Shown here: positions 1-64,000 of the stretch, piece by piece
Layout of the letters: the number at the start of each line of letters is the position of its first letter
How positions within the stretch are numbered: position 1 is the first letter of the stretch
Source of the DNA: a virus
IMG/VR virus record: IMGVR_UViG_3300046517_001303
Length of the DNA: 64,000 bases
Strand: one strand, 5' to 3'
The notes under the pieces: generated by a model
Told to the model about the DNA's origin: nothing
Databases searched by the model: none
What the model saw: only the letters and a program-made list of their open reading frames with translations
Program-made: the position numbers and the translations under genes

Positions 1-236
1 CGGTAAACTCGTCGTGGGTTCAAGGCTTTCGTTTTTTTCCCTCAAGAGAAGACGAAAAAGTCGGAACTCTCTACGTTAGCTTTCATTCCGGTGCAATCTG
101 CGCATATGATAATGTGGGAGCCGATCTGTACGACGAGATGTTCGCCGCGGCTTCAAAAGGCAGATTCGTTCACGCGGTTTTATACAGACGCCCGTACCGG
201 CTGATCCGGGCCGGGTCGAAACGGAGGCGACAATGA
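1..236 (+). CDS. 3' end of upstream phage structural gene (partial, runs off window start)
   Basis: frame open from nt 3 to TGA 234-236; stop overlaps ATG of next gene (ATGA). Confidence 0.35.
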   Translation, partial: VNSSWVQGFRFFPSREDEKVGTLYVSFHSGAICAYDNVGADLYDEMFAAASKGRFVHAVLYRRPYRLIRAGSKRRRQ

Positions 237-466
237 GCGAACTCTGCGATCTGAAGGCGGCGACGGTGGTTGAACTCGCCGCCCGCAAGAAATTCGACGA
301 CTCGGTAATAGCCGCCCGCGACGCCCAGGCTGCGGCCGAAGTCGCCCGGAAAGAACTGAACGCGGCGTCAGAGGCTCGCGAGACCGCCCTGGCCGCGTTC
401 CTGAAATGGCTGCCAACGGAGACCGCGCTGTGCCCGCCTTTACCGTCGGCGACCGAGTCCGTGTGA
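233..466 (+). CDS. hypothetical phage structural protein (77 aa)
   Basis: ORF with RBS aacGGAGGcgacaATG; Ala-rich helical protein. Confidence 0.4.
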   Translation: MSELCDLKAATVVELAARKKFDDSVIAARDAQAAAEVARKELNAASEARETALAAFLKWLPTETALCPPLPSATESV

Positions 467-648
467 TCGACCAGTCCCTCTGGTGCCTCGGCTTCCCCGG
501 TGTAGTCATCACCGTGGACATCCGGTTCGGTCCGCTCCGCTACGGCGTGAAGCCGGACCTGACCGCCGCGAAGTGCGCGTGCCTGTGGTTTTCTGAAGGC
601 CAGCTGGAGAATCTGTCATCGCCATCACCGACTTCTACAACTGCCTGA
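406..648 (+). CDS. hypothetical phage structural protein (80 aa)
   Basis: ORF overlapping previous by ~60 nt in another frame; lies in the head-tail joining region. Confidence 0.35.
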   Translation: MAANGDRAVPAFTVGDRVRVIDQSLWCLGFPGVVITVDIRFGPLRYGVKPDLTAAKCACLWFSEGQLENLSSPSPTSTTA

Positions 649-965
649 TGGATGTCTATTCTTCAGACAATCCGCGTGCCCTCTCGGGCGGCATGAAGGT
701 GGTTCCGGTCCTGAAAATCGCGTCGGTGCCGTGCCGGATTCAGGACGAGTCGGCGGGCCAGGAAATCATGGCCGACGGGAAGACGATCAAGATTTCGCAC
801 CTGATTTTCACAGCGTACACGGGGATGGTGAACGGCGACACGGTGGTTGAAACTTCACCCGGCTCTGAGGGCCGGCGGTTTCGCTACCTCGGTCCCAAAA
901 CGCGACGGGCCATCGGTAACATTCCGGCGTTCACGGTCCTACTGTTTCAGGAGATGCAAAATTAA
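648..965 (+). CDS. hypothetical phage head-tail joining/completion-type protein (105 aa)
   Basis: ATGA overlap with previous ORF; placement between head genes and the tail genes. Confidence 0.4.
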   Translation: MDVYSSDNPRALSGGMKVVPVLKIASVPCRIQDESAGQEIMADGKTIKISHLIFTAYTGMVNGDTVVETSPGSEGRRFRYLGPKTRRAIGNIPAFTVLLFQEMQN

Positions 966-1284
966 CGACGCCTATATCGGTGAGCCGACGGCTGCGTGGC
1001 AGCAAAAGGTTCTGGCGTCGATTGCGGAGAAAATGGTGCAAAAAAAGAACATCGAGCCGGACGCGTTCAGCGCGGAACGGTTGAAAGAAATCCAGGCTAT
1101 TGCCGACGCGCCAGTGCGAATCGCCCACAAGCCGGCTGAAGGCCCGCAGTATACCTTCGGCAACGCCGAAGTGTCGTTCGGCGTCCAGACCCAAGCTGAG
1201 TTTGTGGCGTTCGTGAACTGGCTATACGGCGACCGCGCCAAGCCTTTGGAAGCGGTCGAATCTGACCATCCGCGAGTCCTTTAA
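847..1284 (+). CDS. hypothetical phage structural protein (start uncertain)
   Basis: coding-looking C-terminal ~110 aa (INDAYIGEPTAAWQQ...); no ATG/GTG/TTG near the stop of the preceding gene, so the true start or recoding is unclear. Confidence 0.3.
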   Translation: MKLHPALRAGGFATSVPKRDGPSVTFRRSRSYCFRRCKINDAYIGEPTAAWQQKVLASIAEKMVQKKNIEPDAFSAERLKEIQAIADAPVRIAHKPAEGPQYTFGNAEVSFGVQTQAEFVAFVNWLYGDRAKPLEAVESDHPRVL

Positions 1285-1709
1285 TGCCCGTAGCGCCCGC
1301 ACCCACGATGCTGCAAGCAATCGAGGTTCTTTACAACTCGATTGGCGGGGGCCTGCCGACTCTCTGGCTGGACGAGATTCCGGAGAACCAAGGATATCCG
1401 CGGGCCACCCTGACCGACGGTGGCCGGGTGCCGACCCTAGATTCCTACGCTGACGGATCGCCGACTGAGGTCTTCGGGACGTTTTCGATCATGTTCAAGG
1501 TCGAAGACGATAGCGATGTGGTGGAGGCTCTGGCGGTCACGCTCATGACTGCGTTCACCCCGCAAGCCATCCAGCTGACGTTCGACCCGTTGGCGGTCAT
1601 GATGCGGGTGAACGACGTGGTGACGGGAACGGGCGAGCGGTCGCCGGACGACAAGCCGATTTATGAAGCGAAGATCGACTATCGGGTGGAACTAAGCCCA
1701 CCGTACTGA
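1284..1709 (+). CDS. hypothetical tail-completion-type protein (141 aa)
   Basis: ATG overlaps previous stop; placement immediately before putative major tail gene. Confidence 0.4.
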   Translation: MPVAPAPTMLQAIEVLYNSIGGGLPTLWLDEIPENQGYPRATLTDGGRVPTLDSYADGSPTEVFGTFSIMFKVEDDSDVVEALAVTLMTAFTPQAIQLTFDPLAVMMRVNDVVTGTGERSPDDKPIYEAKIDYRVELSPPY

Positions 1710-1716
1710 GGCCCTT

Positions 1717-2226
1717 ATGGCATCCAATACTCGTGCGATTTTCAATATCGCCGCGAGCTACCAGTACAAGGCCAGCTCTGGGAACGCGAACGCTCCCGGC
1801 ACGCTTGGCCCGCAGGCGGTCAATGTGCCCGTCACTGGCGGCACCGGATCGTCCAAAGGGTACGACGGCGGCGGCACGTTGACTATTGCCGCGGCTGGTG
1901 CGTACACGCTGGACCTGGCCGCTTTTGTGGACTCGCTCAACCTGCCGGTCTCGTGGACGTCGCTGACGTACCTCATGATCGAACACGCTTCGACCAGCCT
2001 GGCGGTTCTCGGCATCGACTTGAACGGTGCGGCAGTGGACGCGATGCCGGGCCTGCGCGGGTCGTCCATGCTTCCGGGCCAAGGATGCGTGCCGTTCTAC
2101 AACCAGGTGACTAGCGGCAGCACGGTCGCTGGCCGTTCGGTGACTGGTCCTAACTCTCGGATTGTGATTCAAAATCTCGACCCCGCGAATGCCGCGACGG
2201 TCAACATCCTCGTAATGGGGAACTAA
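1717..2226 (+). CDS. putative major tail protein (169 aa)
   Basis: Gly/Ser/Thr-rich beta-type protein sitting upstream of the chaperone and tape-measure genes. Confidence 0.4.
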   Translation: MASNTRAIFNIAASYQYKASSGNANAPGTLGPQAVNVPVTGGTGSSKGYDGGGTLTIAAAGAYTLDLAAFVDSLNLPVSWTSLTYLMIEHASTSLAVLGIDLNGAAVDAMPGLRGSSMLPGQGCVPFYNQVTSGSTVAGRSVTGPNSRIVIQNLDPANAATVNILVMGN

Positions 2227-2227
2227 C

Positions 2228-2647
2228 ATGGCTCGCGGTGAAAGCGGCTACGTTCGCTCAGCAGTCCAAGTGACCGTCGGCGGCAACTACTCGCTCGGCG
2301 GCGGGCCGGCCGGATACACTGGCGGCGTCACCTACCAGTTCTTCACTAAGCTGCGTGAGAACGACTACCAGCAGCAGCGGCAGGACACGTTCGACGGGAT
2401 CGCCGGCTCACGCTCGACCGGCGTCGGCGGGCGCACCAGTCGCAAGGTCAACATGACCATCTACTACAAGGGCGCGACATACCCGCCGGACTTCGAGCAG
2501 TTCGAGGTCGTGCTGATCGCCATGCAGTTCGGCGGCGGGCTGATCCGGCAAGAGGTCATCATCCTGGAATCCTTCAAACAGACCGGCGACGTCGAGAAGG
2601 CGCTCGAATACACCGTCACCGGCGAATCGGACGACGTGTTCAACTAA
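2228..2647 (+). CDS. tail-associated protein, tandem paralog A (139 aa)
   Basis: shares ...YQFFTKLRE...YYKG.TYPPDFE.FE...FGGG...E.F.Q.GDV..AL.Y.V.GE.D..F with the next ORF. Confidence 0.5.
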   Translation: MARGESGYVRSAVQVTVGGNYSLGGGPAGYTGGVTYQFFTKLRENDYQQQRQDTFDGIAGSRSTGVGGRTSRKVNMTIYYKGATYPPDFEQFEVVLIAMQFGGGLIRQEVIILESFKQTGDVEKALEYTVTGESDDVFN

Positions 2648-3063
2648 TGCCGATCACCCGCGGCGAACCTGGATACGCGAATGCTCAAGTCACGGTCTGG
2701 CTCCCGGCCAACTACTACGGGGCCGGGATCGCTGGCTTCGAGCCGTTGGAATCTTTCCAGTTTTTTACAAAACTGCGCGAGTCGGAATTCACTCGGCCGA
2801 GGTACGACCTGTCCGACGGCGGCGCGTACAAGCAAGGGGCCGGCTCTTCGGCGTCGCGCCGGGTGAGCATGACGCTTTACTACAAAGGAAACATTTACCC
2901 GCCCGATTTTGAGAAATACGAGTTCTTGCTCTTTCAGATCAACTTCGGTGGAGGCCAGGCCCGGTTTTGCGTTCTCATGATCGAGACCTTTCGACAGGTC
3001 GGGGACGTGGATCAGGCCCTTCAGTATTCCGTCATCGGGGAGACAGACGGCATCTTTGCTTAG
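2647..3063 (+). CDS. tail-associated protein, tandem paralog B (138 aa)
   Basis: paralog of 2228-2647 (about 45% identity by eye); ATGA-type junction. Confidence 0.5.
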   Translation: MPITRGEPGYANAQVTVWLPANYYGAGIAGFEPLESFQFFTKLRESEFTRPRYDLSDGGAYKQGAGSSASRRVSMTLYYKGNIYPPDFEKYEFLLFQINFGGGQARFCVLMIETFRQVGDVDQALQYSVIGETDGIFA

Positions 3064-3502
3064 GAGACTCATGCGGAAGACGGCAACAATCGTGCGGACG
3101 GTCGGCGACCAGGCGGTCGTCATTACTTTCAAGCGGCTAACAGTGAAGCAGGAGGAAGAGTATTCCAACTGGCTCCGCAAGCTGATCCTCAAACGCGCTC
3201 GCGAGGCCCTGCAAGCGACCTGTCCGTCGTCGGTGTGGCCGGACGCGCTCGGCAAGATCGCCAAGGAAATCTCCGGTTCATCCTGCTCGCTGACGGGCAT
3301 CGACGGAATCCAGAACGCCTGCTCCGGCGACGGGATGAAGAAGTTCCTGATGCTGGCGGCGCAGGAAGACCACCCGGAGATCGACGACGAGTCGGTGGCC
3401 GAGATGATCTTGGAAGACTTCAAGGCGTGCGTGGATGTGGTCCAGGAGCTTTTGCCCATCGGCATCGCCAAGCTCGAAGAGGCGTCAGACGAATCAAAAT
3501 AG
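3056..3502 (+). CDS. tail assembly chaperone (G-like, 148 aa)
   Basis: acidic helical protein immediately upstream of the tape-measure gene; ends at TCA AAA TAG with a coding -1 frame continuing downstream. Confidence 0.5.
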   Translation: MLRRLMRKTATIVRTVGDQAVVITFKRLTVKQEEEYSNWLRKLILKRAREALQATCPSSVWPDALGKIAKEISGSSCSLTGIDGIQNACSGDGMKKFLMLAAQEDHPEIDDESVAEMILEDFKACVDVVQELLPIGIAKLEEASDESK

Positions 3503-3768
3503 TTGGGGAGGAGTGGCCACCGCTCCTCCCGACCGAAGAAATCCGGCGGCTTCTGGGCGGCGAGCCGTGGTGCTTCCCGCCGGCCGTCGTCGGCGACATC
3601 GACCGCGACTCCGTGTTCGACACGTTCATCACGGAAGAGGTCGCGAAGAGAAACGAAGAGAAGGTGGCCGCGTCGCACCGGGAAATCTTCTTCGCTCACG
3701 GTCGCCGGATCGGCGACACCTGGCTCCAGACTGAGGCCGCATGGCAGCAACACTGCAAGGCGTACTGA
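3056..3768 (+). CDS. tail assembly chaperone G-T type fusion via putative -1 programmed frameshift near 3494-3502
   Basis: -1 frame downstream of the stop encodes a plausible protein (IVGEEWPPLLPTEEIRRLLGGEPWCFPPAVVGDIDRDSVFDTFITEEV...) ending just inside the tape-measure gene; A-run at the junction. Confidence 0.4.
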
Positions 3769-5018
3769 ACCAGATTGCCCAGCAGAACGGCAAGATAGCG
3801 ACCATCCTCGCCAATCAAGCCTCCGCTGCGAGTGTTGGCGGATTCGGGAACGTCACTAAATCTGGAAACATCTCCGCGAATGCTCCTGGAGCTGTTGCGG
3901 CCGGAAATGCGGCGGCTGCCGCGATCTCCGGCCCGGTCGGCGTTGCCGCAGAAGCCATCGGGATGCTCAAACGTTCCGTTGAAGAGCTGGTTTCGGCGGC
4001 TCAGCGGTTCTCGGTCGCGGCCCTCGCATCGGTGGCGGCATACAAGCCGTTCCAAGTTTACCTGTTCACCCGCCGGCTTATGGACCTGTCGGCCGTGTTC
4101 GGTTCGATTCTTCTTCCCGTCCTGCATCAAGCGATCAGTGTTCTCCGGTCCGTCGCCGATTATCTCTACAACTTGCCGCCAGGATTCCGCGCTGTCGTCC
4201 GCGCGGTCGGGACGGCCGCAGTGATTCTCGGAGTGATTGGCACGGCCATTGCCGCCGTCACCGCTGTAGCGGTCCCTCTTGTTGTTGTGATGGGGACGAT
4301 TCTCGGACCGATTGCAGAATTATCAGTCGGCATTGCCGCCTTCCTCTCTGCAACAGCCGGCGGCAATCGCCTTCTCCAGACGGCATGGACGCTGGTCGAA
4401 AAACTGTTCGCCGGCATCTACGAGATGGTGCAAGCCGTGTGGTCGTTTACCGAGCCGATTCGCGCCATTGTGGCCGATGCGTTCTCTGGACTCGCCGACG
4501 CTTTTTCAGACCTCCTGGACGCCATCGAGCCGATTGCGGCCGTTCTTATCAAAATCGTTGGTGGAGTCCTGATCGCTCTCGCCTACGTTATCGGCGCGAT
4601 TGCGACGGCGGTCGTCCGACTTGTGCAAGTTCTCGTGTATTTTACCAACGCCATAATTTTCCTGGTCGGGTGGCTGTTGAAGCTGGTCGGGTTCCATCTG
4701 CCCGACGTCGCCAAAAGCACTGGCTCGGCGTTCGGCCTGGCAGCACAGGGCGGGCATATCACCTCCGACGTAGCCGGGATGAAGACGAAGCTCGAAGAGA
4801 CGATCCTGGCCAATACCGGCCGCGAGAGGGACGATCCGGCCACACGCACGGCGAAAGCAACAGAGACGCTTGTCCAAGACGTGAAGGCGATCCGCGGGAA
4901 GATGGACAAGGACGACAAGAAAGACGACGCGGTGAGCGGAAGGCACTACAGCCCAGGGCATCCCAATAGTCCGGCCTATTACATAGGCCACATCATCGGC
5001 GAAATTTTCGGACACTAA
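3741..5018 (+). CDS. tail tape measure protein (425 aa)
   Basis: Ala/Gly-rich with long hydrophobic helices (AAVILGVIGTAIAAVTAVAVPLVVVMG...); position after the chaperone pair. Confidence 0.6.
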   Translation: MAATLQGVLNQIAQQNGKIATILANQASAASVGGFGNVTKSGNISANAPGAVAAGNAAAAAISGPVGVAAEAIGMLKRSVEELVSAAQRFSVAALASVAAYKPFQVYLFTRRLMDLSAVFGSILLPVLHQAISVLRSVADYLYNLPPGFRAVVRAVGTAAVILGVIGTAIAAVTAVAVPLVVVMGTILGPIAELSVGIAAFLSATAGGNRLLQTAWTLVEKLFAGIYEMVQAVWSFTEPIRAIVADAFSGLADAFSDLLDAIEPIAAVLIKIVGGVLIALAYVIGAIATAVVRLVQVLVYFTNAIIFLVGWLLKLVGFHLPDVAKSTGSAFGLAAQGGHITSDVAGMKTKLEETILANTGRERDDPATRTAKATETLVQDVKAIRGKMDKDDKKDDAVSGRHYSPGHPNSPAYYIGHIIGEIFGH

Positions 5019-5019
5019 T

Positions 5020-6210
5020 ATGCCTGTTGATGTCAGATTTCCAGGTGATATTCGGCTTCCCTATGCCGACCAGTACCAGTCGCAGGTGCCGCCGCTACCG
5101 CTCCCGCCGCTGGCCGATTTCTACAACGTCGAGTTTGGCCGCATCCCGTGCCGGCACGATTGGCTGCCGCCGACTGGTCAGTTTGGCGGTCAAACGAATT
5201 CCCTCACCTATGGCCTGCGGGTGCGAACGGCCGACTATCAGCTGGCGCTCCAGTACGTTCTCGGGTGGGCGCGAAAGGGTGGCCCGAACGGCAACTTCAT
5301 TCGCGTACTGCCAATCACCGACCCCGACAACTTCGGCATGGCCGCGACCGAAGTGAGTATCCGCGGTTACGAAACGCCGTCCGGAATGATTAAGTTGGAA
5401 ATTCTAAAGACCGACGGCGGCGTGGACGGTCCAGCTCCCGGCAATCTCGGGGTCTACAACAACCTGCTCTCGTCGTTTTTCGACGCCACCAACCTGCCAG
5501 CTTTTCCACCTCAGAGCCGGCCCAATGAATCCTTGCGCGATGTTTACAAGTATGTCATTCTGAATGTAAAGTTTGAACACGTCATGTACTGGATCGCCAG
5601 CGACGACGTTATCAACAGCTACAGCGTTCAGGCCGGCGGCGATTGCGCCGAAAGGCAGAGATTCATGATCTGGAACTACATTCCTGGCATCGAGTACGTC
5701 AGTCTCGATAGCAATACACTATTCTGGACGGAAGGCCCGCAGCCCGGCAATACGGTCGGCAAGGGGGCGGGATTCGTTCGATCTACCGGCGAACTCAAGG
5801 GCACATGGTATGGAATCCCAGCGGAATCTCTGGTGATTCTGCTCCAGAAATGGACCGGGACTGGCGCATTTCCACCGGACCCGAATGCCGCGTTTGGAAA
5901 CGGCTATCCTATGAACGGCAAGACTAACCTTGCCCCGTTTTCTGTTGACATAACAAACTTGAACGGGTTCATCACGTTCCAGTCAGATACTCTGCTCTGG
6001 CAGCCGCCGCGGACAGTCATTCGTCCGAACGTGCTTGGGTTCCGAACCTATGACGTCGAAATCAGTTTGACTCACCGGCCGGAGCAGTGGAATAAATTCC
6101 TGCACTGGCCGACCGGAAAATACTTTACTGCGCGCTATTCGCCCAAGCCTCCAGATGTGCCGCGGCCGGTGTATCAGCAGACTCAGTTTGCCGAAGGATT
6201 CACTGGATAA
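5020..6210 (+). CDS. tail protein (distal-tail/baseplate-type, 396 aa)
   Basis: gene following the tape-measure gene; no recognisable enzymatic motif. Confidence 0.45.
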   Translation: MPVDVRFPGDIRLPYADQYQSQVPPLPLPPLADFYNVEFGRIPCRHDWLPPTGQFGGQTNSLTYGLRVRTADYQLALQYVLGWARKGGPNGNFIRVLPITDPDNFGMAATEVSIRGYETPSGMIKLEILKTDGGVDGPAPGNLGVYNNLLSSFFDATNLPAFPPQSRPNESLRDVYKYVILNVKFEHVMYWIASDDVINSYSVQAGGDCAERQRFMIWNYIPGIEYVSLDSNTLFWTEGPQPGNTVGKGAGFVRSTGELKGTWYGIPAESLVILLQKWTGTGAFPPDPNAAFGNGYPMNGKTNLAPFSVDITNLNGFITFQSDTLLWQPPRTVIRPNVLGFRTYDVEISLTHRPEQWNKFLHWPTGKYFTARYSPKPPDVPRPVYQQTQFAEGFTG

Positions 6211-7784
6211 TGGCCGAATCCGTCAACCCGCTTTTGCCAGACGGGCGATTGTCTCGGTCGGGACTTCGCCGGGTGGGCGATTCTACGACTCGGCAAGAGT
6301 CTATCTTTGGCGGGATGCCGCGGCTCAATATTGGCCCCGGCGAGTCGGTCATCCAAGGCCCGGCCGACTCTTGGTGGATTCGGATCGACGAAGTCGGAAC
6401 CAACGGTCAGTACGGAGCCACTGAGGTCGCCCGTCAAACCGGCCAGGCCGTGGGCACGTCCGACCAGCCGCCGGGCGACGCCAGGACATGGACGCTGACC
6501 GATAACCCGGCGCAAGAAGTCAACCTTAGTACAGACGTGGCGGTCAACTCGATCCACCGGGCCTGGAACTCCGGCGAGCAGGGGGTGATTGAGTTTGACG
6601 CCAGCGCCGGCGGGTCGCCCACGGCCATCGTCCTGGTCCTGGATCAGATCGCGGCCCAGACGCACACGCCCGGCTCCGGGTGCGGCTCTGGGTCTGGCGA
6701 CTGCCCGGAGGTCTACCACCGCGGGATCACGCAGACCTATGACTCCGACTGCGACCAGTGGATTGACGGCCAGTGCATCTACGTCATTGAGATACTCGGT
6801 CGCCGTCTAGAGGTTGGCCGGCGATACCTTGCCGCCGCCGACAATAACATCGGCAACTTCACTCAAGCCGAACTTGCGCCGGTGGACGGCCACCACTGCA
6901 CAATGGGGTCGGGATCGGACATTCCGATCTACATGGTGGACCTGGGCACGCCATCACGCACGATCTTGGTGGGTGCCGAAGTCGGCATTATCTGCGGGTC
7001 CGGGTCGGGCCAAGGCGGCGACACCAACCACCTCATCGTCTATCACGGCCAGGTCCAGAGATGGGAATCGGACAGCTGCACCTGGACCACTATCGACTCC
7101 GATATCTATGTCGCAGAGATTCATGGATGCCCGCTCTTCGGCCAGCGGTACATTGGGACATTCGACCGAATGGTCTCGACTTCGAGTGGGTCGGGCGGCT
7201 CCCACCATCCATGTATTTCGCTCTACCTGGTGGACCGCAAGAAAGACCCTTTGCTGGGCGTCTCCGACATCGTCTGTACTGGCGGACGGCTGAAAATCTA
7301 TGTTTGGCAGCAGGTCGATAACTGCGGCGACGTGCAGTCGGTGTACTCGCACGACGCAGGCTGTTGCGAATGCACCGGCAGCGGCTCTGGCAGCGGCTCC
7401 GGGTCCGGGTCTGGCTCAGGCGGCGGGATTGCAGCGTGCGGATGCGACCCGGCCCCGGCGACCTGGCACGTCACGGTCGCTGGCGTGGTCAACAATGGCC
7501 CCTGCTCGGTCAACAACTGCACCGACTACAACGGCGCTCACTCACTTACATGGACTGGCGGCAATCAGTGGACCGAAAATCAGACTGTCGGCTGCGGTCT
7601 CCAGATCGGCACGCTCAACACGCTCACTTGTGACGGCACCGACTGGATATTGACCTTCGGACCATATGCGACCTACAAACTCGCCAAGGCGTCCTGGAAT
7701 TGCGCCGGCAGCAACGTGATGTCGCTGGTCGGCAGCGGTTCGGAGTGTGCGGGCTGGCCAGCGACGGTTACAGTAACTCCATGA
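6210..7784 (+). CDS. putative tail fiber / receptor-binding protein, Cys-rich modules joined by GS-repeat linkers (524 aa)
   Basis: GSGCGSGSGDC, CGSGSGQGGD, TSSGSGGSHH and a 17-residue GSGSGSGSGSGSGSGGG run; many Cys pairs. Confidence 0.45.
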   Translation: MAESVNPLLPDGRLSRSGLRRVGDSTTRQESIFGGMPRLNIGPGESVIQGPADSWWIRIDEVGTNGQYGATEVARQTGQAVGTSDQPPGDARTWTLTDNPAQEVNLSTDVAVNSIHRAWNSGEQGVIEFDASAGGSPTAIVLVLDQIAAQTHTPGSGCGSGSGDCPEVYHRGITQTYDSDCDQWIDGQCIYVIEILGRRLEVGRRYLAAADNNIGNFTQAELAPVDGHHCTMGSGSDIPIYMVDLGTPSRTILVGAEVGIICGSGSGQGGDTNHLIVYHGQVQRWESDSCTWTTIDSDIYVAEIHGCPLFGQRYIGTFDRMVSTSSGSGGSHHPCISLYLVDRKKDPLLGVSDIVCTGGRLKIYVWQQVDNCGDVQSVYSHDAGCCECTGSGSGSGSGSGSGSGGGIAACGCDPAPATWHVTVAGVVNNGPCSVNNCTDYNGAHSLTWTGGNQWTENQTVGCGLQIGTLNTLTCDGTDWILTFGPYATYKLAKASWNCAGSNVMSLVGSGSECAGWPATVTVTP

Positions 7785-8974
7785 CGACGCTCACCATTCT
7801 CCCGAAGTGCCGGCACCGCGGGCCGGAAGTGCGAAACGGCCGGCACGCCTGCCACAGCGACAAGCTGATCCAGGCGTCTATCGGCGCTGGTCCCAACGAC
7901 ACTAAATGGATCGACGCCGCTGCTTATTGCCCAATCTGCCCATACCGGGACGTTCCGAAGACCGTCCCGCAACCGATCACCCACACGCCCGAACCGGCTC
8001 CACGTCAGCGCCCGTGCCTCTACGAAGGCCCGGTCATCGACTGGTGTCAAACCTGCAATCCGGCCGCGGCCGATCTGCGCCATATTCGGGACTGTTCCAT
8101 CCACGACCGCTGCGCCCGGCACCACCTGCACCTGACCTCGGACGTCAAAATCTGTTCCAGGTGCGACGATTATACAGTCATCGACCCCTCCACCTTCACG
8201 CGCCGGCACCTGCTCTACCACATTTACCCGGTCCGGAATTCAACTTGGCGGCGGAACCTGGACGCCTTGATCCAACGGCTTCCACTCTTTACCGGCCGTC
8301 GGGTCATGGCCATCGCGACCGATCCGCCAATTCCCATTCCTTACCGGCACGGGACTGGCCCGCCGCCGGACAACGCTCGCATCCCGCTTACGAGCGAACC
8401 GCCGGAAGCGGTCGAGTCCTACATGGCCGGCCACGACATTGAGTTTATCCGCTGCGTGAACGACCCGAACCTGCGCGAAGTGGCGACCTTCCTGCCGCTC
8501 TTCTCGCGCGTCAGCGACCTCGTATCGCCGTCGGACGTGACGCTCTACGCCCACGCGAAAGGCTCGACTCGCGCACCCGGCCATCCGGCCCACGAATGGA
8601 CCGACGTTCTTACGGAAGCCATGCTGGATTATTGGCCCGTAGTGGCCCGTGTTCTTGGCCGCACGCCGCTGGCCGGCTGTTTCCTCAAGCGCGGCGCGGG
8701 CTGGCGAGCAGAGCAGTCGCGATCCGACTGGCACTACAGCGGTTCGTGGTTCTGGTTCCGGAACGTGGACCTGTTCTCGCTCCCGGACTGGCCCAAGATC
8801 GACCAGTTCTGGTCAGGCATCGAGCCGTATCCATCGCAGCATTTTCATCACTCCGATGCCGGAGTCGTCTTCCATGAAGGCCAGGTTCCGCAAGTAAATC
8901 TCTATAACGGCCGTTATTGGGAAGGCACTGTGCGGCCGGAGTGGAATAAATGGAAAGAGGCTCACCGTGCATGA
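7781..8974 (+). CDS. hypothetical protein with N-terminal Cys/His-rich zinc-binding region (about 397 aa)
   Basis: track ORF 7700-8974; likely start at MTTLTILPK (ATGA overlap with fiber gene); CxxC/HxxC clusters in the first 150 aa. Confidence 0.4.
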   Translation: MTTLTILPKCRHRGPEVRNGRHACHSDKLIQASIGAGPNDTKWIDAAAYCPICPYRDVPKTVPQPITHTPEPAPRQRPCLYEGPVIDWCQTCNPAAADLRHIRDCSIHDRCARHHLHLTSDVKICSRCDDYTVIDPSTFTRRHLLYHIYPVRNSTWRRNLDALIQRLPLFTGRRVMAIATDPPIPIPYRHGTGPPPDNARIPLTSEPPEAVESYMAGHDIEFIRCVNDPNLREVATFLPLFSRVSDLVSPSDVTLYAHAKGSTRAPGHPAHEWTDVLTEAMLDYWPVVARVLGRTPLAGCFLKRGAGWRAEQSRSDWHYSGSWFWFRNVDLFSLPDWPKIDQFWSGIEPYPSQHFHHSDAGVVFHEGQVPQVNLYNGRYWEGTVRPEWNKWKEAHRA

Positions 8975-9464
8975 CGCGGCCTACCAGTGGGTTCGCCACA
9001 TGGCGGCGATGTTGCCGCCGCGCCGGCGCGTGCTGGAGTTCGGCGCGCGGGACGTGAACGGCTCGTGCCGGCCGATCTTCGCCGGCGCGTGCCACGTCGG
9101 CGTTGATCGCCTTCCCGGCCCCGGCGTTGACATTGTCGCCGACGCCGGCACATGGAAGCCGTCCCCGGACTTTCAGCCGTTCGACACCGTCGTCTGCTTG
9201 GAAACTCTCGAACACGCCGACAATGCCGCGGCTGTTTGCGCCAACGCCTTTGCGATCCTGAGACCATCCGGCGTCGCCATCTTCACGGCCGCGGCCCTGG
9301 CCCGCGAGCCGCACTCGGCAGTAGACGGTGGGCCTTTACGCGATGGAGAGTTTTACCGTAATCTTTCAGTACCCGACCTTCGAGACTATCTATCTGCGTT
9401 CGGGTGCGTTCTCATCGACGACTCGGTGTCCGGCGATATTTACGCCTTGGCGGTGAAGACATGA
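8967..9464 (+). CDS. class I SAM-dependent methyltransferase
   Basis: motif I VLEFGARDVNGS and motif VVCLETLEHADN typical of methyltransferase type 11; GTG start overlapping the upstream stop. Confidence 0.7.
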   Translation: MHDAAYQWVRHMAAMLPPRRRVLEFGARDVNGSCRPIFAGACHVGVDRLPGPGVDIVADAGTWKPSPDFQPFDTVVCLETLEHADNAAAVCANAFAILRPSGVAIFTAAALAREPHSAVDGGPLRDGEFYRNLSVPDLRDYLSAFGCVLIDDSVSGDIYALAVKT

Positions 9465-10075
9465 ACAGCAATCCATTCCGGCATTGGGTAATCGACGGCT
9501 GGGCCGACGTGTCCAATGTGGTTTTGCCGGTCCCAGAGTGGCCGCACTGGATTCGCTACCATTCCGCGTTCGAGCAGAAGCGAACGTGCGAGCGTCCAGA
9601 CCTCTTGCCATCCCGCCTTCGCTCTTTGATCGACCTCATGCGGTCGGCGGAAACGGGTGAAGAGATCGAAAAGATGACGCAGATGTACGGCATTGGGGCC
9701 GACCAGGACTTGCGCGGCGGCGGCTTGCACGTTACCGATCCGGGCGGGTTTCTCGGCGTCCACCTGGACTACCAGATTCATCCGCTCCGAAATTTAGAAC
9801 GGCGTCTGAACGCCGTCTTATTCCTGAACCCTCTCTGGGATAATTCCTGGGGCGGCGCGCTGGAGCTTTGGAACAGCGACGCCAGCCGGGCGGTCGTCAA
9901 AATCTACCCCGCCCCTGGCCGGCTGGTCCTATTCGAGTGCGGCGACGAGTCGTATCACGGCGTCCCCGCGCCGCTGGCGTGCCCCGAAGGCGTGTGCCGG
10001 GCGACCATCGCGACGGCGTTTCTGTCCGCGCCGCGCGGCCGGCGACGGGCGCTATTCGTCCCCGTCCGGGTGTGA
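9461..10075 (+). CDS. 2OG-Fe(II) oxygenase superfamily protein
   Basis: HxD...H facial triad candidates (GVHLDYQ ... SYHGV) and a WGG..ELW core; ATGA overlap with the methyltransferase gene. Confidence 0.6.
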   Translation: MNSNPFRHWVIDGWADVSNVVLPVPEWPHWIRYHSAFEQKRTCERPDLLPSRLRSLIDLMRSAETGEEIEKMTQMYGIGADQDLRGGGLHVTDPGGFLGVHLDYQIHPLRNLERRLNAVLFLNPLWDNSWGGALELWNSDASRAVVKIYPAPGRLVLFECGDESYHGVPAPLACPEGVCRATIATAFLSAPRGRRRALFVPVRV

Positions 10076-10321
10076 CAACCACTCCCTTATTCTCTTGGCC
10101 AGTTTCGCGGACGGCTTTCGGTTACCGCTCTCCACGTCGCACAGATAGGGCGCAGACACGCCGAGCGTCTTACCCATCTCCCGCAGAGTTTTTCCGCGCA
10201 TCTTCCGCACGATCTTGAGGCCCTCGCCGAACCCCAGCCTCAGCCGGACGGCGGCGGCATCTTCGACCTCTTGACACATCCGGGTCAGGACCGATTCGAC
10301 GGTGGATTTTTTTGTTCTCAT
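10052..10321 (-). CDS. XRE-family HTH transcriptional regulator (Cro/CI-like, 89 aa)
   Basis: LREMGKTLGVSAPYLCDVESGNRKPS is a classic HTH_3 signature; divergent from the rightward promoter. Confidence 0.75.
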   Translation of the reverse strand: MRTKKSTVESVLTRMCQEVEDAAAVRLRLGFGEGLKIVRKMRGKTLREMGKTLGVSAPYLCDVESGNRKPSAKLAKRIREWLSHPDGDE

Positions 10322-10334
10322 GTTAGCGTTCTAC

Positions 10335-10363
10335 TTGACAAACGCCAAAAAGTCAATAGTATT
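10335..10363 (+). promoter_or_regulatory. sigma70-like promoter TTGACA-N16-TAGTAT overlapping inverted repeat TTGAC-N12-GTCAA
   Basis: ttgacaaacgccaaaaagtcaatagtat; lies between the repressor gene and rightward genes. Confidence 0.35.
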
Positions 10364-10399
10364 ACGTCGGGACGCTGAAGATTCTCCAAGGAGCCAATC

Positions 10400-10567
10400 A
10401 TGACCGAAGAGATGTTTCCGACGCCGACCACTATTCCGGTGAAGAAGAAGTACGTCACCGGCATCTGGTGGAAGACGTCCTTCCAGAAACCGAACCGCGG
10501 CGGCGGCAGCGGCTCGAATAAGTCGAAGCGGATGCGGCAGAGCATCCGAAAAGGACCGCCAGCATGA
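10400..10567 (+). CDS. small basic protein (55 aa)
   Basis: strong RBS AAGGAG 7 nt upstream of the ATG; not in ORF track (<60 aa). Confidence 0.4.
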   Translation: MTEEMFPTPTTIPVKKKYVTGIWWKTSFQKPNRGGGSGSNKSKRMRQSIRKGPPA

Positions 10568-10674
10568 CCCGGATCATCGGTGACACGCTGCTCATGGTCT
10601 ACCCGCTGACCTACGGTCGCGCTCGGCTTGGCATTGGACCGGTCGGGACGCTGTGGTTCGACGAGGAATGGTGA
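10564..10674 (+). CDS. micro-ORF (36 aa)
   Basis: ATGA overlap with the previous small ORF. Confidence 0.2.
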   Translation: MTRIIGDTLLMVYPLTYGRARLGIGPVGTLWFDEEW

Positions 10675-10811
10675 TTCCCGGACCACGCCAGCGCCGTGCG
10701 TGCTATGGAGGCGTGGGACGGAACAGAGCCTTGCGGGTGGGATCGCCATCCCCACACCAACCGTTATCGGCCGGATGGCGACCCGGCCAGAGAGTACACA
10801 AGGGAGCAATA

Positions 10812-11597
10812 ATGGACGACCCGCAATTCGACCAAGACCACATCTATGAGCGCGAGATCATGCCGATCATCGACTCCGCCGCTCAGAAGTGCAAACTGCT
10901 CGGCATCCCGATGATCGCCGTCTTCTGCACCGGCATGAAGGGCAACGCGGTCCATCTGCGGACGACCACGACTGGTCGCGACGGATGGGCACCGAGCTGC
11001 TTCCACGCCATCCTGGACGTGATCCACGACGACAAGCCGCATGGCGATATGTGGGTGGCGTTCGGCCTAAACCCTGACACGAAGCGGTTCGGCATCCTGG
11101 CGGTCGGCGAAACCGAAGACGATACGCAGGCCGCGGCCGACAGCAGCAGCGAGAAATACGACGTTCCGGAAGTCAAGCTCTTCAACATCGGCCCCGATCC
11201 GACCGTCGCGGCAGAAGAGACCGCACAGTGGATGATGAGCCACGGATTGTCGCGGGCCAAGGCGAAAGAGGCAATGGCCGCTGTTTCCGTGAGGCTGCTC
11301 GAACTTGTCGCCGATCACAAGCCGAGGAAAATCGGCGCGTGGGCGGCAGGGGTGATCGACGGCCGGACCGTGACCGCGGTCGCAATTGGCACCTGCCGCG
11401 AGCAGGTCGAAGCTCGTGCCCTCCAGGCCGGGTTCCCGGACGCCGATATTCTCGACCTGAGCGGCGGCGAGGCCAAGGACGCCGCTGAAAAAATCCTCTG
11501 GTGGCTGGCCGATCACGGTTTCACGAGAGTCGAAGCGAAGCCGGTCGCACTGGACTTCGGCAAGCAAATGGCGACCCTGGCCCTGAAAGCGTCTTGA
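10812..11597 (+). CDS. hypothetical protein (261 aa)
   Basis: internal start MDDPQFDQ with RBS AAGGGAGcaataATG; upstream part of track ORF 10653-11597 looks non-coding. Confidence 0.5.
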   Translation: MDDPQFDQDHIYEREIMPIIDSAAQKCKLLGIPMIAVFCTGMKGNAVHLRTTTTGRDGWAPSCFHAILDVIHDDKPHGDMWVAFGLNPDTKRFGILAVGETEDDTQAAADSSSEKYDVPEVKLFNIGPDPTVAAEETAQWMMSHGLSRAKAKEAMAAVSVRLLELVADHKPRKIGAWAAGVIDGRTVTAVAIGTCREQVEARALQAGFPDADILDLSGGEAKDAAEKILWWLADHGFTRVEAKPVALDFGKQMATLALKAS

Positions 11598-11645
11598 TTG
11601 TCTACTCGCATCCAGGTAAGATAGGTTCGTCTGCATCGAACCTGG

Positions 11646-12182
11646 ATGCGAGGGACGGTTATGGCGGACATCGGTGGCGGCTGGACCTTCACTCCTGACG
11701 ACCCGCAAACGTACACGCTCACCAACGGCCCGAACCCATTCGCGCCGGAGCCGGGCGCACTTCTCACAACATTCAGTACCACTCGCTTAACCATCCCACC
11801 GTACCTGACCGTCGAGTGTTTCATCTTCACGGCCCCGATCCCGGCCGGCGGCACAGCGGCCGATCAGCGTCAGCTGATTGAGAATTGCCTCTTCGACAAA
11901 AAAACGTCGCTGCAACTGAGCCTCGTCAATGGCGGAACGGTGACAGCCGGGACCGGCGGGTGGGAGTGGCTTCAGGGCCGACTTTCCGCTCCGAAGTCTG
12001 ATACGCGGCAGACGACCGCGTTCGCGCTGAAATCCACGAACACCGGCGCGCCGAATGCGCTCGAAATCCTGATCGGCTGTACGGCGTCGTACTTGCACGT
12101 TAATGTCGGCGATTTGGCGGCGATTGACGCAACGACATTGGTCACGAACGGGTTGATTTCGTGCCTGACCCCACCGAGCTAA
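11646..12182 (+). CDS. hypothetical protein (178 aa)
   Basis: ORF with Gly/Thr-rich beta-type composition; alternative start MADIGGGW at ~11661. Confidence 0.4.
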   Translation: MRGTVMADIGGGWTFTPDDPQTYTLTNGPNPFAPEPGALLTTFSTTRLTIPPYLTVECFIFTAPIPAGGTAADQRQLIENCLFDKKTSLQLSLVNGGTVTAGTGGWEWLQGRLSAPKSDTRQTTAFALKSTNTGAPNALEILIGCTASYLHVNVGDLAAIDATTLVTNGLISCLTPPS

Positions 12183-12379
12183 CGCCGGAACCTTCCGTTA
12201 AGACGGAATTGATGTCAGCGATCCGCCGCGACATGGATCGCCTCACTCACATGTACCACGACGCCCGGCCGGAGGATCGGGCGCAAGTGGACGCGGCCCT
12301 GGCGCGGGAGCCAATCGGTCGCCGCTTACTCTTGAATCCGTGGCTTGTCGCGTTTTTGCAAGCACGGAGCCGCCCATGA
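12161..12379 (+). CDS. hypothetical protein (72 aa)
   Basis: ORF overlapping neighbours by short stretches. Confidence 0.3.
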   Translation: MPDPTELTPEPSVKTELMSAIRRDMDRLTHMYHDARPEDRAQVDAALAREPIGRRLLLNPWLVAFLQARSRP

Positions 12380-12626
12380 GAGTCACATGGAATCTCTCAT
12401 TGTCGCCCTGGTCGCACTCGTAATCTCGATCCTGTCGTTCATCTTGTCGGCAGCGGTCGCCGGATATATTCTGTGGCTGCGGAAGAAGAGACGCCCACGC
12501 AAGTCAAACGAAAGCGAACAGGAGTATCGGGAGTTTGAGAGAGACTGGTACGATTCCGACTACTGGTGGTCCGGCGGTCGCCGGCCCCGTTACGATAGCG
12601 ACAGCGACGAACCAAGGGAGTCATGA
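12345..12626 (+). CDS. small membrane protein, holin candidate
   Basis: one strong TM helix (LIVALVALVISILSFILSAAVAGYILWL) followed by charged tail; start may be internal MESLIV. Confidence 0.35.
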   Translation: MSRFCKHGAAHESHMESLIVALVALVISILSFILSAAVAGYILWLRKKRRPRKSNESEQEYREFERDWYDSDYWWSGGRRPRYDSDSDEPRES

Positions 12627-13096
12627 TGCCTGCAATCGCGACCCGCACCGAAGGCGACGATGACCGTCCCCGTCCAGCCGACTCTCACGTCGGGCCACCG
12701 CAAGCCATCGCAACAATCACGACAGCGCCGACTCCGAGCGGCCTGGCAGGATTCGGGGAGAGATTCGGCCCGTGGGCGCAAATGGGTATCGCCGGGGCGG
12801 GGCTGATCTTCTTTTACATGATCCTCAGCTCGCAGATTCACTCGGGCCAACAGCAACACAAAGACACGATGGACCTCGTGATTCGCACGCTGGACAGGGT
12901 CGAAAACAACCAGCAATCGAACCAGACGCAGTTCACGGCAATGCAGGTCGAGATGCGGTCGCGGCTGGCCGACAGCGACCGGAAGCACGAAGACCTCGTG
13001 AAAGAAATTAAAGCGGTCGGCGAGAAGAACGCGGAAGCGATGAACAAGAACACCGAAGCCATTCAAAAACTGCTCACTAAAATGCCGGGCAATTAG
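12623..13096 (+). CDS. membrane-anchored coiled-coil protein (spanin/holin-associated candidate)
   Basis: TM segment MGIAGAGLIFFYMILS followed by Q/E/K-rich helix. Confidence 0.4.
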   Translation: MMPAIATRTEGDDDRPRPADSHVGPPQAIATITTAPTPSGLAGFGERFGPWAQMGIAGAGLIFFYMILSSQIHSGQQQHKDTMDLVIRTLDRVENNQQSNQTQFTAMQVEMRSRLADSDRKHEDLVKEIKAVGEKNAEAMNKNTEAIQKLLTKMPGN

Positions 13097-13144
13097 CGGC
13101 ACAAGAAGTGCTGTATAGCTGCTATCACTTCGAGGAGTACCGTT

Positions 13145-13396
13145 ATGATCGGAATCGACACCATCGTCTATGTGATCGTCGGCCTTCTCGTGGGCGGGCT
13201 GATCCTCGCGCTGTTATGGTGGCTGGTCAACTACTGCGAGCAGCAGTTCCCCGGCGCTCCGCTTTTGTTCAAAGTGATCCGGATCGTCTTCGTCATTCTC
13301 GTGGTGCTGCTGCTCATCAGCATCTTGCTCCACTTGATCGGCGTGCCACTGATTCGCTTTGGACCTCCGGCTGGCAATGGGCTGGGGCGCGGATGA
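13145..13396 (+). CDS. small two-TM membrane protein, holin candidate (83 aa)
   Basis: IVYVIVGLLVGGLILALLWWLV and IVFVILVVLLLISILLHLIGV hydrophobic helices. Confidence 0.45.
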   Translation: MIGIDTIVYVIVGLLVGGLILALLWWLVNYCEQQFPGAPLLFKVIRIVFVILVVLLLISILLHLIGVPLIRFGPPAGNGLGRG

Positions 13397-13629
13397 TTAT
13401 TCTGCCAACCGAATCGGAAATCGCGAAGTTCGCACCGCCGCAGCTCGGTCGTCCCGACGATTTTCTCTTCGAGGACGACCGCGGTCTGCCGTGCGTCCGG
13501 AAGCCTGTCGGACTTTCCGGATGGCCTCTTCTTCCAGAAGGGTCGGCGAACACAGAAGTTTCACCAGTTCCAGACTCTTTTCCATTGGATGCTCCTGTAG
13601 CCTTACTTCCGTCAGCGCCGCTTCTATAA
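13393..13629 (+). CDS. hypothetical protein (78 aa, internal start of track ORF 13108-13629)
   Basis: ATGA overlap with previous gene at ~13393; weak. Confidence 0.25.
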   Translation: MIILPTESEIAKFAPPQLGRPDDFLFEDDRGLPCVRKPVGLSGWPLLPEGSANTEVSPVPDSFPLDAPVALLPSAPLL

Positions 13630-13666
13630 TCTTGACAGGTGTTTTCCCCTTCAAGGAGAGATTTTC

Positions 13667-14293
13667 ATGAAGTTTGCGCTACGGAACCTATCGCCAGAAA
13701 TCAAGATCGCCGTCCTGGGCCTAGCCGCTCTGCTGGTGTTCGCGACCCTTGGCCGCGGCGAAGACGCCCTGGCCGCGGCCAACGCCGAGCGGGCTGCACG
13801 CGGGCTGCCGCCGTTCCAGTACGACCCCGGTCTGGCTGCGGCGGCGGAAGCCGCGGCGACCTACCGGGCCAGCTACGGGATCGCGGGCCACACAGCGAAC
13901 GACTTCCAATTCCTACCCGCCGGCGCATCGGCCCCGGCCGCAGGCTGTGCGGCGTGGCCGGACGGCATGGGTTTCGGTTCCTGCTGCCTGCACGAATCAT
14001 GGACATACGCAGGTGCGGCAACGGTTCGCGGCCGGAACGGACTCCTGTTCCACCACCTGTTCGTGAGCCACCAGGCGAGCGCCGGCCAGCCACAAAAACT
14101 GCCGGCCCCAAAGCCGGTCCCGCCCGCGGTCACTCCGCCAGTGGCCAGCACATGTGGTGCCGCGACGGCGTGCGGGTCAATGACCGTTCGCCACACGCTG
14201 CACGTTCGGGAGCGGATCGCTGTGATTAATCCGCTGATCTATCAGCCGGTGCGGACCTTCTTCCGCGGCCGGTTCGGGCATCGGTGTGGGTGA
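13667..14293 (+). CDS. secreted CAP/SCP-like protein (signal peptide)
   Basis: N-terminal signal peptide; ...ANAERAARGLPPFQYDPGLAAAAEAAATYRA... resembles the CAP/PR-1 fold N-terminal motif. Confidence 0.4.
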   Translation: MKFALRNLSPEIKIAVLGLAALLVFATLGRGEDALAAANAERAARGLPPFQYDPGLAAAAEAAATYRASYGIAGHTANDFQFLPAGASAPAAGCAAWPDGMGFGSCCLHESWTYAGAATVRGRNGLLFHHLFVSHQASAGQPQKLPAPKPVPPAVTPPVASTCGAATACGSMTVRHTLHVRERIAVINPLIYQPVRTFFRGRFGHRCG

Positions 14294-14409
14294 GCGAGAC
14301 AAAGGTGTAATCACTAACACTTCGTCCCACGTCGTCGAATGTAGGTGTGATCGGTTCGACGGGATGGCTTTGGCCGGAACGTGGGCGGTTTTCCACCAGA
14401 GGCAACGCA

Positions 14410-14871
14410 ATGCGAACCCTTCTCGCGGCCCTTGCTCTCATCCTGACGCCGGCTGTTGCGTGGTCGCAAAACCACGGCCAGTGTCCGTGTCATGCCGGCG
14501 GCGGGCAATGCGTCTGCCAACCCGCGTCACGGTGCCCGAACTGCCCGCCGCAGGGCCGTGCCGCTCCGGCTTACCGCACGGTCGGATACGACAGCCGATT
14601 AGTCCAGGTCCAGCCTGGCGTGCGGGTGGTCTTAGCCTGCGCTCCGCCGTTGCGGGTGGATGTGATCCAGCAGGCACCAGTGCTACAGATTCGCGTCGAT
14701 CAGCCACGGATGTATGTGGTCGAGACCCCGATATTCATCGAGCCGCCAGTTTTTCTGCCAGAAGTTCGGTACTCTGTTCCGCAGACCACGGTGATTCGCC
14801 AGCGGACATACACCCCGCCGGTGTACCAGCTTCCGAGCTATAGTCGCACTGTCATTCGCTGCCGGACGTGA
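14410..14871 (+). CDS. secreted Cys-rich protein (signal peptide)
   Basis: MRTLLAALALILTPAVAWSQ signal peptide then CPCHAGGGQCVCQPASRCPNCPP; likely internal start of track ORF 14347-14871. Confidence 0.4.
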   Translation: MRTLLAALALILTPAVAWSQNHGQCPCHAGGGQCVCQPASRCPNCPPQGRAAPAYRTVGYDSRLVQVQPGVRVVLACAPPLRVDVIQQAPVLQIRVDQPRMYVVETPIFIEPPVFLPEVRYSVPQTTVIRQRTYTPPVYQLPSYSRTVIRCRT

Positions 14872-15066
14872 GGCAACTGACCGGCCCGGTCGGGCCAACG
14901 GTGAGTCATGATTCAAATCAACATCGAAAAGATGCTATACTGGCCCTACTGGTGTCGGTGCAAGGGCCGGGTCGTTTTTCACTTGGGGCGGATCGTTGAC
15001 TCGACCGCTCCCTTCGTGAAAGTTCCCCACCGACACATTTCCAACCCCCCTGATCTGGAGATCGCA

Positions 15067-15378
15067 ATGTTGACCGAGCAAACGTTCCTCGCCTCCGTGA
15101 CGTTCGCCGACTCGAAAGGCAAGCCGGCCAAAGTGGACGGCGCGCCGGTTTGGGCCACGGACAATTCTGACGTTCTGACCATCGCCCCCGCGGCCGATGG
15201 CATGTCCTGCCAGGTGACTTCGAGCATCATCGCCGGCGCGGCGAAGCTGAAGGTTTCTGCCGACGCCGACCTGGGCGCTGGCGTGGTCCTGATCGAAGGC
15301 ACCCTGGACGTGACTGTTGACGCTCGTCCGGCGACCAGCGTGGTCATCACCGCTGGCCCTGCGACCGATACGCCGTGA
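15067..15378 (+). CDS. bacterial Ig-like (Big_2-type) domain protein
   Basis: ...VTFADSKGKPAKVDGAPVWATDNSDVLTIAPAADGMSCQVTSSIIAGAAKLKVSAD... typical Big_2 beta-sandwich pattern. Confidence 0.45.
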   Translation: MLTEQTFLASVTFADSKGKPAKVDGAPVWATDNSDVLTIAPAADGMSCQVTSSIIAGAAKLKVSADADLGAGVVLIEGTLDVTVDARPATSVVITAGPATDTP

Positions 15379-15470
15379 CCTTTCGGGGCGGCGGTTGGGT
15401 GATGCTTGTGGGAAGTGTTCACCCGCTGCGTGTTGGGATCGCCGCCCCGAGATTCCTCTGAGGTACAACT

Positions 15471-15731
15471 ATGCACTACCGCAATGGCCGCGAGGCCAAA
15501 AACGGCGACAAGGTCGTATCTCTGGCCGGTTACGGGACCGGCCCGGTCAACATCAACGCGATTGGCATCCTCTACGACGCGGTGCCGGGAAACGACTACT
15601 GCAACGGCAGCATCGCCTCGATCCTTGGTGGTCCCGTGGTAGGCGCGTGCCTGTGCGATTGCCTGCACCTGGACGACGTGGCCGCACTGATCGTGGAAAA
15701 AGGACTCCACAAGCGACCCCCTGGCAAATGA
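15471..15731 (+). CDS. hypothetical protein (86 aa)
   Basis: RBS GAGGtacaactATG. Confidence 0.4.
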   Translation: MHYRNGREAKNGDKVVSLAGYGTGPVNINAIGILYDAVPGNDYCNGSIASILGGPVVGACLCDCLHLDDVAALIVEKGLHKRPPGK

Positions 15732-15740
15732 GGTCAACTC

Positions 15741-15968
15741 ATGTCTGACCGCCGATCTTCTGACCGCGATCCACCCATCGAAGTCCACGAGCGGTCGATG
15801 CTGCCGGTGCCGAGTTATGGCTGTCATCCGCCGCACGACGATCCGCTCGACCCGTTCTCGGACGACGACAGCAACAACGACGACGACACGGCCGACATTG
15901 AAGCGGCCTTGGAGAAACACGTCTTCGACCCAGCCCGCGTCGTCGTCTTGCCGGAGGGCCTTGAGTGA
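15741..15968 (+). CDS. acidic hypothetical protein (75 aa)
   Basis: ORF; Asp-rich. Confidence 0.35.
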   Translation: MSDRRSSDRDPPIEVHERSMLPVPSYGCHPPHDDPLDPFSDDDSNNDDDTADIEAALEKHVFDPARVVVLPEGLE

Positions 15969-16147
15969 GCGACGTTACGATCTATCAAGACCCGGAACTG
16001 ACCAAAGCCGCCGACGACTTCCTTGAAGGGATAAAGGGCGACTCTTGCGGAAGCGTCAATGGCGTACCGTTGTTCGTGGAATGGGTATTACGTCACGCTT
16101 TTGAGCGTGGCGTCGCATGGCAGCAATCGCGGGAGGCCCAAAAGTGA
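15965..16147 (+). CDS. hypothetical protein (60 aa)
   Basis: ATGA-type overlap with previous. Confidence 0.3.
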   Translation: MSDVTIYQDPELTKAADDFLEGIKGDSCGSVNGVPLFVEWVLRHAFERGVAWQQSREAQK

Positions 16148-16383
16148 CTTACATCATCGTATGCGGCGTGATCTTCGCCGCGTTCATCCTCACCGTGTTG
16201 TTCTTCGGCACGGCCAGCGACGACAAGAAGAACGCCTACCGTACCGAGCAGGCCAACAGCATACTGAGGCACCAGAACCGGATGCTGCTTGCGGAACTAG
16301 ATCGGCGTCGATATTATCCCGTTCCCGGAGACACCAGCCCTGTGGTTCTGGGGCCGTTCGGCAAGCCGGAGGACATTAAGTGA
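16117..16383 (+). CDS. small membrane protein
   Basis: TM helix TYIIVCGVIFAAFILTVLFFG. Confidence 0.3.
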   Translation: MAAIAGGPKVTYIIVCGVIFAAFILTVLFFGTASDDKKNAYRTEQANSILRHQNRMLLAELDRRRYYPVPGDTSPVVLGPFGKPEDIK

Positions 16384-16661
16384 CCCGCCTCTTTTCTCTC
16401 GTCGCCGTCGTCCTACTCGCGGCCCCGCTGTCGGCGCAGGACGACACATCCGATATTCAAGCAGAAATCATCGCACGGCAAGCCGCCGTGATCGCGCAGC
16501 AGCAAGTCGTGATCGACGGACTCCGGGCCGAGATTGCCGCTCTGAAACAGCCCATCGCTGCGGCCGGCGATTGTGGCCAGGCGGCATCGCAGGCTCAGAC
16601 GACCGGCGGGCGACTTCGATTGTTCGGTCGGCTTCGCGGACGACTCGGCGCATGTCAATAA
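16380..16661 (+). CDS. secreted coiled-coil protein (signal peptide)
   Basis: MTRLFSLVAVVLLAAPLSAQ signal peptide. Confidence 0.4.
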   Translation: MTRLFSLVAVVLLAAPLSAQDDTSDIQAEIIARQAAVIAQQQVVIDGLRAEIAALKQPIAAAGDCGQAASQAQTTGGRLRLFGRLRGRLGACQ

Positions 16662-16677
16662 TCCCTAAAGGTGAAAC

Positions 16678-18015
16678 TTGAAAAAGCGATTGTCTCTCTA
16701 CGCCGCTCTGCTCATCGGCACGCTGACGATCATCACGGGCGCGGCCGTCAGCCAGCCTCCCACCCCGCAACAGCAGATGGAGGCCAACCAGAAGATCATC
16801 CAAGACCTTCAGCAGCAACTCGCTGCGATGAAGGTCAATGCTCAGCAGCCGCCCGCCGCCCAGCCGCTTCCCAAAGGTCCAGCTCCGGCTCCAGCTGCAC
16901 CGCTGAAGGCCGGCATCAACGCCAAGACCGGCCTTCCGTTCCCACGCGGGGCCGTCAAGTCGCCACGCTACGTCCTGCAAGCCGCCCCAACGCACCGCGT
17001 CTCTCAAGCCGCACCTACTCAATTTGCTATCGTTCCAAAGCAATTGAGTATGTGGTACAACGGCACATATGGCGACTGCGTTACCGCCCAAGAGGCGTTT
17101 GCAAAGGCCGCGTGGTCGATCCAGTGCGGCCTGCCGGAGCTGTTCGTTCCCGATGCCGAAGTCAAGCGGTGGGCCAGCAAGTACGGGTTCCTCAATGGCG
17201 CAAATCTAACTGATGTGATGGACCAGATGGCCAAGGACGGCTTCAACGTCGGCGGCGTGAACTACAAGGACGGCAAGTATTCTGGCGTAGACTATAGCAA
17301 CGAGAGCGTACTCCAGAATGCGATCTTCACTGGACCCGTGAATATCGCCATCGACGCCAACGCCCTTCCGTCCGGCGCTGGCAACAACATGGGCTGGTAC
17401 TCGCTGGGCGGCGGGAACTTCCCCAACACCGACCACTGCGTCGCCCTCTGCGGCTACGGACCTGCCGAGTACCTTTACCAGCAGCTAGGGCTGGCCTGTC
17501 CGTCCGCGCTCGCCGGCAAGAAGGGGTATCTCTTGTTCACATGGAACACGATTGGATTCGTGTCTCATGAATGGATCATGGGAACGGTGGTCGAAGCGTG
17601 GGTCCGCAATCCGACGACACCTGGACAGACGCCGCCCGCTCCGCCAGCGACCGTGGCCGTTCCGAATGTTGTCGGGAAGACGTTGAAGGACGCCCAGGCG
17701 ATCATCATCGCGGCCGGCCTGAATTATGCCGGCCCGACGCCAGATGCGACGCTGGCGATCAGCGAGTCGCCGCCAGCTGGGACTCAGGTCGCGACCGGCT
17801 CGACGGTGACGGTGGTCGGCTCGGTCGTGCCGATCCCGCCGGTGCCGGGCAATATTACGATCACGCTGACCCAGGAGCAGGTGCAGTCGGTGATCGAACA
17901 GGCGGGGGCGATAGTGATTACCCCGACCACGACGATCCAGGAAGTTCTCGACAAGATCAACCGCGCCAAGGCTAAGGCCGCAACACTACCGGGTCCGAAA
18001 CCACTCGTCCCATAA
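16678..18015 (+). CDS. secreted papain-like cysteine peptidase with C-terminal PASTA domain; candidate endolysin
   Basis: signal peptide; catalytic-looking GDCVTAQEAF (Cys) and NTDHCVALCGYG (His); C-terminal VPNVVGKTLKDAQAIIIAAGLNYAG...TQVATGSTVTV is a PASTA-like fold; lies in the lysis block. Confidence 0.5.
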   Translation: MKKRLSLYAALLIGTLTIITGAAVSQPPTPQQQMEANQKIIQDLQQQLAAMKVNAQQPPAAQPLPKGPAPAPAAPLKAGINAKTGLPFPRGAVKSPRYVLQAAPTHRVSQAAPTQFAIVPKQLSMWYNGTYGDCVTAQEAFAKAAWSIQCGLPELFVPDAEVKRWASKYGFLNGANLTDVMDQMAKDGFNVGGVNYKDGKYSGVDYSNESVLQNAIFTGPVNIAIDANALPSGAGNNMGWYSLGGGNFPNTDHCVALCGYGPAEYLYQQLGLACPSALAGKKGYLLFTWNTIGFVSHEWIMGTVVEAWVRNPTTPGQTPPAPPATVAVPNVVGKTLKDAQAIIIAAGLNYAGPTPDATLAISESPPAGTQVATGSTVTVVGSVVPIPPVPGNITITLTQEQVQSVIEQAGAIVITPTTTIQEVLDKINRAKAKAATLPGPKPLVP

Positions 18016-18024
18016 GGAGCCATC

Positions 18025-18306
18025 GTGAAGCTGATTCAAACCGTCCACATGCGATCTGTGCTGCGTCGGATGCGGCGTGACGCGGCGACCCCGGAAGACG
18101 CCCGCGCGATCGACATCGCGCTGGGCGACGTCGATGTGTTCAACGCGCTGACCGAAGCCGTCAACGACGACGCCGCCTCCCCTGTGAAGATGACCGTCGG
18201 CGTGCCGCCACGCGGCGGGCTGATCGACATCCTCAACTGGCTCATCGCCAATATGCCCGCCATCCTCGCGTTCATTCAGGAAATTCTGAAGCTATTCGGA
18301 CTGTGA
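18025..18306 (+). CDS. hypothetical protein (93 aa)
   Basis: GTG start directly after upstream stop. Confidence 0.4.
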   Translation: MKLIQTVHMRSVLRRMRRDAATPEDARAIDIALGDVDVFNALTEAVNDDAASPVKMTVGVPPRGGLIDILNWLIANMPAILAFIQEILKLFGL

Positions 18307-18409
18307 GCCACTTGTAGTGGACGGGGGAGCCACGCAGGGGAGAGGGCGTGGCCGACCCGTGATTTGCCCCTTATTCGTGAGGGGAGGTGATCCTATCTAC
18401 GACCCACCG

Positions 18410-19279
18410 CTACCTCGGTGGGACCGTGCCGGCCGGCCTTGCTGTGAGTGCAAGTCCGGCCGGTTTTTCATGCGCCCTCTCCCGCCCCAGCTTCACGGCC
18501 GCTGCGGACAGGGCTGCGTTGGCGTCGGCGAGGGTGGGGGCATGTTTGGCGGTCATTTGCTCCCCACCGATTTCGACCACCGGTAACTCCAGCAAATCGT
18601 AAAGGTCGATACCGATGAACCAGGGCGACTGTGGCTCGGGTCGTCCTGGCATCCAGTTCCACACGTTGCCGGCATCGCATTCAAGCTGGATCGGCCGCTT
18701 CCCCACGAGTTCCACCCGCGTCAGCGGTGCCGCCCAGAACACGGCCGATGCGATGCCCTCGGTGGTGCCGGTGCCGTGGCAAGCGGGGCACGTCGGCCAC
18801 GGCTCGCCACCTTGCAGGACACAAAAGCAGGTGCCCCCGAACAGCGTCCGCAGGTCACAGCGGATGAGGTCGGGGAAGCCGCGGGCGAAGGCACAGCGGA
18901 ATTCGCCATCCATGACGATGTGGAAGTCTTGTAAATCTCCAAGACATGAGACCGTGTTAACTCCGAACGTTCTGGAAAGCCAAACAGGCCAGTGCCGCTC
19001 CAGCAACGCCCGTTCTCGGCTGCGGAGATCGACCGGGCCAAGAAATGTTGCCCCCCATGCGATTCGTTGTGGCATTTTAATCCGGGCCACGTTCTCGTGG
19101 AATTCACGGTCCAATCTCGCCAACTCCACGCCGACCCTCACGAATTCTGCGAGGTCACACCACTGCTCGCCAACTTCCGGCAGTCGGTCCGCCAGCACGA
19201 GCCGGATGTCATCCCGGTGCGGCTCGTCCAAGATCGCCAGCATCAGGGCGTTGGCGGTGTCATCGGCGAAGTCGGTCAA
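18410..19279 (-). CDS. TIGR02996-like domain protein (Gemmata repeat-companion family)
   Basis: N-terminal ...DDIRLVLADRLPEVGEQWCDLAEF... Confidence 0.55.
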   Translation of the reverse strand: MTDFADDTANALMLAILDEPHRDDIRLVLADRLPEVGEQWCDLAEFVRVGVELARLDREFHENVARIKMPQRIAWGATFLGPVDLRSRERALLERHWPVWLSRTFGVNTVSCLGDLQDFHIVMDGEFRCAFARGFPDLIRCDLRTLFGGTCFCVLQGGEPWPTCPACHGTGTTEGIASAVFWAAPLTRVELVGKRPIQLECDAGNVWNWMPGRPEPQSPWFIGIDLYDLLELPVVEIGGEQMTAKHAPTLADANAALSAAAVKLGRERAHEKPAGLALTARPAGTVPPR

Positions 19280-19896
19280 GTCGTCGCAGCCTCCGTCTCG
19301 GGTTCGCCGCAGATGTCCCGTAACGACGCCTCTTTCAGCTTGAGTCTGCCGAGTTGGCCCACAGCCGCTTCAAACGAACCAGGCGGGATGAATTTCCCCG
19401 TAGGCTTAGCAGGCACATGCAGCATCTCGGCTATCTCGCCCCGTACCCGCCGCAACTCGTCGGCCGCGGATTGCACCGCAAGGTATGCCTTGCAGAAAGC
19501 GTTTTCGGCGGCTTGGCGGGTGGGGAACTCTACACAATCGCCAACGTCTGGCCTTCCCCCCATCGCTCTCCAAAGATTGCGGGGCAGGCAGTTGGCCGAT
19601 GCTTTCCCGATAACGCTCCATTCATCATCCTTTGTGTCGTCGTCATTCCAACGGTTCCACCACCACGGTTTTGGGTCTTCCCAACTTCGTTTCGTGAACG
19701 TCGGCCGCTTCCGGTTCGACGCGAGCCATCGCAGGCCCGGTGCCCGCGGGTCGCCGGTATCCTCGCACCATTCTGCGAACAGGTCGCGGGTAACGTGATC
19801 GTCGGGATTTTTGTCAAGCATCGCCACGAAGGCAGTCTCGTCGGTCATGACGTGGCCTCCGTGGGGCCGGGTGGGAGCGGCAACGGGCCGTACCAC
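19276..19896 (-). CDS. TIGR02996-like domain protein
   Basis: MTDETAFVAMLDKNPDDHVTRDLFAEWCEDTGDPRAPGLRWL...; C-terminal ...FPTRQAAENAFCKAYL module. Confidence 0.55.
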   Translation of the reverse strand: MVRPVAAPTRPHGGHVMTDETAFVAMLDKNPDDHVTRDLFAEWCEDTGDPRAPGLRWLASNRKRPTFTKRSWEDPKPWWWNRWNDDDTKDDEWSVIGKASANCLPRNLWRAMGGRPDVGDCVEFPTRQAAENAFCKAYLAVQSAADELRRVRGEIAEMLHVPAKPTGKFIPPGSFEAAVGQLGRLKLKEASLRDICGEPETEAATT

Positions 19897-20405
19897 TCGC
19901 CGCCGGCATCTTCAGGAGCAAGAATGCCGTCGCTATGCAGAGCCATTTCGGGGATGCGAACGGCCAAGCCGCCACCGGGCCAGTTGGCGACTTGGACGAT
20001 CCGAGTGTTAAGCCGTTCGCGTTTCCACCAGTACCACGCCGGCACCGTGGGAGCGGCCGTCGTCCACGCCGGGGCAAGAGCCGGGGCCGCGAGGGCGGCG
20101 TCGATCTTGGCGAGTAGTTTGGCGTGCCTGTTATCGTCCCCGTATTCGCACGATGCGGCCACGTTGACGTATCCTTTGCACTCTTCCAGTAGTTTCCGCA
20201 GGTCCGGGGATGACGGGGCCACTGCCTTCATCGCCAGTAGTTCCGGGTTCTTGCGGTTGATGTCGTCAAGGCACAGACGGCAGAGAAGCAGGCCACCGTT
20301 CGTAGTTCGGACGCGGACATATTCGATTGTCCCGGTGTGGTCGATGGTGCCACACGCTTCACACTTCGGTTCGGTCATCGTCACTCCTCTGTTGGGGCCG
20401 GTCAT
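19845..20405 (-). CDS. hypothetical zinc-ribbon protein
   Basis: CEACGTIDHTGT...CRLC near N-terminus; likely start MTEPKCEAC at ~20378. Confidence 0.4.
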   Translation of the reverse strand: MTGPNRGVTMTEPKCEACGTIDHTGTIEYVRVRTTNGGLLLCRLCLDDINRKNPELLAMKAVAPSSPDLRKLLEECKGYVNVAASCEYGDDNRHAKLLAKIDAALAAPALAPAWTTAAPTVPAWYWWKRERLNTRIVQVANWPGGGLAVRIPEMALHSDGILAPEDAGGEWYGPLPLPPGPTEATS

Positions 20406-20476
20406 ATCAATGTACTGTCTTGATATCCATATTCAAGTCTACGTCCATAAAAATCGACAAAATCTTCTCGCCGATC

Positions 20477-20505
20477 TTGACAATCACCATCGACCTTGAT
20501 ATGGT
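20477..20505 (+). promoter_or_regulatory. sigma70-like promoter TTGACA-N17-TATGGT
   Basis: in AT-richer divergent intergenic region 20406-20537. Confidence 0.35.
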
Positions 20506-20537
20506 ATGGGGGACGAGACACACTGGAGAACACAAAC

Positions 20538-20780
20538 ATGACATCCATTAAATTGTCGCCTGAAGATTTCGTCCGACTGTGGCAGGAAGCGGCGACGCTG
20601 AACGAGGTCTGCAAGAAGGGGAAGATCAATAAGGGGGCGGCGAGGCAGCGAGCGGTCATGTATCGGCGCAAGGGTGTCCCGCTGAAGATGTTCGCGAGAT
20701 GCGGCGGCAATGGCCGGCTCCCGAACGACTGGAAGGGTCTGGCAAGACTCGCCAAGTCGGTCGCAGTCGTGGTAGAATGA
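20538..20780 (+). CDS. hypothetical protein (80 aa)
   Basis: internal start MTSIKLSPEDF of track ORF 20496-20780; RBS GGAGaacacaaacATG. Confidence 0.4.
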   Translation: MTSIKLSPEDFVRLWQEAATLNEVCKKGKINKGAARQRAVMYRRKGVPLKMFARCGGNGRLPNDWKGLARLAKSVAVVVE

Positions 20781-20814
20781 GAGAAGGATTTCTCACATTC
20801 TACCCGGAGCCGGA

Positions 20815-21070
20815 GATGGGCCTGATCTTGAGCCGGAAGAGGGGCGAGCGGATTTTCATCGGCGACGGGGTCGTCATCACGGTCGCCGAGGTCGCCTACG
20901 GCCGGGTCCGGCTGGAGATCGAGTGCGACCGCAACGTCAAGATCGTTCGCGAAGAGACGACGTCGCCAGCGACGCGCGAGGAGTTCGAGCGGAAGATTTT
21001 CTTCTGGAAGAAGGATAGCTATGCCCTTCGTGCCGCTGACGCCGGAAGAAGCGAGGAGAGCGTGCCTTAG
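20815..21070 (+). CDS. csrA: CsrA/RsmA-like RNA-binding protein
   Basis: MGLILSRKRGERIFIGDGVVITVAEVAYGRVRLEIECDRNVKIVREE matches the CsrA fold (MLILTRK.GE...IGD.I.I.V...G..VR.GI.AP..V.I.REE); C-terminal extension. Confidence 0.6.
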
Positions 21071-21227
21071 CAAGCAGCACAGCCCGCCCGGCCACATCGT
21101 CATCACGAAGGCGACGAAGTGGCGGTGCCCAGATTGCGGCCACGAGGTCGTGATCTATCCGTCCCAGCCTTCACACAGCTCGGACGGCGGACTGGACTGG
21201 ATAGGCGTGGATGGCGAGATCGGTTGA
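21021..21227 (+). CDS. zinc-ribbon protein (68 aa)
   Basis: WRCPDCGHE. Confidence 0.3.
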   Translation: MPFVPLTPEEARRACLSKQHSPPGHIVITKATKWRCPDCGHEVVIYPSQPSHSSDGGLDWIGVDGEIG

Positions 21228-21242
21228 CCCAGGAGTGCAAAG

Positions 21243-21548
21243 ATGCAGATTACGATTGACGTGGAACAAGTGGCGACGCTGGCGACGGACTGGTTCAGTG
21301 CGAACCCGTGGCGGCTGATGATCGCATATGCGATCCTGACGGCTCCGTTCGGTATCCGACTGGCCCGCAGTCTGATCCGTGAGCTATACGCAGACTTGAG
21401 AACCAATAACGGGAATGGTTTCGATGGCGCTCACGTTCCGCTGCTGTTCATTGTCGCTCCGCTTCTGGCCGTGAGCGGCGGGATTTCATTTCCGTTCTAC
21501 GCTGTGTGGCGGCTACTGCGAGCTGGTCTAGGACCAATACCATCATGA
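21243..21548 (+). CDS. membrane protein (101 aa)
   Basis: hydrophobic helices WRLMIAYAILTAPFGI, LLFIVAPLLAVSGGISF. Confidence 0.4.
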   Translation: MQITIDVEQVATLATDWFSANPWRLMIAYAILTAPFGIRLARSLIRELYADLRTNNGNGFDGAHVPLLFIVAPLLAVSGGISFPFYAVWRLLRAGLGPIPS

Positions 21549-21790
21549 TCTGCAACGTCTGCAAGGGGATGAAGGTGGTGCCGCTGTCCAAACGACAGCG
21601 GCATCTGAAGCGCCCGTGCGAGGTCTGCGCCGGCACGGGCGAGGTCGCCGACCCACCGACTGCGCCGGTGGACGTGCAGAAGGCGAAAGAAGAACTCGCG
21701 GCGGTCGAGCCTTTGAAGCCGCAGCCCGTGGTCGTAGACTTCGCGTCCATCATGCGGGCGCTGGGCGGCTGGGCGACGCCGCGAGATTGA
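21545..21790 (+). CDS. zinc-finger protein (81 aa)
   Basis: CNVCKG ... CEVCAGTG; ATGA overlap. Confidence 0.35.
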   Translation: MICNVCKGMKVVPLSKRQRHLKRPCEVCAGTGEVADPPTAPVDVQKAKEELAAVEPLKPQPVVVDFASIMRALGGWATPRD

Positions 21791-21798
21791 CCTTGACG

Positions 21799-23070
21799 AT
21801 GCGTGTCTTTCCGTATATAGTGAACGGAAAGACAGATACCATTCTGGAGACGACCGTGACAACTGCCCTCGCTGAGCGTACCGAAGCCCCCACCAGTTTG
21901 ATCCGCCTGGCGCTGGAGCAGGGCGTATCCGCCGACCACCTGAAGGGTCTTTTCGACCTTCAATACCGACACGAGCGGAACGTCGCCGAGAGCGAGTTCG
22001 CCCGTGCCCTGACGCTGTTCCAGTCGAAGATGACGGCTGTCGTTCGGGGTCGGGACGTGGACGGGAAGTTCAAGTACGCCACGTTCGAGGCGATGATGGC
22101 CGCGGCGTCGCCGCACCTGAAAGAGTGCGGGATCGTCGTAACCTTCGACACGGCCCCGGTTGACAAGGACAAGCTGCTGATAATCTGCAAGATTCGGGTC
22201 GGCATCCACTGTGAGCCGACGTCGGTGATTGTGCCGTTCCCGCCCGGCAACAAGGCGATCAACGCCGCGCAGATTGTTGGGCAGGCCATCGGCTACGGCA
22301 AGCGGTACTCGTTCGCCGCCGCCCTCAACATCCCAACGATGGACGAAGACGACGCGGTCGATCACAAAGCCGAGGTTCTGGCGGCGCTGGCCGCGGCGAA
22401 GACGGCCGACGAGATCGACACGCTGGGCGTCGAGTTCAAGAAGATCGCCGACAAGTTTACCTCCGACGAGCAGGCCGAGATCAAGCTGGCGGCGGTGGCG
22501 GCGCGGGAGCGAGTGAAGATCGCCGGCGCGGCCGAACGGGTCCAAGTCGGGGCCGCAGCGTTCAACAACGGCGAACGGGTTCCGGACAGCGTGAAAGACG
22601 ACGTGAAGATTCTGATGGACCAGAACGCGATTCTCGGCCCGTCCGTCGTCGTATCGCCTGACAACGGCCACGCCGAGTCGGTCCAGGTCGTGACGCCGGC
22701 CCCGGACCAGACGGTCGAGTCGCCGACCGCGGCGATTATCGACGCCATCAATGGCGCGGCTCCGGACGGCAAAGTCCTACACGGAGCGATCCAGGCCGCG
22801 ATGTACGCGGCTGCTAATGACGCGGCCGATTCAGTTTCGACCGTGAACATGCTGGACAAGACCGCCAAGATCGAAGACGCAGCCATCATCGAGGCGCGGC
22901 TCCTGAAGTCGATCATCGGCTCCGAAACGGCCGAAGACATTGGCGCGGCCATCGCCGACTGCACGGCAAACAAGACAAACCTGGACACTGCGGCCATTGG
23001 CCGGCTCTCGTTCGCCATCCGCGACCGGAAGGCGGCGCTCGAAAAAAAGTTGACTGGCCGGAAGGCATGA
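21799..23070 (+). CDS. ERF-family single-strand annealing protein (SSAP)
   Basis: GQAIGYGKRYSFAAALNIPTMDEDDAV resembles the ERF core (G..TYARRYAL....GI..DDDG); upstream 5' part of track ORF 21616-23070 looks non-coding. Confidence 0.5.
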   Translation: MRVFPYIVNGKTDTILETTVTTALAERTEAPTSLIRLALEQGVSADHLKGLFDLQYRHERNVAESEFARALTLFQSKMTAVVRGRDVDGKFKYATFEAMMAAASPHLKECGIVVTFDTAPVDKDKLLIICKIRVGIHCEPTSVIVPFPPGNKAINAAQIVGQAIGYGKRYSFAAALNIPTMDEDDAVDHKAEVLAALAAAKTADEIDTLGVEFKKIADKFTSDEQAEIKLAAVAARERVKIAGAAERVQVGAAAFNNGERVPDSVKDDVKILMDQNAILGPSVVVSPDNGHAESVQVVTPAPDQTVESPTAAIIDAINGAAPDGKVLHGAIQAAMYAAANDAADSVSTVNMLDKTAKIEDAAIIEARLLKSIIGSETAEDIGAAIADCTANKTNLDTAAIGRLSFAIRDRKAALEKKLTGRKA

Positions 23071-23204
23071 TCGACTTGTGCATACGATGGGGAACACCGA
23101 TTGTCTGGCAGGTTGCGTGGGACACATTACAATATCCCCCGACCTGGATCACCGCACTGTGGGAAGTTCAGACCTTGCTCACAGAACTTCAAAGGACGTG
23201 ACGA

Positions 23205-23693
23205 ATGGCTGTTGATTGGAGTCAATATGGCGACGGCGTGGCCGGTACGCCGGACGGGGAATACTACTTCCTCATCGAGAAGGCCGAGACGAAGGAAGCG
23301 AAGGGGATGAACATCGTCACGGCCAAGCTGATGATCCTGGGCGGCGACTTCGACGGGAACGGCCTGGACAAGACCTGGTTCGTCAAAGACGGCGACAGCA
23401 TGAAGCGGTTCGCGGCCGACCTGAAGAGCCTCGGCTTCACGACCGACGTGTGGTGGGACACCGAGCTGGCCAAGACCAACCGGCCGGCGGCAGCGGCCAA
23501 GTTCCAGACCTACATGGAACACGCCCTGACGTGCCTGGCCGGGATGAAGTTCAAGGGCAAGAAGGTCGTCGCCAAGCAGAACGACAAAGAGTACGTCAAC
23601 ATCTACATCGAAAGCCGCGGCACCGACGACGGCAAGCCGGCCGTGATCGACGTGGCGACCGCGAAGAGCATCGCCGAAAAGCCGGCGTTCTGA
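23205..23693 (+). CDS. hypothetical protein, possible phage ssDNA-binding partner of the SSAP (DUF669-like size and position)
   Basis: 162 aa gene right after the ERF gene. Confidence 0.3.
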   Translation: MAVDWSQYGDGVAGTPDGEYYFLIEKAETKEAKGMNIVTAKLMILGGDFDGNGLDKTWFVKDGDSMKRFAADLKSLGFTTDVWWDTELAKTNRPAAAAKFQTYMEHALTCLAGMKFKGKKVVAKQNDKEYVNIYIESRGTDDGKPAVIDVATAKSIAEKPAF

Positions 23694-23987
23694 TCCACCA
23701 CCGACGACCTCTCAGCGTCGGCTACAAGCCCGTGTCCGGCCGGGCGTGGGAAGCCGGACAACATTCAGTGTAGCGTCAGCCGCCGGCCCCGCACGGGGAA
23801 GCGGTTACTAACCACGGCGCTGGCCCTGTGGGACGAAAAGGCCAGCAACTCACGCGCGGCGGGAATCGGCCTTGTGAGTCCAGGCGCGTACGAAGCCTGG
23901 AAGCCACGAATATCGCCTCGGAAGCGAGAATAAGTGGAGCGATTCCCGCCGCGTCTTTTTCCAAGGAGCATCTAACTAGGAGCTAAT

Positions 23988-24851
23988 GTGAGTCAGGGAA
24001 ACGTGAATCCGAAAGACTTTCCACTCGCCGGATGCGGCATCGTTGTCGCCGTCCTGGCTGTCGTCGGCTTTCTCTTCGCCTGGGCCTTCTGCTGGGTCAC
24101 GGTCCCGAAAGGCGAGACGGGCGTGATGTCTTGGTTCGGCCAGGTCCAGAACAGCCAACTCGATCCCGGCCCGCATCTGGTGTCGCCGTTCAAGACGGTG
24201 TACCGAATGAAAACGCAGACGCAAAAGATCGAAGAACCGGCGACGGTGCCGACCAAAGGCGGCTTGCCCGTCCAGATCAAAGCCGTTCTGCTGTACCACT
24301 TGGACCCGGCGAAGGCTGGATTAATGGCCCGCGAGGTCGGCGACACCGATTATGAAGGAAAAGTCGTCGAGCCGTACTTCAAGAACGCTGTCCGTGATGC
24401 CACGGCCGAGTTCACGCCGGAAGCACTCTACACCGTCGAGCGGCAAAAGGTTGAGACGAAGGTGTTCGATCATCTGCAAAAGGTCGTCGCCGACCGCGGC
24501 ATCATCATCGAGTCGGTGATGATCCTGGACCCCGTGCTTCCGGACGTGGTCGCCGAGCGGATCAAAGCGAAGGTCGGGGCCGAGCAAGACGTGCAGCGAA
24601 TGGAGTTCGTCCTAAAGCAAAAAGAGCTGGAGGCGAAGACGAAGGTGGTCGAAGCCAACGGCATCGCCGAAGCTCAAAAGATTATCAAACAGGATTTGAC
24701 CCATGAGTATTTGGTCTACTTATGGATTCAAGCCTTGTCCGAAGGGGCGAAGCACAACAACGCGGTGATCTATGTCCCGACCGGCAGCGACGGGATGCCG
24801 ATCTTCAACTCGGTCATCAAGCCGAAAGCGGCGAGCGCCGAGAAGCAGTAA
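23988..24851 (+). CDS. SPFH/band-7 (prohibitin/HflC-like) family membrane protein
   Basis: N-terminal TM anchor plus SPFH core; Ala/Glu/Lys-rich C-terminal helix; GTG start with AGGAG RBS. Confidence 0.7.
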   Translation: MSQGNVNPKDFPLAGCGIVVAVLAVVGFLFAWAFCWVTVPKGETGVMSWFGQVQNSQLDPGPHLVSPFKTVYRMKTQTQKIEEPATVPTKGGLPVQIKAVLLYHLDPAKAGLMAREVGDTDYEGKVVEPYFKNAVRDATAEFTPEALYTVERQKVETKVFDHLQKVVADRGIIIESVMILDPVLPDVVAERIKAKVGAEQDVQRMEFVLKQKELEAKTKVVEANGIAEAQKIIKQDLTHEYLVYLWIQALSEGAKHNNAVIYVPTGSDGMPIFNSVIKPKAASAEKQ

Positions 24852-24856
24852 CGTGG

Positions 24857-24927
24857 CGGTGGCTGGTGAAAAGGTATCACGTCCGTCCGATGAACGGACA
24901 TTACAGGTTCGATTCCTGTGCCACCGA
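24857..24927 (+). tRNA. tRNA-like gene (cloverleaf with anticodon GAU = Ile, atypical anticodon loop CCGATGA lacking U33)
   Basis: acceptor CGGTGGC/GCCACCG, D-arm GTGA-AAAGGTA-TCAC, anticodon stem TCCGT/ACGGA, T-arm ACAGG-TTCGATT-CCTGT. Confidence 0.45.
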
Positions 24928-24929
24928 AT

Positions 24930-25043
24930 GGGGCCTTGTGCTGTGTGCAACTGGTAGACGTGACCTGGCCCCGCAAGGGTGATCGGGTGCCCCGTAAAAC
25001 GGGACTAATGGCTCCAGGTTCAAATCCTGGTCACAAGGCCCCA
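24930..25043 (+). ncRNA. tRNA-like / Y-RNA-like structured element (11-bp terminal helix plus canonical T-arm; no full cloverleaf)
   Basis: GGGGCCTTGTG...CACAAGGCCCC terminal pairing, T-arm CCAGG-TTCAAAT-CCTGG, internal GNRA-type hairpins (CCCGCAAGGG, CCCGTAAAACGGG). Confidence 0.3.
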
Positions 25044-25065
25044 ATATTCAGGACCGGAGCTGACG

Positions 25066-25746
25066 ATGGGCATGTTCGACACGATCATCTGCCGCTGGCC
25101 GCTGCCGGGGACGCCGCCGGCCTTCATCAAGCCGGACCACTCGTTCCAAACGAAGAGTCTGAACTGTCTGCTGGACCAGTACGAGATCACCAGTGACGGC
25201 CGGCTGACGTATAAGGGCGAGCCGGTCGAGTTCCACGGCGAGATTCAGTTCTACACGTCGAACATCTCCGGCGGCAGCTCGTTTGGCGTCTACACCCGCG
25301 ACGGTGAAGATGCGGAAAGTGTCGAATACCTGGCCCGGTTCAGCTGTGGCCAACTGATGGAGATTACGCTCGTCGAGCATACCCGCGAGCCGGCGCTGCC
25401 GATCTCGAAGATGCGTGCGGCCCAATACCAGAATCCGTCGCCGAAAGAGATTGCCGAAGACCAGCGGCGTCGGAACGAGAAACTCAAGTCCCGCGTCATG
25501 TGGGTGGCCTGGGGCGGCAAGCCGGCGTCCGAAGGCTACGCTGGGGTCGTGGTGGCCGAGAACGGCAAAGAGTGGGTGGTGCAGCAGTCTCCGCCGGACG
25601 GCAAGTTCGAGATCATCGACCGTCGCCTGCGCGACTCGATCCTGTTCGACTCGCTGGCCGCGGCCGAGTGCCGCGACGCCGAACGCAAGGCCGAGCGGGA
25701 CAAAGAGAAGGCCGAGTACGAGGCGATGCTGAAGGAGCGAACATGA
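25066..25746 (+). CDS. hypothetical protein (226 aa)
   Basis: ORF; Lys/Glu-rich C-terminal tail. Confidence 0.5.
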   Translation: MGMFDTIICRWPLPGTPPAFIKPDHSFQTKSLNCLLDQYEITSDGRLTYKGEPVEFHGEIQFYTSNISGGSSFGVYTRDGEDAESVEYLARFSCGQLMEITLVEHTREPALPISKMRAAQYQNPSPKEIAEDQRRRNEKLKSRVMWVAWGGKPASEGYAGVVVAENGKEWVVQQSPPDGKFEIIDRRLRDSILFDSLAAAECRDAERKAERDKEKAEYEAMLKERT

Positions 25747-25886
25747 ACCTGCGCGAACTGATCTCGAAAATCCGCGACAAGGACGAGTCTGAAGTCATTG
25801 AGGCGCTAATCTCTGCGATTGAGTTCATCGAAGAAGAAGAGGATATTGTCGATCTGTTGGTGTTCAAGTGGGGCGAACCCGAATGA
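25743..25886 (+). CDS. small acidic protein (47 aa)
   Basis: ATGA overlap both sides. Confidence 0.3.
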   Translation: MNLRELISKIRDKDESEVIEALISAIEFIEEEEDIVDLLVFKWGEPE

Positions 25887-26311
25887 AAGGCGAGCCGCCA
25901 ATCTTGATCGACTCGCGAGAACAAACGCCTTGGTCGTTCCCGTGCGAGACCTTGAGAGGCACGCTCCACGAAGGCGACTACACTCTGATCGGCACCGACC
26001 GCTACATCGCCATCGAGCGCAAGAGCCTTGGCGACCTGGTTCAAACCGTGATCCAGGGATGGGTTCGGTTCCGCAAAGAACTCAACCGCCTCTCCGGCTA
26101 CGACATCGCCGTGATCGCGGTCGAGGCTAACATTGGCGACGTGCTGGCGCACAAGTACGAGAGCGACGCTAACCCGCTCTCGGTGATCGGCCGGTGCCAC
26201 GATTGCCTTATAGATCATGGCGTCCCGGTCCTGTTCTGGGGTCCAAAGGCCGAGGCGGAAGTGACGGCGTACCGGCTGCTGCGGTTGGCGTGGGGGAGAT
26301 ATGGGTCATGA
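25883..26311 (+). CDS. ERCC4-type (XPF/Mus81/Hef-like) structure-specific nuclease
   Basis: GDYTLIGTDRYIAIERKSLGDLVQTV carries the ERCC4 signature D...ERK...DL. Confidence 0.5.
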   Translation: MKGEPPILIDSREQTPWSFPCETLRGTLHEGDYTLIGTDRYIAIERKSLGDLVQTVIQGWVRFRKELNRLSGYDIAVIAVEANIGDVLAHKYESDANPLSVIGRCHDCLIDHGVPVLFWGPKAEAEVTAYRLLRLAWGRYGS

Positions 26312-26646
26312 AGATGACATTTGGAAAGTACAAAAGCAAAGAGATAGACACGATTCCAACCAGTTATCTTCATTGGGTAATCAGTAACGTTCAGCACTTA
26401 AACACTGATATTCGCAGAGAAATTCACGAAGTCCTGAGCGACCGCAATGAAGACATCCAAGACGGGCCGTATTATGCGCCGCCGCCAGGCAGGGGCAATG
26501 ATCCACGACAGTATATCGCAGAGATAGCCGACCGATGGTATCGTCTCTTAGCGCTGGCATACCACCCAGACCGTGGTGGCAATGTCGAGATGATGCAGAA
26601 GATCAACGACGACATGGATCGCATAAAAGATATTCTAAACAATTAG
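26308..26646 (+). CDS. DUF3820-like domain fused to a DnaJ-type J domain
   Basis: N-terminal FGKYKSKEIDTIPTSYLHWVISN (DUF3820-like); C-terminal YRLLALAYHPDRGGN...MQKINDDMDRIKDIL (J-domain HPD motif). Confidence 0.5.
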   Translation: MKMTFGKYKSKEIDTIPTSYLHWVISNVQHLNTDIRREIHEVLSDRNEDIQDGPYYAPPPGRGNDPRQYIAEIADRWYRLLALAYHPDRGGNVEMMQKINDDMDRIKDILNN

Positions 26647-26656
26647 GAGCCGGCGC

Positions 26657-27100
26657 GTGATCGACTGGACCACCTACGCCGAGTCATTCGCCGCGTTCAA
26701 GACGCCGCCATTGGGACGTCTGTTCAACGGCATCATGACGCTGACCCTGCCGGACGGTGGCCATCGGACGTTCCGAATCAAGACGCAGTACGCCGACAGC
26801 TGGATGCCCGGCAAGCGGACCATCGGCATCCTGGTCGGCCCGGACAATTGCACGGACTACGAAATGTTCGGATTCGTAGAGACGGAAGGTATCAGGATAT
26901 TCAAGCGAATCCTTGGCACCGGCGACGAGGCGTCCGCCTACAAGAGATACGCCGACGTTCTGTGGCGGATGGCCGGCGGCGAGGCGATTCCAGGCTACGA
27001 GGTTCTCGAAAGCCGTCACTGCCTTCGCTGCAACCGTCTTTTGACTGATGAAGAGTCGATCATGACCGGCCTGGGTCCAACTTGTCGGGGGCGAGAATGA
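26657..27100 (+). CDS. hypothetical protein (147 aa)
   Basis: GTG start with AGGAG RBS; C-terminal CLRCN...GPTCRGR. Confidence 0.45.
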   Translation: MIDWTTYAESFAAFKTPPLGRLFNGIMTLTLPDGGHRTFRIKTQYADSWMPGKRTIGILVGPDNCTDYEMFGFVETEGIRIFKRILGTGDEASAYKRYADVLWRMAGGEAIPGYEVLESRHCLRCNRLLTDEESIMTGLGPTCRGRE

Positions 27101-27348
27101 GCGTCAAGCACATTGATCTTGGCAGTCAGGCGGCGAGCATCATTCCCGTCCGCCTGAGAGGCGTGACGGCAGCGCAGAAGCCGGACGAGCTGATCGCCGC
27201 CGACCGGGTCATCATGATCTTCAGCTGCCCGTCGGTCGATGACGTGATGCTGGGCTGCGAGATTCATTCTCGCGAATACGCGAACGACGTGATCGAGATG
27301 ATCGCGCGGGCCAGGGACTATGTGTTCGGAGAAAAGAATGAAGCATGA
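27082..27348 (+). CDS. hypothetical protein (88 aa)
   Basis: ORF. Confidence 0.35.
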   Translation: MSGARMSVKHIDLGSQAASIIPVRLRGVTAAQKPDELIAADRVIMIFSCPSVDDVMLGCEIHSREYANDVIEMIARARDYVFGEKNEA

Positions 27349-27670
27349 CATCATGGACTTGCTGGCCGACATCGCCATCAGCATGAACGACCCGACGCCG
27401 CCGCGCGACGATCTGAGCGTCTCGCCCGGCGAATCGACCTTCGATGCCTACAGCAATTTCGACCACGAGATGCAGCCGGGAGCCGAAGACCGTCTCAAGG
27501 CTGGCGAGATCGGTGCGCACTCGGCGTACAATTTCTACGGCCGGCTGTGGCACAAGGACGGCCTGTATCACGAAGAAGTCTGGCAACGACGTTGCCCGCT
27601 CGAAGTCATAATCCGCCCAAGCCTCGCCGAGCTAATCAGCGACGTCAACGACAAGTACGGACACGAATAA
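27320..27670 (+). CDS. hypothetical protein (116 aa)
   Basis: ORF. Confidence 0.35.
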   Translation: MCSEKRMKHDIMDLLADIAISMNDPTPPRDDLSVSPGESTFDAYSNFDHEMQPGAEDRLKAGEIGAHSAYNFYGRLWHKDGLYHEEVWQRRCPLEVIIRPSLAELISDVNDKYGHE

Positions 27671-28020
27671 TGACCGACGAAGACGCATTCCAGCTGGCAC
27701 TCGACGCCGACCCGTCCAATCACGCCACGCGGCTGGTCTTCGCAGACTGGCTTGAGGAACAAGGCGATTGGCGCGCCGAAGGATACAGATGGATGGGCGC
27801 GAATGAGAAATGGCCGTGCCCGCCAGAACGAAGCAAAAGTAATGGCTGGTACTCCGAAAATCGCTGGCATTTTTGGGACCAGCCTTTTTACAAAACAGAA
27901 GACTATATTCTGTGCCACTGCGATGGAATAGCGAAAGGCAAATGGGAGCAGTGGGAATTCGATACGCGCCGCGAATGCGAAGAAGCAATCTGCCGAGCCG
28001 TTGCGCTCGTGACCGTATAA
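27670..28020 (+). CDS. TIGR02996-like domain protein (116 aa)
   Basis: MTDEDAFQLALDADPSNHATRLVFADWLEEQGDWRAEGYRWMGANEK ... C-terminal WEFDTRRECEEAICRAVAL. Confidence 0.6.
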   Translation: MTDEDAFQLALDADPSNHATRLVFADWLEEQGDWRAEGYRWMGANEKWPCPPERSKSNGWYSENRWHFWDQPFYKTEDYILCHCDGIAKGKWEQWEFDTRRECEEAICRAVALVTV

Positions 28021-28066
28021 TGTTTCTATTCTCGTCAAGCTGGGATCGAGCCAGCAGGGGACCATC

Positions 28067-30208
28067 ATGTCTGAAGAAATCACCGGCTGCGTCGTCAAAC
28101 TTTTCTTCCAAGGCCCGGCGTTCTGCGCCGGCCGACTGCTGCCGTCTGGCGGCTCGACCGAAATCGCCTTCTCCGGCAAAATCTACGTCTGCGAAGATCA
28201 GATCGTCACGTTCCGAGGCGAGTGGGTCATCCACACTAAGTACGGCCGTCAGTTTGAGGTGAAGTCGATTGTCAGCCATCGGGAGATCGACGCCAATGGG
28301 CTGGTGTCGTGGCTGGAGCGTCGCGGGCGCGGCCACGGGATCGGGTTCGTGAAGGCCAAGAAGATCGTCGCCGAGTTCTATCCGACGTTCAAAGACACGC
28401 TTTTGAATCAGCCGGAGCTGATCGCCAATTTTGCTGGCGTCCCGGTCAAGGGCGTCCAGGAGATCGCGTCGTACTATGGCGACCACGAAGACGAAATCCG
28501 GTCCTACGCCGATCTGGCGGCGCTGGGCCTGACCGACTTCCTCTGCAACACGCTCTGGGCGAAGTACAAGGGTGCGTCGCTGGCCTTGATTCGCGACAAC
28601 CCGTACCGGTTGGCGGACGAGGTCAACGGGATCGGGTTCGCCAAGGCCGACGAGATTGCGAAGAACGTTGGGATCGCCGGCACTCACCCGGCCCGGATTC
28701 GGGCGGCGGTCCTGCACGCAATCCAGATGAACCAGGACAACGGCTCGACCTGCATCGACCTGGACAAACTGGTCGAGATGGCCGCGAAACTTCTGGGGTC
28801 GGACGAGAACGTGGCGACCGGGGTGGCGACGTATGTGGCGGACGGCGACATCGCCCAGATCGGCGACAGGTACGCGATTCCGTCCACCGCCATGTGCGAG
28901 CGTAACATCGCCGACTTCCTGGCCCGCATGAACACACCGCGGACGTGGGTAAAGGATATCGAGGCGGGGATCGCAAAACACGGCGACTTCCTGGACGACG
29001 ATCAGAAGGCCGCAGTGCGGCTGGCCCTTACCCGCGGCGTTTGCATCATCACTGGCCCGGCCGGGTCCGGCAAGACGACCGTGGTCAACACCATCGTCAA
29101 GATTCTGAACGATGTCTACATCCACGCCTCCCTCTGTGCGCCAACGGGGAAGGCCGCGCGACGGATGGAAGAGATCATTGGCCAGAATGCGTTCACGATC
29201 CACCGCCTGCTCGCTTACCAGCCGCCGAACGTCTGGAACCATAACCGCGACAACCCGCTCCCCGACGACGTCATTATTTGCGACGAAGTCAGTATGAACG
29301 ATAGCTTCCTGTCGTGGAACCTGATGCAGTCGGTGCGGCCGAGCGCGGCCATGATCCTGGTGGGCGATCACAACCAGCTGCCGCCGGTCGGACCGGGCGC
29401 GTTCTTGCGTGACGCCATTCAGCATAAGCTGGTGCCGGTGGCCGATCTGCACCAGGTCCACCGGAACGCCGGCGCTCTGCGACAGAATAGTGCGGCCGTG
29501 CTGGACGGCAAACTGGCCCCGACCGCACCGCGGCTGCCGAACGGCAAGCCGGAGTGGGTGGTCCTGGACAACCATGTGAGCGAGTCCACGCTGTTGCCCA
29601 TGCTCGACAACCTGTTCCTGGACGCGATCCCGGCCCTGGGTTACGACCCGGTCCTGGACGTGCAGTTCATGTCGCCCCGGCGCAAGGGCGTGTCGCTCTG
29701 CTCGGAGATGTTGAGCGAGCGGTTCCAGGTTCTCCACCAGAAGCGGCTGGGCCGCAGCATCGCGCCGACGCCGCCGAAGCGGCGGGCGATCCTGTACGAA
29801 GGCGACAAGGTGATCCAGACCAAGAACAACTACAACCTGGACGTGATGAACGGGACGCTGGGGATCGTGGTGGAGGCGGGCGACAAGTTGAAGATCAAGT
29901 TCGACACGATGGACGAGCCGCTGACGATCCCGAACGAATGCAAGGGCGACATCGACCTGGCGTACTGGCTCACCGTCCACAAGATGCAAGGCGCTCAGTG
30001 CCCCGTGGCGGTCGTACTCTGCTGGGGCGCTCACCTGGGCGGCTACGACGCCCCTATGCTCCACCGTAATCTTGTCTATACTGCACTGACCAGGGCCAGA
30101 GAGTGTACGTTCCTCGTCGGTGACAGCAAAGGTGTAAAGGTCGCGCTGTCGCGCAAGGTCGAGAACCAGCGGCTCACGCTGCTGCCGGTGTTTGCGAGGA
30201 AAAAATGA
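28067..30208 (+). CDS. RecD2/TraA-like SF1 DNA helicase with N-terminal helix-hairpin-helix modules
   Basis: Walker A ITGPAGSGKTT, motif Ia CAPTGKAARRM, Walker B VIICDEVSMN, HhH repeats GIGFVKAKKIV / GIGFAKADEI, C-terminal SH3-like VIQTKNNYNLDVMNG. Confidence 0.8.
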   Translation: MSEEITGCVVKLFFQGPAFCAGRLLPSGGSTEIAFSGKIYVCEDQIVTFRGEWVIHTKYGRQFEVKSIVSHREIDANGLVSWLERRGRGHGIGFVKAKKIVAEFYPTFKDTLLNQPELIANFAGVPVKGVQEIASYYGDHEDEIRSYADLAALGLTDFLCNTLWAKYKGASLALIRDNPYRLADEVNGIGFAKADEIAKNVGIAGTHPARIRAAVLHAIQMNQDNGSTCIDLDKLVEMAAKLLGSDENVATGVATYVADGDIAQIGDRYAIPSTAMCERNIADFLARMNTPRTWVKDIEAGIAKHGDFLDDDQKAAVRLALTRGVCIITGPAGSGKTTVVNTIVKILNDVYIHASLCAPTGKAARRMEEIIGQNAFTIHRLLAYQPPNVWNHNRDNPLPDDVIICDEVSMNDSFLSWNLMQSVRPSAAMILVGDHNQLPPVGPGAFLRDAIQHKLVPVADLHQVHRNAGALRQNSAAVLDGKLAPTAPRLPNGKPEWVVLDNHVSESTLLPMLDNLFLDAIPALGYDPVLDVQFMSPRRKGVSLCSEMLSERFQVLHQKRLGRSIAPTPPKRRAILYEGDKVIQTKNNYNLDVMNGTLGIVVEAGDKLKIKFDTMDEPLTIPNECKGDIDLAYWLTVHKMQGAQCPVAVVLCWGAHLGGYDAPMLHRNLVYTALTRARECTFLVGDSKGVKVALSRKVENQRLTLLPVFARKK

Positions 30209-30435
30209 GATACCTGACGTGGATGAAAGATGCGAACGGAGAAGGTTTTTGGGAAAGAATGATCGAATACCCCTTCCCGCCGCATAAGGGACTAATCGTT
30301 GGCGGAGTAGGGAAGATCAAGAAAGTGTGCGTGTGCCAGGGAGGTCTTGACGGGACGGGAGAAGTTACTGTCCAGTTGCGGACTGATGACGGCAGTGTCA
30401 ATCTCGAAAAGTATGGGTGGAAGTGGCGAGAATGA
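30205..30435 (+). CDS. hypothetical protein (76 aa)
   Basis: ATGA overlap with the helicase gene. Confidence 0.35.
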   Translation: MRYLTWMKDANGEGFWERMIEYPFPPHKGLIVGGVGKIKKVCVCQGGLDGTGEVTVQLRTDDGSVNLEKYGWKWRE

Positions 30436-30767
30436 GCGTTACTCAGTGTCCCCGGTGCGGCCAGCAGTCAGTCGCGTTTGATACCCGCGCCGGCGTTTTC
30501 ATGTGTCACATGATCGACTGCCGCATCTGGTTCAAGCCAGAGCCGGAAGTCCTGTCGCCGTCGTGGACGCATAACACCGTGTACGTCGTCGGCTCAGAGG
30601 AAGAACATTTCATCTGCGACCGGGTCTATTTCGATCTGGAGGCGGCGAAGGCGTACTGCGACGAGCAAGACAAAAGAGACTACCCAAAACTCCGCTGGTC
30701 CGTGATGGCCGCTCCGATTGGCGGCGACTGGCTCCAGTGGGAACACGTCTACCCGAGGGCGAAATGA
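30432..30767 (+). CDS. zinc-ribbon protein (about 111 aa)
   Basis: MSVTQCPRCGQQ ... CHMIDC. Confidence 0.4.
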   Translation: MSVTQCPRCGQQSVAFDTRAGVFMCHMIDCRIWFKPEPEVLSPSWTHNTVYVVGSEEEHFICDRVYFDLEAAKAYCDEQDKRDYPKLRWSVMAAPIGGDWLQWEHVYPRAK

Positions 30768-30973
30768 AGAAAGTCCTATGCCAGAAGTGCGGCCAATACG
30801 CCGTAGAGATCGACGTTGAAGAGCCGGAGGGGCCGTACATGTTCATCCAGTTCGGCCGTGACCTTACCGACTACGAGTTCGGTCAGGCGAAAGACATCGC
30901 GAGCCAGTTTTCGGACTTGGTCCAAGGGACGACGATCATCTGTAGTCGGCAAAATTTCGCGCGAACCTCTTGA
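30764..30973 (+). CDS. zinc-ribbon protein (69 aa)
   Basis: MKKVLCQKCGQYA; ATGA overlap. Confidence 0.4.
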   Translation: MKKVLCQKCGQYAVEIDVEEPEGPYMFIQFGRDLTDYEFGQAKDIASQFSDLVQGTTIICSRQNFARTS

Positions 30974-31000
30974 CTTTCGCCGCTGTCCTTGTAGAGTAGA
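30971..31000 (+). promoter_or_regulatory. sigma70-like promoter TTGACT-N16-TAGAGT driving the ncRNA cluster
   Basis: ttgactttcgccgctgtccttgtagagt immediately after the last CDS. Confidence 0.4.
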
Positions 31001-31905
31001 CTGAGGTTCGGGTCGCAGCTAATCGTTACCGGTGTTGTGTTCGGTTAGCGATTCTCATCCGAACCTTTTAGGAAGTCGTGGTCCGCCGGTTCGATTCCGG
31101 AACTTCCTCTCCGTATGCAACACTTTGCCCGGTGTATCTTCGCAGTGAAGATAAGGGCCGCAGCAGACGGTTATCATCCGATGAGTCGGGCGAATGCCCA
31201 AGGAGCCACCACGGACCAGCCATTCTATTGAAACAACTGATATACGCGGGCCGAATTCGTAGGGTTATCACCCCTAATGATGTCACCCTACAAAACAAAC
31301 TTGTCCGCGTTACTTGAAACACTGAAATTCCGCGAGCCGAAGTCAGACGATTATCTTTGCAAAAAGACTGCGGGTTCGATTCCCGTCCCCTGAACGGGGC
31401 TGGCATTGGCGAGCCAAAACCGTCCGACAAATTTGTTCGCGGAGTAATCTTTGCGGGCCGACAGGTATTCGGTTATCACTTGGTTGTGACGCCGAAAGGC
31501 AATCTCCGAATCCAAAACCTTGTCCGCAATTTTGAGCTTTCTCGGGCCGATGCGATTTGGTTATCCTAAGCCGCAGGTCGCTGGGCGCGATTCCCAGCCC
31601 TTCCCGTTTATGTGGGGAGGTAGCTCAGAAGTAGAGCAGCGGCCTCGCCGAAAGGCGATCTCCGAATCTAACCCTTGTCCGAGAATTTTCGCTGTTGGGC
31701 TAGTGCCCGTCATGGCCTCATAAGCCAAGATTTGGTTAGTGCGATCCTAACAACAGCGACTACGGGCCGAACGTGGTTGTGTTCTCACTTGATATGAGCC
31801 ATCCTGGGTTCGACTCCCAGCATGATCGAAAGATCATGGAGTGTTGTGGAAACACGGTAAACCGCAACTGCATAACTTGCCCGTATTTATCCTGTAACTC
31901 CTTTA
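31001..31905 (+). ncRNA. cluster of tRNA-like / Y-RNA-like non-coding RNA modules (about 4 units) upstream of rsr
   Basis: no ORF >60 aa on the coding strand; four T-arm mimics (ccGGTTCGATTCCgg ~31088, gcGGGTTCGATTCCCgt ~31370, CTGGGCGCGATTCCCAG ~31580, CTGGGTTCGACTCCCAG ~31803); canonical D-arm TAGCTCAGAAGTAGAGCA ~31621; GNRA hairpins GCCGAAAGGC x2, CATGATCGAAAGATCATG; repeated TTGTCCG(A) blocks; GGTCCG at ~31080. Confidence 0.45.
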
Positions 31906-31924
31906 CAACACCAAGGAGCCTCTG

Positions 31925-33541
31925 ATGACGCTTGCAAAGCATCTCTCCGTCCGCGCCACCCCACAGACTGAGCCGATTCCCGGCAAGCCGATGGTCCCAA
32001 ACTCGGCCGGCGGCTACTCGTTCCAGGTCACGGATTGGGATCGGTTAGACCGATTCCTGATCCTGGGCAGCGCCGGCGGCACCTACTACGTCAGCGAGCG
32101 CAAGCTGACCATCGACAACGCCAAGTGCGTACTCGACTGCGCCAAGGAAGACGCTGCGCGCACGGTCAACCAGATCGTGGCGATCTCGGAAGCCGGTCGT
32201 GCGCCCAAGAACGACCCGGCGATCTTCGCCCTGGCCCTGCTCGCGTCGCAGGGTTCGGCCGAGACCAAGGCGTTGGCCCTGGAGGCGATGCCGAAGGTCT
32301 GCCGCATCGGCACGCACCTGTTCCAGTTCGCTGCCGCCTGCAACGAGCTGCGCGGCTGGGGCCGCGGCCTGCGCCGAGCCATCGGTGCGTGGTACACGGA
32401 CAAGGACGCCAAGGACGTCGCATACCAATGTGCGAAGTACCAGAGCCGGGATGGCTGGAGCCACCGCGACTTGCTGCGGCTGTGCCATGTGAAGCCGGTC
32501 CAGTTTTCGCCGCCGAAGCCGGACGAGCCGGACCGGGCGAAGGTTCTGAATTGGGTCGTCAAGGGATGGCCTTCGGTCGGCGAAACTCCGCACGACCGAG
32601 ACGCCCTGAAGACCATCTGGGCCTTCGAGAAGGCGAAGAAGGCGACCGACGCCAAGGAAGTGGCGAAGTTGATCGCCGACTACAACCTGCCGCGCGAGTG
32701 CGTGCCGACGCAGTTCTTGAACGAGCTGCCGGTGTGGGACGCCCTGTTGCAGAAGATGCCGATGACGGCGATGATCCGCAACCTGGCGACCATGACGCGG
32801 CTGGGCCTGATCGCCCCGCTGTCGGAGGCGATGAAGAAGGTCGTGGCCGAGCTGGGCAGCGTGGAGCGGCTGAAGAAGGCCCGCGTCCACCCGTTGTCCC
32901 TGCTGGTCGCACTGAAGACCTACGCCCAGGGCCGCGGCGACAAGAGCGACAAGACGTGGGTGCCGGTCCAGAAGGTCGTGGACGCTCTGGACGACGCTTT
33001 CTACTTGGCGTTCGACGCCGTGGAGCCGACGAACAAGCGGTGGATGTTGGGCCTGGACGTGTCCGGCTCGATGGGCGCGGCGATCTGCAATTCGCCCGTC
33101 ACCTGCTGCGAGGCGGCGACGGCGATCTCGCTGGTCACGACTCGGATTGAACCGTGGACCTTCACGGGCCGATTCAACACCGGCTTCCAGACCTGCCCGT
33201 TCACGGCGAAGACACGACTGGACGAGGCGCTGCGGTACACGCGGGACATCAACGGCGGCGGCACCGACTGCTCAATGCCGATGCTGTACGCGACGCAGAA
33301 CAAGATTCCGGTCGATGTATTCGTCGTTATAACGGACTCGGAAACGTATGCGGGACGCGCCCAGCCGCCGCAGGTACTCAACGAGTACCGGCAGCGGATG
33401 GGAATCCCGGCGAAGATGATCGTGGTCGGTATGACCTCAACAGGATTTACCGTCGCTGATGTGAACGATCCAGGCTCGCTCGATATCGTCGGCATGGATA
33501 CCGGCGTGCCGACCGTGATGAACCAGTTCGTTGCAGGCTGA
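31925..33541 (+). CDS. rsr: Ro60/Rsr ortholog (TROVE domain + vWA domain)
   Basis: N-terminal SAGGYSFQVTDWDRLDRFLILGSAGGTYYVSERK (TROVE signature), C-terminal vWA MIDAS LGLDVSGSMG; 538 aa. Confidence 0.8.
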   Translation: MTLAKHLSVRATPQTEPIPGKPMVPNSAGGYSFQVTDWDRLDRFLILGSAGGTYYVSERKLTIDNAKCVLDCAKEDAARTVNQIVAISEAGRAPKNDPAIFALALLASQGSAETKALALEAMPKVCRIGTHLFQFAAACNELRGWGRGLRRAIGAWYTDKDAKDVAYQCAKYQSRDGWSHRDLLRLCHVKPVQFSPPKPDEPDRAKVLNWVVKGWPSVGETPHDRDALKTIWAFEKAKKATDAKEVAKLIADYNLPRECVPTQFLNELPVWDALLQKMPMTAMIRNLATMTRLGLIAPLSEAMKKVVAELGSVERLKKARVHPLSLLVALKTYAQGRGDKSDKTWVPVQKVVDALDDAFYLAFDAVEPTNKRWMLGLDVSGSMGAAICNSPVTCCEAATAISLVTTRIEPWTFTGRFNTGFQTCPFTAKTRLDEALRYTRDINGGGTDCSMPMLYATQNKIPVDVFVVITDSETYAGRAQPPQVLNEYRQRMGIPAKMIVVGMTSTGFTVADVNDPGSLDIVGMDTGVPTVMNQFVAG

Positions 33542-33649
33542 CTAGACACCCCCAATTTCTTGGGGGTGTTTTCATATCTTGACTTTCGACAATAATCTCA
33601 TAAGATAGCTTCGCGAAGAGCGATCCTTTTCACTTCAGGAGCATAGGGT

Positions 33650-33931
33650 ATGGCGAAGACTTTGGAACTGTACTTCTACAGCGACGGATGCGACACGCGG
33701 GTAACGAACAAGCAGCCGGTGTTGAATGGCGGCTCGATTGGCGACGCGGATGAATCGGTCGGGATGGAACTGTGTGCCGATGGACAAAAAGTGTTCGGCG
33801 TCCCAGAACTCAACGAATTCCAAATCGTCCGGATGCGGCTGGCGGTCGAAACGATGGAGATCGGCGAATACGAGATCGCCGCCACGTTCAAAGAGTTCGC
33901 GCCGGCCAAGAGGCGGACTCGCAAAGCGTAG
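33650..33931 (+). CDS. hypothetical protein (93 aa)
   Basis: RBS cAGGAGcatagggtATG. Confidence 0.4.
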   Translation: MAKTLELYFYSDGCDTRVTNKQPVLNGGSIGDADESVGMELCADGQKVFGVPELNEFQIVRMRLAVETMEIGEYEIAATFKEFAPAKRRTRKA

Positions 33932-33975
33932 TCGTGGAGGCTACGCGAAGATTCATTTCCTTCCAGGAGACCTGT

Positions 33976-34203
33976 ATGATTGGCGAGATGTGTGTGATCG
34001 ACCGTACCGGCGACACCAAGGTCGTGTGGAATTCCGACAGCCCCGACGAGGTCGAGACGGCCAAGGCCACGTTCGACCGGCTGCGGAAGAAGGGCTACAT
34101 CGCCTATCGCGTAAAGCGTAACGGCGATCCCGGCGAAGTGATGGCCGAGTTCGACCCGGCCGCGGAAAGCATCATCCTGGCCCCGGCCGTCGCAGGAGGC
34201 TAG
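33976..34203 (+). CDS. hypothetical protein (about 75 aa)
   Basis: internal start MIGEMCVIDRTGDTKVVWNSD with RBS GGAGacctgtATG. Confidence 0.35.
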   Translation: MIGEMCVIDRTGDTKVVWNSDSPDEVETAKATFDRLRKKGYIAYRVKRNGDPGEVMAEFDPAAESIILAPAVAGG

Positions 34204-34206
34204 ACC

Positions 34207-34791
34207 GTGATGGCGACGATATCTTACAGAGGCATCACCGGAAGTGTCACCAACGATACTTCGACCATCATCTGGAACTCGTGGGCCGGCACGTCGGCAA
34301 CTAGCACGTCCAGCACAATCTGGACGAGTTGGATCGAGACGACGGCCACCACCAATACGTCTGGCATCCCGCAATGGATTCAGGCACCTGCCGAGTCTCC
34401 AGAGCAGCGCCAGTCGCGAGCCGATGCGGAAGCCGCCCGGCGAGTCGCACAGCAAGCGGCCTGGGCGGAGCAGATGGAGAAGGAAAAGGCCGCGAACGAG
34501 CGAGCCGAGAAGCTGCTCCTGTCGAACTTGACCGGCCGTCAGCGCCGTCAGTATCAGAAGAACAAGACCTTTACCGTGAAAGGCCGGGACGGCAACCGCT
34601 ATCGGATCAACCCGAAGTGGGCTGGCCACGTCGAGCGGCTGAACGACCGGTTCAAGCCGGTCGAGCGGTTCTGCATCCACCCGGTCGATCAGGTGCCGGT
34701 GCCGGACAACCAGCTGGTGGCCAAGCTGATGCTGGAGACCGACCCGGCCCGGTTCCGCCAGATCGCGAACGTGACGCAACTGGCGGCGTGA
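34207..34791 (+). CDS. hypothetical protein (194 aa), Ser/Thr/Trp-rich N-terminal repeats
   Basis: repeats IWNSWAGTSATSTSSTIWTSWIETTATT. Confidence 0.4.
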   Translation: MMATISYRGITGSVTNDTSTIIWNSWAGTSATSTSSTIWTSWIETTATTNTSGIPQWIQAPAESPEQRQSRADAEAARRVAQQAAWAEQMEKEKAANERAEKLLLSNLTGRQRRQYQKNKTFTVKGRDGNRYRINPKWAGHVERLNDRFKPVERFCIHPVDQVPVPDNQLVAKLMLETDPARFRQIANVTQLAA

Positions 34792-34882
34792 GACCCCGCG
34801 GGGAGCCGGGGCCAGAAAAGAGCTGCGAGCGAAGCTACTCCGTGAAAGCCGGAGACAGCGAGCGGACGACTGGCCCTGGCTT

Positions 34883-35311
34883 TTGAAAATTGGCGTCTGC
34901 CGATTGGAAGGACAATCTTACGATAAAGCCGGAATCGTTATACTCCGAAATACACTTTGCCGTCCCCCATCAACATGCGGGCCTCAGTGCGGAGTTGGCG
35001 GCTACTCTGGCTTGTTCGCGGACACTAAATGGACCAGAGCCTTGTGCTATGCACGGCAATCCATAGCCGGCTATCGAATCCGGCCAGACGCTAATAATAT
35101 GAATCAACCCGATCCTGTTCCGAACGAACATACGCCCTTGTGGCACCTGGTCATCAAGGACATGGACGCTCGCGACACGGTCGGCCTGATGAAATACGGC
35201 ACCAGGCTCCGGCCGCACAACGGCCGCGACATGCTTCGCGACGCTTATGAAGAGGCGCTGGACTTGGCCGTTTACCTTCGCGGCGTGATATTTGAACGGG
35301 ATGGAGAATAA
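34883..35311 (+). CDS. hypothetical protein (likely internal start ~35099, MNQPDPVPNEH...)
   Basis: C-terminal 70 aa looks coding; N-terminal part of track ORF doubtful. Confidence 0.3.
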   Translation: MKIGVCRLEGQSYDKAGIVILRNTLCRPPSTCGPQCGVGGYSGLFADTKWTRALCYARQSIAGYRIRPDANNMNQPDPVPNEHTPLWHLVIKDMDARDTVGLMKYGTRLRPHNGRDMLRDAYEEALDLAVYLRGVIFERDGE

Positions 35312-35314
35312 GCC

Positions 35315-35551
35315 ATGCTGAAAGAAATCCTGGATCGAATCCTTCCCGAGCAAAGTAGCGACCGGTACTGGCTGCTGATCTGGGCGATGATCTTTTCGCT
35401 CGTCGCCGTGGTAGCGATCTCCGTCTCTACCTCGTGCAGCCTGAGCGCTTACTACAATCGCAACCGGCCGGTGACGCCACAGGAAGACATCCAGAACGAG
35501 CTGGAGAACTGGACGGTCCACTTCGAGAAGAAGTCGCCGTACAAGAAATGA
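35315..35551 (+). CDS. small membrane protein (78 aa)
   Basis: TM helix YWLLIWAMIFSLVAVVAISV. Confidence 0.4.
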   Translation: MLKEILDRILPEQSSDRYWLLIWAMIFSLVAVVAISVSTSCSLSAYYNRNRPVTPQEDIQNELENWTVHFEKKSPYKK

Positions 35552-35557
35552 GTTATC

Positions 35558-35797
35558 ATGGAAAAACCTATTTCCCAAGAAGACCTTGATATGTTCTGTT
35601 CGGCGCGGACGTCATTGGATGATATTCACGCGGCGGGGTGGACATCTTACGGATCGTCGTCTGGTTCTTGGTGGTTTCGGCACGAAGACGGCCGGCGGTT
35701 TTTGCCACACTGGATACTCCAGATTGAAGAAATGGCCGAGAGGCGGGGAGAAGAGCGAATCCGTGCCCAAATTCGTCACGCGATGGGAATGAAGTGA
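35558..35797 (+). CDS. hypothetical protein (79 aa)
   Basis: ORF. Confidence 0.4.
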   Translation: MEKPISQEDLDMFCSARTSLDDIHAAGWTSYGSSSGSWWFRHEDGRRFLPHWILQIEEMAERRGEERIRAQIRHAMGMK

Positions 35798-36099
35798 AGG
35801 ACGCCGACGCCGCGTACCTGCGCCAAGTGGTGTACGAGGCGGCTGAGAACCAGGCCGGCTGGCTAATGCCGCTGGACGCCAAGGACAAGCACGGCCGACC
35901 GCTGCATCCCTGGGCCATCGTCTACGAGCGACTCACGGCCTGCGAAGACGGGCTGGCGTACCACGCGGCCTGCGAGCAGAGGGTTCACGACCTGTACGCT
36001 GAGATCGGCCGGCTGGAGGCCGAGGTGTCGCGACTGACCCGAATGATCCACAACGGCCCGGCCGACTACGAGTGGCCGACGCGCCCGGAGGCGAAATGA
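35794..36099 (+). CDS. hypothetical protein (101 aa)
   Basis: ATGA-type overlap. Confidence 0.4.
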   Translation: MKDADAAYLRQVVYEAAENQAGWLMPLDAKDKHGRPLHPWAIVYERLTACEDGLAYHAACEQRVHDLYAEIGRLEAEVSRLTRMIHNGPADYEWPTRPEAK

Positions 36100-36332
36100 C
36101 CAAGAGCCAGACGGTATGCGACGCCTGCGGGCGAGATATCACTCGCGTCTCCCACGACGTTCGCCAAGGCTATCGAATTGCTTTGATTAATCAGCAAGTC
36201 GAAGCCGATCCGACCTGGTTTCCAGATACGTCCGGACCGTGGCTTAACCACGACCGGCACTTTTGCGACCCGATTTGCTTGCGAGTCTGGATGGAGAAGG
36301 AGCTGAAAAAATGCAAGGTGGAGGCGAAATGA
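36096..36332 (+). CDS. zinc-finger protein (about 78 aa)
   Basis: CDACGRDI ... HFCDPIC. Confidence 0.35.
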   Translation: MTKSQTVCDACGRDITRVSHDVRQGYRIALINQQVEADPTWFPDTSGPWLNHDRHFCDPICLRVWMEKELKKCKVEAK

Positions 36333-36529
36333 GTGCCGGCGGCGAACGACAACCTGGGAACTGCAAGGCGCACAACCGCCCCTGTTGCTACGAGTGCCTC
36401 CAGAAGAGCGCGGCGTGGATCATGCAAGGGCTGATCGACTTCGCCGGCCCGCCACTGCCGACCCAAAAAACGAAGTGGGAAAACGAGGTTTCCAGGGCGA
36501 TGATGTTTATCATAGAGGCTTCGATATGA
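36329..36529 (+). CDS. hypothetical Cys-rich protein (66 aa)
   Basis: CKAHNRPCCYEC. Confidence 0.3.
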   Translation: MSAGGERQPGNCKAHNRPCCYECLQKSAAWIMQGLIDFAGPPLPTQKTKWENEVSRAMMFIIEASI

Positions 36530-37098
36530 ACGACGAGCCACGGGTCTCGCTACCGCCAGGCGCAATGATACCGACGCGATCCGTCGCCGATTTGGAAGCC
36601 GAGATCACTAGGCTGAACACGCGACTTGATCTGGAGATCGGCAGCGCCGATATTCTTCGCAAAGATCGCGACAATCTTGCCGAAGAGATCAACCGCCTTC
36701 ACGACAGCATTATCAGCCTCTCCATCCACGGAGAAGATGACGATGGAAAATATTTATCAGTCCCGGAAATGAGCGTTGCGATGTTGCGCAAGCACAAGGG
36801 CGACCTGGAGGCCGAGATCGCGGCCCTGAAGATGTCGCTCGCCGGGCGCGACAAGGCCATCGAGTTGCTCAACAAGGGCATGGAGAGCCAGTGCGAGGAA
36901 ATGGACCGGCTCAAACAGAGTAATCGAAAGTTGCGATTGGCGCTAGATGTAGCCCAAAAGTCGATTCGGAACGTCCGCGACAACTACGACCACGAGGAAT
37001 ACACGTCGCAGCACCGCGACGGCTACGGCGGCAAGTGCCGTATGTGCGAGGCCGAAAACGCGATGACTGAAATTGCCGGGCTGCTGGAAGTAAGATAA
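36526..37098 (+). CDS. coiled-coil protein (190 aa)
   Basis: heptad-rich LEAEITRLNTRLDLEI..., C-terminal CRMCEAE. Confidence 0.45.
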   Translation: MNDEPRVSLPPGAMIPTRSVADLEAEITRLNTRLDLEIGSADILRKDRDNLAEEINRLHDSIISLSIHGEDDDGKYLSVPEMSVAMLRKHKGDLEAEIAALKMSLAGRDKAIELLNKGMESQCEEMDRLKQSNRKLRLALDVAQKSIRNVRDNYDHEEYTSQHRDGYGGKCRMCEAENAMTEIAGLLEVR

Positions 37099-37112
37099 AG
37101 CGAGGGTAGCCC

Positions 37113-37301
37113 ATGCCGAATCCGTGTAACACAATCACCGCCTGCAAAGGGAAGCGCCAGTACACGTCGAGAAAGGCCAAGATGGTCGCAAGCCGCATGA
37201 CCAAAGAGCTGGGCTACAAGATGAACTGGTATCGCTGCCGCCAGTGCGGATGCCACCACGTTGGGACCGCAAATGCGAAAAGTGTTCTCGGAAGCCATTG
37301 A
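37113..37301 (+). CDS. zinc-finger protein (62 aa)
   Basis: CNTITACKG ... CRQCGCHH. Confidence 0.35.
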   Translation: MPNPCNTITACKGKRQYTSRKAKMVASRMTKELGYKMNWYRCRQCGCHHVGTANAKSVLGSH

Positions 37302-37659
37302 ACAAGGCCGCGAGGTTCGCGCCCGTATCCCGTACTCGACGCTTCCCGGCGACCGATATGGGGCGTTCAAGGTCGCGTGCCCGACTGGCGCGATCCTGAC
37401 GATCATTGCCTGCTCTGGCGACCAGTGGGTCTCCGAGGGGATGCCGGGCGAGCCGTGGGACCATGTGAGCGTCAGCCTGCCCGGACGCACGCCGACCTGG
37501 GCCGAGATGTGCTGGGTTAAGGACGAGTTCTTCGAGGCCGAAGAGTGCGTTATGCAGCTGCACCCGCCGAAGAGTCAGTACGTTGACTGTCACCGCCATA
37601 CGCTACACCTGTGGAAACCGACCGTGCCGATCCCGATGCCGCCGAGGGAGTGCGTGTGA
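37261..37659 (+). CDS. hypothetical protein (about 130 aa)
   Basis: ORF; start could be MRKVFSE at ~37273. Confidence 0.4.
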   Translation: MGPQMRKVFSEAIEQGREVRARIPYSTLPGDRYGAFKVACPTGAILTIIACSGDQWVSEGMPGEPWDHVSVSLPGRTPTWAEMCWVKDEFFEAEECVMQLHPPKSQYVDCHRHTLHLWKPTVPIPMPPRECV

Positions 37660-37928
37660 AAGACGGACCATCTAAGATCGAGCTGACCGTCTGCGACGAG
37701 TGCCGCTTTTGCGACCACGTCGGCTGGAAGCGAAACCACACCGAGATCAGCGTCGCCGGCTATGGCTGCACGCACCCAGAGGTAATCGCGCACACGATGC
37801 CGCAGTATTCGTACCGCGTGTTCGGGGCGAAACCGGAGCAGTGGGTCCAGTTTGTGGCGCTGGAAATGGTGGGCCGCTCGCCGATCCCGCACGGCAACTG
37901 CCCATTCATGGAGAAAACCGATGTCTGA
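37656..37928 (+). CDS. hypothetical Cys-rich protein (about 90 aa)
   Basis: GTGA overlap, RBS GAGGGAG; CDECRFCDH. Confidence 0.35.
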   Translation: MKDGPSKIELTVCDECRFCDHVGWKRNHTEISVAGYGCTHPEVIAHTMPQYSYRVFGAKPEQWVQFVALEMVGRSPIPHGNCPFMEKTDV

Positions 37929-38349
37929 CCCAAATCAAAGCGTCGAGAGCATGGTCGCGGAGATGAATGAGCGACTGCCTCTGAACAGTAAAAAGCCGAT
38001 GGTGATCTGGTCGGGGACCGAGCCGCTGAAGCAGCAGGGCCGATTCCGCATTGTGGACCGCGGCCCGGCGCGCCCGGAGCGGCCGGACGACGTCCCGTTC
38101 GGCCTGGAGCAGTGCCTCGGCTGCAACTTCATGAAGCAGAAGGTCTGGGGACCGGTTAAGGGCCACTACGACGGCTCCGCCGGCCACGCCATGAACGCGC
38201 TGACGCACGCTCTGGGCCTGCTGTTGAGCGTGGACCCGAAGAAGCTGGACCTGAATCATCCACTATACTGTGAGCAGAATCTCAGTGTTGCCGAAGGGCG
38301 TGAGTCGCGTGGGTGCGACTGCGACCGGCCGGCAGACCCGACGGGGTGA
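37921..38349 (+). CDS. hypothetical protein (142 aa)
   Basis: ATGtcTGA overlap. Confidence 0.4.
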   Translation: MSDPNQSVESMVAEMNERLPLNSKKPMVIWSGTEPLKQQGRFRIVDRGPARPERPDDVPFGLEQCLGCNFMKQKVWGPVKGHYDGSAGHAMNALTHALGLLLSVDPKKLDLNHPLYCEQNLSVAEGRESRGCDCDRPADPTG

Positions 38350-38354
38350 TACAA

Positions 38355-38615
38355 ATGAATATGATCGCGACCGTACTAAACGCTGTCCCCGGCAAAGTGG
38401 AGCTGATTCCGATTCCCGACAGCGAACCCGTGCAGTTGGGCGTCGCCGACTTCAGCAAAAAGCACAACACTGACGTCCACGCCGAAGACTTCGTCGAGTA
38501 CGTCTACTTGTGCGACCGGCCAGACGGGCACCACGTTCTCGTGATCGGCGAGGTCGGCATCCGGCTCACGAAAGAGCAGATGGTCGAGTTGGAGCGATTC
38601 TTCAAAGAGACGTAA
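38355..38615 (+). CDS. hypothetical protein (86 aa)
   Basis: ORF. Confidence 0.4.
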   Translation: MNMIATVLNAVPGKVELIPIPDSEPVQLGVADFSKKHNTDVHAEDFVEYVYLCDRPDGHHVLVIGEVGIRLTKEQMVELERFFKET

Positions 38616-39346
38616 TGACCATCCTCACCGATCCGATGTACCAAGCCATGATCCGCTGTGTGATCTCCGCGCCGGACGATGACGGCCCGCGGCTTGTGAT
38701 GGCGGACTGGCTTGAGGAGCAGGGCGACAGCGACCGCGCGGAATTCATTCGTGTCCAGTGCGAGTTGGCGACGATGGGGCCGTCGATTGATATCCCCACA
38801 GACTCAAAACTGCGAAATCACAGAATATTAACCGAACTTCTGAATGATCCCGAGTGCGTCAAAGCTAACTCGCTTCGCGATCTCGAACGGCATCTGTGGG
38901 TACACAATTGCTCGAAGTGGTTTCTCGACCACCCTTTCTGCACGGCACTCGCTCGGCGGGACGCCTGCAATAATCCCTGCCACGGGTTCCCGACGAGAGG
39001 GTTTATCTCGGCCATCGCCTCCTCGTGGGGGCATTGGGCTGTCCACGCCGACCAAATCCTGGCCGCGCAGCCGGTGACGGAAGTCGAGATCGTCGGCCCG
39101 GTGCCGATCCATCTGGTCGCGGGTGGTCGGTTCAGGCGGCTCGGCGGGCCGCGGACGTGGCGAATTAGGAACGAGACGGCGGATTTTAACTACGGCGAGA
39201 CGGCTTACGCGATTGTGGACACGCTCCTGCGGAAAGAGTGGCCGTCGGTGAAAAAGTGGCGTGGTGGACCGGATACGTTTGCGACGGAAGAGGATGAAGG
39301 GGTCATGCCCAGGTTCGCCTCGTCCACGCTGCCGATAGAGGAATAA
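38615..39346 (+). CDS. TIGR02996-like domain protein (243 aa)
   Basis: ...DDDGPRLVMADWLEEQGDSDRAEFIRVQCELA... Confidence 0.55.
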   Translation: MTILTDPMYQAMIRCVISAPDDDGPRLVMADWLEEQGDSDRAEFIRVQCELATMGPSIDIPTDSKLRNHRILTELLNDPECVKANSLRDLERHLWVHNCSKWFLDHPFCTALARRDACNNPCHGFPTRGFISAIASSWGHWAVHADQILAAQPVTEVEIVGPVPIHLVAGGRFRRLGGPRTWRIRNETADFNYGETAYAIVDTLLRKEWPSVKKWRGGPDTFATEEDEGVMPRFASSTLPIEE

Positions 39347-39696
39347 CGCCCGTCGCGGGAAAATTTTTTGCCGGGGACTTGAAAATCGCGCCAGAAGTCA
39401 TAGACTGTACTACGGCTAAGCAAACTCGTGAGACCAGGGGCGAGTGTAATGCCCGTCCCTGGTCCTCATTTCTACGAAACGCTTGGCCGGTGACTCCTCA
39501 ACACGGTAGTTTGTTTAGCCACAACCCACCGTGACGTACAAGCGAGCAAAGCGACATCGTCCGAGGTGCGCTCGCACCTGAAATCGGCACGTCGTCTCGC
39601 GGCCAAGGAGGCGGATCATTAGCCACGGCCTTGTCTGCCGAGGCGTCCGCCAGTCAGTGGCAAGAGCCATCCGCATAGGCTGCGGAGTCCGTCGCG

Positions 39697-41742
39697 ATGC
39701 TCAGCAAGGACCAAATTCTCTCGTATTTCTCCAGTGTCGGCTCGCCGTTCGAGAGCGGCTGGTTTCCGATCAACTGCCCATGTCACGACGATAAGCACGC
39801 GAGCGCCAGTGGCGTCTACGACGACACCGGGTTCTCGTTCAAGTGCCACTGCTGCGGCGCGAAGACCCAGGAGGTGGTCGCCGAACTCGGCCTCAGTATG
39901 TCCGACGTGCGGCCATCGGGCAGTAGTGCATTCCGGGGGTCGAAGAAACCGGGCGGCTTCTCGCCTAAGCCGAAGCCGCAAAAGATGTCGGTGGAAGACG
40001 TTACGGCGATTGCTGAGGCCGCGGTCGGCGACGACGAGCCGATTGAGCAGCTGGCCAGCATTCTTCATGTTCGTCCGGAAGCACTGAAGGCGCTTGGGGT
40101 TGGGTATATCGAGCATGGCCGTTACCCAAGCGGCGAGGCGGAGGAGCCGTACTGGACCTTCCCCGAGCGCGACGACCAGGGCCAGATCGTCGGGGTGAAC
40201 AAGCGGTACAAGCGGGGCAAGAAGCTGCACATTAAGGGTAGCGCCCGCGGGCTGATCTATGCGCCTGGCGTCCTGGACAGCGACCCGGACCTGATCCTGT
40301 GCCCGGAGGGCGGTTCCGACGTGGCGGCGTGCGGGTCGATGGGGATCGCGGCGGTCGGCCGGCCTGGGAACGACAGCGGCGTCGAAATGCTGGCCAACTT
40401 CCTGGCCCCGCACATCTACCAGAAGTCGCAGAAGGAACCCAAGATCGTCATCATGGGCGAGTGGGACCAGAAGGAACCTTCAGAGCAACACCCGAACGGA
40501 CTCTGGCCAGGCCGGGACGGCGCGATCAAGACGGCCGAGGCTCTCACTAAACGGTTAGGGATCACCGTTTACTGGTGCATGACTCCGAAGGGGAACTTAC
40601 CCAAACAGCCCAAAGACCTCAGATCGACAATCAGTGATCGGTACGGCTACCGGTCCGAGGAATACTACCGCGCGCTCGGCGCGCGCCTGACAGATGCCAT
40701 TCTGGCAGAGATGGTTCCTGTCCAGACTGCCCAGATTACCCATATTGAAGAGGAAGCCGGTAGTAAGCCTACGGAATTTGTGGACATTTTGGCTTCTGGA
40801 CCCCAAATCCACTACCATTCCGACGATTGCGATCATCATGGTGATGATTACTCGGTAGCGGAAATGTCCATAAATTCCGTAGGGATTCTACTACCGTCTC
40901 AGCGCGAGCAGGAATGGGACGGCACCCGCCTAGACACGACCAAAGACCTCTGTGAAATTGACGACGACGCCAGGTTCGACAAGATGGAGTTTTGCCAGAG
41001 CGGGATCACGGCCATCCTTCAGGGGTGCAACCGGATGGCCGGCAGGCTCACCAACGCCAAGCTGGGCTGCGAGAAGATCGTTTCCTGTCCAGCCTGCGCC
41101 TGCCGGGCGCGGATCGCCAAGTACGAGTATGCCTCCGAATGTTTCTCGGTCGCGATGGCGGCAGGCGCGACCATCTCCTACCGGTACGTCAAGCCGGAAC
41201 ACGTCGTCACGGTCCATAAAGCCGTGCGCCGGGCCGGCTACGAGTACAAGGACATCGAGCTATCCAACGGCGCTGTTCTCATTATGATCGCCCCCCGGAC
41301 CGAAAACGGCGTCGTTCTGGCCCACAAAAAGCTGCCGGCCGGCTTCACCAGCACCGACATCCCGTACAAGCTCCTGCGGATGGGTGTCGCGAACATGAAC
41401 GTCTCGGTCTCGACGCCGGTTTCTTCGTCGCGCGGCTGGGAGTACGAGCCGCCGCCGAAGGAAAAGAACTGGAAGATGAAGAAGATCGCGTCGGTTTCCT
41501 TCGCCAAAGTCACCTGGAAGTTCCAGGACTACCTGGAAAACCTGGATTACGATAAGCTGCGCGGCGAGAAAATGGAGCGATCTGTCACGGGAACAATCCC
41601 GAGGCACTGGACCCAGGAAATGGTCGATACAGCCATCGAGTGGATGGCGATGGGTAAGGACATACCCGACGACTGGCACCGGCCAAATCTCTCCGATCTT
41701 GGCGAAGCCTTCGTCGCCGGGTGGACACGGGAGGCAGCATGA
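39697..41742 (+). CDS. DNA primase (zinc-binding domain + TOPRIM) with large C-terminal domain
   Basis: CPCHDDKHASASG...FKCHCCGA zinc finger; TOPRIM LILCPEGGSDVAACGSMGIAAVGRPGND...IMGEWD. Confidence 0.75.
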   Translation: MLSKDQILSYFSSVGSPFESGWFPINCPCHDDKHASASGVYDDTGFSFKCHCCGAKTQEVVAELGLSMSDVRPSGSSAFRGSKKPGGFSPKPKPQKMSVEDVTAIAEAAVGDDEPIEQLASILHVRPEALKALGVGYIEHGRYPSGEAEEPYWTFPERDDQGQIVGVNKRYKRGKKLHIKGSARGLIYAPGVLDSDPDLILCPEGGSDVAACGSMGIAAVGRPGNDSGVEMLANFLAPHIYQKSQKEPKIVIMGEWDQKEPSEQHPNGLWPGRDGAIKTAEALTKRLGITVYWCMTPKGNLPKQPKDLRSTISDRYGYRSEEYYRALGARLTDAILAEMVPVQTAQITHIEEEAGSKPTEFVDILASGPQIHYHSDDCDHHGDDYSVAEMSINSVGILLPSQREQEWDGTRLDTTKDLCEIDDDARFDKMEFCQSGITAILQGCNRMAGRLTNAKLGCEKIVSCPACACRARIAKYEYASECFSVAMAAGATISYRYVKPEHVVTVHKAVRRAGYEYKDIELSNGAVLIMIAPRTENGVVLAHKKLPAGFTSTDIPYKLLRMGVANMNVSVSTPVSSSRGWEYEPPPKEKNWKMKKIASVSFAKVTWKFQDYLENLDYDKLRGEKMERSVTGTIPRHWTQEMVDTAIEWMAMGKDIPDDWHRPNLSDLGEAFVAGWTREAA

Positions 41743-42038
41743 AAGAGCGACCGGCAAAACTGAGAAAGCACGATACCGCCGACTACGAGTGCATTGGCAC
41801 TTACCCTCGCAGCGTCACGCTCGACCGGCTCCGCGAGGCCGTTATCGCGGCGGGCGTGCCGATGGAACAAGAGACAAATGGCCATTACGAAGACGCCTTT
41901 GCCTACGAGAAACCCGGATCGTGGCCCGACGAGAAGTGGGAGCGATTCCTGAAAGCACTGAGAAACTGGCGCAACTACAAGCCGGAGAAGTTCGGCGTCT
42001 TCGCAACCTTCCGGGACGACGTCGATGCCAAACCCTAA
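41739..42038 (+). CDS. hypothetical protein (99 aa)
   Basis: ATGA overlap with the primase gene. Confidence 0.4.
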   Translation: MKERPAKLRKHDTADYECIGTYPRSVTLDRLREAVIAAGVPMEQETNGHYEDAFAYEKPGSWPDEKWERFLKALRNWRNYKPEKFGVFATFRDDVDAKP

Positions 42039-42273
42039 TCTCTTCGACGACGACGAGCCGGAGGTCCACTACGAGGTCGGCACCGTCACCAATTGCACCC
42101 CCGAGACGCTGCTGGCCTTTCTGCGCCAAGTCTGGCGGGATGGCCAGCGGTCGCCCACTCTGGCCGAATGCAAGAAGAAGTTCAGCGGCATCCTGGCCCC
42201 GATGTTCATGGGATGGGAACTAGAGAAACGCGGTCTTCTCAAAGACGGGAAGCCGAAGATGGAGGATGAATGA
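42025..42273 (+). CDS. hypothetical protein (82 aa)
   Basis: ORF. Confidence 0.35.
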   Translation: MPNPNLFDDDEPEVHYEVGTVTNCTPETLLAFLRQVWRDGQRSPTLAECKKKFSGILAPMFMGWELEKRGLLKDGKPKMEDE

Positions 42274-42467
42274 CTTGCGCCCGATGCAAGGCCGACGAGA
42301 CTCTTATCGAATCGCTGATTCCAGGTGAACCTTACGGCCTCGGCCTGAAGACAGAATTCATCTGCGCCGGCTGCGCTCGCGAGAAGATGGGGCTGCCGCG
42401 AGAGCGTCCACCAGAAAAACCCAAAAAATCTAAAAAGAAACAGATTAAACAAAAGTTGATGTTTTAA
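42270..42467 (+). CDS. zinc-ribbon protein (65 aa)
   Basis: CARCKADE ... CAGCAREK; ATGA overlap. Confidence 0.35.
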   Translation: MTCARCKADETLIESLIPGEPYGLGLKTEFICAGCAREKMGLPRERPPEKPKKSKKKQIKQKLMF

Positions 42468-42468
42468 T

Positions 42469-42867
42469 ATGAAACCGATCCCAGGCCACGATCTCTACGT
42501 TACCCTGACACTGGACACGCTCTTCCTCCCCGACTCCCACCCGCCCTCTATCTTCTACGCGCCATCGCCCTCCAGCCAGTTGGACGCCTACCAGCCGCTC
42601 ACGCCTGCCTTTTGGGCCTGGCTGCGCCAGCGGGTCGCCAACGCCTCACGCACCAACCCGGCCGCGGTCGCCTCCACCAGCGCGATCCGCGAGTCGCTCC
42701 AGGAGTACGTTACCCTGCGCTACACGTCTTCCGAACTGGCTGCCGCGACGCCGGCCATCCTCGAACCGCCCTACTCGCCGTCCGACCTCGCAGCCCTCAC
42801 CACTCTCACTCCATCTCACCCATTCGTCCATACCAAGACCATGACGGCGTGGCTTCCGCGGACCTGA
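42469..42867 (+). CDS. hypothetical Pro/Ser/Thr-rich protein (132 aa)
   Basis: ORF. Confidence 0.4.
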   Translation: MKPIPGHDLYVTLTLDTLFLPDSHPPSIFYAPSPSSQLDAYQPLTPAFWAWLRQRVANASRTNPAAVASTSAIRESLQEYVTLRYTSSELAAATPAILEPPYSPSDLAALTTLTPSHPFVHTKTMTAWLPRT

Positions 42868-42886
42868 AAATATTTTCCATTTCCTC

Positions 42887-42914
42887 TTGACTTTGTGACG
42901 CAAGTTCGTAAAGT
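42887..42914 (+). promoter_or_regulatory. sigma70-like promoter TTGACT-N16-TAAAGT with GTGACG/TGACGTCA operator-like repeats
   Basis: shares a ~25-nt block (TTTCCATTTCC.CTTG) with the region upstream of the sigma-factor gene at ~47725. Confidence 0.35.
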
Positions 42915-42945
42915 GACGTCATGAGCGTATCTAATCGGAGACGAA

Positions 42946-43155
42946 ATGGCAAAACAAAAAACCTCTTATCGGGTTCCGAAGGGGATGGTAAGGATCAGCA
43001 CCTACATCCCCGAGCCGACGCTCGAAAAGCTGTGGAAGAGCGTTGGCCATTTGTCGTCTAATGGCCGGCGGGTGACAATGTCATCGGCACTGACTGCGAT
43101 CATCGAAGAGTATCACGCTCGACTCCCAGGAGGGAAAAATGTCAGCAAACAGTAA
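42946..43155 (+). CDS. ribbon-helix-helix (CopG/Arc/ParG-like) DNA-binding protein
   Basis: MVRISTYIPEPTLEKLWKSV... beta-strand then two helices; 69 aa. Confidence 0.45.
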   Translation: MAKQKTSYRVPKGMVRISTYIPEPTLEKLWKSVGHLSSNGRRVTMSSALTAIIEEYHARLPGGKNVSKQ

Positions 43156-44203
43156 CGGCATCGCTCTCAGTGAAGTTCTCGGCATCTCGAACCGGATGCA
43201 GTTTCACGGGGACGCCAATCTAGGAAACGATTTGCCTTCGCCGCTCGACCTCGGCGAGTCGCTCTCGCTCGTTTCCAATCGGACGGTCGAGCTGTCCACC
43301 GATTTCGCGACCCGCATCTTGCAGTTGAACGAATTCGTGGTCAACGACTCGGCGGTGGACCGAAACCTTCGCGACAACCACGTCGAGTATCTCGTGTCCT
43401 GTATGCAGCGCGGCCTGTTCCGGCCGGAGTGGGTGTCGGTTATCACCTGCGAGTGCGAAGAGGCTATCGACCCAAACCCGCCCTTCTCCGAATACCGGAT
43501 GAACGGCCAGCACTGCGCCTGGGCGCGTATCGAGTACGCTCGACTGACCGGCAACTCCGAGTACCGTTGTGCCGTGCGGCACATGAAGTACAAGGCGAAG
43601 ACCATCGCCGACATGCGGGTTCTCTACACGTCCATCGACCGTGGAGCGCCCCGCACCGCCGGCAACGTCATCAACGCACACTTGGCCGGCACCCCCGGTT
43701 TCGTCGGCGTGCCGAAGCGGATGATTACCCTCCTGGCCTCTGGCTTGGCTCACTGGCTGGAAGTCCCCGGCTCTGGCATCCTGCTCGACCCGGACACGAA
43801 GGCCGTCTACATGCAGCAGAAGTACCGCGACCTCACGCTCGCGGTGAAAGAATGGATGATGGACAAGGTCCGGACGGACAAGACGGTCCTGCCGATCTTC
43901 CAGCGTGCCCCGGTCGCCGGCGCTCTTTTCGACACGTTCAACAAGTTGCCGTCCCGTGCCCACGAGTTCTGGGACGTGGTGGCTACCGGCATCGGTGTCG
44001 CGCAAGTCAGCGATCCGCGATACCGGCTCCGTGAGCGGCTCCGTACCTCGTCTCTTCGCGCCAAGGGGTTCAACCGGCGCGAGAAGTCGGACGCGGAAGA
44101 CATGTACTCGTGGTGCATCAACGCCTGGAACAACTGGCGGGCCGGGAAAGAAGTGACGGCACTCAAGGGCGCTCACGCGGGCGTGCGACCGAAGGCGAAG
44201 TAG
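43139..44203 (+). CDS. hypothetical protein, possibly ParB/nuclease-like partner of the RHH protein (354 aa)
   Basis: gene pairing with RHH gene; no motif I can assign with confidence. Confidence 0.35.
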   Translation: MSANSNGIALSEVLGISNRMQFHGDANLGNDLPSPLDLGESLSLVSNRTVELSTDFATRILQLNEFVVNDSAVDRNLRDNHVEYLVSCMQRGLFRPEWVSVITCECEEAIDPNPPFSEYRMNGQHCAWARIEYARLTGNSEYRCAVRHMKYKAKTIADMRVLYTSIDRGAPRTAGNVINAHLAGTPGFVGVPKRMITLLASGLAHWLEVPGSGILLDPDTKAVYMQQKYRDLTLAVKEWMMDKVRTDKTVLPIFQRAPVAGALFDTFNKLPSRAHEFWDVVATGIGVAQVSDPRYRLRERLRTSSLRAKGFNRREKSDAEDMYSWCINAWNNWRAGKEVTALKGAHAGVRPKAK

Positions 44204-44212
44204 GAGGCTCTT

Positions 44213-44404
44213 ATGGAAGTCTGGACGTGCAAGATCGGCGGTCATGCCGATGTTCCCAGCGGCGGCGACTTCCCGATGCGTCAGGCCATCAAGAAAGCCT
44301 ACCGCGAATTGACCGGGAAAGACTGCGAATTCCTGTTCAGCGGGTGGGGCGGGAGCCTGACGGAAATCGAAGCCGAGGTGATTCGCCGCCAAGATAGCCA
44401 GTAA
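44213..44404 (+). CDS. hypothetical protein (63 aa)
   Basis: RBS GGAGgctcttATG. Confidence 0.3.
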   Translation: MEVWTCKIGGHADVPSGGDFPMRQAIKKAYRELTGKDCEFLFSGWGGSLTEIEAEVIRRQDSQ

Positions 44405-44421
44405 CCTCAAGGAGACTCTTT

Positions 44422-46203
44422 GTGTCTATGGCCACAGGCCCGCCGATTGTTCACGACCGAGATGCGGTCATGGACATCTCCACATGGCCGCTGTCCAAAT
44501 GGATCGAATTTCTGATCTTTACCCGTCAGATTTTTGAACCGGTCGGGAAAATGCTGCTACAGCTCCCCGAAGACGTCCAGCGTTCGATTCTGTCTAACAC
44601 GGGCCTGCTGCCGCCCGAATCCGCAGCGCCACCATTAACCCAAGAGGAGCCTTATTCAATGGCCATCGGCGAGAAGACGAAATCCGCCAAGGACGTGACG
44701 ATCAGCCGCGCGCCGGTTCTTCAGATCACGGTCCCCGAAAAAATGCCGCTGCGTGAAGCCGCGGACTGGCTGATCCGCAAGGACCAGCAGGAAGACAAAA
44801 AGGTCGCGGTCTACCACGAGATCGACGCCTTCCCGCTCGACGGGGCGGTCGCGTTCCGCGACGCGCTGGCCGAAATCTACGGCTTCGTGGAGGGTGCCGA
44901 CATCCCTGGTGGGTTCTTCGAGCCGGACCAGCCGCCGATCATGGTCGGTGTACCAACCGGTCAGGACACCATGCGGCAGGTGCCGTGGGGCCGGATCGTG
45001 ATCCCTGGCGTCGCCGGCTTCCTGGAGACCTCGCTCCGAGTCAACCCGATGCCGAAGTTCGTCATCAATGGCGAGACCAAGCAGCGGCATTTGCCGGAGA
45101 TCGAAGCCATCGTGAAGGCGACCAAGGATCGGCTCGCGACTCACTCGGTCTATCGCGGCAAGGCGATCCGGCTGGACCTCTCGTGGCTGCGAGAGCCGAA
45201 CCCGGCGAAGATTTTCTCGCCGACCGGCCACGCTCCGCGATTCACCATCCCCATCGACAAGATTCGGGAAGACGAGTTGGTCTTTTCGGGGCCGGTGCAG
45301 AGCGACGTGGACCTGGGCCTGTTCACGCCAATCGAACATTCCGGCCTCTGTCGCGAACACAAGATTCCGCTCAAGCGCGGTATCCTGCTTTCCGGCGAGT
45401 ACGGGGTGGGCAAGACGCTCCTGTCTTCAGTCACCGCCAAGAAGGCCGTGACCAACGGCTGGACGTTCATCTACCTGACGAACGCGCTCGACATGGCCCA
45501 GGGGTTCCGGTTCGCGGCGATGTACGCTCCGGCGGTACTCTTCGTGGAAGACGGCGACCGGGTGGTCGGCGGCGACGACCGAACGGAAGACATCGACGCG
45601 GTCCTGAACGCCTTCGACGGCGTGGACACGAAGAACGTGGAGATCATCACGGTCATCACGACCAACCACCTGGAGAAGATGAACCAGGCGATCCTGCGGC
45701 CGGGCCGCTGCGATACTCTGATCCAGATCACTCGCCCCGACGCTGCGGCGGCGATCCGTTTGGTCTTGCTCTACGGTCGCGGTCTGTTCGACCCGACCAC
45801 CGACTTCCCGAAGATCGGCGATGCGCTGGCCAACCACCTGCCGGCCGAAATCCGGGAGGCGGTCGAGCGTGCGAAGCTGGCGGCGGTCCGCCGGGTTCGC
45901 GGCCCCATCGAGGGCAAGGTCCGCGAGCAGGACGTTCTGTCGGCCGTCCACGCGATGAGCCACCAGCACGATCTGCTCCAGCCGAAGTCCACGGACCCAC
46001 GCGGCATCCTGGAGCGGGTGGGCGATGCGTTCGGCGAGCGGGTTGGCGATGCGGTCGCGGATGGGTTCGACAAGGCGACGGCAACGCTGCTGAACGGGCT
46101 TCAGCAGATCGGATACAAAGCCAACGATATGCGAGGCGCTGCCGACCGGATGGACGACGACGAAGACGTGATGGTCCTGGCCGGCACCAACGGCCACGGC
46201 TAA
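44422..46203 (+). CDS. AAA-family ATPase with ~300-aa N-terminal domain of unknown function
   Basis: Walker A GEYGVGKT, Walker B VLFVEDGD, sensor/arginine-finger region ITTNHLEKMNQAILRPGRCD. Confidence 0.65.
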   Translation: MSMATGPPIVHDRDAVMDISTWPLSKWIEFLIFTRQIFEPVGKMLLQLPEDVQRSILSNTGLLPPESAAPPLTQEEPYSMAIGEKTKSAKDVTISRAPVLQITVPEKMPLREAADWLIRKDQQEDKKVAVYHEIDAFPLDGAVAFRDALAEIYGFVEGADIPGGFFEPDQPPIMVGVPTGQDTMRQVPWGRIVIPGVAGFLETSLRVNPMPKFVINGETKQRHLPEIEAIVKATKDRLATHSVYRGKAIRLDLSWLREPNPAKIFSPTGHAPRFTIPIDKIREDELVFSGPVQSDVDLGLFTPIEHSGLCREHKIPLKRGILLSGEYGVGKTLLSSVTAKKAVTNGWTFIYLTNALDMAQGFRFAAMYAPAVLFVEDGDRVVGGDDRTEDIDAVLNAFDGVDTKNVEIITVITTNHLEKMNQAILRPGRCDTLIQITRPDAAAAIRLVLLYGRGLFDPTTDFPKIGDALANHLPAEIREAVERAKLAAVRRVRGPIEGKVREQDVLSAVHAMSHQHDLLQPKSTDPRGILERVGDAFGERVGDAVADGFDKATATLLNGLQQIGYKANDMRGAADRMDDDEDVMVLAGTNGHG

Positions 46204-46251
46204 ACTTGTTCACTCAAGCGGCGGGGACATCCACCCGCCTTTGAGGTTCCC

Positions 46252-46962
46252 ATGCGGTCAGACATGGCCAAGGTAGTCGTCGAGCGACCTCGCACTGGCG
46301 GGGACGGTGGACGCTCCATTCCAATCAAGGGTTACAAGAAACGCATCTCTCGCGATCTCGACGGCGTCAAGCAAGAGTCGATGAAAAAGCCATACGGATA
46401 CAACACAAAGAATCTCAACGAGCATCTCGGACCCCTTCGCCGATTCCTTCGCTCCCGTGTTGGCCGTCCTTGGGACTCTGTTTACTCTGAAATCTGTGAA
46501 CATATTCGGATCACCAGTGCGGTTCAGTCTCACGTTCGCGACCACGTTGATATGGACGTGGAGAAGAACGTGGTCATGGTCGGCCGCGAGCCTCGCACTG
46601 TGATCGGCAACCACCCGATCTATCGCGAGTTCTACGTCTACAAAGGCATCCTTCGCTTCCGCCCACACAAAGCCTACAGGCGATCCTCACGTCGTCCAAA
46701 GCCGATTGAGATCAACGGCAAGCAGTACCATCTTGTCAACGACGTCTGGTTTGAGGTCTCGCTCGCCCCGATCCCAAGCGACATCAAAATCTCCTACTGG
46801 CATCGCGTCGATGGGGACGTCCTGTTTCGTACCACCGTGACTGTGAATGACTGCCGGAAGCGTTATGGCCGTGACGTGTACGCGGTCGCCAAGCGCTCGC
46901 TCAACGGCAAAGAGATCAAGAAACTCGGACTCAGGGAGATTCTCAATGGCATCCGTTCGTGA
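46252..46962 (+). CDS. hypothetical basic protein (236 aa)
   Basis: ORF. Confidence 0.45.
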   Translation: MRSDMAKVVVERPRTGGDGGRSIPIKGYKKRISRDLDGVKQESMKKPYGYNTKNLNEHLGPLRRFLRSRVGRPWDSVYSEICEHIRITSAVQSHVRDHVDMDVEKNVVMVGREPRTVIGNHPIYREFYVYKGILRFRPHKAYRRSSRRPKPIEINGKQYHLVNDVWFEVSLAPIPSDIKISYWHRVDGDVLFRTTVTVNDCRKRYGRDVYAVAKRSLNGKEIKKLGLREILNGIRS

Positions 46963-47464
46963 GCCGCGCCGCTTCGAGTCCGCCATGCCCTCGGTGATGG
47001 CCCTGGTCAACCAGGTCCGGCGCGAGAGGTTTCCCATCCTGGACGGCGTGACGCTCACCGTGGACTTTGCCTTCGCGCCGACCAAGGACGGCGTGCCGAC
47101 CTCGGCCGACCTGACCCACCAGGGCCACACCGCTGCCGCCCTTATCCGGATCACGCCGCTCAAAGATCGCGTCTCTGGCCTGGCCGACGCAATCCTGCGC
47201 ATCTCTTCCTCTTGGTGGGAGGCCCACTCGGAGCCGGAGCGGATCGCCCTCATCAACCACGAACTCAAGCACCTGATCCCGAATGGCGAGCGCGACTCGC
47301 ACGACCGGCCGATCCTCAAGATGCGAAAGCACGACTACCACTGTGCCGGGTTCATCGACGCCATCGAGGAAGACCAGGAGCATTCGCCGGACCTGCAAAA
47401 CCTGGCCGCGGTGAACAAACTGCTCCGCGAGCGCAACCTGCTTCAAGGTCAATTCTGGGGCTAA
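46949..47464 (+). CDS. HExxH-motif putative zinc metallopeptidase (SprT-like)
   Basis: IALINHELKHL; internal start MASVREP overlapping the upstream gene end. Confidence 0.4.
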   Translation, partial: ASVREPRRFESAMPSVMALVNQVRRERFPILDGVTLTVDFAFAPTKDGVPTSADLTHQGHTAAALIRITPLKDRVSGLADAILRISSSWWEAHSEPERIALINHELKHLIPNGERDSHDRPILKMRKHDYHCAGFIDAIEEDQEHSPDLQNLAAVNKLLRERNLLQGQFWG

Positions 47465-47466
47465 TC

Positions 47467-47703
47467 ATGCCAAAGGCGAAATGCACGCCCTACTACTGGT
47501 GTGCCCACATGACCTCCGTCATGACGGAGGCGAACCGGGCCGGCATCAACCCCGTGGTCGTCACCAACCTTGCCGGCAAGTCGCGCATGGTCGCGGTCGC
47601 CTTCAAACGCACGGCTCGCGACCGCGGCCTCTGTCTCAACTTCTGTCCGTTCTGCGGCGTGAAGATCGCGCCATCAGCCAAGAAATTCTATCCTCCGGCC
47701 TGA
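47467..47703 (+). CDS. zinc-ribbon protein (79 aa)
   Basis: CTPYYWC ... CPFCGVK. Confidence 0.35.
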   Translation: MPKAKCTPYYWCAHMTSVMTEANRAGINPVVVTNLAGKSRMVAVAFKRTARDRGLCLNFCPFCGVKIAPSAKKFYPPA

Positions 47704-47818
47704 AAATTCGCGCCGGCGCATAATCCAAAAATCTTTCCATTTCCGCTTGTTTTCACGTCCTTTACTCCATAAACTCTTGCCAGACTCTTCGTCTTCTCAC
47801 GGACCTGAGAGGATCACC

Positions 47819-48490
47819 ATGCTCGCGCAGAAGTCCCTCTTCGACGCTGTCCCGCGTCTTTCTCCCGCCCAGGCTGACGGCCTGGCTCGATCCGTCACTC
47901 GATACGTCCACAAGGGCGCGAACTACTGGTCTCGACGCTTCAAGAAGGATGGACCCTGCGACGACTTACACGAGGAGTTCGTGTCGGCAGGCTGGCTTGG
48001 GGTGGCCAAAGCACTCTCAACCTTTGATCCGTCCTACCCTCATCCAACCATCCCTGGTCGCACTATTCGTTTCACGACTTACTGTTGCCGATCTGTTGAC
48101 AATTCGATGCGGGCGTTCGCCAAGCAGCTCGGCTCGCACCTGGCCCGTCACGGGGTCACACGCTCGCTCTCGACCGTGGTCAACCCGAACTCCGAGTGCC
48201 CGATCACGCTGGCCGACGACGTCCCGGCCCGCCTTTCCCCCTCTACCTGGAACGACGAAGACTGGTCGCGCATCGCCTGCCACTTGAAGCCGGTCCAGGT
48301 CCGTGCCCTCCACCTCCGGTTCGTCCGCGGCCTCAAGATTCGCGAGATCGCCCTGCTCCTGCCGCCGGCCAAGGGCCGCACGGAACCCTTAACCAAACAG
48401 GGCGTCGCCGACCTGATCGACGACGCCCTGTTCCGTCTCCGCGCTGTTCCGTGGGTTCGCGAGGCAGCTGGCCGAATGGCCTTGACGTGA
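47819..48490 (+). CDS. sigma-70 family (ECF-like) RNA polymerase sigma factor
   Basis: region-2-like HEEFVSAGWLGVAKALSTFDP and region-4 HTH LHLRFVRGLKIREIALLL...; internal start MLAQKS with RBS GAGAGGatcaccATG. Confidence 0.55.
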   Translation: MLAQKSLFDAVPRLSPAQADGLARSVTRYVHKGANYWSRRFKKDGPCDDLHEEFVSAGWLGVAKALSTFDPSYPHPTIPGRTIRFTTYCCRSVDNSMRAFAKQLGSHLARHGVTRSLSTVVNPNSECPITLADDVPARLSPSTWNDEDWSRIACHLKPVQVRALHLRFVRGLKIREIALLLPPAKGRTEPLTKQGVADLIDDALFRLRAVPWVREAAGRMALT

Positions 48491-48901
48491 CTAATCGTCT
48501 TTGATCTTCAGCATCGCGCGGCACAGCGCCTCTTCGGCTTCCCTTCTGGTGCGGAACGTGAAGAACCAATGGTCGCACTTCAATCCCATCTTCCGAATAA
48601 TCTTCGAGCTGATCCCGTGGTTTCGCTTTGCCAGCGGAAACTTAGACCCGTGTCGATAGCTCCACTTTTGGGGCTTTCCGCCGTTAGCCCATTGCCACTT
48701 ATCCAGACGAAACTCGTCTGACATCCACGGCGTCCCTCAGCCGCGCCACAGCTCAGGCCGTTTCCCATTCGCGCCCATCCACCGATATCCCTTGGCTCGC
48801 CAGTCTCCTTGTTCCTCAAGCCAATCGGCGAACACTAACCTCGGCCCATCGTCATACGGCCTGGCGTCAATCGCTCGTTGAAATGCTTCTTCGTCCGTCA
48901 T
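48491..48901 (-). pseudogene. TIGR02996-like gene interrupted by an in-frame TGA (at ~48737-48739)
   Basis: upstream half MTDEEAFQRAIDARPYDDGPRLVFADWLEEQGDWRAKGYRWMGANGKRPELWRG-stop, continuing in frame ...MSDEFRLDKWQW...FTFRTRREAEEALCRAMLKIKDD (track ORF 48491-48724). Confidence 0.45.
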
Positions 48902-48905
48902 TGCT

Positions 48906-48920
48906 CTTGACCGGTCAAGC
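48906..48920. repeat. junction palindrome CTTGACCGGTCAAGC (copy 1)
   Basis: 4 nt 5' of pseudogene start codon; its TTGACC is the -35 of a rightward promoter. Confidence 0.6.
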
Positions 48921-48935
48921 CGGCCCCTCTATGAT
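48907..48935 (+). promoter_or_regulatory. sigma70-like promoter TTGACC-N17-TATGAT whose -35 is one half of a junction-palindrome copy
   Basis: ttgaccggtcaagccggcccctctatgat. Confidence 0.4.
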
Positions 48936-48964
48936 TTCAATACCACCCTTACCTGGAGACCACC

Positions 48965-49141
48965 ATGCCAGCGAAGAAGAAAGTCAAAGAGAACCGGCGC
49001 ACCCTCGCGGCCCAGCTGCTCGGCCATTTTGGCGGGCTTCACGGCGGGCCAGCTCGCGCCGAAAAGTTGTCCAAAGAACGTAGAGTCGAAATTGCGAAAA
49101 TGGGCAATGCGGCATCAAAGCGTTCACGAGGCGTCGAGTAG
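48965..49141 (+). CDS. small basic protein (58 aa)
   Basis: MPAKKKVKENRRTLAAQLLGHFGG...; RBS GGAGaccaccATG; not in track (<60 aa). Confidence 0.35.
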   Translation: MPAKKKVKENRRTLAAQLLGHFGGLHGGPARAEKLSKERRVEIAKMGNAASKRSRGVE

Positions 49142-49327
49142 CCACTCTGGGCATTCGCCAGTTCGCTCTCGGTGAATCTTCGCGGCCGTATGAACGGTCA
49201 TCTCTTTCCCGTCCACGGGGTCCATGATCCTGGGGTCGCCGAACACTTTCTTGTCCGGCTCGGTGGCTTCGCGCCAACCGCGCTCGACCAGCCACAGGTA
49301 CGTTTTCCAGCCCCACCTGGTCGCCAT
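49124..49327 (-). CDS. hypothetical protein (about 67 aa, internal start MATRWGW)
   Basis: ATGA overlap with upstream gene. Confidence 0.35.
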   Translation of the reverse strand: MATRWGWKTYLWLVERGWREATEPDKKVFGDPRIMDPVDGKEMTVHTAAKIHRERTGECPEWLLDAS

Positions 49328-49662
49328 CACTTCGCCCCTCGCTTGCCGAATTCCAAACAGAACGCATCTTCGGCTTCTCGGCGGGTGTCGAAATGCCAAA
49401 AGCTAGTCCCCGGAAATATTCCGAGATGCTTGATGGCGGAAGGGCGTGAGACACAATTGGTAGAATCTTTATCATCGCATCCGCCGTGCCATGAGTACGC
49501 GACGAAGCTATCATCGGGTCGCATTTGGTGCGACCCCAGCCATCGCATCCCAGCCGCCCTCGCGTCGTCCTGCTCTTCGAGCCAGTCCGCAAACACCAAT
49601 CTCGTGTCGTGGCTGTCAATATTGGCGTCAAGCGCCTTCTGAAAAGCATCCTCGTCCACCAT
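49327..49662 (-). CDS. TIGR02996-like domain protein (111 aa)
   Basis: MVDEDAFQKALDANIDSHDTRLVFADWLEEQDDARAAGMRW ... WHFDTRREAEDAFCLEF; upstream part of track ORF is GC-frame noise. Confidence 0.55.
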   Translation of the reverse strand: MVDEDAFQKALDANIDSHDTRLVFADWLEEQDDARAAGMRWLGSHQMRPDDSFVAYSWHGGCDDKDSTNCVSRPSAIKHLGIFPGTSFWHFDTRREAEDAFCLEFGKRGAK

Positions 49663-50006
49663 CACTTCGTCCCCGTGATCTGAAACACCCGTTGCCGACT
49701 GACCCCGATCTTCTCGCTGATCTCGGCACCGGTCATTCCCTTTTCCCGCATCTCCACCAGTTTTGCCGCCCGCTTCTCGGCCTCGTCCTTCTTCGCCATT
49801 GCGGCCGGCGACTCCCACGCGCCCCTGATCCGCACGCCCCGCATCTCCAGCCACCGCTTCATCGTCTCGCGCGCGCACTCGTACTCTTCAGCCAGGCCCT
49901 TCGCGCTGACCTCGCCGTTCTCATACCGCTCCAAATCCTTCTCGGTTATTTTCATCGCATTTCGGAGCGCCGCCTCGCGCTTCCGCTTCGGTTTCCCGCG
50001 CACCAT
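49662..50006 (-). CDS. DNA-binding protein with two HTH modules (114 aa)
   Basis: GLAEEYECARETMKRWLEMRG and GMTGAEISEKIGVSRQRVFQI. Confidence 0.45.
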   Translation of the reverse strand: MVRGKPKRKREAALRNAMKITEKDLERYENGEVSAKGLAEEYECARETMKRWLEMRGVRIRGAWESPAAMAKKDEAEKRAAKLVEMREKGMTGAEISEKIGVSRQRVFQITGTK

Positions 50007-50137
50007 TCTTGCCCTCTTTCATCAGTTGCCAACACCTTCGACACGTTTGTTCAAGCGTTTTCGCACTGAATCTCTTCCTCGTCTCGCCCGTCACTCGGTC
50101 GATTGGCTCGGCGATGCCCAGGCAGGTACAGAGAACG

Positions 50138-50323
50138 TCACCCAAGTTCCTTGACGAACGCTTCGGCGGCGTCTTTCGACGCAAAGGGCGGCATACCAAT
50201 CGGCTGGTTTCGCCACACGCCGTCGGTTCCAGTGAAGGCCGCGCCGTGGCTTCCTCGCTCGCCGCTGTAGTCGGCGACGATGAACCCATTTCCATACTGC
50301 TCGATTGCATATCTGTCGTCCAT
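50138..50323 (-). CDS. hypothetical protein (about 61 aa)
   Basis: internal start MDDRYAIEQY of track ORF 50138-50374. Confidence 0.35.
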   Translation of the reverse strand: MDDRYAIEQYGNGFIVADYSGERGSHGAAFTGTDGVWRNQPIGMPPFASKDAAEAFVKELG

Positions 50324-50655
50324 TATTCCTCCCGTTCGACGCCGCAGTGGATCGGGCACTCGTGGTTCCGGCACCCTTTAAAGTCGCCGTTGATCTTCTT
50401 GGCTTCCAGGCTCGCCGCCAGCGCCGTCTCATCGCTGACCATGTTCAGCTCGTGAAAGCCCACCAAACTGTAGCCGATCAGCTGCATGAACTGCTCCCAA
50501 TCGTCCTGGGAGAAGTCCATCTGCGTCAAGTCGTTCAAGTTGATCTTGTCCCGCAGATAAAGGACAATGGCGTTGGCCTTGAACCGGACAACGCCGTCGT
50601 CGTCCACCACCATCGGTTGCATCGGGTTTCTCATTTCAATCCCCCTAAACACCAC
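50323..50655 (-). CDS. hypothetical protein (about 105 aa)
   Basis: ORF; ends CRNHECPIHC. Confidence 0.4.
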   Translation of the reverse strand: MVFRGIEMRNPMQPMVVDDDGVVRFKANAIVLYLRDKINLNDLTQMDFSQDDWEQFMQLIGYSLVGFHELNMVSDETALAASLEAKKINGDFKGCRNHECPIHCGVEREE

Positions 50656-51011
50656 TCGTAGTCCTTCAGCATGGCCACGGCGACAGGCTTCACGGTGTAG
50701 CGATAGACGTACTTTTTCTTCCCGCCGGTTCGCCCGCCGCCCATCGCCATCAGCAGGCCCTTCTCGCTCAGGCTCTCCAGCAAGGCCCTGGCCACCGGCA
50801 GCGAGTCGCTGTCGAACATGACGCCGCTCATTCGCTTCTCGTCCGCGATCACGACCTTCAGCCCGTTCCGCTCCTCCGCCGTCAGGTCGGCAATCGGCGT
50901 CGGCTTGATCCGCTTCGGCGCTTTGACATTCAAAAGCCCGTCGTGCCGTTCCGGCTGGCCGCTCTTCACGGCCGTACTCGGCCGCACGCTCCAGGCGATC
51001 TTTTCGTCCAT
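50631..51011 (-). CDS. hypothetical protein, probable winged-helix (126 aa)
   Basis: DSLPVARALLESLSEKGLL. Confidence 0.4.
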   Translation of the reverse strand: MDEKIAWSVRPSTAVKSGQPERHDGLLNVKAPKRIKPTPIADLTAEERNGLKVVIADEKRMSGVMFDSDSLPVARALLESLSEKGLLMAMGGGRTGGKKKYVYRYTVKPVAVAMLKDYEWCLGGLK

Positions 51012-51012
51012 G

Positions 51013-51363
51013 TCACTCCTTGAACTGGTCGTCGCAGAGGTCGTCAGGGACTTCGATGCCCTTCTCTTCCATGATCTTCACCAAGCCGTCCCGCCACATC
51101 TTGCGCACGTCGCTCTCACAGTGGCTCATGGCGTCCGTCCAGGTCGGCCATCGCCCGTGTATCGCATTAAACTTCATCTGATAAGGGAGCGAGTCCCTGT
51201 TGTGCGGCTGGTCCCTCTCGTGTTCCGTGTGGCACCACTCGCACGAACCTGGCGGGCCTGGCAGCATTCTCATGCCGCCGCCCTCAATCGGAGTCTCTTC
51301 GCCGGTCTCCATGTCTACAGAGACGGCGTCACCGACCTTGAACAACTTACTGTTCTTGCTCAT
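51013..51363 (-). CDS. hypothetical protein (116 aa)
   Basis: ORF. Confidence 0.45.
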   Translation of the reverse strand: MSKNSKLFKVGDAVSVDMETGEETPIEGGGMRMLPGPPGSCEWCHTEHERDQPHNRDSLPYQMKFNAIHGRWPTWTDAMSHCESDVRKMWRDGLVKIMEEKGIEVPDDLCDDQFKE

Positions 51364-51562
51364 CCTTTTTCCTCGGATCGGGGTAATACTCTTTACCCAT
51401 GATCGCCAGCGTGTAACGCCATTCGGCTTCGTCGTGGCACGCCTTGCCGCAGCAGCCGATCTCGCGGCCGTACTTCTTCATCCAGTCGAACTCGGCCTTG
51501 CACACGGGGCAGAATAGTTTGCATTGGGAAAACATAAACTGCCCCATGTGCCGTGCGGCCAT
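51347..51562 (-). CDS. zinc-finger protein (71 aa)
   Basis: CKLFCPVCKAE ... CCGKACHDE. Confidence 0.4.
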   Translation of the reverse strand: MAARHMGQFMFSQCKLFCPVCKAEFDWMKKYGREIGCCGKACHDEAEWRYTLAIMGKEYYPDPRKKDEQEQ

Positions 51563-51572
51563 CGCTGCCGCC

Positions 51573-51974
51573 TCACGCCAGAACCACCTTGCCGTTCCGC
51601 AGGACGGCCGACTTCCGGCCGATCATGTTCTTGATCTCGGAGTAGATGACGGTGTCCGGCTGCTTGCTGCTCGTCTGGAACAGGCCCCGGCTCGCGGCGA
51701 CGATCTCGCTCCGCGTCAGGCCCAGCGACCGCCCGGTCAGGATGCCGACGACGGCGGCGTGCGCGCCTTTGTACTTCTTGTGCGAGCCGTTGGGGATCAT
51801 GATCGGATGCGAGACGACCTCTCGCTTCTCCGTCGGCTTCACCTCCGGCACGCTCGCCAGAATCTCGCGCCGCACGCTGGCCGGCACGTCGTCCAGGGCG
51901 TCGCGGAACGCATTGTAGGCGTCCCTCAACTTCTCCAGCTTCATCATCTTGCTGTCGATCTGAACCAAATCCAT
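51573..51974 (-). CDS. hypothetical protein (about 133 aa)
   Basis: internal start MDLVQIDSK with RBS GAGGAGacagtgATG. Confidence 0.4.
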   Translation of the reverse strand: MDLVQIDSKMMKLEKLRDAYNAFRDALDDVPASVRREILASVPEVKPTEKREVVSHPIMIPNGSHKKYKGAHAAVVGILTGRSLGLTRSEIVAASRGLFQTSSKQPDTVIYSEIKNMIGRKSAVLRNGKVVLA

Positions 51975-52003
51975 CACTGTCTCCTCGGGTTTAGAAACAA
52001 CCG

Positions 52004-52222
52004 TCATCCTCTCGGATCGACGGAAAACTCGCCATCTTCTCCGTAAACATCCTTGTAAGCGGTCGCACCGAGCCGCATGACTTGTCCAGTCATGTCCCTC
52101 ACCAAGTTTCGCGCCTCGACCATCGCGTCCCACATGGTCTTATCGCGACCGGCGGCTTCCTGGGCCGCTTTATCCAGAGCCTCTTCGGCTTCGACCAGAC
52201 ACCGTATCACTTTCGCGTGCAT
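52004..52222 (-). CDS. hypothetical protein (72 aa)
   Basis: RBS GGAGGAactATG; own promoter TTGACA-N16-TAGAGT upstream. Confidence 0.45.
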   Translation of the reverse strand: MHAKVIRCLVEAEEALDKAAQEAAGRDKTMWDAMVEARNLVRDMTGQVMRLGATAYKDVYGEDGEFSVDPRG

Positions 52223-52283
52223 AGTTCCTCCTACTCTACGAACTCGAAGCCATTTGTCAAGGGGGCGTTCCGCTTTTCCCGTC

Positions 52284-52298
52284 CTTGAACGGTCAAGC
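52284..52298. repeat. junction palindrome CTTGAACGGTCAAGC (copy 2)
   Basis: overlaps stop (TAG) of gene 52298-52705 by 1 nt. Confidence 0.6.
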
Positions 52299-52705
52299 TA
52301 CTCGTCGGCGAAGAACTCCTCCTTGATCTTTTTGGCCGTGCAGTAGTGGTGCCAGTCCTGCACCACGCCGTCCGCTCCGATGTTGAACTCGATGTAGTCG
52401 CCGTACTCTCCTGGGATGCAGCTGGGGACGTAGTCCTGCTCGATCCTCTTGACCTCGATCTCGTCGTAGTCGAGCAGGTAGTAGCGACCCTGATCGACCA
52501 CTTTCATGTAGCACTGCGCCGCCGGATGGCCTTTAGAGACCCAGCCCTGAATCTCTCCGCTGTCGATGTTCACGGTCACGTCCCAGACGTCGCCGACCCT
52601 GAACGGGAAGTCGTTCGGGATATCCTCTTCGCCGTACCGCACCGGCACGACCACGCGGATGGCCGACACGTCAATCTCGACAGGCTTGTTCACAGTCAGT
52701 CGCAT
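52298..52705 (-). CDS. hypothetical protein (about 135 aa)
   Basis: internal start MRLTVNKPVEI with RBS GGAGGTaatATG. Confidence 0.45.
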   Translation of the reverse strand: MRLTVNKPVEIDVSAIRVVVPVRYGEEDIPNDFPFRVGDVWDVTVNIDSGEIQGWVSKGHPAAQCYMKVVDQGRYYLLDYDEIEVKRIEQDYVPSCIPGEYGDYIEFNIGADGVVQDWHHYCTAKKIKEEFFADE

Positions 52706-52706
52706 A

Positions 52707-53081
52707 TTACCTCCGCTTTGGGACGACGAAATGCCTCCCGTTGAATACTTTCTTGGTCTCGCCAGACCTATATTTTCGCGTCTTGTAGTCGTATCCGACG
52801 AACTTGTAAAACTCCCAGATGCTCGCAAACGTTCTCAGCCTCTCCCAATCGACATCCTTGAAGAGCCTCTTGCGGAATTCGATCTCGTCTTCCATATGCG
52901 CCGTGAACTGCCGAACCTCGGTCACGTTCGCGTGCGGGTTTCGCATGGACTGGAAGAAGGCGCTGAACGACATCACGGCGCGGTAGAAGCCGTCTTCCCT
53001 TACACCCGGCAGCATGAGGTAGTAGAAGTTCTGTCGGCGTTTACCAAAGAACGTCTCGATGATGAGCATCTTACTGGCCAT
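52707..53081 (-). CDS. hypothetical protein (about 124 aa)
   Basis: internal start MASKMLIIETFF; ATGA overlap. Confidence 0.4.
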   Translation of the reverse strand: MASKMLIIETFFGKRRQNFYYLMLPGVREDGFYRAVMSFSAFFQSMRNPHANVTEVRQFTAHMEDEIEFRKRLFKDVDWERLRTFASIWEFYKFVGYDYKTRKYRSGETKKVFNGRHFVVPKRR

Positions 53082-53410
53082 CACATCTCCACTACTTCCA
53101 CTCGGTCCAGTCCCGCCAACGTTTCTCTCGCGATCTCCCTGGCCTTCTTGTATCTGTTCCCGACCTTTTCCGTGAAGCCAACCAGGACTATGTCCGACAG
53201 GGCCGTTCGTGCCGCCTGCCACTCGTTCATGGCTACTACGACCATCTCCAACCCAGCCTTGTCTGGCCCCGTCAAAAACGGCCGGCCCTCCTTGTCCTTC
53301 ACGACCCAGACGGCCCACCCAAACCCTTCCTGGTTTTTATCCTCCAGCTCAATCGTGAGCGGCAGCACGGGAATCACTTGTCCACCTCGATCTTGACCAT
53401 GTGAATCCAC
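53081..53410 (-). CDS. hypothetical protein (99-109 aa)
   Basis: ORF; alternative GTGA-overlap start at ~53378. Confidence 0.4.
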   Translation of the reverse strand: MDSHGQDRGGQVIPVLPLTIELEDKNQEGFGWAVWVVKDKEGRPFLTGPDKAGLEMVVVAMNEWQAARTALSDIVLVGFTEKVGNRYKKAREIARETLAGLDRVEVVEM

Positions 53411-53757
53411 TTCTTGCCGGACAGCTTTTTCTCCATTGTCTCTAAGTCGCTCGTCGGACAGTCGAGCTTCACGAACTCGCCCTTCTCTCCGTACTGAGTC
53501 TCCATGACCGGGAACAGCAAGTCGGTCGCCCGAATGCCTTCGTCGCGGCTCTTGTCGCTGGCGTCCTTAGCGGCGTACTGATACCAACTCTTCCGGTCCT
53601 TGCCGTCGAACGGGTCCGCGCTCTCGGCGCTGTAGTACCGGAACCGGTACTTTATCGTCCACTTCCCATCATCCACCACCAGCCGCGCCATCCAGTCGCC
53701 GGTCTTGCCGTCGCCGACGAACCAGATGCCGTAGATGTAGGTCTCGTTCTTGTCCAC
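53374..53757 (-). CDS. hypothetical protein (about 127 aa)
   Basis: track start 53781 is a TTG inside the junction palindrome; likelier GTG ~53757 after RBS GGGAGGTGG. Confidence 0.4.
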   Translation of the reverse strand: MDKNETYIYGIWFVGDGKTGDWMARLVVDDGKWTIKYRFRYYSAESADPFDGKDRKSWYQYAAKDASDKSRDEGIRATDLLFPVMETQYGEKGEFVKLDCPTSDLETMEKKLSGKKWIHMVKIEVDK

Positions 53758-53768
53758 CCGCCACCTCC

Positions 53769-53783
53769 CTTGATCGGTCAAGC
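53769..53783. repeat. junction palindrome CTTGATCGGTCAAGC (copy 3)
   Basis: between stop of 53783-54067 and RBS of next gene. Confidence 0.6.
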
Positions 53784-54067
53784 TACCACCGCACCGGCGG
53801 TGGGAACTTTCGGTTCTCTTCCTTCACCTTCTCACCGACGCGCTGGGCCTCTTGGTCTCTGGCGTAGCCTTCCGGCGTAAAGACGTATTCCATGCTCTCG
53901 GCGTAGTGCGTGGTCACGTCCGGGGCTTGTTTGCTCCACTTGATCCAGACAGTGTTGTAACGTTTGTTGACCACTTCCCCGTCGTCGTCGTGCTGGCTCT
54001 CGCCGGGCTTGCGAAAGATCACTTTGTCGCCCTTTTTGAGCCGCTTCGCTTGGCTTTTCAACATCAC
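53783..54067 (-). CDS. hypothetical protein (94 aa)
   Basis: ORF. Confidence 0.45.
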   Translation of the reverse strand: MMLKSQAKRLKKGDKVIFRKPGESQHDDDGEVVNKRYNTVWIKWSKQAPDVTTHYAESMEYVFTPEGYARDQEAQRVGEKVKEENRKFPPPVRW

Positions 54068-54231
54068 TTCCTCCCCCCGATCAGCTTCACCTTCGGAACC
54101 TCAGCCAATCCTGCGCTCGCCCGCAGCCGTTCGTTGATGGCCTTCAGGTTCGCCGCCAGTTCGGCCGTCTGCTTGCGCACCTCTTCGGCCTCTTTGTTCT
54201 CGTCGCCGATCAGCCAGCTCAGAAACTTCAT
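54062..54231 (-). CDS. small coiled-coil protein (55 aa)
   Basis: MKFLSWLIGDENKEAEEVRKQTAELAANLKAINERL...; RBS AGGAGcgtcATG; ATGA overlap; not in track. Confidence 0.3.
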
Positions 54232-54518
54232 GACGCTCCTTGGGTTAGGGTCAGGACGGCCACGCCTTCCACGATCTTCATCCGTCCGCCGAACTCTTCC
54301 CGATTCACATGCGCGACCTCGTCGCGATTAGCGGTGAACACGGGGCCGGAGTAGTATTGCTTACTCCCGTCCACGCAGGCGACGTTGCCGTTCTCGTCCA
54401 CCAGGATGAACACCTTGTACTGCGCGAACGTCGGCGCGGGCTTTGGCGTGAACGCCTGCACGGGCTTTTTTTGCAGGAACAACCACTTTATCTTGCGCTC
54501 CCTTGATCGGTCAAGCAT
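54228..54518 (-). CDS. hypothetical protein (about 96 aa)
   Basis: start ATG immediately 5' of junction palindrome (TAATG overlap with upstream stop); upstream part of track ORF is GC-frame noise. Confidence 0.4.
   Translation of the reverse strand: MLDRSRERKIKWLFLQKKPVQAFTPKPAPTFAQYKVFILVDENGNVACVDGSKQYYSGPVFTANRDEVAHVNREEFGGRMKIVEGVAVLTLTQGAS
54502..54516. repeat. junction palindrome CTTGATCGGTCAAGC (copy 4)
   Basis: 1 nt from stop of 54518-54985; here it encodes codons 2-5 of next gene. Confidence 0.6.
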
Positions 54519-54985
54519 TACCAGCTTGCCCTGTAGTAGAAGTCCCAATTCTCGAACCGCGGATCGTCCAGCACGGCCCGCAACTGCTTCACTGTGCTGC
54601 GCAGGTCCGCGAAGTAGTAGTCGTCCACCTCCGTCGATCCGAAAAAGAACCCGCTTTTCGGCGGCAGCAGATCGTCGGCCCTCTTGCTGTCCGCCAAGAC
54701 CCAATTGCAGATTTTCACCAGCTCTTCCAGCTGCTCGCGCCCGACCTCGCTCAGCTGGCATTCATCCTTGCCGCCCTGCACGTTCTTCACGAACCACCCG
54801 TGGATCGCGTTGGCCTTGCGCCAGTAGGCGACGTTGACACTCACCTCCATACTCGGTGAGCCATCACAGCGGAAGCCTTCCAGCCCGACGGCCGCGGCCA
54901 CCTTGGCGAACACGTCACGCTCCACGCCAGAATGCTTCCAGTCGCCGACGTACTTCTCGGCTTTCAGGTACATGTCCAAACCCAT
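54518..54985 (-). CDS. hypothetical protein (155 aa)
   Basis: ORF. Confidence 0.45.
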   Translation of the reverse strand: MGLDMYLKAEKYVGDWKHSGVERDVFAKVAAAVGLEGFRCDGSPSMEVSVNVAYWRKANAIHGWFVKNVQGGKDECQLSEVGREQLEELVKICNWVLADSKRADDLLPPKSGFFFGSTEVDDYYFADLRSTVKQLRAVLDDPRFENWDFYYRASW

Positions 54986-55012
54986 TTCAGAATCTCCTGT
55001 TTCAGATAATGC

Positions 55013-55027
55013 CTTGATCGGTCAAGC
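55013..55027. repeat. junction palindrome CTTGATCGGTCAAGC (copy 5)
   Basis: stop codon TGA of 55022-55312 lies inside it. Confidence 0.6.
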
Positions 55028-55312
55028 ATCACTCTTCGGGCCGGTCCGCATTGCGTCCCTCAAAACCCGTGTGCCGTATTTCGCCTCGAACACCTCAGTC
55101 TTGTTGTTGTTCCAGTCGCCCACCACATGCAGCATCTCGGCCTTTACCTCCTTGGCCTGTTCCCGCGCCTCGTCCCGCTCTTCCCTCAGTCTCGCCATCG
55201 CCGCGAGAATATCGTTGACCCTCTTGTCGATGATCTCCTTATGGCCCGGCGTCGCCCGCCGATCCCTCAGACAGATGCTCACCAGGCCGTTCACCAGTTG
55301 CGTGTCGTTCAC
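55022..55312 (-). CDS. hypothetical protein (96 aa)
   Basis: ORF. Confidence 0.45.
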   Translation of the reverse strand: MNDTQLVNGLVSICLRDRRATPGHKEIIDKRVNDILAAMARLREERDEAREQAKEVKAEMLHVVGDWNNNKTEVFEAKYGTRVLRDAMRTGPKSDA

Positions 55313-55548
55313 GGTTTATCCTCAATCGGGGTCGGTTCTTTTCCGTAATAGGCGATCATCTCCGGAAGACCGTCAAACACTGGCACTCGCGCAGGGATGT
55401 CCACGATCCTCTGGCGGCAGAACTCCAACAGGTCGCACAGGTGCCCGGCCGCGTCATCCCATCTTTCGCGGCTGTAAAGGCATTCGGATAGTGCGAACAC
55501 CTTTTCTTCAAGAGACAGGATGGGTATGCCTTTGTCGCTGAACTTCAT
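55309..55548 (-). CDS. hypothetical protein (79 aa)
   Basis: ATGA overlap. Confidence 0.4.
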   Translation of the reverse strand: MKFSDKGIPILSLEEKVFALSECLYSRERWDDAAGHLCDLLEFCRQRIVDIPARVPVFDGLPEMIAYYGKEPTPIEDKP

Positions 55549-55563
55549 CGCCGTGGCCCTCCC

Positions 55564-55578
55564 CTTGATCGGTCAAGC
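55564..55578. repeat. junction palindrome CTTGATCGGTCAAGC (copy 6)
   Basis: stop TGA of 55573-55935 inside it. Confidence 0.6.
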
Positions 55579-55935
55579 CCTGAGTGCGGCTCCGACGTCC
55601 GGCATCCCTTGCTCTTCGCACCAGTCGGCCAGCACTAGCCGCACGCCTCGCTCGTTTGGGTGTTCCGCGAACATCGCCCGGAAGTTCTCCGGGATAGCCG
55701 CCTCCAACCGCTCCACCATCGCCTGCGCCTTGGCTCGGTACTGGCCGTACTCGCTCTTCGGGCCGTTGTACCTGCTGTCCAGGTTGCTCCACTCGGCCAG
55801 CACGGCGGGGTCGTCCTTGCGATACATGCTCTTCACTGGCCCTGCGACGACCAACAGCCGCACGGGCCGACGATATTTGCCGCCTCCCGACTTGGGCGCG
55901 GCACAGGTCCGAATCACTATCTGGAACAGGCTCAC
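55573..55935 (-). CDS. protein with C-terminal TIGR02996-like motif (120 aa)
   Basis: ...ERGVRLVLADWCEEQGMPDVGAALRA at C-terminus; GTG start after RBS GGAGGTG. Confidence 0.45.
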   Translation of the reverse strand: MSLFQIVIRTCAAPKSGGGKYRRPVRLLVVAGPVKSMYRKDDPAVLAEWSNLDSRYNGPKSEYGQYRAKAQAMVERLEAAIPENFRAMFAEHPNERGVRLVLADWCEEQGMPDVGAALRA

Positions 55936-55947
55936 AGATCACCTCCG

Positions 55948-55962
55948 CTTGATCGGTCAAGC
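55948..55962. repeat. junction palindrome CTTGATCGGTCAAGC (copy 7)
   Basis: between stop of vWA gene and RBS GGAGGTG of next gene. Confidence 0.6.
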
Positions 55963-55963
55963 G

Positions 55964-56581
55964 TTACGGTACAATCACGATCCCGGCCGGCGGCGGGGGA
56001 ACTTCCCCCACTCCCACGCTCGTCGTCTTGACTGACGCCGACATCCACTTAAAGAACGCTTTCAGCTGGTCCGGCTCCAGGCCGCTCAGCTGCACGACGT
56101 TTTCCGTCAGCCGCTTCAGCATTGCCCCGTCGGCCCCAGGCCCGGCGGCGCAGGCGACGATGTTCATTCGCCGCGCCTTCACCCGGTCCGCGACCGGTTC
56201 CCAATTGTCGGTCGGCTGGCCGTCGGTCATGACGAACACCAGCGGCTTCCAGTCGCCCTTTTGTTTCGGCGTCGTCTTCCGCACCTCGCTGTCCACGCAC
56301 TTTTCCAGAACTTCCAGCGCCGCCCCCAAGTCCGTGGACCCTGACGCATTAAGCGTCGGTTCCACAAACGTCATGACCTCCGTCAAGGGACACACTTGCT
56401 GCGCCCCGTTGCTGAACGTAATCACGCTCAGGTGCGCCGTTTCCAGCGCTTGCGGGTCGCCCCGTAGGTCGCTCAGCAGCGCCTTCAATCCCTGACGGCA
56501 CGCTTCCACCGGCTCGCCGGCCATACTGCCGGAACAGTCGAGCATGAGATAGACAGGCAAACGACGGCCACTGAACTGCAT
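55964..56581 (-). CDS. von Willebrand factor A (vWA) domain protein
   Basis: MIDAS YLMLDCSGSMAG ... TDG; 205 aa. Confidence 0.65.
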   Translation of the reverse strand: MQFSGRRLPVYLMLDCSGSMAGEPVEACRQGLKALLSDLRGDPQALETAHLSVITFSNGAQQVCPLTEVMTFVEPTLNASGSTDLGAALEVLEKCVDSEVRKTTPKQKGDWKPLVFVMTDGQPTDNWEPVADRVKARRMNIVACAAGPGADGAMLKRLTENVVQLSGLEPDQLKAFFKWMSASVKTTSVGVGEVPPPPAGIVIVP

Positions 56582-56602
56582 AGGTTCTCCCAGGTTAGTG
56601 TA

Positions 56603-56617
56603 CTTGATCGGTCAAGC
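56603..56617. repeat. junction palindrome CTTGATCGGTCAAGC (copy 8)
   Basis: abuts stop of 38-aa ORF; 20 nt 5' of vWA start. Confidence 0.6.
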
Positions 56618-56733
56618 TATTCGCCGCGGCGAAAGCCGCCGAAGATGCCGATAACGAATAGCCCCGCGACCACGGCGAAGGCGATGATCGCCGCCACTTG
56701 TGCGGCCGGACTCAGTTGCGCGATGTCGTTCAT
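56617..56733 (-). CDS. membrane micro-protein (38 aa)
   Basis: MNDIAQLSPAAQVAAIIAFAVVAGLFVIGIFGGFRRGE; ATGA overlap with upstream gene; not in track. Confidence 0.3.
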   Translation of the reverse strand: MNDIAQLSPAAQVAAIIAFAVVAGLFVIGIFGGFRRGE

Positions 56734-56987
56734 GATTGCTCCTGTTTGGACGCCTCAATGGCGTCTTCGGTTTGGATGATGTCAATCGCCAGCCCCATCA
56801 CTCGCCGCAGGTACTTCGCGGCGCGGTTCCCTTTTTCACACAGCAGATTGGCATTCAACGCCGTGATGATCTCGTCGGCGTGAATCCTGTTCAGCAGTGC
56901 AGCGTCACGAAACATGGTCATTGCTTCGTTGAACTGCTCCATTTTTCGCTCGTGATGGTCACGCAGGAATACGTCGATCTTCGCCAT
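56730..56987 (-). CDS. hypothetical protein (about 85 aa)
   Basis: internal start MAKIDVFLRDHH with RBS AGGGAacgATG just 3' of a junction palindrome. Confidence 0.4.
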   Translation of the reverse strand: MAKIDVFLRDHHERKMEQFNEAMTMFRDAALLNRIHADEIITALNANLLCEKGNRAAKYLRRVMGLAIDIIQTEDAIEASKQEQS

Positions 56988-56995
56988 CGTTCCCT

Positions 56996-57010
56996 CTTGT
57001 TCGGTCAAGC
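56996..57010. repeat. junction palindrome variant CTTGTTCGGTCAAGC (copy 9)
   Basis: 8 nt 5' of ATG ~56987. Confidence 0.55.
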
Positions 57011-57097
57011 GTGACGGGCGGCTACTCAAGCGAGGGTCCATTACGTCCCGCCCGAACCCCTGCAAATGGATTGCAGCTTTATCCCGTCACGCTTGGC

Positions 57098-57349
57098 TCA
57101 ATTGTCTGATACCGGAGTGTGCTTCTGGTCGTCCGGGGTCGGGTCGTCTGCGCTCAGATGTCCCGACCCTTTGCACGACGTATTGCCGCCGCGGTCGATC
57201 CATCCGAATTTCTTGCCGTGGTACTCGATATCGCCGCCGCAGATTCGGCACGCTGTTTGGTCGCCGATTCGCGGACAGGCCGCGCGGTTTCGCCACTGCC
57301 CGGCCAGCATACTTTTCGCCAGCCGGGCGACGTCTGCTTTTCGTGTCAT
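57098..57349 (-). CDS. zinc-finger protein (83 aa)
   Basis: CPRIGDQTACRICGG ... SCKGSGH. Confidence 0.4.
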   Translation of the reverse strand: MTRKADVARLAKSMLAGQWRNRAACPRIGDQTACRICGGDIEYHGKKFGWIDRGGNTSCKGSGHLSADDPTPDDQKHTPVSDN

Positions 57350-57352
57350 GCT

Positions 57353-58317
57353 TCACGCTCCAATGGTCGCGGCCACTCGTTCGATCTCCGTCCGCTTGAT
57401 CTTGTGGCACCCGGCCACGATGTTCCCCTCCGCGTCGATCTCATCCAGCGCGAAATGCCCCAGATGAATCGTGTGCCCATTCCGTTTGTACTCGCGCCCG
57501 CTCCGCAACAGCGGCAGGATTTTCAGGGCGTGCGCCAGCGGCACTTCCGCGCCCCAGCTGGTTTGAATCACGTCGCCCTTAATGCGCAGCTCAGCGCCGA
57601 TTTCCGCATATCCACGCCAGCTGTACGGGTAGTGAACGTCGCCGCCGTCGAGCCACGCCTGACGGTCCGCGGCGTCTTCCGCGCGCTGCGCGTCGCGCTC
57701 GCGCTCGTACTTTTCCAACCGCTTCGCCTGCCGCGCTGCCTCTTTCACCGCAATTTCGTCACACAGTCGCCGCTCTTCCGCGAGGTCCAGCGTCTTCGGC
57801 ATCTTCAGCCGCCAGCGCAGGCCGAACAGCCGCGAGTATTCGTTAGCATTCCCGATCAGCCGCTCCAGTTCGACCAGATAGCCGGCCTTGTTCGCCTTGG
57901 CGCGGGCGATCTTTCCGACCAGCTCCGGAATGCGCCCTTCCCAGATTTTCCGGTTGTCTTCGTGGGCCTCATCCGACGGGATTACGTCGTGAGCGTACAC
58001 CATTTTGAGGTGACGGCACGCACCTTGCACCCTGCACTTATGGCCGCTCGTGGTGGAGCTGTAGCCGCGCTCGGTGAACAGGACGAATTTTTCGCCCCGC
58101 TTGCTCGTGCAGTGTCGCGCGATAGGGAAGTGTCCGCCGTAGCTGAAGATGGTCGCGCCGGTGAAGTAGAACGTATTGCGCCCATTGCGGGCGTCGCTCT
58201 GGCTCTGGTTCGCCCAAATGTGGGCGACCATGTCATCGCCCCACACATGGCGCTCGCGGCCTTTGCCGCTCGCCCGCTTCGCGTCGTACTCGGCTTTCAT
58301 CGTTTCCAGATTCGCCA
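57353..58317 (-). CDS. hypothetical protein (about 321 aa), largest early-block protein
   Basis: internal start MANLETMKAEYD with RBS GGAGAAaatcATG; no assignable motif. Confidence 0.45.
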
Positions 58318-58416
58318 TGATTTTCTCCGGTTCAGGTCCACTACAAACCCATTCCGTCCCCATCACTCTACGACTTTTTTCCCCGTTGTCAAGGGTGAGA
58401 GTAAAAATTTCTCCCC

Positions 58417-58431
58417 CTTGAGCGGTCAAGC
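58417..58431. repeat. junction palindrome CTTGAGCGGTCAAGC (copy 10)
   Basis: stop TGA of 58426-58965 inside it; preceded by long hairpin 58388-58420. Confidence 0.6.
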
Positions 58432-58965
58432 GTCACGGTAATAGAACATGCTGCTGCCGATGTCGGCCGTGCTATAATCGTCCTTGACCTTGTCGGCCCA
58501 CTTCTCCCAATCAATGCAATCCTCCAGCGGATTGCCCTTCACGTTCGCCAGGTAGCCCAGCTCTTCGGCCTCATTCTTGGCGAACTCCTCGAAATAGCTT
58601 TCGTTCACGAACGCCACGCCGTCGTGCCACCGGCGCAGGTCCATATCCTCTTTCAGCGCCTCTAGCGTCTCCAGCAGTTCTTTTTTGTCGGAGTCGAACT
58701 CTTCCAGCTCGTCCGGCGCTTCGGGCGCTTCCGGCTCTTCCTCGTCCGGGTCGGCTCGCTCTTTCCATTCCTGGTGAGCTTTACGGAATTGCGCCATGTC
58801 GGCGTCGTAGTCGCCCTGCGCGTCGTCGTACTCCGATTGCGCGTTATCGGCGTCGGTCTTCTCGTCGTCCAGCCGCTCAATGATCTTTTGCAAGTCGCGG
58901 CTGTCTAGCACGTTTTCGTATTCGATGTCGCCGATGCAGTCGGCGGTGTCGCGGATGCTCTTCAT
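58426..58965 (-). CDS. highly acidic protein (179 aa)
   Basis: D/E-rich PDEEEPEAPEAPDELEEFD. Confidence 0.45.
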   Translation of the reverse strand: MKSIRDTADCIGDIEYENVLDSRDLQKIIERLDDEKTDADNAQSEYDDAQGDYDADMAQFRKAHQEWKERADPDEEEPEAPEAPDELEEFDSDKKELLETLEALKEDMDLRRWHDGVAFVNESYFEEFAKNEAEELGYLANVKGNPLEDCIDWEKWADKVKDDYSTADIGSSMFYYRDA

Positions 58966-58983
58966 CGCTCACGCTCCTTGGGG

Positions 58984-59124
58984 TCACTTACACACCAGGC
59001 GGGCCGCGCGGCTCGCCTTTCTTCGCCTGTTCCACGGGATACTCGCAATGTGCGCATCCCACCATCGCCGTTGCTCGGCACGTTGCCGCTTTTCGGTGTT
59101 CGACATCTTCTTAGGCCGGCTCAT
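58984..59124 (-). CDS. small basic protein (46 aa)
   Basis: MSRPKKMSNTEKRQRAEQRRWWDAHIAS...; RBS AGGGGAAGacATG 3' of palindrome; not in track. Confidence 0.3.
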   Translation of the reverse strand: MSRPKKMSNTEKRQRAEQRRWWDAHIASIPWNRRRKASRAARLVCK

Positions 59125-59134
59125 GTCTTCCCCT

Positions 59135-59149
59135 CTTGACCGGTCAAGC
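59135..59149. repeat. junction palindrome CTTGACCGGTCAAGC (copy 11)
   Basis: overlaps stop TAG of 59149-59772. Confidence 0.6.
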
Positions 59150-59772
59150 TACATATCCTGCAACGCTTCGCGCAACTCCGTCATCTTGTCGTCGCCCAGC
59201 GCGGCGCGGAGCTTTAGCCCCACCTCCACGCACGCCTTGTAAATCCGCTCGGCTTCGCGCGAATCCACCTCATACCCGAAGTCCCCCGCCCACTCCTCGA
59301 ACCCGCCCGCGTCGATAGCTTCGGCGTCGAGTAGAAGACTGTGAAGGACGTCGGCCAGCTCGGGCGGGGGAAGCGGCTTCACCCATTGCCACTCGCCGGT
59401 CAGTTCCGGATTTTTGCTCACCTTCGCCGTCTTGCCTTTTTCGGCAACGTGATGGAAATACTTATCCCGGTCCAGCGTCATACGCCCGTGAGTGTAGCCA
59501 GGCGCATGGCCGATGCCTTGCATGTAGTCGGTGGTGAGAATGTCGCGATGAGTTAGCGACGTCCACCGGGCCAGCTCGTCCGCGGTCGGCTTCCTGCGCA
59601 GCGTCACGCGCCAATTCAGGCTCAGATTCTTGTCGCCCGCGTTCCGGCTCTGGCTCTGCGGCACGAATACGGCCGTGTAGTCCAGTTCGGGCGCAATCTC
59701 GCGAATCTTGGCGAGCCGATCATACTCGGCTTCCGGTCGCGCCTTCTCTTGCAGCATTTCGTCAGCGGTCAT
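59149..59772 (-). CDS. hypothetical protein (about 207 aa)
   Basis: internal start MTADEMLQEKARPE; track ORF start lies beyond the palindrome. Confidence 0.45.
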   Translation of the reverse strand: MTADEMLQEKARPEAEYDRLAKIREIAPELDYTAVFVPQSQSRNAGDKNLSLNWRVTLRRKPTADELARWTSLTHRDILTTDYMQGIGHAPGYTHGRMTLDRDKYFHHVAEKGKTAKVSKNPELTGEWQWVKPLPPPELADVLHSLLLDAEAIDAGGFEEWAGDFGYEVDSREAERIYKACVEVGLKLRAALGDDKMTELREALQDM

Positions 59773-59782
59773 GGCATACCCT

Positions 59783-59797
59783 CTTGATCGGTCAAGC
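59783..59797. repeat. junction palindrome CTTGATCGGTCAAGC (copy 12)
   Basis: 10 nt 5' of ATG ~59772; 10 nt from tRNA-Tyr 3' end. Confidence 0.6.
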
Positions 59798-59807
59798 ATT
59801 ACCACAG

Positions 59808-59897
59808 TGGGCGCGGCAGGAATTGAACCTGCGATGTTTACCATTTAGGATCAGATTTACAGTCTGACGCTACACAACCAGCAGTAGCCTCACGCCC
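59808..59897 (-). tRNA. tRNA-Tyr (anticodon GUA), type II with long variable arm
   Basis: minus-strand GGGCGTG acceptor / CGCGCCC-A, D-arm GCTA...TAGC, anticodon arm TCAGA-CTGTAAA-TCTGA, T-arm GCAGG-TTCAATT-CCTGC. Confidence 0.6.
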
Positions 59898-60069
59898 ATT
59901 GCCCCGTATCGCCGGGGCCACGCGACAACCTTACGGGGTGATTAGCCCCAGAACATAAGGCACCTCCTGAGAGTATTCGGTTGATCCTCACTCCCCACTT
60001 GCGGACATTGATATACGCTCAGACTTTACGCTTTAGGCGGCGCTCGGGTCCAGTGCATGGTCGGCCCTC

Positions 60070-60438
60070 CTATTCGCTGCGGTCGCTCAGTAAATGAGAA
60101 AATCTCTTCCGCACCTCCTCTGTCTCGAATTGATAAACCCTCACCCGTCGCGCGATATCCCGCACCCGGCAGCAGTCGCGCCATATCTTCGCTTGCCAGT
60201 CGCTTTCCCACTTGCGACCAGGGACGTCGGCTCGTCCGGCTTTGCGGTTTATGGCCATATCCACTAACCACATCAACCGCGCCTGCGCTTCTCCCTTCGT
60301 CATCGCCACGCCGTACCGATCCTCCGGATTTTTGCACTTCTCAAATTCGTTTTGCCTCACGAATTTGCGGTAGTATTTCAGGAGCCGCACCGTCGCGGCT
60401 ATCTGGGCGCGTGTCACCGTTTGGCCAGCGAAGAGCAT
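60070..60438 (-). CDS. hypothetical protein (122 aa)
   Basis: RBS GGGGGAGatATG. Confidence 0.45.
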   Translation of the reverse strand: MLFAGQTVTRAQIAATVRLLKYYRKFVRQNEFEKCKNPEDRYGVAMTKGEAQARLMWLVDMAINRKAGRADVPGRKWESDWQAKIWRDCCRVRDIARRVRVYQFETEEVRKRFSHLLSDRSE

Positions 60439-60446
60439 ATCTCCCC

Positions 60447-60839
60447 CTAGTGCGTTTTAATTCCTGCGGCCTTGAATTCTTCAGACTTGATCGGCGCAAC
60501 CGTGCGCTTTTCAATTGCGAAATCGTAATCACAGAGGTAGACAGTCAGTCGGCCCGCTTTCCATTCCTCTGTATCGCGTTCGCTCAACGTATTTCCGTTG
60601 ACGTCTTCAAATTGATTGAACCCGATACGGTTCGTTTCGCCGTCTTCGTCCGGCAGGAATAGGTCGTCCATCGCCAGCGCGAATTTGTCGCCGATCTTTT
60701 TCACCAGTAGCGCCAGAGTCGGCGCGGTCACGTTGCACGGCTCGTGAACGATTGTCTGCGGCTTGCCCTGACAGCCTTTGTTATATTCCGATACTTCGGC
60801 ACGCTTTTCAATAAACGTGCAAGCGTAAAAGGTTCCCAT
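60447..60839 (-). CDS. hypothetical protein (about 130 aa)
   Basis: internal start MGTFYACTF with RBS GAGGAAcaagtcATG. Confidence 0.4.
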   Translation of the reverse strand: MGTFYACTFIEKRAEVSEYNKGCQGKPQTIVHEPCNVTAPTLALLVKKIGDKFALAMDDLFLPDEDGETNRIGFNQFEDVNGNTLSERDTEEWKAGRLTVYLCDYDFAIEKRTVAPIKSEEFKAAGIKTH

Positions 60840-60870
60840 GACTTGTTCCTCTGGCCGCACTATACGGCCG

Positions 60871-60885
60871 GTTGATCGGTCAAGC
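60871..60885. repeat. junction palindrome variant GTTGATCGGTCAAGC (copy 13)
   Basis: 3 nt from stop of 60888-61353. Confidence 0.55.
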
Positions 60886-60887
60886 TA

Positions 60888-61353
60888 TCACGTTGACGTT
60901 GACACTTCAGCGTCGGGCCATTCGGCGCAGGCGACAGCGTAGCTCGCCACGAACGCCACTAATCCGTCATAGTCTCCCCATCCATTCGCAGGGTTCAGCG
61001 CCTTAAAGCGCTTTGGGTCGCACAGTAGTACGACCAACCCGGCCCGCAGTAATCCTGCCAAGTCTCGCGCCTTAGTAACGCCGATCTCTTCGGGATGCCA
61101 GCACGCCTCATATAGTCCCGCGGCTTTCGCCATTGGCACTAGATTGTGCGTGATGTTGCGCGTGTAGACTTCATCGGCGCAGACTGTCGCCGTCACCGGT
61201 TCGCGGCCAGTGTTCATTGCGTCCCACTCGGCGCGGCTAATCTCAACAGTCGCGCCGTCGCGCCGTATGAAAATAGCTTGGCGAGGTTCGCCCGTTATTT
61301 CGTTGGGCAGTATCGCAATGCGCGGCATGGTCAGCATTACGTCGAGACTCATT
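60888..61353 (-). CDS. hypothetical protein (about 154 aa)
   Basis: track start is a TTG inside the palindrome; likelier MSLDVMLTMP after RBS GAGGTG. Confidence 0.4.
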
Positions 61354-61364
61354 TTGCACCTCAC

Positions 61365-61379
61365 TTGACCGGTCAAGCT
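61365..61379. repeat. junction palindrome CTTGACCGGTCAAGC (copy 14)
   Basis: 11 nt 5' of ATG ~61353. Confidence 0.6.
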
Positions 61380-61403
61380 ATCCTATCACTTTTCGACCCT
61401 TTG

Positions 61404-61988
61404 TCAAGACACAACGTCAGATTTTTCTGGCATCACTTCCGCGTCATCGCTCACGCGATAGACGGGGTATGGGGCGCGGCCCTCATCGAACCAAGAGTGA
61501 TCGAAGCAGTAGGCTTTCGCCTGCCCCTCCTCACTCCCATCTCGCAGGTAGACGGCTCCAGGGGCGCACGGCGAACAGAACGGCCCGCGCGTGTAGTAGG
61601 GCGATTTCAACACGAAGATATCATGGTCGGCCCCGCTCTGGCTCGCCATATATTCGCCATCGTCCAACGTCCACGCGATAGCCTCTTCGCCGAAAGCGGA
61701 CTCGCTCCCGAAGACGTATTCGCATTGCTCGCAAGCATAGTCTGCACACTCGTGCGCATTATGCTTCCATTCTTCCATTGGCGGGATGTTTTGCAGCGCA
61801 TTTTCGTCATCATTGACGTCGCAACAGTCTACGGCCGAATTCCCGCACTTCGGGCAATACGGCGGGCCGTAGTCCGCCTCTGAGCTGTCGGCCCAGCTCT
61901 GGCAGACGTCGTTTGCGGGAATCACGCCGTAGCGGATGCCCGTAGCCTTGTCGATATTCGTTGTCCCCATGCCGTAGTCGATTCCCAT
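61404..61988 (-). CDS. Cys-rich hypothetical protein (194 aa)
   Basis: CPKCGNSAVDCCD ... CADYACEQCEY ... CSPCAPG. Confidence 0.45.
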   Translation of the reverse strand: MGIDYGMGTTNIDKATGIRYGVIPANDVCQSWADSSEADYGPPYCPKCGNSAVDCCDVNDDENALQNIPPMEEWKHNAHECADYACEQCEYVFGSESAFGEEAIAWTLDDGEYMASQSGADHDIFVLKSPYYTRGPFCSPCAPGAVYLRDGSEEGQAKAYCFDHSWFDEGRAPYPVYRVSDDAEVMPEKSDVVS

Positions 61989-62007
61989 AGCGTCCCCAGG
62001 TTAGAGC

Positions 62008-62022
62008 CTTGAACGGTCAAGC
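62008..62022. repeat. junction palindrome CTTGAACGGTCAAGC (copy 15)
   Basis: 19 nt 5' of ATG 61988. Confidence 0.6.
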
Positions 62023-62023
62023 A

Positions 62024-62149
62024 TTACGACCACAGACAATCCCAAGTCCCAAGTAAACCGGCGCACCCGATCCGTATCCACAGCGAGTCATTCTTGGGAA
62101 CGATCTTCACCACTCGCCACAGCTCGCCGTCGAAATAGACAACGGCCAT
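62024..62149 (-). CDS. micro-protein (41 aa)
   Basis: MAVVYFDGELWRVVKIVPKNDSLWIRIGCAGLLGTWDCLWS; stop TAA abuts palindrome; weak RBS. Confidence 0.2.
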   Translation of the reverse strand: MAVVYFDGELWRVVKIVPKNDSLWIRIGCAGLLGTWDCLWS

Positions 62150-62167
62150 TTCGTGATTCTTCACTGT

Positions 62168-62368
62168 TTACCACTCCATATAGCCGCAACGGTCCGTCAG
62201 CCAACGCCATAGCCTGCGCGCCTTCGCTCGCTCCATCGTCCGCCGATACTCCAGCTGGTATCGCGCCCAGCGCTCCACGATAACGCTCTCCCCATCCGGC
62301 TGGAAAGTGTAGTAGCGCAGTTTATCGTGCAAGTCTAAGCGGTAACGCTTCACTACTTTAAGCGCCAT
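62168..62368 (-). CDS. hypothetical basic protein (66 aa)
   Basis: internal start MALKVVKRYRLD; ATGA overlap. Confidence 0.4.
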   Translation of the reverse strand: MALKVVKRYRLDLHDKLRYYTFQPDGESVIVERWARYQLEYRRTMERAKARRLWRWLTDRCGYMEW

Positions 62369-62667
62369 CACCCATCCCCCAAAAGCTTCTTGACGTAGTA
62401 GCAATGGTCCAGCATTGTTTCGACCGCTTGACTCAACGCGGCCCGCGCCGCCGTTGTTTCGGGAACGGTCACAATCTGAACGACGGCGGGCGCAGCTGGA
62501 GCTGGCGGGACGTACATAGGATGCCCCGGACCGATTGGCCCTACCCAACGCCCATTGCCTTGTATCATTCCGTTTTTGTTCTTGCGTATCTGCACGTTGT
62601 TGCAATACTGCAACACCTCACGCGCTTCCGCTTCAGTGTGCGCCAATACGCTCACATATCCGGGCAT
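62368..62667 (-). CDS. hypothetical protein (about 99 aa)
   Basis: track start is TTG of palindrome; likelier MPGYVSV after RBS AGAGGGAtacgtcATG. Confidence 0.4.
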   Translation of the reverse strand: MPGYVSVLAHTEAEAREVLQYCNNVQIRKNKNGMIQGNGRWVGPIGPGHPMYVPPAPAAPAVVQIVTVPETTAARAALSQAVETMLDHCYYVKKLLGDG

Positions 62668-62678
62668 GACGTATCCCT

Positions 62679-62693
62679 CTTGAACGGTCAAGC
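62679..62693. repeat. junction palindrome CTTGAACGGTCAAGC (copy 16)
   Basis: stop TGA of 62688-62858 inside it. Confidence 0.6.
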
Positions 62694-62858
62694 ATTACCG
62701 ATTACCACTTCCCAAGCGGCTTCCGTTTCGCGGATGATAGCCGATTTCAGGATATCGTGCATCTCTTGGGTATGGACTCCGCGGCGGAGCTGGTCGGCGA
62801 GCAACAATAACCTGCGCTCGCATGCGCCTTTGGCGGCTTTCTGGTATTCGTCGTCCAT
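62688..62858 (-). CDS. hypothetical protein (about 56 aa)
   Basis: internal start MDDEYQKAAKG of track ORF 62688-62915. Confidence 0.35.
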   Translation of the reverse strand: MDDEYQKAAKGACERRLLLLADQLRRGVHTQEMHDILKSAIIRETEAAWEVVIGNA

Positions 62859-62860
62859 TG

Positions 62861-63190
62861 TTACTCCAGTGTGATACCATCGCGCTCCAGCTGTTCCACG
62901 ACATCTCCCCAACAACCGGTCGAAAACCGCCCCGTCCTACTGTCGAATAAGACGGTGTACTCGTAAGTATCACCCATATTCAGATAGGTAATACCGTCTT
63001 CGCCGTTGTTCCAACAAAAACCCTCCACGCCGTAGCCGATCTTAAAGCGCTCACCAGCGCGCCTTATCGCCTCACTGGCCGCGTGGGACGGGTGACCTGC
63101 GAACCGATACCATTGCGGGTCCGACTCGTCGCGTAGCTTGCGGTACTGGTCACTCGCGAACCGACGCGCTTTTACGATTAACTCCGCCAT
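62861..63190 (-). CDS. hypothetical protein (109 aa)
   Basis: RBS AGAGGAtacgtcATG. Confidence 0.45.
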   Translation of the reverse strand: MAELIVKARRFASDQYRKLRDESDPQWYRFAGHPSHAASEAIRRAGERFKIGYGVEGFCWNNGEDGITYLNMGDTYEYTVLFDSRTGRFSTGCWGDVVEQLERDGITLE

Positions 63191-63202
63191 GACGTATCCT
63201 CT

Positions 63203-63400
63203 CTAGGCCAGCTGGAAATAGAAGCGCCGCTCACCCTTCACCCGGAACGCGCTCACCTTGCACCCGTCAATCTTCGCCACGCCCACATAGCGTGCGTCCC
63301 TCACCTCTTTATCGCCCAAGACTATCGTCTCAGGGTCGCGCGGATATCGGCGCGAGCTGGTGTAAGCGTACCCATTGCGCAGACGTTTTCCGTTTTCCAC
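63203..63400 (-). CDS. hypothetical protein (65 aa)
   Basis: ORF starting just 3' of a palindrome copy. Confidence 0.4.
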   Translation of the reverse strand: MENGKRLRNGYAYTSSRRYPRDPETIVLGDKEVRDARYVGVAKIDGCKVSAFRVKGERRFYFQLA

Positions 63401-63408
63401 GGTTCACC

Positions 63409-63423
63409 CCTTGAGCGGTCAAG
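63409..63423. repeat. junction palindrome CTTGAGCGGTCAAGC (copy 17)
   Basis: directly 5' of start of 63203-63400. Confidence 0.6.
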
Positions 63424-63425
63424 CG

Positions 63426-63677
63426 CTACGAAACAATGATTTTCCGGCCCTTCGCCACGAACCAGACGGTGCCGTTGTTACTGTAGATAGTCACATACAA
63501 ACGGTACAAACGGCCGTTGTAGTGAATCTTCAACCCGGAATTGAGCCGCGCGCCGTATCCTGTCGCTGTCTGTTGCAAGCCGCGTTGCATCCACGCGGGC
63601 CGGTCTTCGACCAGCTCCGCGCGGTCCGCATAGATATACTGCTCGCGAACCACGTCGGCCGTTGTAAACTGTTTCAT
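63426..63677 (-). CDS. hypothetical protein (about 83 aa)
   Basis: internal start MKQFTTADVV with strong RBS AGAGGTGAtgagATG. Confidence 0.4.
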   Translation of the reverse strand: MKQFTTADVVREQYIYADRAELVEDRPAWMQRGLQQTATGYGARLNSGLKIHYNGRLYRLYVTIYSNNGTVWFVAKGRKIIVS

Positions 63678-63731
63678 CTCATCACCTCTTGAATTGTTCT
63701 TCCCTATCATCCTATTGATTTATCGGCCGTT

Positions 63732-63766
63732 GACAAGGGGGAATGCAAGAATTTTTCCCCCTTGTC
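63732..63766. repeat. 12-bp perfect-stem hairpin GACAAGGGGGAA-(11 nt)-TTCCCCCTTGTC, then palindrome-like CTTGTCAACG
   Basis: one of three CAAGGGGG...CCCCCTTG hairpins (also ~52248-52283, ~58388-58420). Confidence 0.5.
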
Positions 63767-63776
63767 TTGTCAACGT

Positions 63777-64000
63777 TCACTGTTTATATTCGTGGCGCTC
63801 GTCGCGCAGGGCCTCTTGCATCTTGTTCCATTCATCCTTTAATAGAAGATTTTCTAAGTGTTTACCGGCTCGCATCCCCAGCTCGTTTGTCAGGATGCGC
63901 AGCGCGGCCCAGATGTTATCGCAGCTCGTTATCTGGTCGCCGATCTCAGTGAGCTTTTCCAGCGTATCGGAAGTCATTGCGCGTCGCATTGCGTACACTC
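63777..64000 (-). CDS. hypothetical protein (5' end may lie beyond window edge)
   Basis: ORF 63777-63998 begins 2 nt from the window end. Confidence 0.3.
   Translation of the reverse strand, partial: VYAMRRAMTSDTLEKLTEIGDQITSCDNIWAALRILTNELGMRAGKHLENLLLKDEWNKMQEALRDERHEYKQ

What the first reader, a model, noticed from the sequence alone, without database searches (positions are those of the whole stretch)
30971..33541. Ro60/Rsr gene preceded by a 0.9-kb array of tRNA-like (Y-RNA-like) non-coding modules, inside a phage
31925-33541 encodes a TROVE + vWA protein (SAGGYSFQVTDWDRLDRFLILG...; MIDAS DVSGSM), the architecture of Ro60/Rsr. The 950 nt upstream have no credible ORF and start at a sigma70-like promoter (TTGACT-N16-TAGAGT). 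They contain four T-arm mimics (GGTTCGATTCC-type), one canonical D-arm (TAGCTCAGAAGTAGAGCA), several GNRA hairpins (GCCGAAAGGC x2, GATCGAAAGATC) and four copies of a TTGTCCG(A)-AATTT block, but no complete cloverleaf. From established knowledge, bacterial Y RNAs that bind Rsr carry tRNA-mimicking domains and are usually encoded next to rsr. A GGTCCG at ~31080 is reminiscent of the Ro-binding helix (GGUCCGA in metazoan Y RNAs). A phage-borne rsr with a tandem array of about four Y-RNA-like units, and with no rtcB or rtcR nearby, would be unusual.
Basis: partly seen in the sequence, partly recalled or inferred. Interest (0 to 1): 0.85.

Follow-up and report, generated by a model that had tools for sequence, protein, structure and literature searches.

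The report
Phage Ro60 gene with Y-RNA array
A probable phage carries one operon with a Ro60 (Rsr) RNA-binding protein gene preceded by five clear and two weaker Y-RNA genes plus one tRNA-like element; this is a large, well-preserved example of a known kind of locus, not a new kind.

Summary
ORF 31925-33541 is a Ro60/Rsr orthologue (TROVE plus Ro60-type vWA). The 0.95 kb upstream is non-coding and structured.

The modules are better defined by Ro-binding helices than by T-arms. Five tandem units (31244-31886) are each closed by a 5' GGGCC-G-A / 3' UUGUCC stem with a bulged C, followed by GGUUAUC at a fixed distance. Two weaker or decayed units lie 5' of them. A degenerate tRNA-Met-like cloverleaf sits between units 6 and 7.

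A promoter-like site and a terminator hairpin bracket the array and rsr as one operon.

The same unit design occurs next to Ro60 in about 160 related viral and bacterial loci. It always lies on the Ro60 strand, shows compensatory base changes, and forms arrays of up to 13 units.

Unit 6 has the T / AS / D-arm layout of YrlA. The short units resemble metazoan Y RNAs and nematode sbRNAs.

Phage Ro60 with adjacent Y RNAs, and polycistronic Y-RNA/tRNA precursors, are already published, so the "unusual" claim is overstated.

What is new: an array larger than any described in the papers I could read, mixed module types, and a subfamily that Rfam's YrlA model does not capture.

The parts
30970..30997 (+). 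Sigma-70-like promoter of the operon (TTGACT-16-TAGAGT)
   Evidence: Consensus scan. The 11-mer CTTGACTTTCG around the -35 box occurs exactly twice on the + strand, here and at 33578 just after the rsr terminator. No promoter-like or terminator-like site was found inside the array. Function is inferred, not shown.
31006..31064 (+). Unit 1a: weak Y-like hairpin (GUUCGGGU-C-G...CGUUACC...UCAUCCGAAC)
   Evidence: Model R1 scores 17.3 bits, E about 1e-3, in a region-only search with filters off. The MFE fold closes this hairpin. Weak; may be a decayed unit.
31070..31108 (+). T-arm minihelix: 7-bp acceptor-like stem (AGGAAGU/ACUUCCU) carrying CCGG-UUCGAUU-CCGG.
   Evidence: Sequence, fold, exact GGTTCGATTCC match.
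31153..31228 (+). Unit 2 remnant: 5' half of a unit (GGGCCGCAG...GGUUAUC, 31155-31175) with no matching 3' strand
   Evidence: Motif scan. The fold is no better than shuffles, z = +0.5. Not found by R1. Probably decayed.
31244..31310 (+). Unit 3: minimal Y RNA (67 nt). Lower stem with bulged C, GCCGAA, upper stem, GGGUUAUC loop.
   Evidence: MFE z = -3.4. Scanner hit. R1 57.7 bits, but this unit is in the seed. Sub-threshold hit to the nematode sbRNA family RF01656, 26.7 bits.
31327..31445 (+). Unit 4: Y RNA with a T-arm module (GCGGGUUCGAUUCCCGU) and extra hairpins; 8+ bp closing stem
   Evidence: MFE z = -3.2, 0 of 200 shuffles as good. Scanner hit. R1 32.4 bits, E 2e-7, not in the seed.
31451..31529 (+). 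Unit 5: short Y RNA with a GCCGAAAGGC (GNRA) hairpin
   Evidence: MFE z = -2.0. Scanner hit. R1 42.5 bits, but this unit is in the seed.
31539..31685 (+). Unit 6: YrlA-class Y RNA. Order: lower stem, GGUUAUC, T arm, 8-bp 'AS' arm, D arm (UAGCUCAGAAGUAGAGCA), GNRA hairpin, 3' strand.
   Evidence: MFE z = -3.0. Partial YrlA RF02553 match over T/AS/D, 23.3 bits. Aligns with 33 T+D units from other loci, where RNAalifold recovers the lower stem and the T, AS and D arms with covariation.
31690..31760 (+). Degenerate tRNA-Met(CAU)-like cloverleaf: 7-bp acceptor stem, 4-bp/4-nt 'D' hairpin, CUCAUAA anticodon-like loop, T loop UGCGAUC. Packed flush between units 6 and 7.
   Evidence: ARAGORN calls it only at a relaxed threshold, not at default. 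Rfam tRNA did not match it at E up to 10. Fold z = -2.7. The same design occurs in L166 1982-2051, with different acceptor-stem pairs.
31760..31886 (+). Unit 7: Y RNA with a T-arm module (CUGGGUUCGACUCCCAG) and a GAUCGAAAGAUC hairpin
   Evidence: MFE z = -3.3, 0 of 200 shuffles as good. R1 27.6-28.1 bits, E 1.6e-4 over the whole window, not in the seed. Its 3' end is conserved in L165, whose Ro60 is 72% identical.
31913..33541 (+). Shine-Dalgarno AAGGAG (31913-31918) and the rsr/Ro60 gene (ATG 31925, stop 33539-33541; 538 aa)
   Evidence: Pfam TROVE and vWA_Ro60. PDB Ro60/Rsr hits. 7999 homologues at E<=1e-50 among the 8000 candidates scored.
33546..33573 (+). Terminator-like hairpin (ACACCCCCAA-UUUC-UUGGGGGUGU followed by UUUCAU) closing the operon
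   Evidence: Fold -20.3 kcal/mol, z = -3.8. It is followed at 33579-33606 by the next promoter-like site.

Best explanation
This is a phage-borne Ro60 ribonucleoprotein operon.

Transcription (inferred). One promoter (30970) drives a transcript of about 2.6 kb that ends at the hairpin at 33546.

Processing (inferred, by analogy with M. smegmatis and D. radiodurans). The 5' 0.9 kb is cut into separate small RNAs. These are five well-formed Y RNAs (units 3-7, 67-147 nt), one or two weaker ones, and a tRNA-like element. The tRNA-like element and the tRNA-like modules probably give RNase P and 3'-end enzymes their cutting sites.

Binding (inferred from motif conservation). Each Y RNA pairs its 5' and 3' ends into the conserved stem 5' yGGGC-[C]-GA / 3' UUGUCCr. 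This stem is the binding site for the Ro60 ring encoded immediately downstream.

Module diversity (shown from sequence). The apical modules differ between units: none (U3), a GNRA hairpin (U5), a T-arm (U4, U7), or T + AS + D arms as in YrlA (U6).

Function (speculative). Each module would gate Ro60's RNA-binding surface or tether it to a different host partner, such as PNPase in RYPER-type complexes or tRNA-recognising enzymes. One phage protein would thereby be redirected to several structured-RNA substrates during infection.
For: Protein identity.

Units:
- Five consecutive helix+UUAUC hits in the window, and none elsewhere in 128 kb.
- MFE folds close those stems, with z from -2.0 to -3.4.
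- Model R1 finds the non-seed units U4 and U7 at E 2e-7 and 2e-6.

Comparative evidence:
- Scanner hits pile up within 1.25 kb upstream of Ro60, or just downstream of it, on the Ro60 strand. Counts are 73/50/33/15/12 per 250-nt bin, against about 0 on the other strand.
- R1 gives 158 + 111 hits in 1.12 Mb of related loci, all on the Ro60 strand.
- Stems are 87.5-89.9% paired, against 66-71% in shuffles and 51% or less in slid controls. The upper stem was never imposed by the scanner, and it carries many two-sided changes.
- Features not imposed by the scanner are conserved: G at -1 (94%), AAG after the bulge (matching Chen's GNCGAA motif), and GGUUAUC fixed at +14..+20.
- U6 aligns with 33 T+D units whose T and AS arms covary.

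Operon bounds.

Precedent:
- M. smegmatis YrlA and YrlB are processed from one precursor upstream of rsr (PMC4201824).
- D. radiodurans Yrn2-tRNAAsp-Yrn1 is a polycistronic precursor (PMC4201824).
- M. smegmatis YrlA is cut by RNase P (PMC4201824).
- phiLo Ro60 binds two upstream Y-like RNAs and host PNPase (PMC12135203).
Against: - There are no expression, processing or binding data for this locus. Everything after 'the sequence encodes these structures' is inference.
- No Rfam family reaches its gathering score in the array.
- Units 1a and 2 are weak or decayed.
- R1 misses U6.
- The lower-stem statistics are partly circular, because the scanner and the model seed required that helix.
- The phage assignment of the window rests on few hallmark hits: Erf, a RecD2-like helicase, a weak tape-measure match and several PHROGs of unknown function. 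Most ORFs match nothing.
- Host partners such as PNPase were not examined.
Confidence: 0.82

Rival explanations
1. The 0.9 kb is a decayed phage tRNA-gene cluster (tRNA pseudogenes) that happens to sit upstream of rsr. The T-arm and D-arm motifs would be relics without Ro-related function.
For: - T-arm and D-arm motifs and one tRNA-Met-like cloverleaf are present.
- Related Ro60 loci are often embedded in real tRNA clusters: 258 ARAGORN tRNAs lie within 1.5 kb on the same strand in 65 of 167 loci.
Against: - Unit boundaries are Ro-type stems with a bulged C and GGUUAUC, not acceptor stems. Units 3 and 5 carry no tRNA motif at all.
- In U6 and 37 of 45 other units that carry both motifs, the T arm comes before the D arm. 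This is the permuted YrlA order, not the tRNA order.
- The design is conserved, with covariation, across phyla and always on the Ro60 strand.
Confidence: 0.04
2. The region is a long structured 5' leader of the rsr mRNA that acts in cis (attenuator, riboswitch or autoregulatory Ro60-binding sites) rather than a set of separate small RNAs.
For: - There is a single promoter-like site and no internal terminator.
- The array runs to within 40 nt of the start codon.
- Ro60 binding to the last units could plausibly affect translation.
Against: - In other loci the same units lie downstream of Ro60. L113 has 8 and L047/L050 have 6.
- In L001 units are separated from Ro60 by an HNH endonuclease gene.
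- Characterised homologues are released as stable small RNAs (PMC4201824).
- Units are packed 5-16 nt apart, like tRNA arrays.
Confidence: 0.06
3. The Y-like RNAs act mainly without Ro60, as decoys or sponges for host tRNA-recognising enzymes or tRNA-targeting defence nucleases. Ro60 would only stabilise them.
For: - Several units carry tRNA-like modules.
- Related loci co-locate with phage tRNA arrays.
Against: - The units lack anticodon arms, so they are poor decoys for anticodon nucleases.
- Minimal units (U3, U5) have no tRNA mimicry, yet they keep the Ro-binding stem.
- The best-conserved positions are those of the Ro-binding helix.
Confidence: 0.08

Closest known systems
Bacterial and phage Y RNAs next to rsr: YrlA/YrlB of Salmonella and M. 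smegmatis, and mycobacteriophage YrlA (Chen et al. 2014, PMC4201824; Rfam RF02553)
   Same: - Encoded within 1 kb of Ro60 on the same strand.
- GNCGAA motif in the 5' strand of a terminal stem.
- One unit (U6) has the V/T/AS/D tRNA-like module in the YrlA order.
- Several RNAs come from one precursor.
- R1 also hits the upstream regions of Mycobacterium phage LinStu and Gordonia phage BearBQ.
   Different: - 5-7 units, against the 'at least two' Y RNAs found in each of the three characterised bacterial species.
- Rfam YrlA is not reached (23.3 bits against 69), although LinStu's own unit also fails (36.1 bits).
- Both strands of the Ro-binding helix are recognisable here. Chen et al. state that only the 5' strand is recognisable in Salmonella and M. 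smegmatis.
- No rtcBA/rtcR was found among the window ORFs tested.
D. radiodurans rsr locus: Yrn2-tRNAAsp-Yrn1 polycistronic precursor, plus small RNAs a, b and d upstream of rsr (PMC4201824, section 9)
   Same: - Several small RNAs with T-arm mimics upstream of rsr.
- A tRNA sits between two Y RNAs in one transcript.
- The lower stem matches the metazoan Ro-binding site.
   Different: - Here the interspersed element is a degenerate tRNA-like, not a bona fide tRNA.
- More units are present.
- The context is phage.
- The Rfam Deinococcus Y RNA model matches only a T-arm (16 bits).
Thermus phage phiLo Ro60 with Yrl1/Yrl2 (PMC12135203)
   Same: Phage-encoded Ro60 with Y-like RNAs immediately upstream, identified by a CGAA motif and a stem-bulge-stem shape. 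It was shown to bind Ro60 and host PNPase.
   Different: - Two units against 5-7.
- phiLo Ro60 was not among the PDB sequence hits of this protein at E<=1e-3, so the proteins are distant.
Metazoan Y RNAs and nematode stem-bulge RNAs (Rfam RF01656 ceN72-3/ceN74-2; Kowalski and Krude 2015, PMC4726728)
   Same: - Terminal stem with a bulged C.
- CGRAG after the bulge.
- GGGUUAUC in the same register relative to the bulge as in the RF01656 consensus (alignment).
- U3 scores 26.7 bits against RF01656. Two related units exceed its gathering score: L113 at 42.9 bits and L106 at 39.6 bits.
- The protein scores higher against Xenopus and human Ro60 than against Deinococcus Rsr.
   Different: - Bacterial or phage origin.
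- No Pol III features.
- One stem pair differs (GGGC/GUCC here, GGUC/GACC in animals).
- Many units carry tRNA-like modules that animal Y RNAs lack.
- Homology as opposed to convergence was not tested.

Membership tests
Ro60 / Rsr protein | TROVE (HEAT-repeat ring) domain | tested here: met
   Pfam PF05731, 1.3e-50, residues 25-329. Aligns end to end with Xenopus Ro60 1YVP.
Ro60 / Rsr protein | C-terminal Ro60-type vWA domain with a MIDAS motif (DxSxS) | tested here: met
   Pfam PF25045, 4.2e-57, residues 372-536. DVSGSM is invariant in the 36-sequence alignment A1: D378 V379 S380 S382 M383.
Ro60 / Rsr protein | Conserved block KYxxRxGWSHRDLLRL. By my recollection of Stein et al. 2005 it holds the Y-RNA-binding residues K170 and R174 of Xenopus Ro60. 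| tested here: met
   The query has KYQSRDGWSHRDLLRL aligned to Xenopus KYKQRNGWSHKDLLRL. K171, Y172, R175 and W178 are invariant in A1. The residue roles come from memory and were not tested.
Ro60 / Rsr protein | Ring-shaped fold; binds Y RNA on the outer surface and misfolded RNA in the cavity | not tested
   No structure prediction or binding test was run. The sequence match to solved rings is strong.
Y RNA (general) | Encoded near Ro60, on the same strand | tested here: met
   The units end 39 nt before the rsr start. In related loci all 269 R1 hits lie on the Ro60 strand.
Y RNA (general) | The 5' and 3' ends pair into a long stem carrying the conserved Ro-binding site with a bulged C | tested here: met
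   Units 3-7 have 5' GGGC[C]GA / 3' UUGUCC plus 4-8 further pairs. Covariation is shown. Units 1a and 2 are weak or fail.
Y RNA (general) | Bound by Ro60, and dependent on it for stable accumulation | not testable with these tools
   Needs RIP, EMSA or Northern blots in an rsr mutant.
YrlA (Rfam RF02553) | GNCGAA(N0-1)G motif in the 5' strand | tested here: met
   U4 AGCCGAAG fits the motif in full. U3 GGCCGAAU and U7 GGCCGAAC carry GNCGAA. U5 (GGCCGAC) and U6 (GGCCGAU) deviate at one base. The family consensus is A 48%, A 67%, G 67% after the CG.
YrlA (Rfam RF02553) | tRNA-like module with T arm, AS stem-loop and D arm in that (permuted) order | tested here: met
   Met by U6 only. The cmscan alignment covers model positions 23-85 with T, AS and D. 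RNAalifold on 34 T+D units recovers all three arms. U4 and U7 have a T arm only.
YrlA (Rfam RF02553) | Score at or above the Rfam gathering threshold (69 bits) | tested here: not met
   23.3 bits. None of 19 related loci reaches it. The Ro locus of mycobacteriophage LinStu scores 36.1 bits, so the model is insensitive outside its seed clades.
tRNA (for 31690-31760) | Canonical cloverleaf with a D loop (G18 G19) and a T loop (T54 Psi55 C56), detectable by tRNA finders | tested here: not met
   ARAGORN at default finds nothing there and calls it only with -ps. Rfam tRNA did not match it at E up to 10. The 'D arm' is a 4-bp/4-nt hairpin and the T loop is UGCGAUC. It is tRNA-like, not a tRNA.
Metazoan Y RNA / nematode sbRNA (RF01656) | Score at or above the gathering threshold (38 bits) | tested here: not met
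   U3 scores 26.7 bits. Two related bacterial units do exceed it. This is a resemblance in design; membership or homology is not claimed.

The most novel reading that the evidence does not exclude
Two linked readings remain open.

(a) Large Y-RNA arrays form an unrecognised class of 'adaptor libraries'. The arrays hold 5-13 units, often sit in or beside phage tRNA clusters, and mix minimal, T-arm and YrlA-type modules. One phage Ro60 would be loaded with different Y RNAs to retarget host RNA-decay and tRNA-processing enzymes, or to titrate them.

(b) The short units share more than the Ro-binding stem with animal Y RNAs and sbRNAs. They also share the GGUUAUC element in the same register, and the protein is closer to vertebrate Ro60 than to Deinococcus Rsr. 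The whole RNP (protein plus RNA, UUAUC included) would then have one origin and would have moved horizontally, perhaps on phages. UUAUC would be an ancient Ro-RNP element rather than a eukaryote-specific DNA-replication motif.
Probability: 0.2. Interest if true: 0.7.

Novelty: new member of a known kind. Interest (0 to 1): 0.45.

Why it matters
1. It supplies a clean, bounded phage operon (promoter, 5-7 Y RNAs, one tRNA-like element, Ro60, terminator). With it one can test experimentally why a single Ro60 needs many Y RNAs with different modules.

2. A simple stem-plus-GGUUAUC signature, and a small covariance model, find Y RNAs next to Ro60 in many phyla and phages where Rfam's YrlA model finds nothing. 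Annotation of these loci can therefore be improved. At least one deposited phage ORF (LinStu gp230) overlaps such RNAs.

3. The shared register of GGUUAUC with nematode and vertebrate Y RNAs bears on whether bacterial and animal Y RNAs are homologous. A 2015 review states that they are not (PMC4726728).

Tried and rejected
- Rfam at gathering thresholds found nothing in the array. The E-value mode gave only sub-threshold partial hits.
- ARAGORN at default found no tRNA in the array.
- blastn of the array against 50,697 phage records gave no match.
- A single-protein scan of viral contigs gave only one locus. The alignment-based scans were needed.
- RNAalifold on the MAFFT alignment of the minimal units recovered only the lower stem. 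The upper stem had to be specified by hand and then checked with a model-based alignment.
- Model R1 misses long units such as U6.
- My regex scanner misses variants with a bulged U, as in L166. The unit counts per locus are therefore lower bounds.
- The GGTCCG at 31080 was rejected as a Ro-binding site.
- Unit 2 was rejected as an intact unit.
- Two reviews on bacterial Y RNAs (PMC10870794, PMC6047535) are not held in the library, and the supplement tables of Chen 2014 are not held either. I could not check the largest number of Y RNAs per locus already reported.
- No literature hit links UUAUC to bacterial Y RNAs. This is absence in the held library only.


Full report
**1. The observation.**

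ORF 31925-33541 (+) encodes a 538-aa protein.
- It matches Pfam TROVE (1.3e-50) and the Ro60-type vWA domain (4.2e-57).
- It aligns end to end with solved Ro60 rings: Xenopus 1YVP 427 bits, human 9NEN 424 bits, D. radiodurans Rsr 2NVO 368 bits.
- The MIDAS DVSGSM motif and the KYxxRxGWSHRDLLRL block are invariant or nearly so among 36 homologues.

The 0.95 kb upstream is non-coding.
- Its ORFs are 120 aa or shorter, with GC3 of 0.50-0.59. Flanking genes have 0.70-0.87.
- GC drops from about 0.65 to about 0.52.

ARAGORN at default and Rfam at gathering thresholds find nothing in the region.

**2. What the modules are.**

The repeated TTGTCCG blocks are the 3' strands of terminal stems, and GGGCCGA blocks are their 5' strands. 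Written out, each unit is 5' ...yG-GGC-[C]-GA ... GGUUAUC ... UUGUCC-r... 3'. This is the Ro-binding helix with a bulged C.

A mechanical scanner looked for three things:
- at least 4 closing pairs;
- the core [AG]G[CT]-C-G paired to TT+complement;
- a UUAUC-type pentamer within 35 nt.

It finds exactly five hits on both strands of the 64-kb window. All are consecutive at 31244-31885 (+). The helix alone gives 12 scattered background hits, none with UUAUC.

| Element | Coordinates | Features |
|---|---|---|
| U3 | 31244-31310 | minimal |
| U4 | 31327-31445 | T-arm |
| U5 | 31451-31529 | GNRA hairpin |
| U6 | 31539-31685 | T + AS + D arms + GNRA hairpin |
| tRNA-Met(CAU)-like cloverleaf | 31690-31760 | truncated D arm, non-canonical T loop |
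| U7 | 31760-31886 | T-arm + GNRA hairpin |

- Unconstrained MFE folds close the predicted stems in U3-U7, with z-scores from -2.0 to -3.4.
- Gaps between U3 and U6 are 5-16 nt.
- ARAGORN calls the cloverleaf only at a relaxed threshold.

The 5' quarter of the array is less clear.
- 31006-31064 is a weak Y-like hairpin (17.3 bits with my model).
- 31070-31108 is a T-arm minihelix.
- 31153-31228 keeps only the 5' half of a unit, and its fold is no better than shuffles.

**3. Operon bounds.**

- A sigma-70-like site (TTGACT-16-TAGAGT) lies at 30970-30997.
- Its surrounding 11-mer CTTGACTTTCG recurs exactly once more on this strand. That copy is at 33578, right after a strong hairpin (33546-33569, -20.3 kcal/mol, z = -3.8) plus a U-run that follows the rsr stop codon.
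- No promoter-like or terminator-like site lies inside the array.
- AAGGAG precedes the ATG by 6 nt.

The simplest reading is one transcript: array plus rsr. This is inferred, not shown.

**4. Related loci.**

Sources:
- Alignment-based scans fetched 80 viral (IMG/VR) loci and 80 bacterial-genome loci encoding 45-56% identical Ro60. One further viral locus (L001) came from a single-protein scan.
- Closer relatives at 61-72% identity came from exact-protein look-ups.

Distribution of scanner hits:
- Hits pile up on the Ro60 strand within 1.25 kb upstream: 73, 50, 33, 15 and 12 per 250-nt bin. They also pile up just past the stop codon. The opposite strand has about none.
- Units per locus range from 0 to 13 in viral contigs (L045 has 13; L001 and L008 have 7) and from 0 to 9 in genomes (L113).
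- Arrays mix minimal, T-only and T+D units spaced 5-20 nt apart. The window's array of 5 strict units is at the high end but not unique.

Features the scanner did not impose are nevertheless conserved over 237 units:
- G at -1 (94%);
- A-A-G after the bulge, which fits the GNCGAA(N)G motif of Chen et al.;
- GGUUAUC at a fixed +14..+20;
- CC opposite the GG.

A covariance model (R1) built from 89 minimal units gave these results:
- It finds the non-seed units U4 (32.4 bits, E 2e-7) and U7 (28.1 bits, E 2e-6).
- It gives 158 and 111 hits in the two locus sets, every one on the Ro60 strand.
- On the model-based alignment of genome hits, 89.9% of cells pair, against 71% in shuffles and 48% or less when the partner is slid.
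- The upper stem was never required by the scanner. It is 73-89% paired, with many two-sided changes (MAFFT-based equivalent).

The lower-stem numbers are partly circular, because that helix was a search criterion.

U6 aligns with 33 T+D units. RNAalifold recovers the lower stem, the T arm, a strongly covarying AS arm (15-21 two-sided changes per pair) and an invariant D arm. The order is T, then AS, then D, which is the layout published for YrlA.

**5. Comparison with what is known.**

Chen et al. 2014 (PMC4201824) reported the following:
- YrlA-like RNAs lie next to Ro60 in 254 bacteria and 22 phages.
- M. smegmatis YrlA and YrlB are processed from one precursor upstream of rsr.
- RNase P cleaves M. 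smegmatis YrlA.
- D. radiodurans makes a polycistronic Yrn2-tRNAAsp-Yrn1 precursor.

Thermus phage phiLo has two Y-like RNAs upstream of its Ro60. They bind it and host PNPase (PMC12135203).

Among GenBank phages, 355 records encode a Ro60 relative. My model also hits upstream of Ro in Mycobacterium phage LinStu (two units, plus a sub-threshold YrlA match) and in Gordonia phage BearBQ.

So phage Ro60 with tandem Y RNAs and without rtcB is an established arrangement. The window is a new, unusually rich member of it.

What I did not find described in the papers I could read:
- arrays this large;
- both strands of the metazoan-type helix being recognisable (Chen et al. say only the 5' strand is recognisable in Salmonella and M. 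smegmatis);
- the GGUUAUC element.

Rfam's YrlA model misses all 19 related loci tested. It also scores the LinStu unit below threshold.

**6. Resemblance to animal Y RNAs.**

- U3's best Rfam hit is the nematode stem-bulge RNA family RF01656, at 26.7 bits.
- The printed alignment shows the same register of bulged C, GRAG and GGGUUAUC.
- Two related units pass that family's gathering score (L113 42.9 bits, L106 39.6 bits).
- UUAUC is reported as conserved in sbRNAs and vertebrate Y RNAs and as needed for their replication activity. Bacterial Y RNAs are described there as not homologous to vertebrate ones (PMC4726728).

Whether the resemblance reflects common descent or common constraints from Ro60 was not tested. 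I report it as a lead.

**7. Context.**

The window is almost entirely + strand ORFs without database matches. The matches found are:
- an Erf-like annealing protein;
- a RecD2-like helicase (31 bp separates its stop from... see below);
- a weak tape-measure hit;
- an SPFH protein;
- several PHROGs of unknown function;
- two tRNAs.

The RecD2-like helicase gene lies just upstream of the small ORFs that precede the array (28067-30208).

No RtcB was seen among the ORFs tested. The nearest Ro60 relatives sit on IMG/VR contigs or next to a phage portal gene. A phage or prophage origin is likely but not proven.

**8. Verdict.**

- The feature is real.
- The identity (Ro60 plus a Y-RNA gene array) is well supported. 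The mechanism is inferred by analogy.
- Novelty: a new member of a known kind.
- It has two open leads: array size with module diversity, and the metazoan-like core with GGUUAUC.

Noticed in passing
window 24929-25043 (+): Immediately 3' of tRNA-Ile (24857-24927) lies a 115-nt structured element. It has a 12-bp terminal stem (GGGGCCUUGUGC/…CACAAGGCCCC), internal GCAA and UAAAA hairpins, and a T-arm (CCAGGUUCAAAUCCUGG). The MFE of 24928-25066 is -58 kcal/mol. ARAGORN does not call it in intron, tmRNA or relaxed mode, and no Rfam family matches at E<=1. Identity unknown.
   Followed up: partly
window 31690-31760; L166 1982-2051: The tRNA-Met(CAU)-like element with a 4-bp/4-nt 'D' hairpin and a CUCAUAA loop has a counterpart of the same odd design in the array of L166 (Ro60 61% identical). 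The acceptor-stem pairs differ between the two. This suggests a conserved tRNA-like component of these arrays rather than a random pseudogene.
   Followed up: partly
L001 2997-3476: The Y-RNA array of this viral contig is split by an ORF encoding an HNH homing endonuclease with an HTH domain (Pfam HNH_3, 1.7e-08). Three units lie before it and four after it.
   Followed up: yes
L162 (Mycobacterium phage LinStu) 2776-2949: The annotated CDS gp230 overlaps two RNA matches upstream of the Ro gene: an R1 hit at 2854-2923 and a sub-threshold YrlA match at 2714-2791. The ORF may be a mis-annotation.
   Followed up: no
167 Ro60 loci (L001-L167): Ro60/Y-RNA loci are often embedded in tRNA gene clusters. 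ARAGORN finds 258 tRNAs within 1.5 kb on the Ro60 strand in 65 of 167 loci, and L001 alone has about 20 tRNAs around the locus. Some of these calls may be the tRNA-like modules of Y RNAs.
   Followed up: partly
L166 1850-3000: In this relative the units use a bulged U instead of C (for example GGAC[U]GAAG ... CUUGUCC). My scanner therefore missed them, and the family is broader than the regex.
   Followed up: no
L113 4704-4769; L106 2869-2937: Two Y-like units next to bacterial Ro60 genes exceed the Rfam gathering score of the nematode sRNA family RF01656 (42.9 and 39.6 bits against 38). In automated annotation they would be labelled as nematode sRNAs.
   Followed up: no
window 30969-30979 and 33578-33588: An identical 11-mer CTTGACTTTCG spans the -35 boxes of two promoter-like sites that bracket the operon. 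These are its only exact + strand copies in the window, so this may be a phage promoter class.
   Followed up: partly
window 31584-31594 and 31613-31630 (unit 6): U6 departs from the family at the T-loop, with CGCGAUU where more than 90% of T+D units have UUCGAnU. It also departs in the D-loop, with AGAAGU instead of AGU-GGU. Both changes fall at the positions of the tRNA G18/G19-U55/C56 contacts. Whether they are linked was not examined.
   Followed up: no

Follow-up and report, generated by a model that had tools for sequence, protein, structure and literature searches.

Which function can be assigned to a short palindrome that recurs throughout a block of small viral genes? In the window, the whole 64,000-nucleotide stretch of phage DNA analysed here, an initial annotation had listed 17 near-identical copies of such a motif. 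Rescanning retrieved the same 17 between 48906 and 63424 (GCTTGACCGNTCAAG in the mRNA sense): 15 match the plus-strand form CTTGANCGGTCAAGC exactly and two carry one mismatch, whereas 0.04 copies are expected by chance from shuffled sequence. All have the same orientation, and what is CTTGANCGGTCAAGC on the plus strand reads GCTTGACCGNTCAAG along the minus-strand genes. The annotated confinement to the minus-strand block was reproduced as well, as no convincing copy was found in the window outside 48.9-63.4 kb, even with three mismatches allowed. Beyond the end of the window, an identical contig (L190) carries two additional copies at 589-603 and 902-916, which correspond to 64316-64330 and 64003-64017 in window coordinates. 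The described conservation was recovered, with an invariant right half, CGGTCAAGC common to the copies, single-base variants at 56996 and 60871, and a variable position 6, which is position 10 in the mRNA sense (A in nine of the 19 copies, G in five, T in three, C in two). The core is a 14-bp dyad in which position 7 is an invariant C but its mate, position 10, is free. Among the decayed copies proposed previously, the one at about 51018, GACCaGTTCAAG with a single inserted base, is plausible, while that at about 57075 was not convincing. The motif had been called undescribed; a literature search found its sequence in no paper, but it occurs outside this phage as well (see below).

The motif was reported to adjoin stop codons and to lie near starts at nearly every gene junction. 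In 13 of the 17 copies the upstream stop indeed lies 0-2 nt away, overlaps the first base (G1) or is a TGA inside the motif, and in 14 a start codon follows after 4-31 nt; exceptions are found at 61364, 59783, 56996, 58417, 52284 and 48906. A stop overlaps G1 in copies 2 (52284-52298, TAG), 3 (53769-53783, followed by GGAGG and a GTG start 11 nt downstream), 8 (56603-56617) and 11 (59135-59149, a perfect palindrome with TAG and an ATG 10 nt downstream). The internal TGA is the upstream stop in copies 5 (55013-55027) and 6 (55564-55578), and a TGA also lies within copies 10 (58417-58431) and 16 (62679-62693). One nucleotide separates the stop from copies 7 (55948-55962, start 12 nt downstream) and 17 (63410-63424, GTG 9 nt downstream). 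Copies 4 (54502-54516) and 15 (62008-62022) read TAAT-GCTTGACC; a TAATG stop/start overlap is possible at copy 4, which makes it ambiguous where the next gene starts. Variant copy 9 (GCTTGACCGAACAAG, 56996-57010) has its stop 87 nt upstream and an ATG 8 nt downstream, the other variant is copy 13 (GCTTGACCGATCAAC, 60871-60885), and copy 12 (59783-59797) follows the 3' end of a tRNA-Tyr gene (59807-59897) by 9 nt, with an ATG 10 nt downstream. "Nearly every junction" was an overstatement, since only 17 of about 41 junctions in the block carry the motif. Those without it are overlapping or tightly coupled stop/start pairs, and a copy occupies all but one of the 17 spacers that measure 20 nt or more in the 52.2-63.7 kb interval. 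The small genes of this block have no database relatives.

Most copies lie away from promoters, between the stop codon and the Shine-Dalgarno sequence, which is excluded from the motif. Promoters of the form TTGACA-N16-TAGAGT begin 23 nt downstream of copy 2 (52260-52233) and 24 nt downstream of copy 10 (58392-58365), in each case between the motif and the next gene on the minus strand. At copy 14 (61364-61378, a perfect palindrome) the promoter TTGACA-N16-TAGGAT (61407-61380) lies between the upstream stop and the motif, which adjoins the -10 and covers the predicted transcription start, the classical position of a repressor. The in-window promoter of the block (TTGTCA-N16-TAGGAT, 63709-63736, minus strand) has a different palindrome and no motif copy. 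Copy 1 (GCTTGACCGGTCAAG, 48906-48920) is a perfect 14-bp palindrome in minus orientation whose plus-strand TTGACC forms the -35 of a sigma-70-type promoter (TTGACC-N17-TATGAT, 48907-48935), so that the motif overlaps the -35 and the spacer. This rightward promoter had been annotated correctly.

The same palindrome was found on promoters of an IS1-like element family that is pan-bacterial, very widespread and uncharacterised. Its members consist of terminal repeats GGTAGTGGGTCAGTTTGAAA, an "orfA" of about 75 aa belonging to no Pfam family, and a DDE transposase of about 280 aa that is named "IS1 family transposase" by PGAP and has an N-terminal HTH_23 domain. The promoters of both genes carry the consensus CTTGA-S-CG-S-TCAAG, often extended to ATGCTTGACCGNTCAAGCAT. 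A 19-mer scan across metagenomes yielded 61 loci, in about 30 of which the motif stands at a fixed place ahead of homologous transposase genes whose products share only 45-60% identity; 20 of the motif-containing loci encode the small protein. Paired GGTAGTGGGTCAGTTTGAAA repeats, 2.2-3.3 kb apart in metagenomic loci and about 4.2 kb apart in an annotated Hoeflea plasmid copy, identify these as genuine IS elements. To obtain a sample free of ascertainment, 80 genome loci from many phyla were selected by the orfA protein alone. The motif (up to three mismatches) was present within -200 to +30 of the orfA start in 46 of the 80, with about 1.5 expected, and (up to two mismatches) within 80 nt of 22 of 57 transposase starts, drawn from 56 of these loci, with about 0.03 expected; about 40% of the protein-selected copies have no recognisable motif. 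It lies at two discrete distances upstream of the transposase ATG, 12-13 nt and 22-23 nt, which differ by about one helical turn, and 18 of the 22 motifs are in the sense orientation. In some of the promoters the motif supplies the -35 hexamer and in others it makes up the 17-bp spacer that separates TTGACA from TATAAT; in either case it lies in untranscribed DNA, so that in the IS the element acts at the DNA level. Other loci (L179, L186, L029) have tandem copies 20 or 24 bp apart, a spacing typical of protein operators.

The use of TTGACC as -35 in the IS family (type A layout) and at phage copy 1 raises the question of whether all phage copies serve as promoter elements that start internal transcripts within the block. 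Besides copy 1, only one copy has even a weak, properly spaced -10 (54514, TAAAGT), and with start codons 4-31 nt past the motif, transcription starting about 23 nt downstream would begin inside genes; this reading is highly improbable. We also considered that the copies might mainly be junction repeats arising from or serving recombination of gene cassettes, with little or no regulatory role. T4-type phages carry PeSLs, an early promoter plus stem-loop between early genes, for which such modular shuffling has been proposed; they too are short repeats found where small early genes adjoin in a plastic part of the genome, but most copies here lack a promoter and their hairpin is marginal. The position at boundaries of genes without relatives, the uniform orientation that duplication would give, and the longer flanks shared by some copies (GGTAAT-motif-AGAGGGnAT..CATG at 59783 and 62679, including stop, Shine-Dalgarno and start) would agree with such an origin. 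However, only position 10 has drifted, to all four bases, and the other 14 of the 15 positions are invariant, which indicates purifying selection on the motif itself; moreover, copies 1 and 14 sit on promoters, and selection also maintains this sequence in IS promoters from different phyla. A mere junction repeat is therefore distinctly unlikely.

The promoter at copy 1 drives a small gene (48965-49141, plus strand) encoding a 58-aa protein, MPAKKKVKENRRTLAAQLLGHFGGLHGGPARAEKLSKERRVEIAKMGNAASKRSRGVE. It is a homologue of the IS1-like orfA, comprising the C-terminal domain only (hmmsearch E=3.8e-14), and keeps every invariant residue of the family; the gene was called independently on JGI and Logan contigs. 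A terminator-like hairpin follows (49184-49199), giving a moron-like stand-alone layout. Neither a transposase nor IS ends are present in the phage, and no integrase was found in it. Searches for a recognised DNA-binding domain in the 58-aa protein returned no Pfam match and no PDB sequence or fold match, and AlphaFold models were of modest confidence (pLDDT 65 and 76, pTM about 0.3).

Because the palindrome is the same as on the IS promoters and the phage carries the IS small protein, the repeats are most likely binding sites for the orfA-like protein, which would control the whole block. On balance, the phage has probably co-opted a repressor and its operator from an IS and multiplied the operator into an array dispersed over the block. 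A shortened orfA would have been retained with the operator over its own -35, and the operator would have spread to at least 18 further sites in the leftward block of presumably early genes transcribed by host RNA polymerase. We infer from these associations that the 58-aa protein binds the motif and thereby represses transcription, with the copies between cistrons serving as roadblocks. The protein, expressed from a near-consensus promoter of its own, would first repress that promoter, then occupy the site over the transcription start of the 61407 promoter and, on intercistronic sites, hinder elongating RNA polymerase. Occlusion of the promoters at two sites, probably combined with roadblocks at the others, much as for mycobacteriophage stoperators, would shut down the 12-15 kb block as a whole, either at an early-to-middle switch or in a quiescent state.

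IS1 itself offers a comparable case: its InsA protein binds the IS1 ends and acts as a repressor of the transposase promoter that these ends overlap. As in the family described here, InsA is a small protein whose gene precedes the transposase gene of an IS1-family element, and it is associated with a cis site on the promoter. The site here, however, is an internal palindrome rather than a terminal repeat. The orfA-like protein shows no sequence relationship to InsA, with no zinc finger or HTH detected, and the phage module lacks a transposase and has its site amplified about 19-fold.

The binder might nevertheless be another protein, either the phage two-HTH protein (114 aa, 49662-50006, minus strand) or a host-resident IS OrfA or transposase; in the latter case the phage would be under the control of a host element or would itself titrate the host protein. 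The N-terminal HTH of the transposases, lacking in the phage, could be the true IS binder. The 49662-50006 protein has HTH_7 and HTH_23 motifs, and a monomer with two such modules, like the stoperator repressors (PMC9283540), would account for the orientation and asymmetry of the site, whereas a symmetric dimer leaves the strict single orientation and the invariant C7 with a free position 10 unexplained. Its similarity to the transposase N-terminus is not significant (E=1.2), though, and orfA is the only gene family common to phage and IS. Comparative support was absent for all binders named initially, the proteins at 10052-10321 and 49662-50006 and the sigma factor; judged from these comparisons, the 58-aa protein, which the initial annotation had passed over, would be the better candidate, and a different binder is unlikely.

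Whether the motif works as operator or as RNA hairpin had been left undecided. The comparative evidence favours the operator because the identical palindrome lies in untranscribed IS1-like promoter DNA and because it covers the -35 of a phage gene from the IS small-protein family. Transcribed, the motif would form a small intercistronic hairpin (CUUGA-CCGN-UCAAG) that might be a processing site, stabilise the 3' end of the upstream cistron or tRNA, couple or uncouple translation of neighbouring genes, or be the target of an RNA-binding protein. All copies are sense-oriented in polycistronic units, right after stops and just ahead of Shine-Dalgarno sequences, where an RNA-level role is as natural as that of an operator, and one follows a tRNA. 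The invariant C7 and free N10 are the asymmetry expected of a loop read on one strand, and strong stem-loops occur between cistrons at similar junctions of L127, a distantly related contig. However, the hairpin has only 5 bp (about -3.4 kcal/mol), reaches a predicted probability above 50% in its local context at only 6 of the 17 copies, has the same stem sequence in every copy and hence no covariation, and matches no Rfam family. In addition, the IS motifs and copy 1 lie upstream of the transcription start and thus not in RNA, and transcription at copy 14 is predicted to start within the motif itself. An RNA element is thus fairly unlikely.

Among phage systems, the phiC31 repressor acts at CIRs, palindromic operators of about 17 bp in many copies across the early region, mostly promoter-associated. 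Many copies of a palindrome, here a putative operator, over an early region are common to both phages; sequence and repressor family differ. The initial annotation had pointed to the start-associated sequences (SAS/ESAS) of cluster K mycobacteriophages. These occur only in the non-structural genome half, in one orientation near gene starts and sometimes including the upstream stop, but they are non-palindromic (GGGATAGGAGCCC), contain the Shine-Dalgarno core, lie 3-7 bp from the start codon and have been assigned a proposed translational role (PMC3203893). The resemblance is superficial, as the phage motif is a dyad without Shine-Dalgarno sequence, is at least as tightly tied to stops and has DNA-level homologues at promoters. 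By analogy, the stoperators of cluster A phages (L5 gp71 and relatives) would be closer functionally. More than 20 of these short sites are dispersed through the genome, at promoters or between closely spaced genes, where they often touch a stop or start codon; they are strictly oriented with transcription, and the phage-encoded repressor binds the asymmetric 13-bp site as a monomer with an HTH and a second domain (PMC9283540). The copies described here are likewise short, dispersed over promoters and gene spacers, and oriented near stops and starts, and their candidate repressor is phage-encoded too. They differ in their 14-bp dyad core, in a candidate protein from an unrelated, uncharacterised family, in a host that is not an actinobacterium, and in an operator-protein pair common to an insertion sequence. 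Finally, the mis-starts that the ORF caller was said to place on the TTG inside the motif are real.

Allowing at most one mismatch, 17 sites matching CTTGANCGGTCAAGC were found between 48906 and 63424, all on one strand, against 0.04 expected from dinucleotide-preserving shuffles; the repeat array reported in the initial annotation is thus borne out as highly non-random. Raising the limit to three mismatches gave no convincing further site in the whole 64 kb, and the remaining 49 kb of the window contained no copy. GC skew and ORFs place the genes of the block on the minus strand, and in mRNA sense the motif reads GCTTGACCGNTCAAG. Position 10 in this sense carries all four bases (the phage motif is written as GCTTGACCGGTCAAG, with further variants having A, T or C there), and at the other 14 of the 15 positions the only deviations are two single substitutions (copies at 56996 and 60871). 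An identical contig from another sample (L190) extends the window end by 918 nt and adds two copies (589-603 and 902-916), so that the phage carries at least 19 copies, 19 of 19 in a single orientation.

The gene calls used to place the motif were our own and agreed with Prodigal calls on the JGI and Logan fragments. At 13 of the 17 copies the upstream stop codon comes within 0-2 nt of the motif, shares its first G or is a TGA inside it, and in 14 of 17 the next start codon follows 4-31 nt 3' of it, usually with GGAG or GAGG immediately after the motif. Copies with a distant stop (61364, 59783 and 56996) have a start 8-11 nt downstream, and those with a distant start (58417 and 52284) have a stop touching the motif and a promoter in the gap; the motif therefore fills intergenic spacers and tracks neither stops nor starts specifically. 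Of the 17 spacers of 20 nt or more between 52.2 and 63.7 kb, 16 contain it, and at the other ~24 junctions of the block the stop/start pairs overlap. A tRNA-Tyr gene (59807-59897) has its 3' end 9 nt ahead of copy 12 (59783).

Promoters of the sigma-70 type (TTGACA/TTGTCA-N16-TAGGAT/TAGAGT) were located in the block at 63736, 61407, 58392 and 52260, so transcription is presumably carried out by the host RNA polymerase. At the 61407 promoter copy 14 (61364), a perfect palindrome, starts one base past the -10 and covers the predicted start site, which, judged from the sequence, is the position expected of a repressor. At two internal promoters (58392-58431 and 52260-52298, minus strand) the motif precedes the -35 by 23-24 nt, which puts its centre at about -65 relative to the predicted start; such a location would suit an activator, or insulation against read-through, better than occlusion. 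The block's first promoter in the window (63700-63775, minus strand; TTGTCA-N16-TAGGAT) sits in a different palindrome, TTGACAAG-acaa-GGGGGAA...TTCCCCC-TTGTCAA, which may be the site of another regulator or a terminator of the upstream unit.

When the bare motif (14 specified bases) was compared with IMG/VR, the search was flooded by single chance matches, and longer patterns were therefore used. The 19-mer TRAYGCTTGACCGNTCAAG returned merely 61 loci from the whole metagenome collection, half of them within one IS family, and no IMG/VR contig scanned held a multi-copy array comparable to that of the phage. These counts bear on a possible likeness to REP/BIME-type extragenic palindromes of a host, a class that numbers hundreds of copies along the chromosome and is not phage-specific. 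In ~30 of the 61 loci the motif stands at a fixed position ahead of an ORF beginning MNKL. These ORFs are mutually homologous (45-60% identity) and encode distant IS1-family DDE transposases with an N-terminal HTH, labeled 'IS1 family transposase' by PGAP in cultured examples. The elements are flanked by paired terminal repeats GGTAGTGGGTCAGTTTGAAA, 2.2-3.3 kb apart in metagenomic loci (L128, 127-2944; L137, 591-2798; L132, L138, L166, L182 and L183) and ~4.2 kb apart in an annotated Hoeflea plasmid copy (L279, NZ_CP011481.1), and are real insertion sequences. That the motif itself is an IS terminal repeat was rejected, since it is an internal palindrome on the transposase promoter. This apparently undescribed sub-family is found in many bacterial phyla and one archaeal bin and combines a small orfA with variable passenger genes (ClpP-like protease, XRE regulator).

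Two promoter layouts were recognized in the elements. In one, TTGACC of the motif serves as -35, 17 nt separate it from a TAnnnT-like hexamer, and the ATG comes 6-7 nt after that; in the other, the motif forms the 17-bp spacer between TTGACA and TATAAT, with ATG 6 nt further on. Both look leaderless as predicted from sequence. All-against-all ORF comparison of the loci revealed a second conserved gene 5' of the transposase, orfA, encoding a ~75-aa protein with the consensus MPKRSSKPxDxNQLAKSIVDxAT...EKNPAAVALGRLGGLKGGKARAEKLSxExRSEIAKKAAxARW. A copy of the motif either lies 25-36 nt ahead of the orfA start or supplies the first codons of the gene (ATG CCT GAC CGC TCA AG -> MPDRS), and in some loci copies occur in tandem, 20 or 24 bp apart. 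The family comprises at least 8000 clusters, all 'hypothetical', for which no Pfam family was found, and literature searches returned no paper containing the motif or the small-protein signature. Operator variants exist among the IS copies (e.g. TTAAGCGCTCATG and GAGCGGTTA). All 19 phage copies fit the IS1-like operator sequence CTTGA-S-CG-S-TCAAG, which is often extended by ATGC/GCAT; five of the 17 window copies have the upstream ATGC (TAATGC in four, TGATGC in one), like the IS consensus ATAATGCTTGACCGcTCAAGcAtaa.

The association of motif and genes was also examined in 80 genome loci retrieved by the protein profile only, without use of the motif, from Chloroflexota, Actinomycetota, Planctomycetota, Acidobacteriota, Proteobacteria, Nitrospirota and one Methanoperedens bin. 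A motif with up to three mismatches was present within -200 to +30 of the orfA start in 46 of the 80 loci (~1.5 expected), and one with up to two mismatches within 80 nt of the transposase start at 22 of 57 starts from 56 of the 80 loci (~0.03 expected). The distance from motif to transposase ATG takes two discrete values, 12-13 nt and 22-23 nt, approximately one helical turn apart, and 18 of these 22 motifs are in sense orientation. In the protein-selected copies positions 7 and 10 hold C or G, with all combinations represented, indicating that the family consensus is a dyad in which position ±2 is poorly read. About 40% of the protein-selected IS copies, the Hoeflea plasmid copy among them, have no recognizable motif.

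A search of all six-frame ORFs of the window with the small-protein profile gave one match, a 58-aa protein encoded at 48965-49141 (plus strand; E=3.8e-14), whose gene is also called on independent contigs. It is devoid of the family's N-terminal half and keeps every invariant residue. The gene lies on the strand opposite to the block, is preceded by a near-consensus promoter of its own (TTGACC-N17-TATGAT, 48907-48935) and is followed by a terminator-like hairpin (49184-49199). Motif copy 1 (48906) forms the -35 of this promoter, so that the siting on an orfA-family promoter is that of the IS. Unlike a complete IS1-like element, the phage locus has neither a DDE transposase, for which tblastn and profile searches were negative in the phage, nor the IS terminal repeat (GGTAGTG...), which was absent from the window and L190. 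Thus, the phage carries the regulatory module, not the IS element, and by sequence and orfA link the motif belongs with the putative internal operator of the IS1-like elements. AlphaFold predicted three or four helices for the small protein (pLDDT 65-76, pTM ~0.3), with no recognizable DNA-binding fold and no structural neighbor. No deposited phage genome encoding it was found. Two IMG/VR contigs of 81 kb and 50 kb (L193 and L194, 9900-10222) encode a short orfA-like protein resembling that of the phage, with no transposase within 10 kb and two motif-like sites at the orfA-like promoter but no multi-copy array, and may represent an independent domestication.

A dyad of 15-20 bp over the -35, the promoter spacer or +1 is the signature of a repressor operator. 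Because the motif precedes the start site both in the IS and at phage copy 1, it acts as DNA there, and its role as a DNA-level, probably protein-bound site is well supported. The small protein, as the sole gene family common to phage and IS, is the best candidate binder. At the copies other than 1 and 14, which lie within transcription units, the most economical assumption is that bound protein would hinder elongation in the manner of L5-type repressors on their stoperators. We infer which protein binds, in which sense it regulates and that it obstructs the polymerase; the whole chain, in which the motif is an operator bound by the small protein that represses promoters and forms roadblocks, appears slightly likelier to hold than to fail.

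The initial annotation had left open whether the palindrome is an operator or an RNA hairpin. Homologous sites in promoter DNA favor the operator, and a hairpin in the transcript, although suggested by the strict sense orientation of the copies and their location between stop codon and Shine-Dalgarno sequence, is unlikely: its stem has 5 bp (-3.4 kcal/mol) and is predicted in context for 6 of 17 copies only, covariation is absent, Rfam 15 at the gathering threshold yielded two tRNAs as the only matches in the window, and an RNA structure is inapplicable to the untranscribed homologous sites. An intrinsic (Rho-independent) terminator was rejected, as the 5-bp stem has two G-C pairs, no T run follows and terminator-like matches never coincide with the motif. 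The operator is decidedly unlikely to be bound instead by host IS proteins or by the two-HTH protein (49662-50006, minus strand) proposed as binder at the outset, for which comparative support is lacking; a resemblance of the latter to the transposase HTH was not significant.

Three observations sit uneasily with the operator reading: the small protein shows no recognizable DNA-binding fold, about 40% of the protein-selected IS copies are without the motif, and a symmetric dimer predicts neither the single orientation of all 19 copies nor an invariant C7 opposite a free N10. This asymmetry possibly reflects duplication of junction cassettes (common descent, some copies sharing flanks), selection for a 3' AAG running into the Shine-Dalgarno sequence (AAG-GAGG) or a truly asymmetric complex. 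That the copies are mainly junction repeats of cassette shuffling is very unlikely, as this leaves the position-by-position purifying selection unexplained, and there is next to no likelihood that the intercistronic copies are internal promoters, since no -10 occurs at proper spacing.

Dispersed operator arrays are an already known kind of system in phages. Functionally closest are the cluster A stoperators and the conserved inverted repeats of phiC31; the phage motif is a member of neither, as site and protein family differ. Cluster A stoperators lie in short intergenic spaces in one orientation (PMC9283540), and the phage motif likewise recurs many times in short gaps between genes and at promoters, always pointing the same way relative to transcription. 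At stoperators the bound repressor halts elongation in an orientation-dependent manner, a step that is conjectural for the phage motif. However, stoperators are asymmetric, 13 bp long and recognized by monomeric immunity repressors of the L5 gp71 family, which have two domains, whereas the phage motif is a 14-bp dyad of other sequence; no gp71-like protein was identified in the phage, and the candidate binder, the 58-aa protein, is of another family. The start-associated sequences of cluster K, to which the motif had initially been likened, have the non-palindromic consensus GGGATAGGAGCCC with the Shine-Dalgarno core inside, 3-7 bp from the start codon (PMC3203893). The phage motif is not one of them, having another sequence, a dyad core, the Shine-Dalgarno sequence outside and 4-98 nt to the start.

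New here are the derivation of operator and protein from an IS and the ~19-fold amplification in the phage early block. In its widest form, to which we give somewhat less than an even chance, a tailed phage would have domesticated a repressor together with its operator from a pan-bacterial IS1-like family and multiplied the operator into an array of stoperator-like roadblocks that silences the whole early block, the first outside actinobacteriophages. The array would be governed by a DNA-binding protein of ~60 aa with a new fold, and the relatives of this protein, at least 8000 clusters, would regulate transposition in many phyla. Should the small protein bind the palindrome, a very large 'hypothetical' ~75-aa family, from Chloroflexota to Proteobacteria, gains a function as regulator of IS1-like elements and a defined 15-bp site. 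Binding would also show clearly that a phage has recruited an IS control module for its own temporal program, dispersed and oriented 'stop-operator' arrays would no longer be a mycobacteriophage peculiarity, and the 58-aa protein with its 15-bp site would be a compact, portable tool for repression or roadblocks. If it does not bind, the motif is still an unusually clean sequence-specific intercistronic element.

The genome is that of a novel tailed phage, a JGI metagenome contig of ~65.4 kb, with genes for an Erf-type recombinase, an exonuclease V/Dda-like helicase, primase-like and tape-measure-like proteins, a phage metallopeptidase, a Ro60/TROVE protein and a weak ECF-type sigma factor. No close relatives were detected in the INPHARED phage collection by megablast or in IMG/VR by protein-seeded scans. 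The block genes have almost no database relatives (best non-self homologue 50% identical), and other contigs with window genes are 100% identical fragments, making comparison of the motif within the lineage impossible. Three loci with distant homologues (L123, L126 and L127) contained no motif copy. One of them (L127, 1-20936; GCA_040384425.1, contig JAWVGW010000170.1) encodes homologues of three block genes (~37-45% identity), with no orfA homologue in the locus, and has an intergenic repeat of its own, stop-AGCAGAGAAG ... CTTCTCTGCT-aac-AGGAG-start, each arm occurring 10 times over 21 kb; where arms are paired, they fold with -22 to -28 kcal/mol, and several arms stand alone.

A Cro/CI-type HTH gene (10052-10321, minus strand) faces the promoter TTGACAAACGCCAAAAAGTCAATAGTAT (10335, plus strand), which includes TTGAC-N12-GTCAA. 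This dyad, in which a recurrence of the half-site had been seen, is present as described but is an operator-like dyad of its own, with no relation to the 15-bp motif. The ORFs scanned included no integrase. The Ro60/TROVE protein (31925-33541, plus strand; TROVE E=1.3e-50, Ro60 vWA E=4e-57) is preceded by 950 gene-free nt (30974-31924), in which 31572-31641 matches YrlA (Y RNA-like) below threshold (23 bits, E=0.029) and 31769-31827 gives a tRNA-like match, and gene and stretch are probably a phage Ro60/Y-RNA pair. A 223-aa protein with weak ECF sigma-factor similarity (47819-48490, plus strand; TIGR02937 E=9e-5), whose gene ends exactly at the end of the leftward block (convergent junction 48490/48491), is a candidate late or middle sigma factor.
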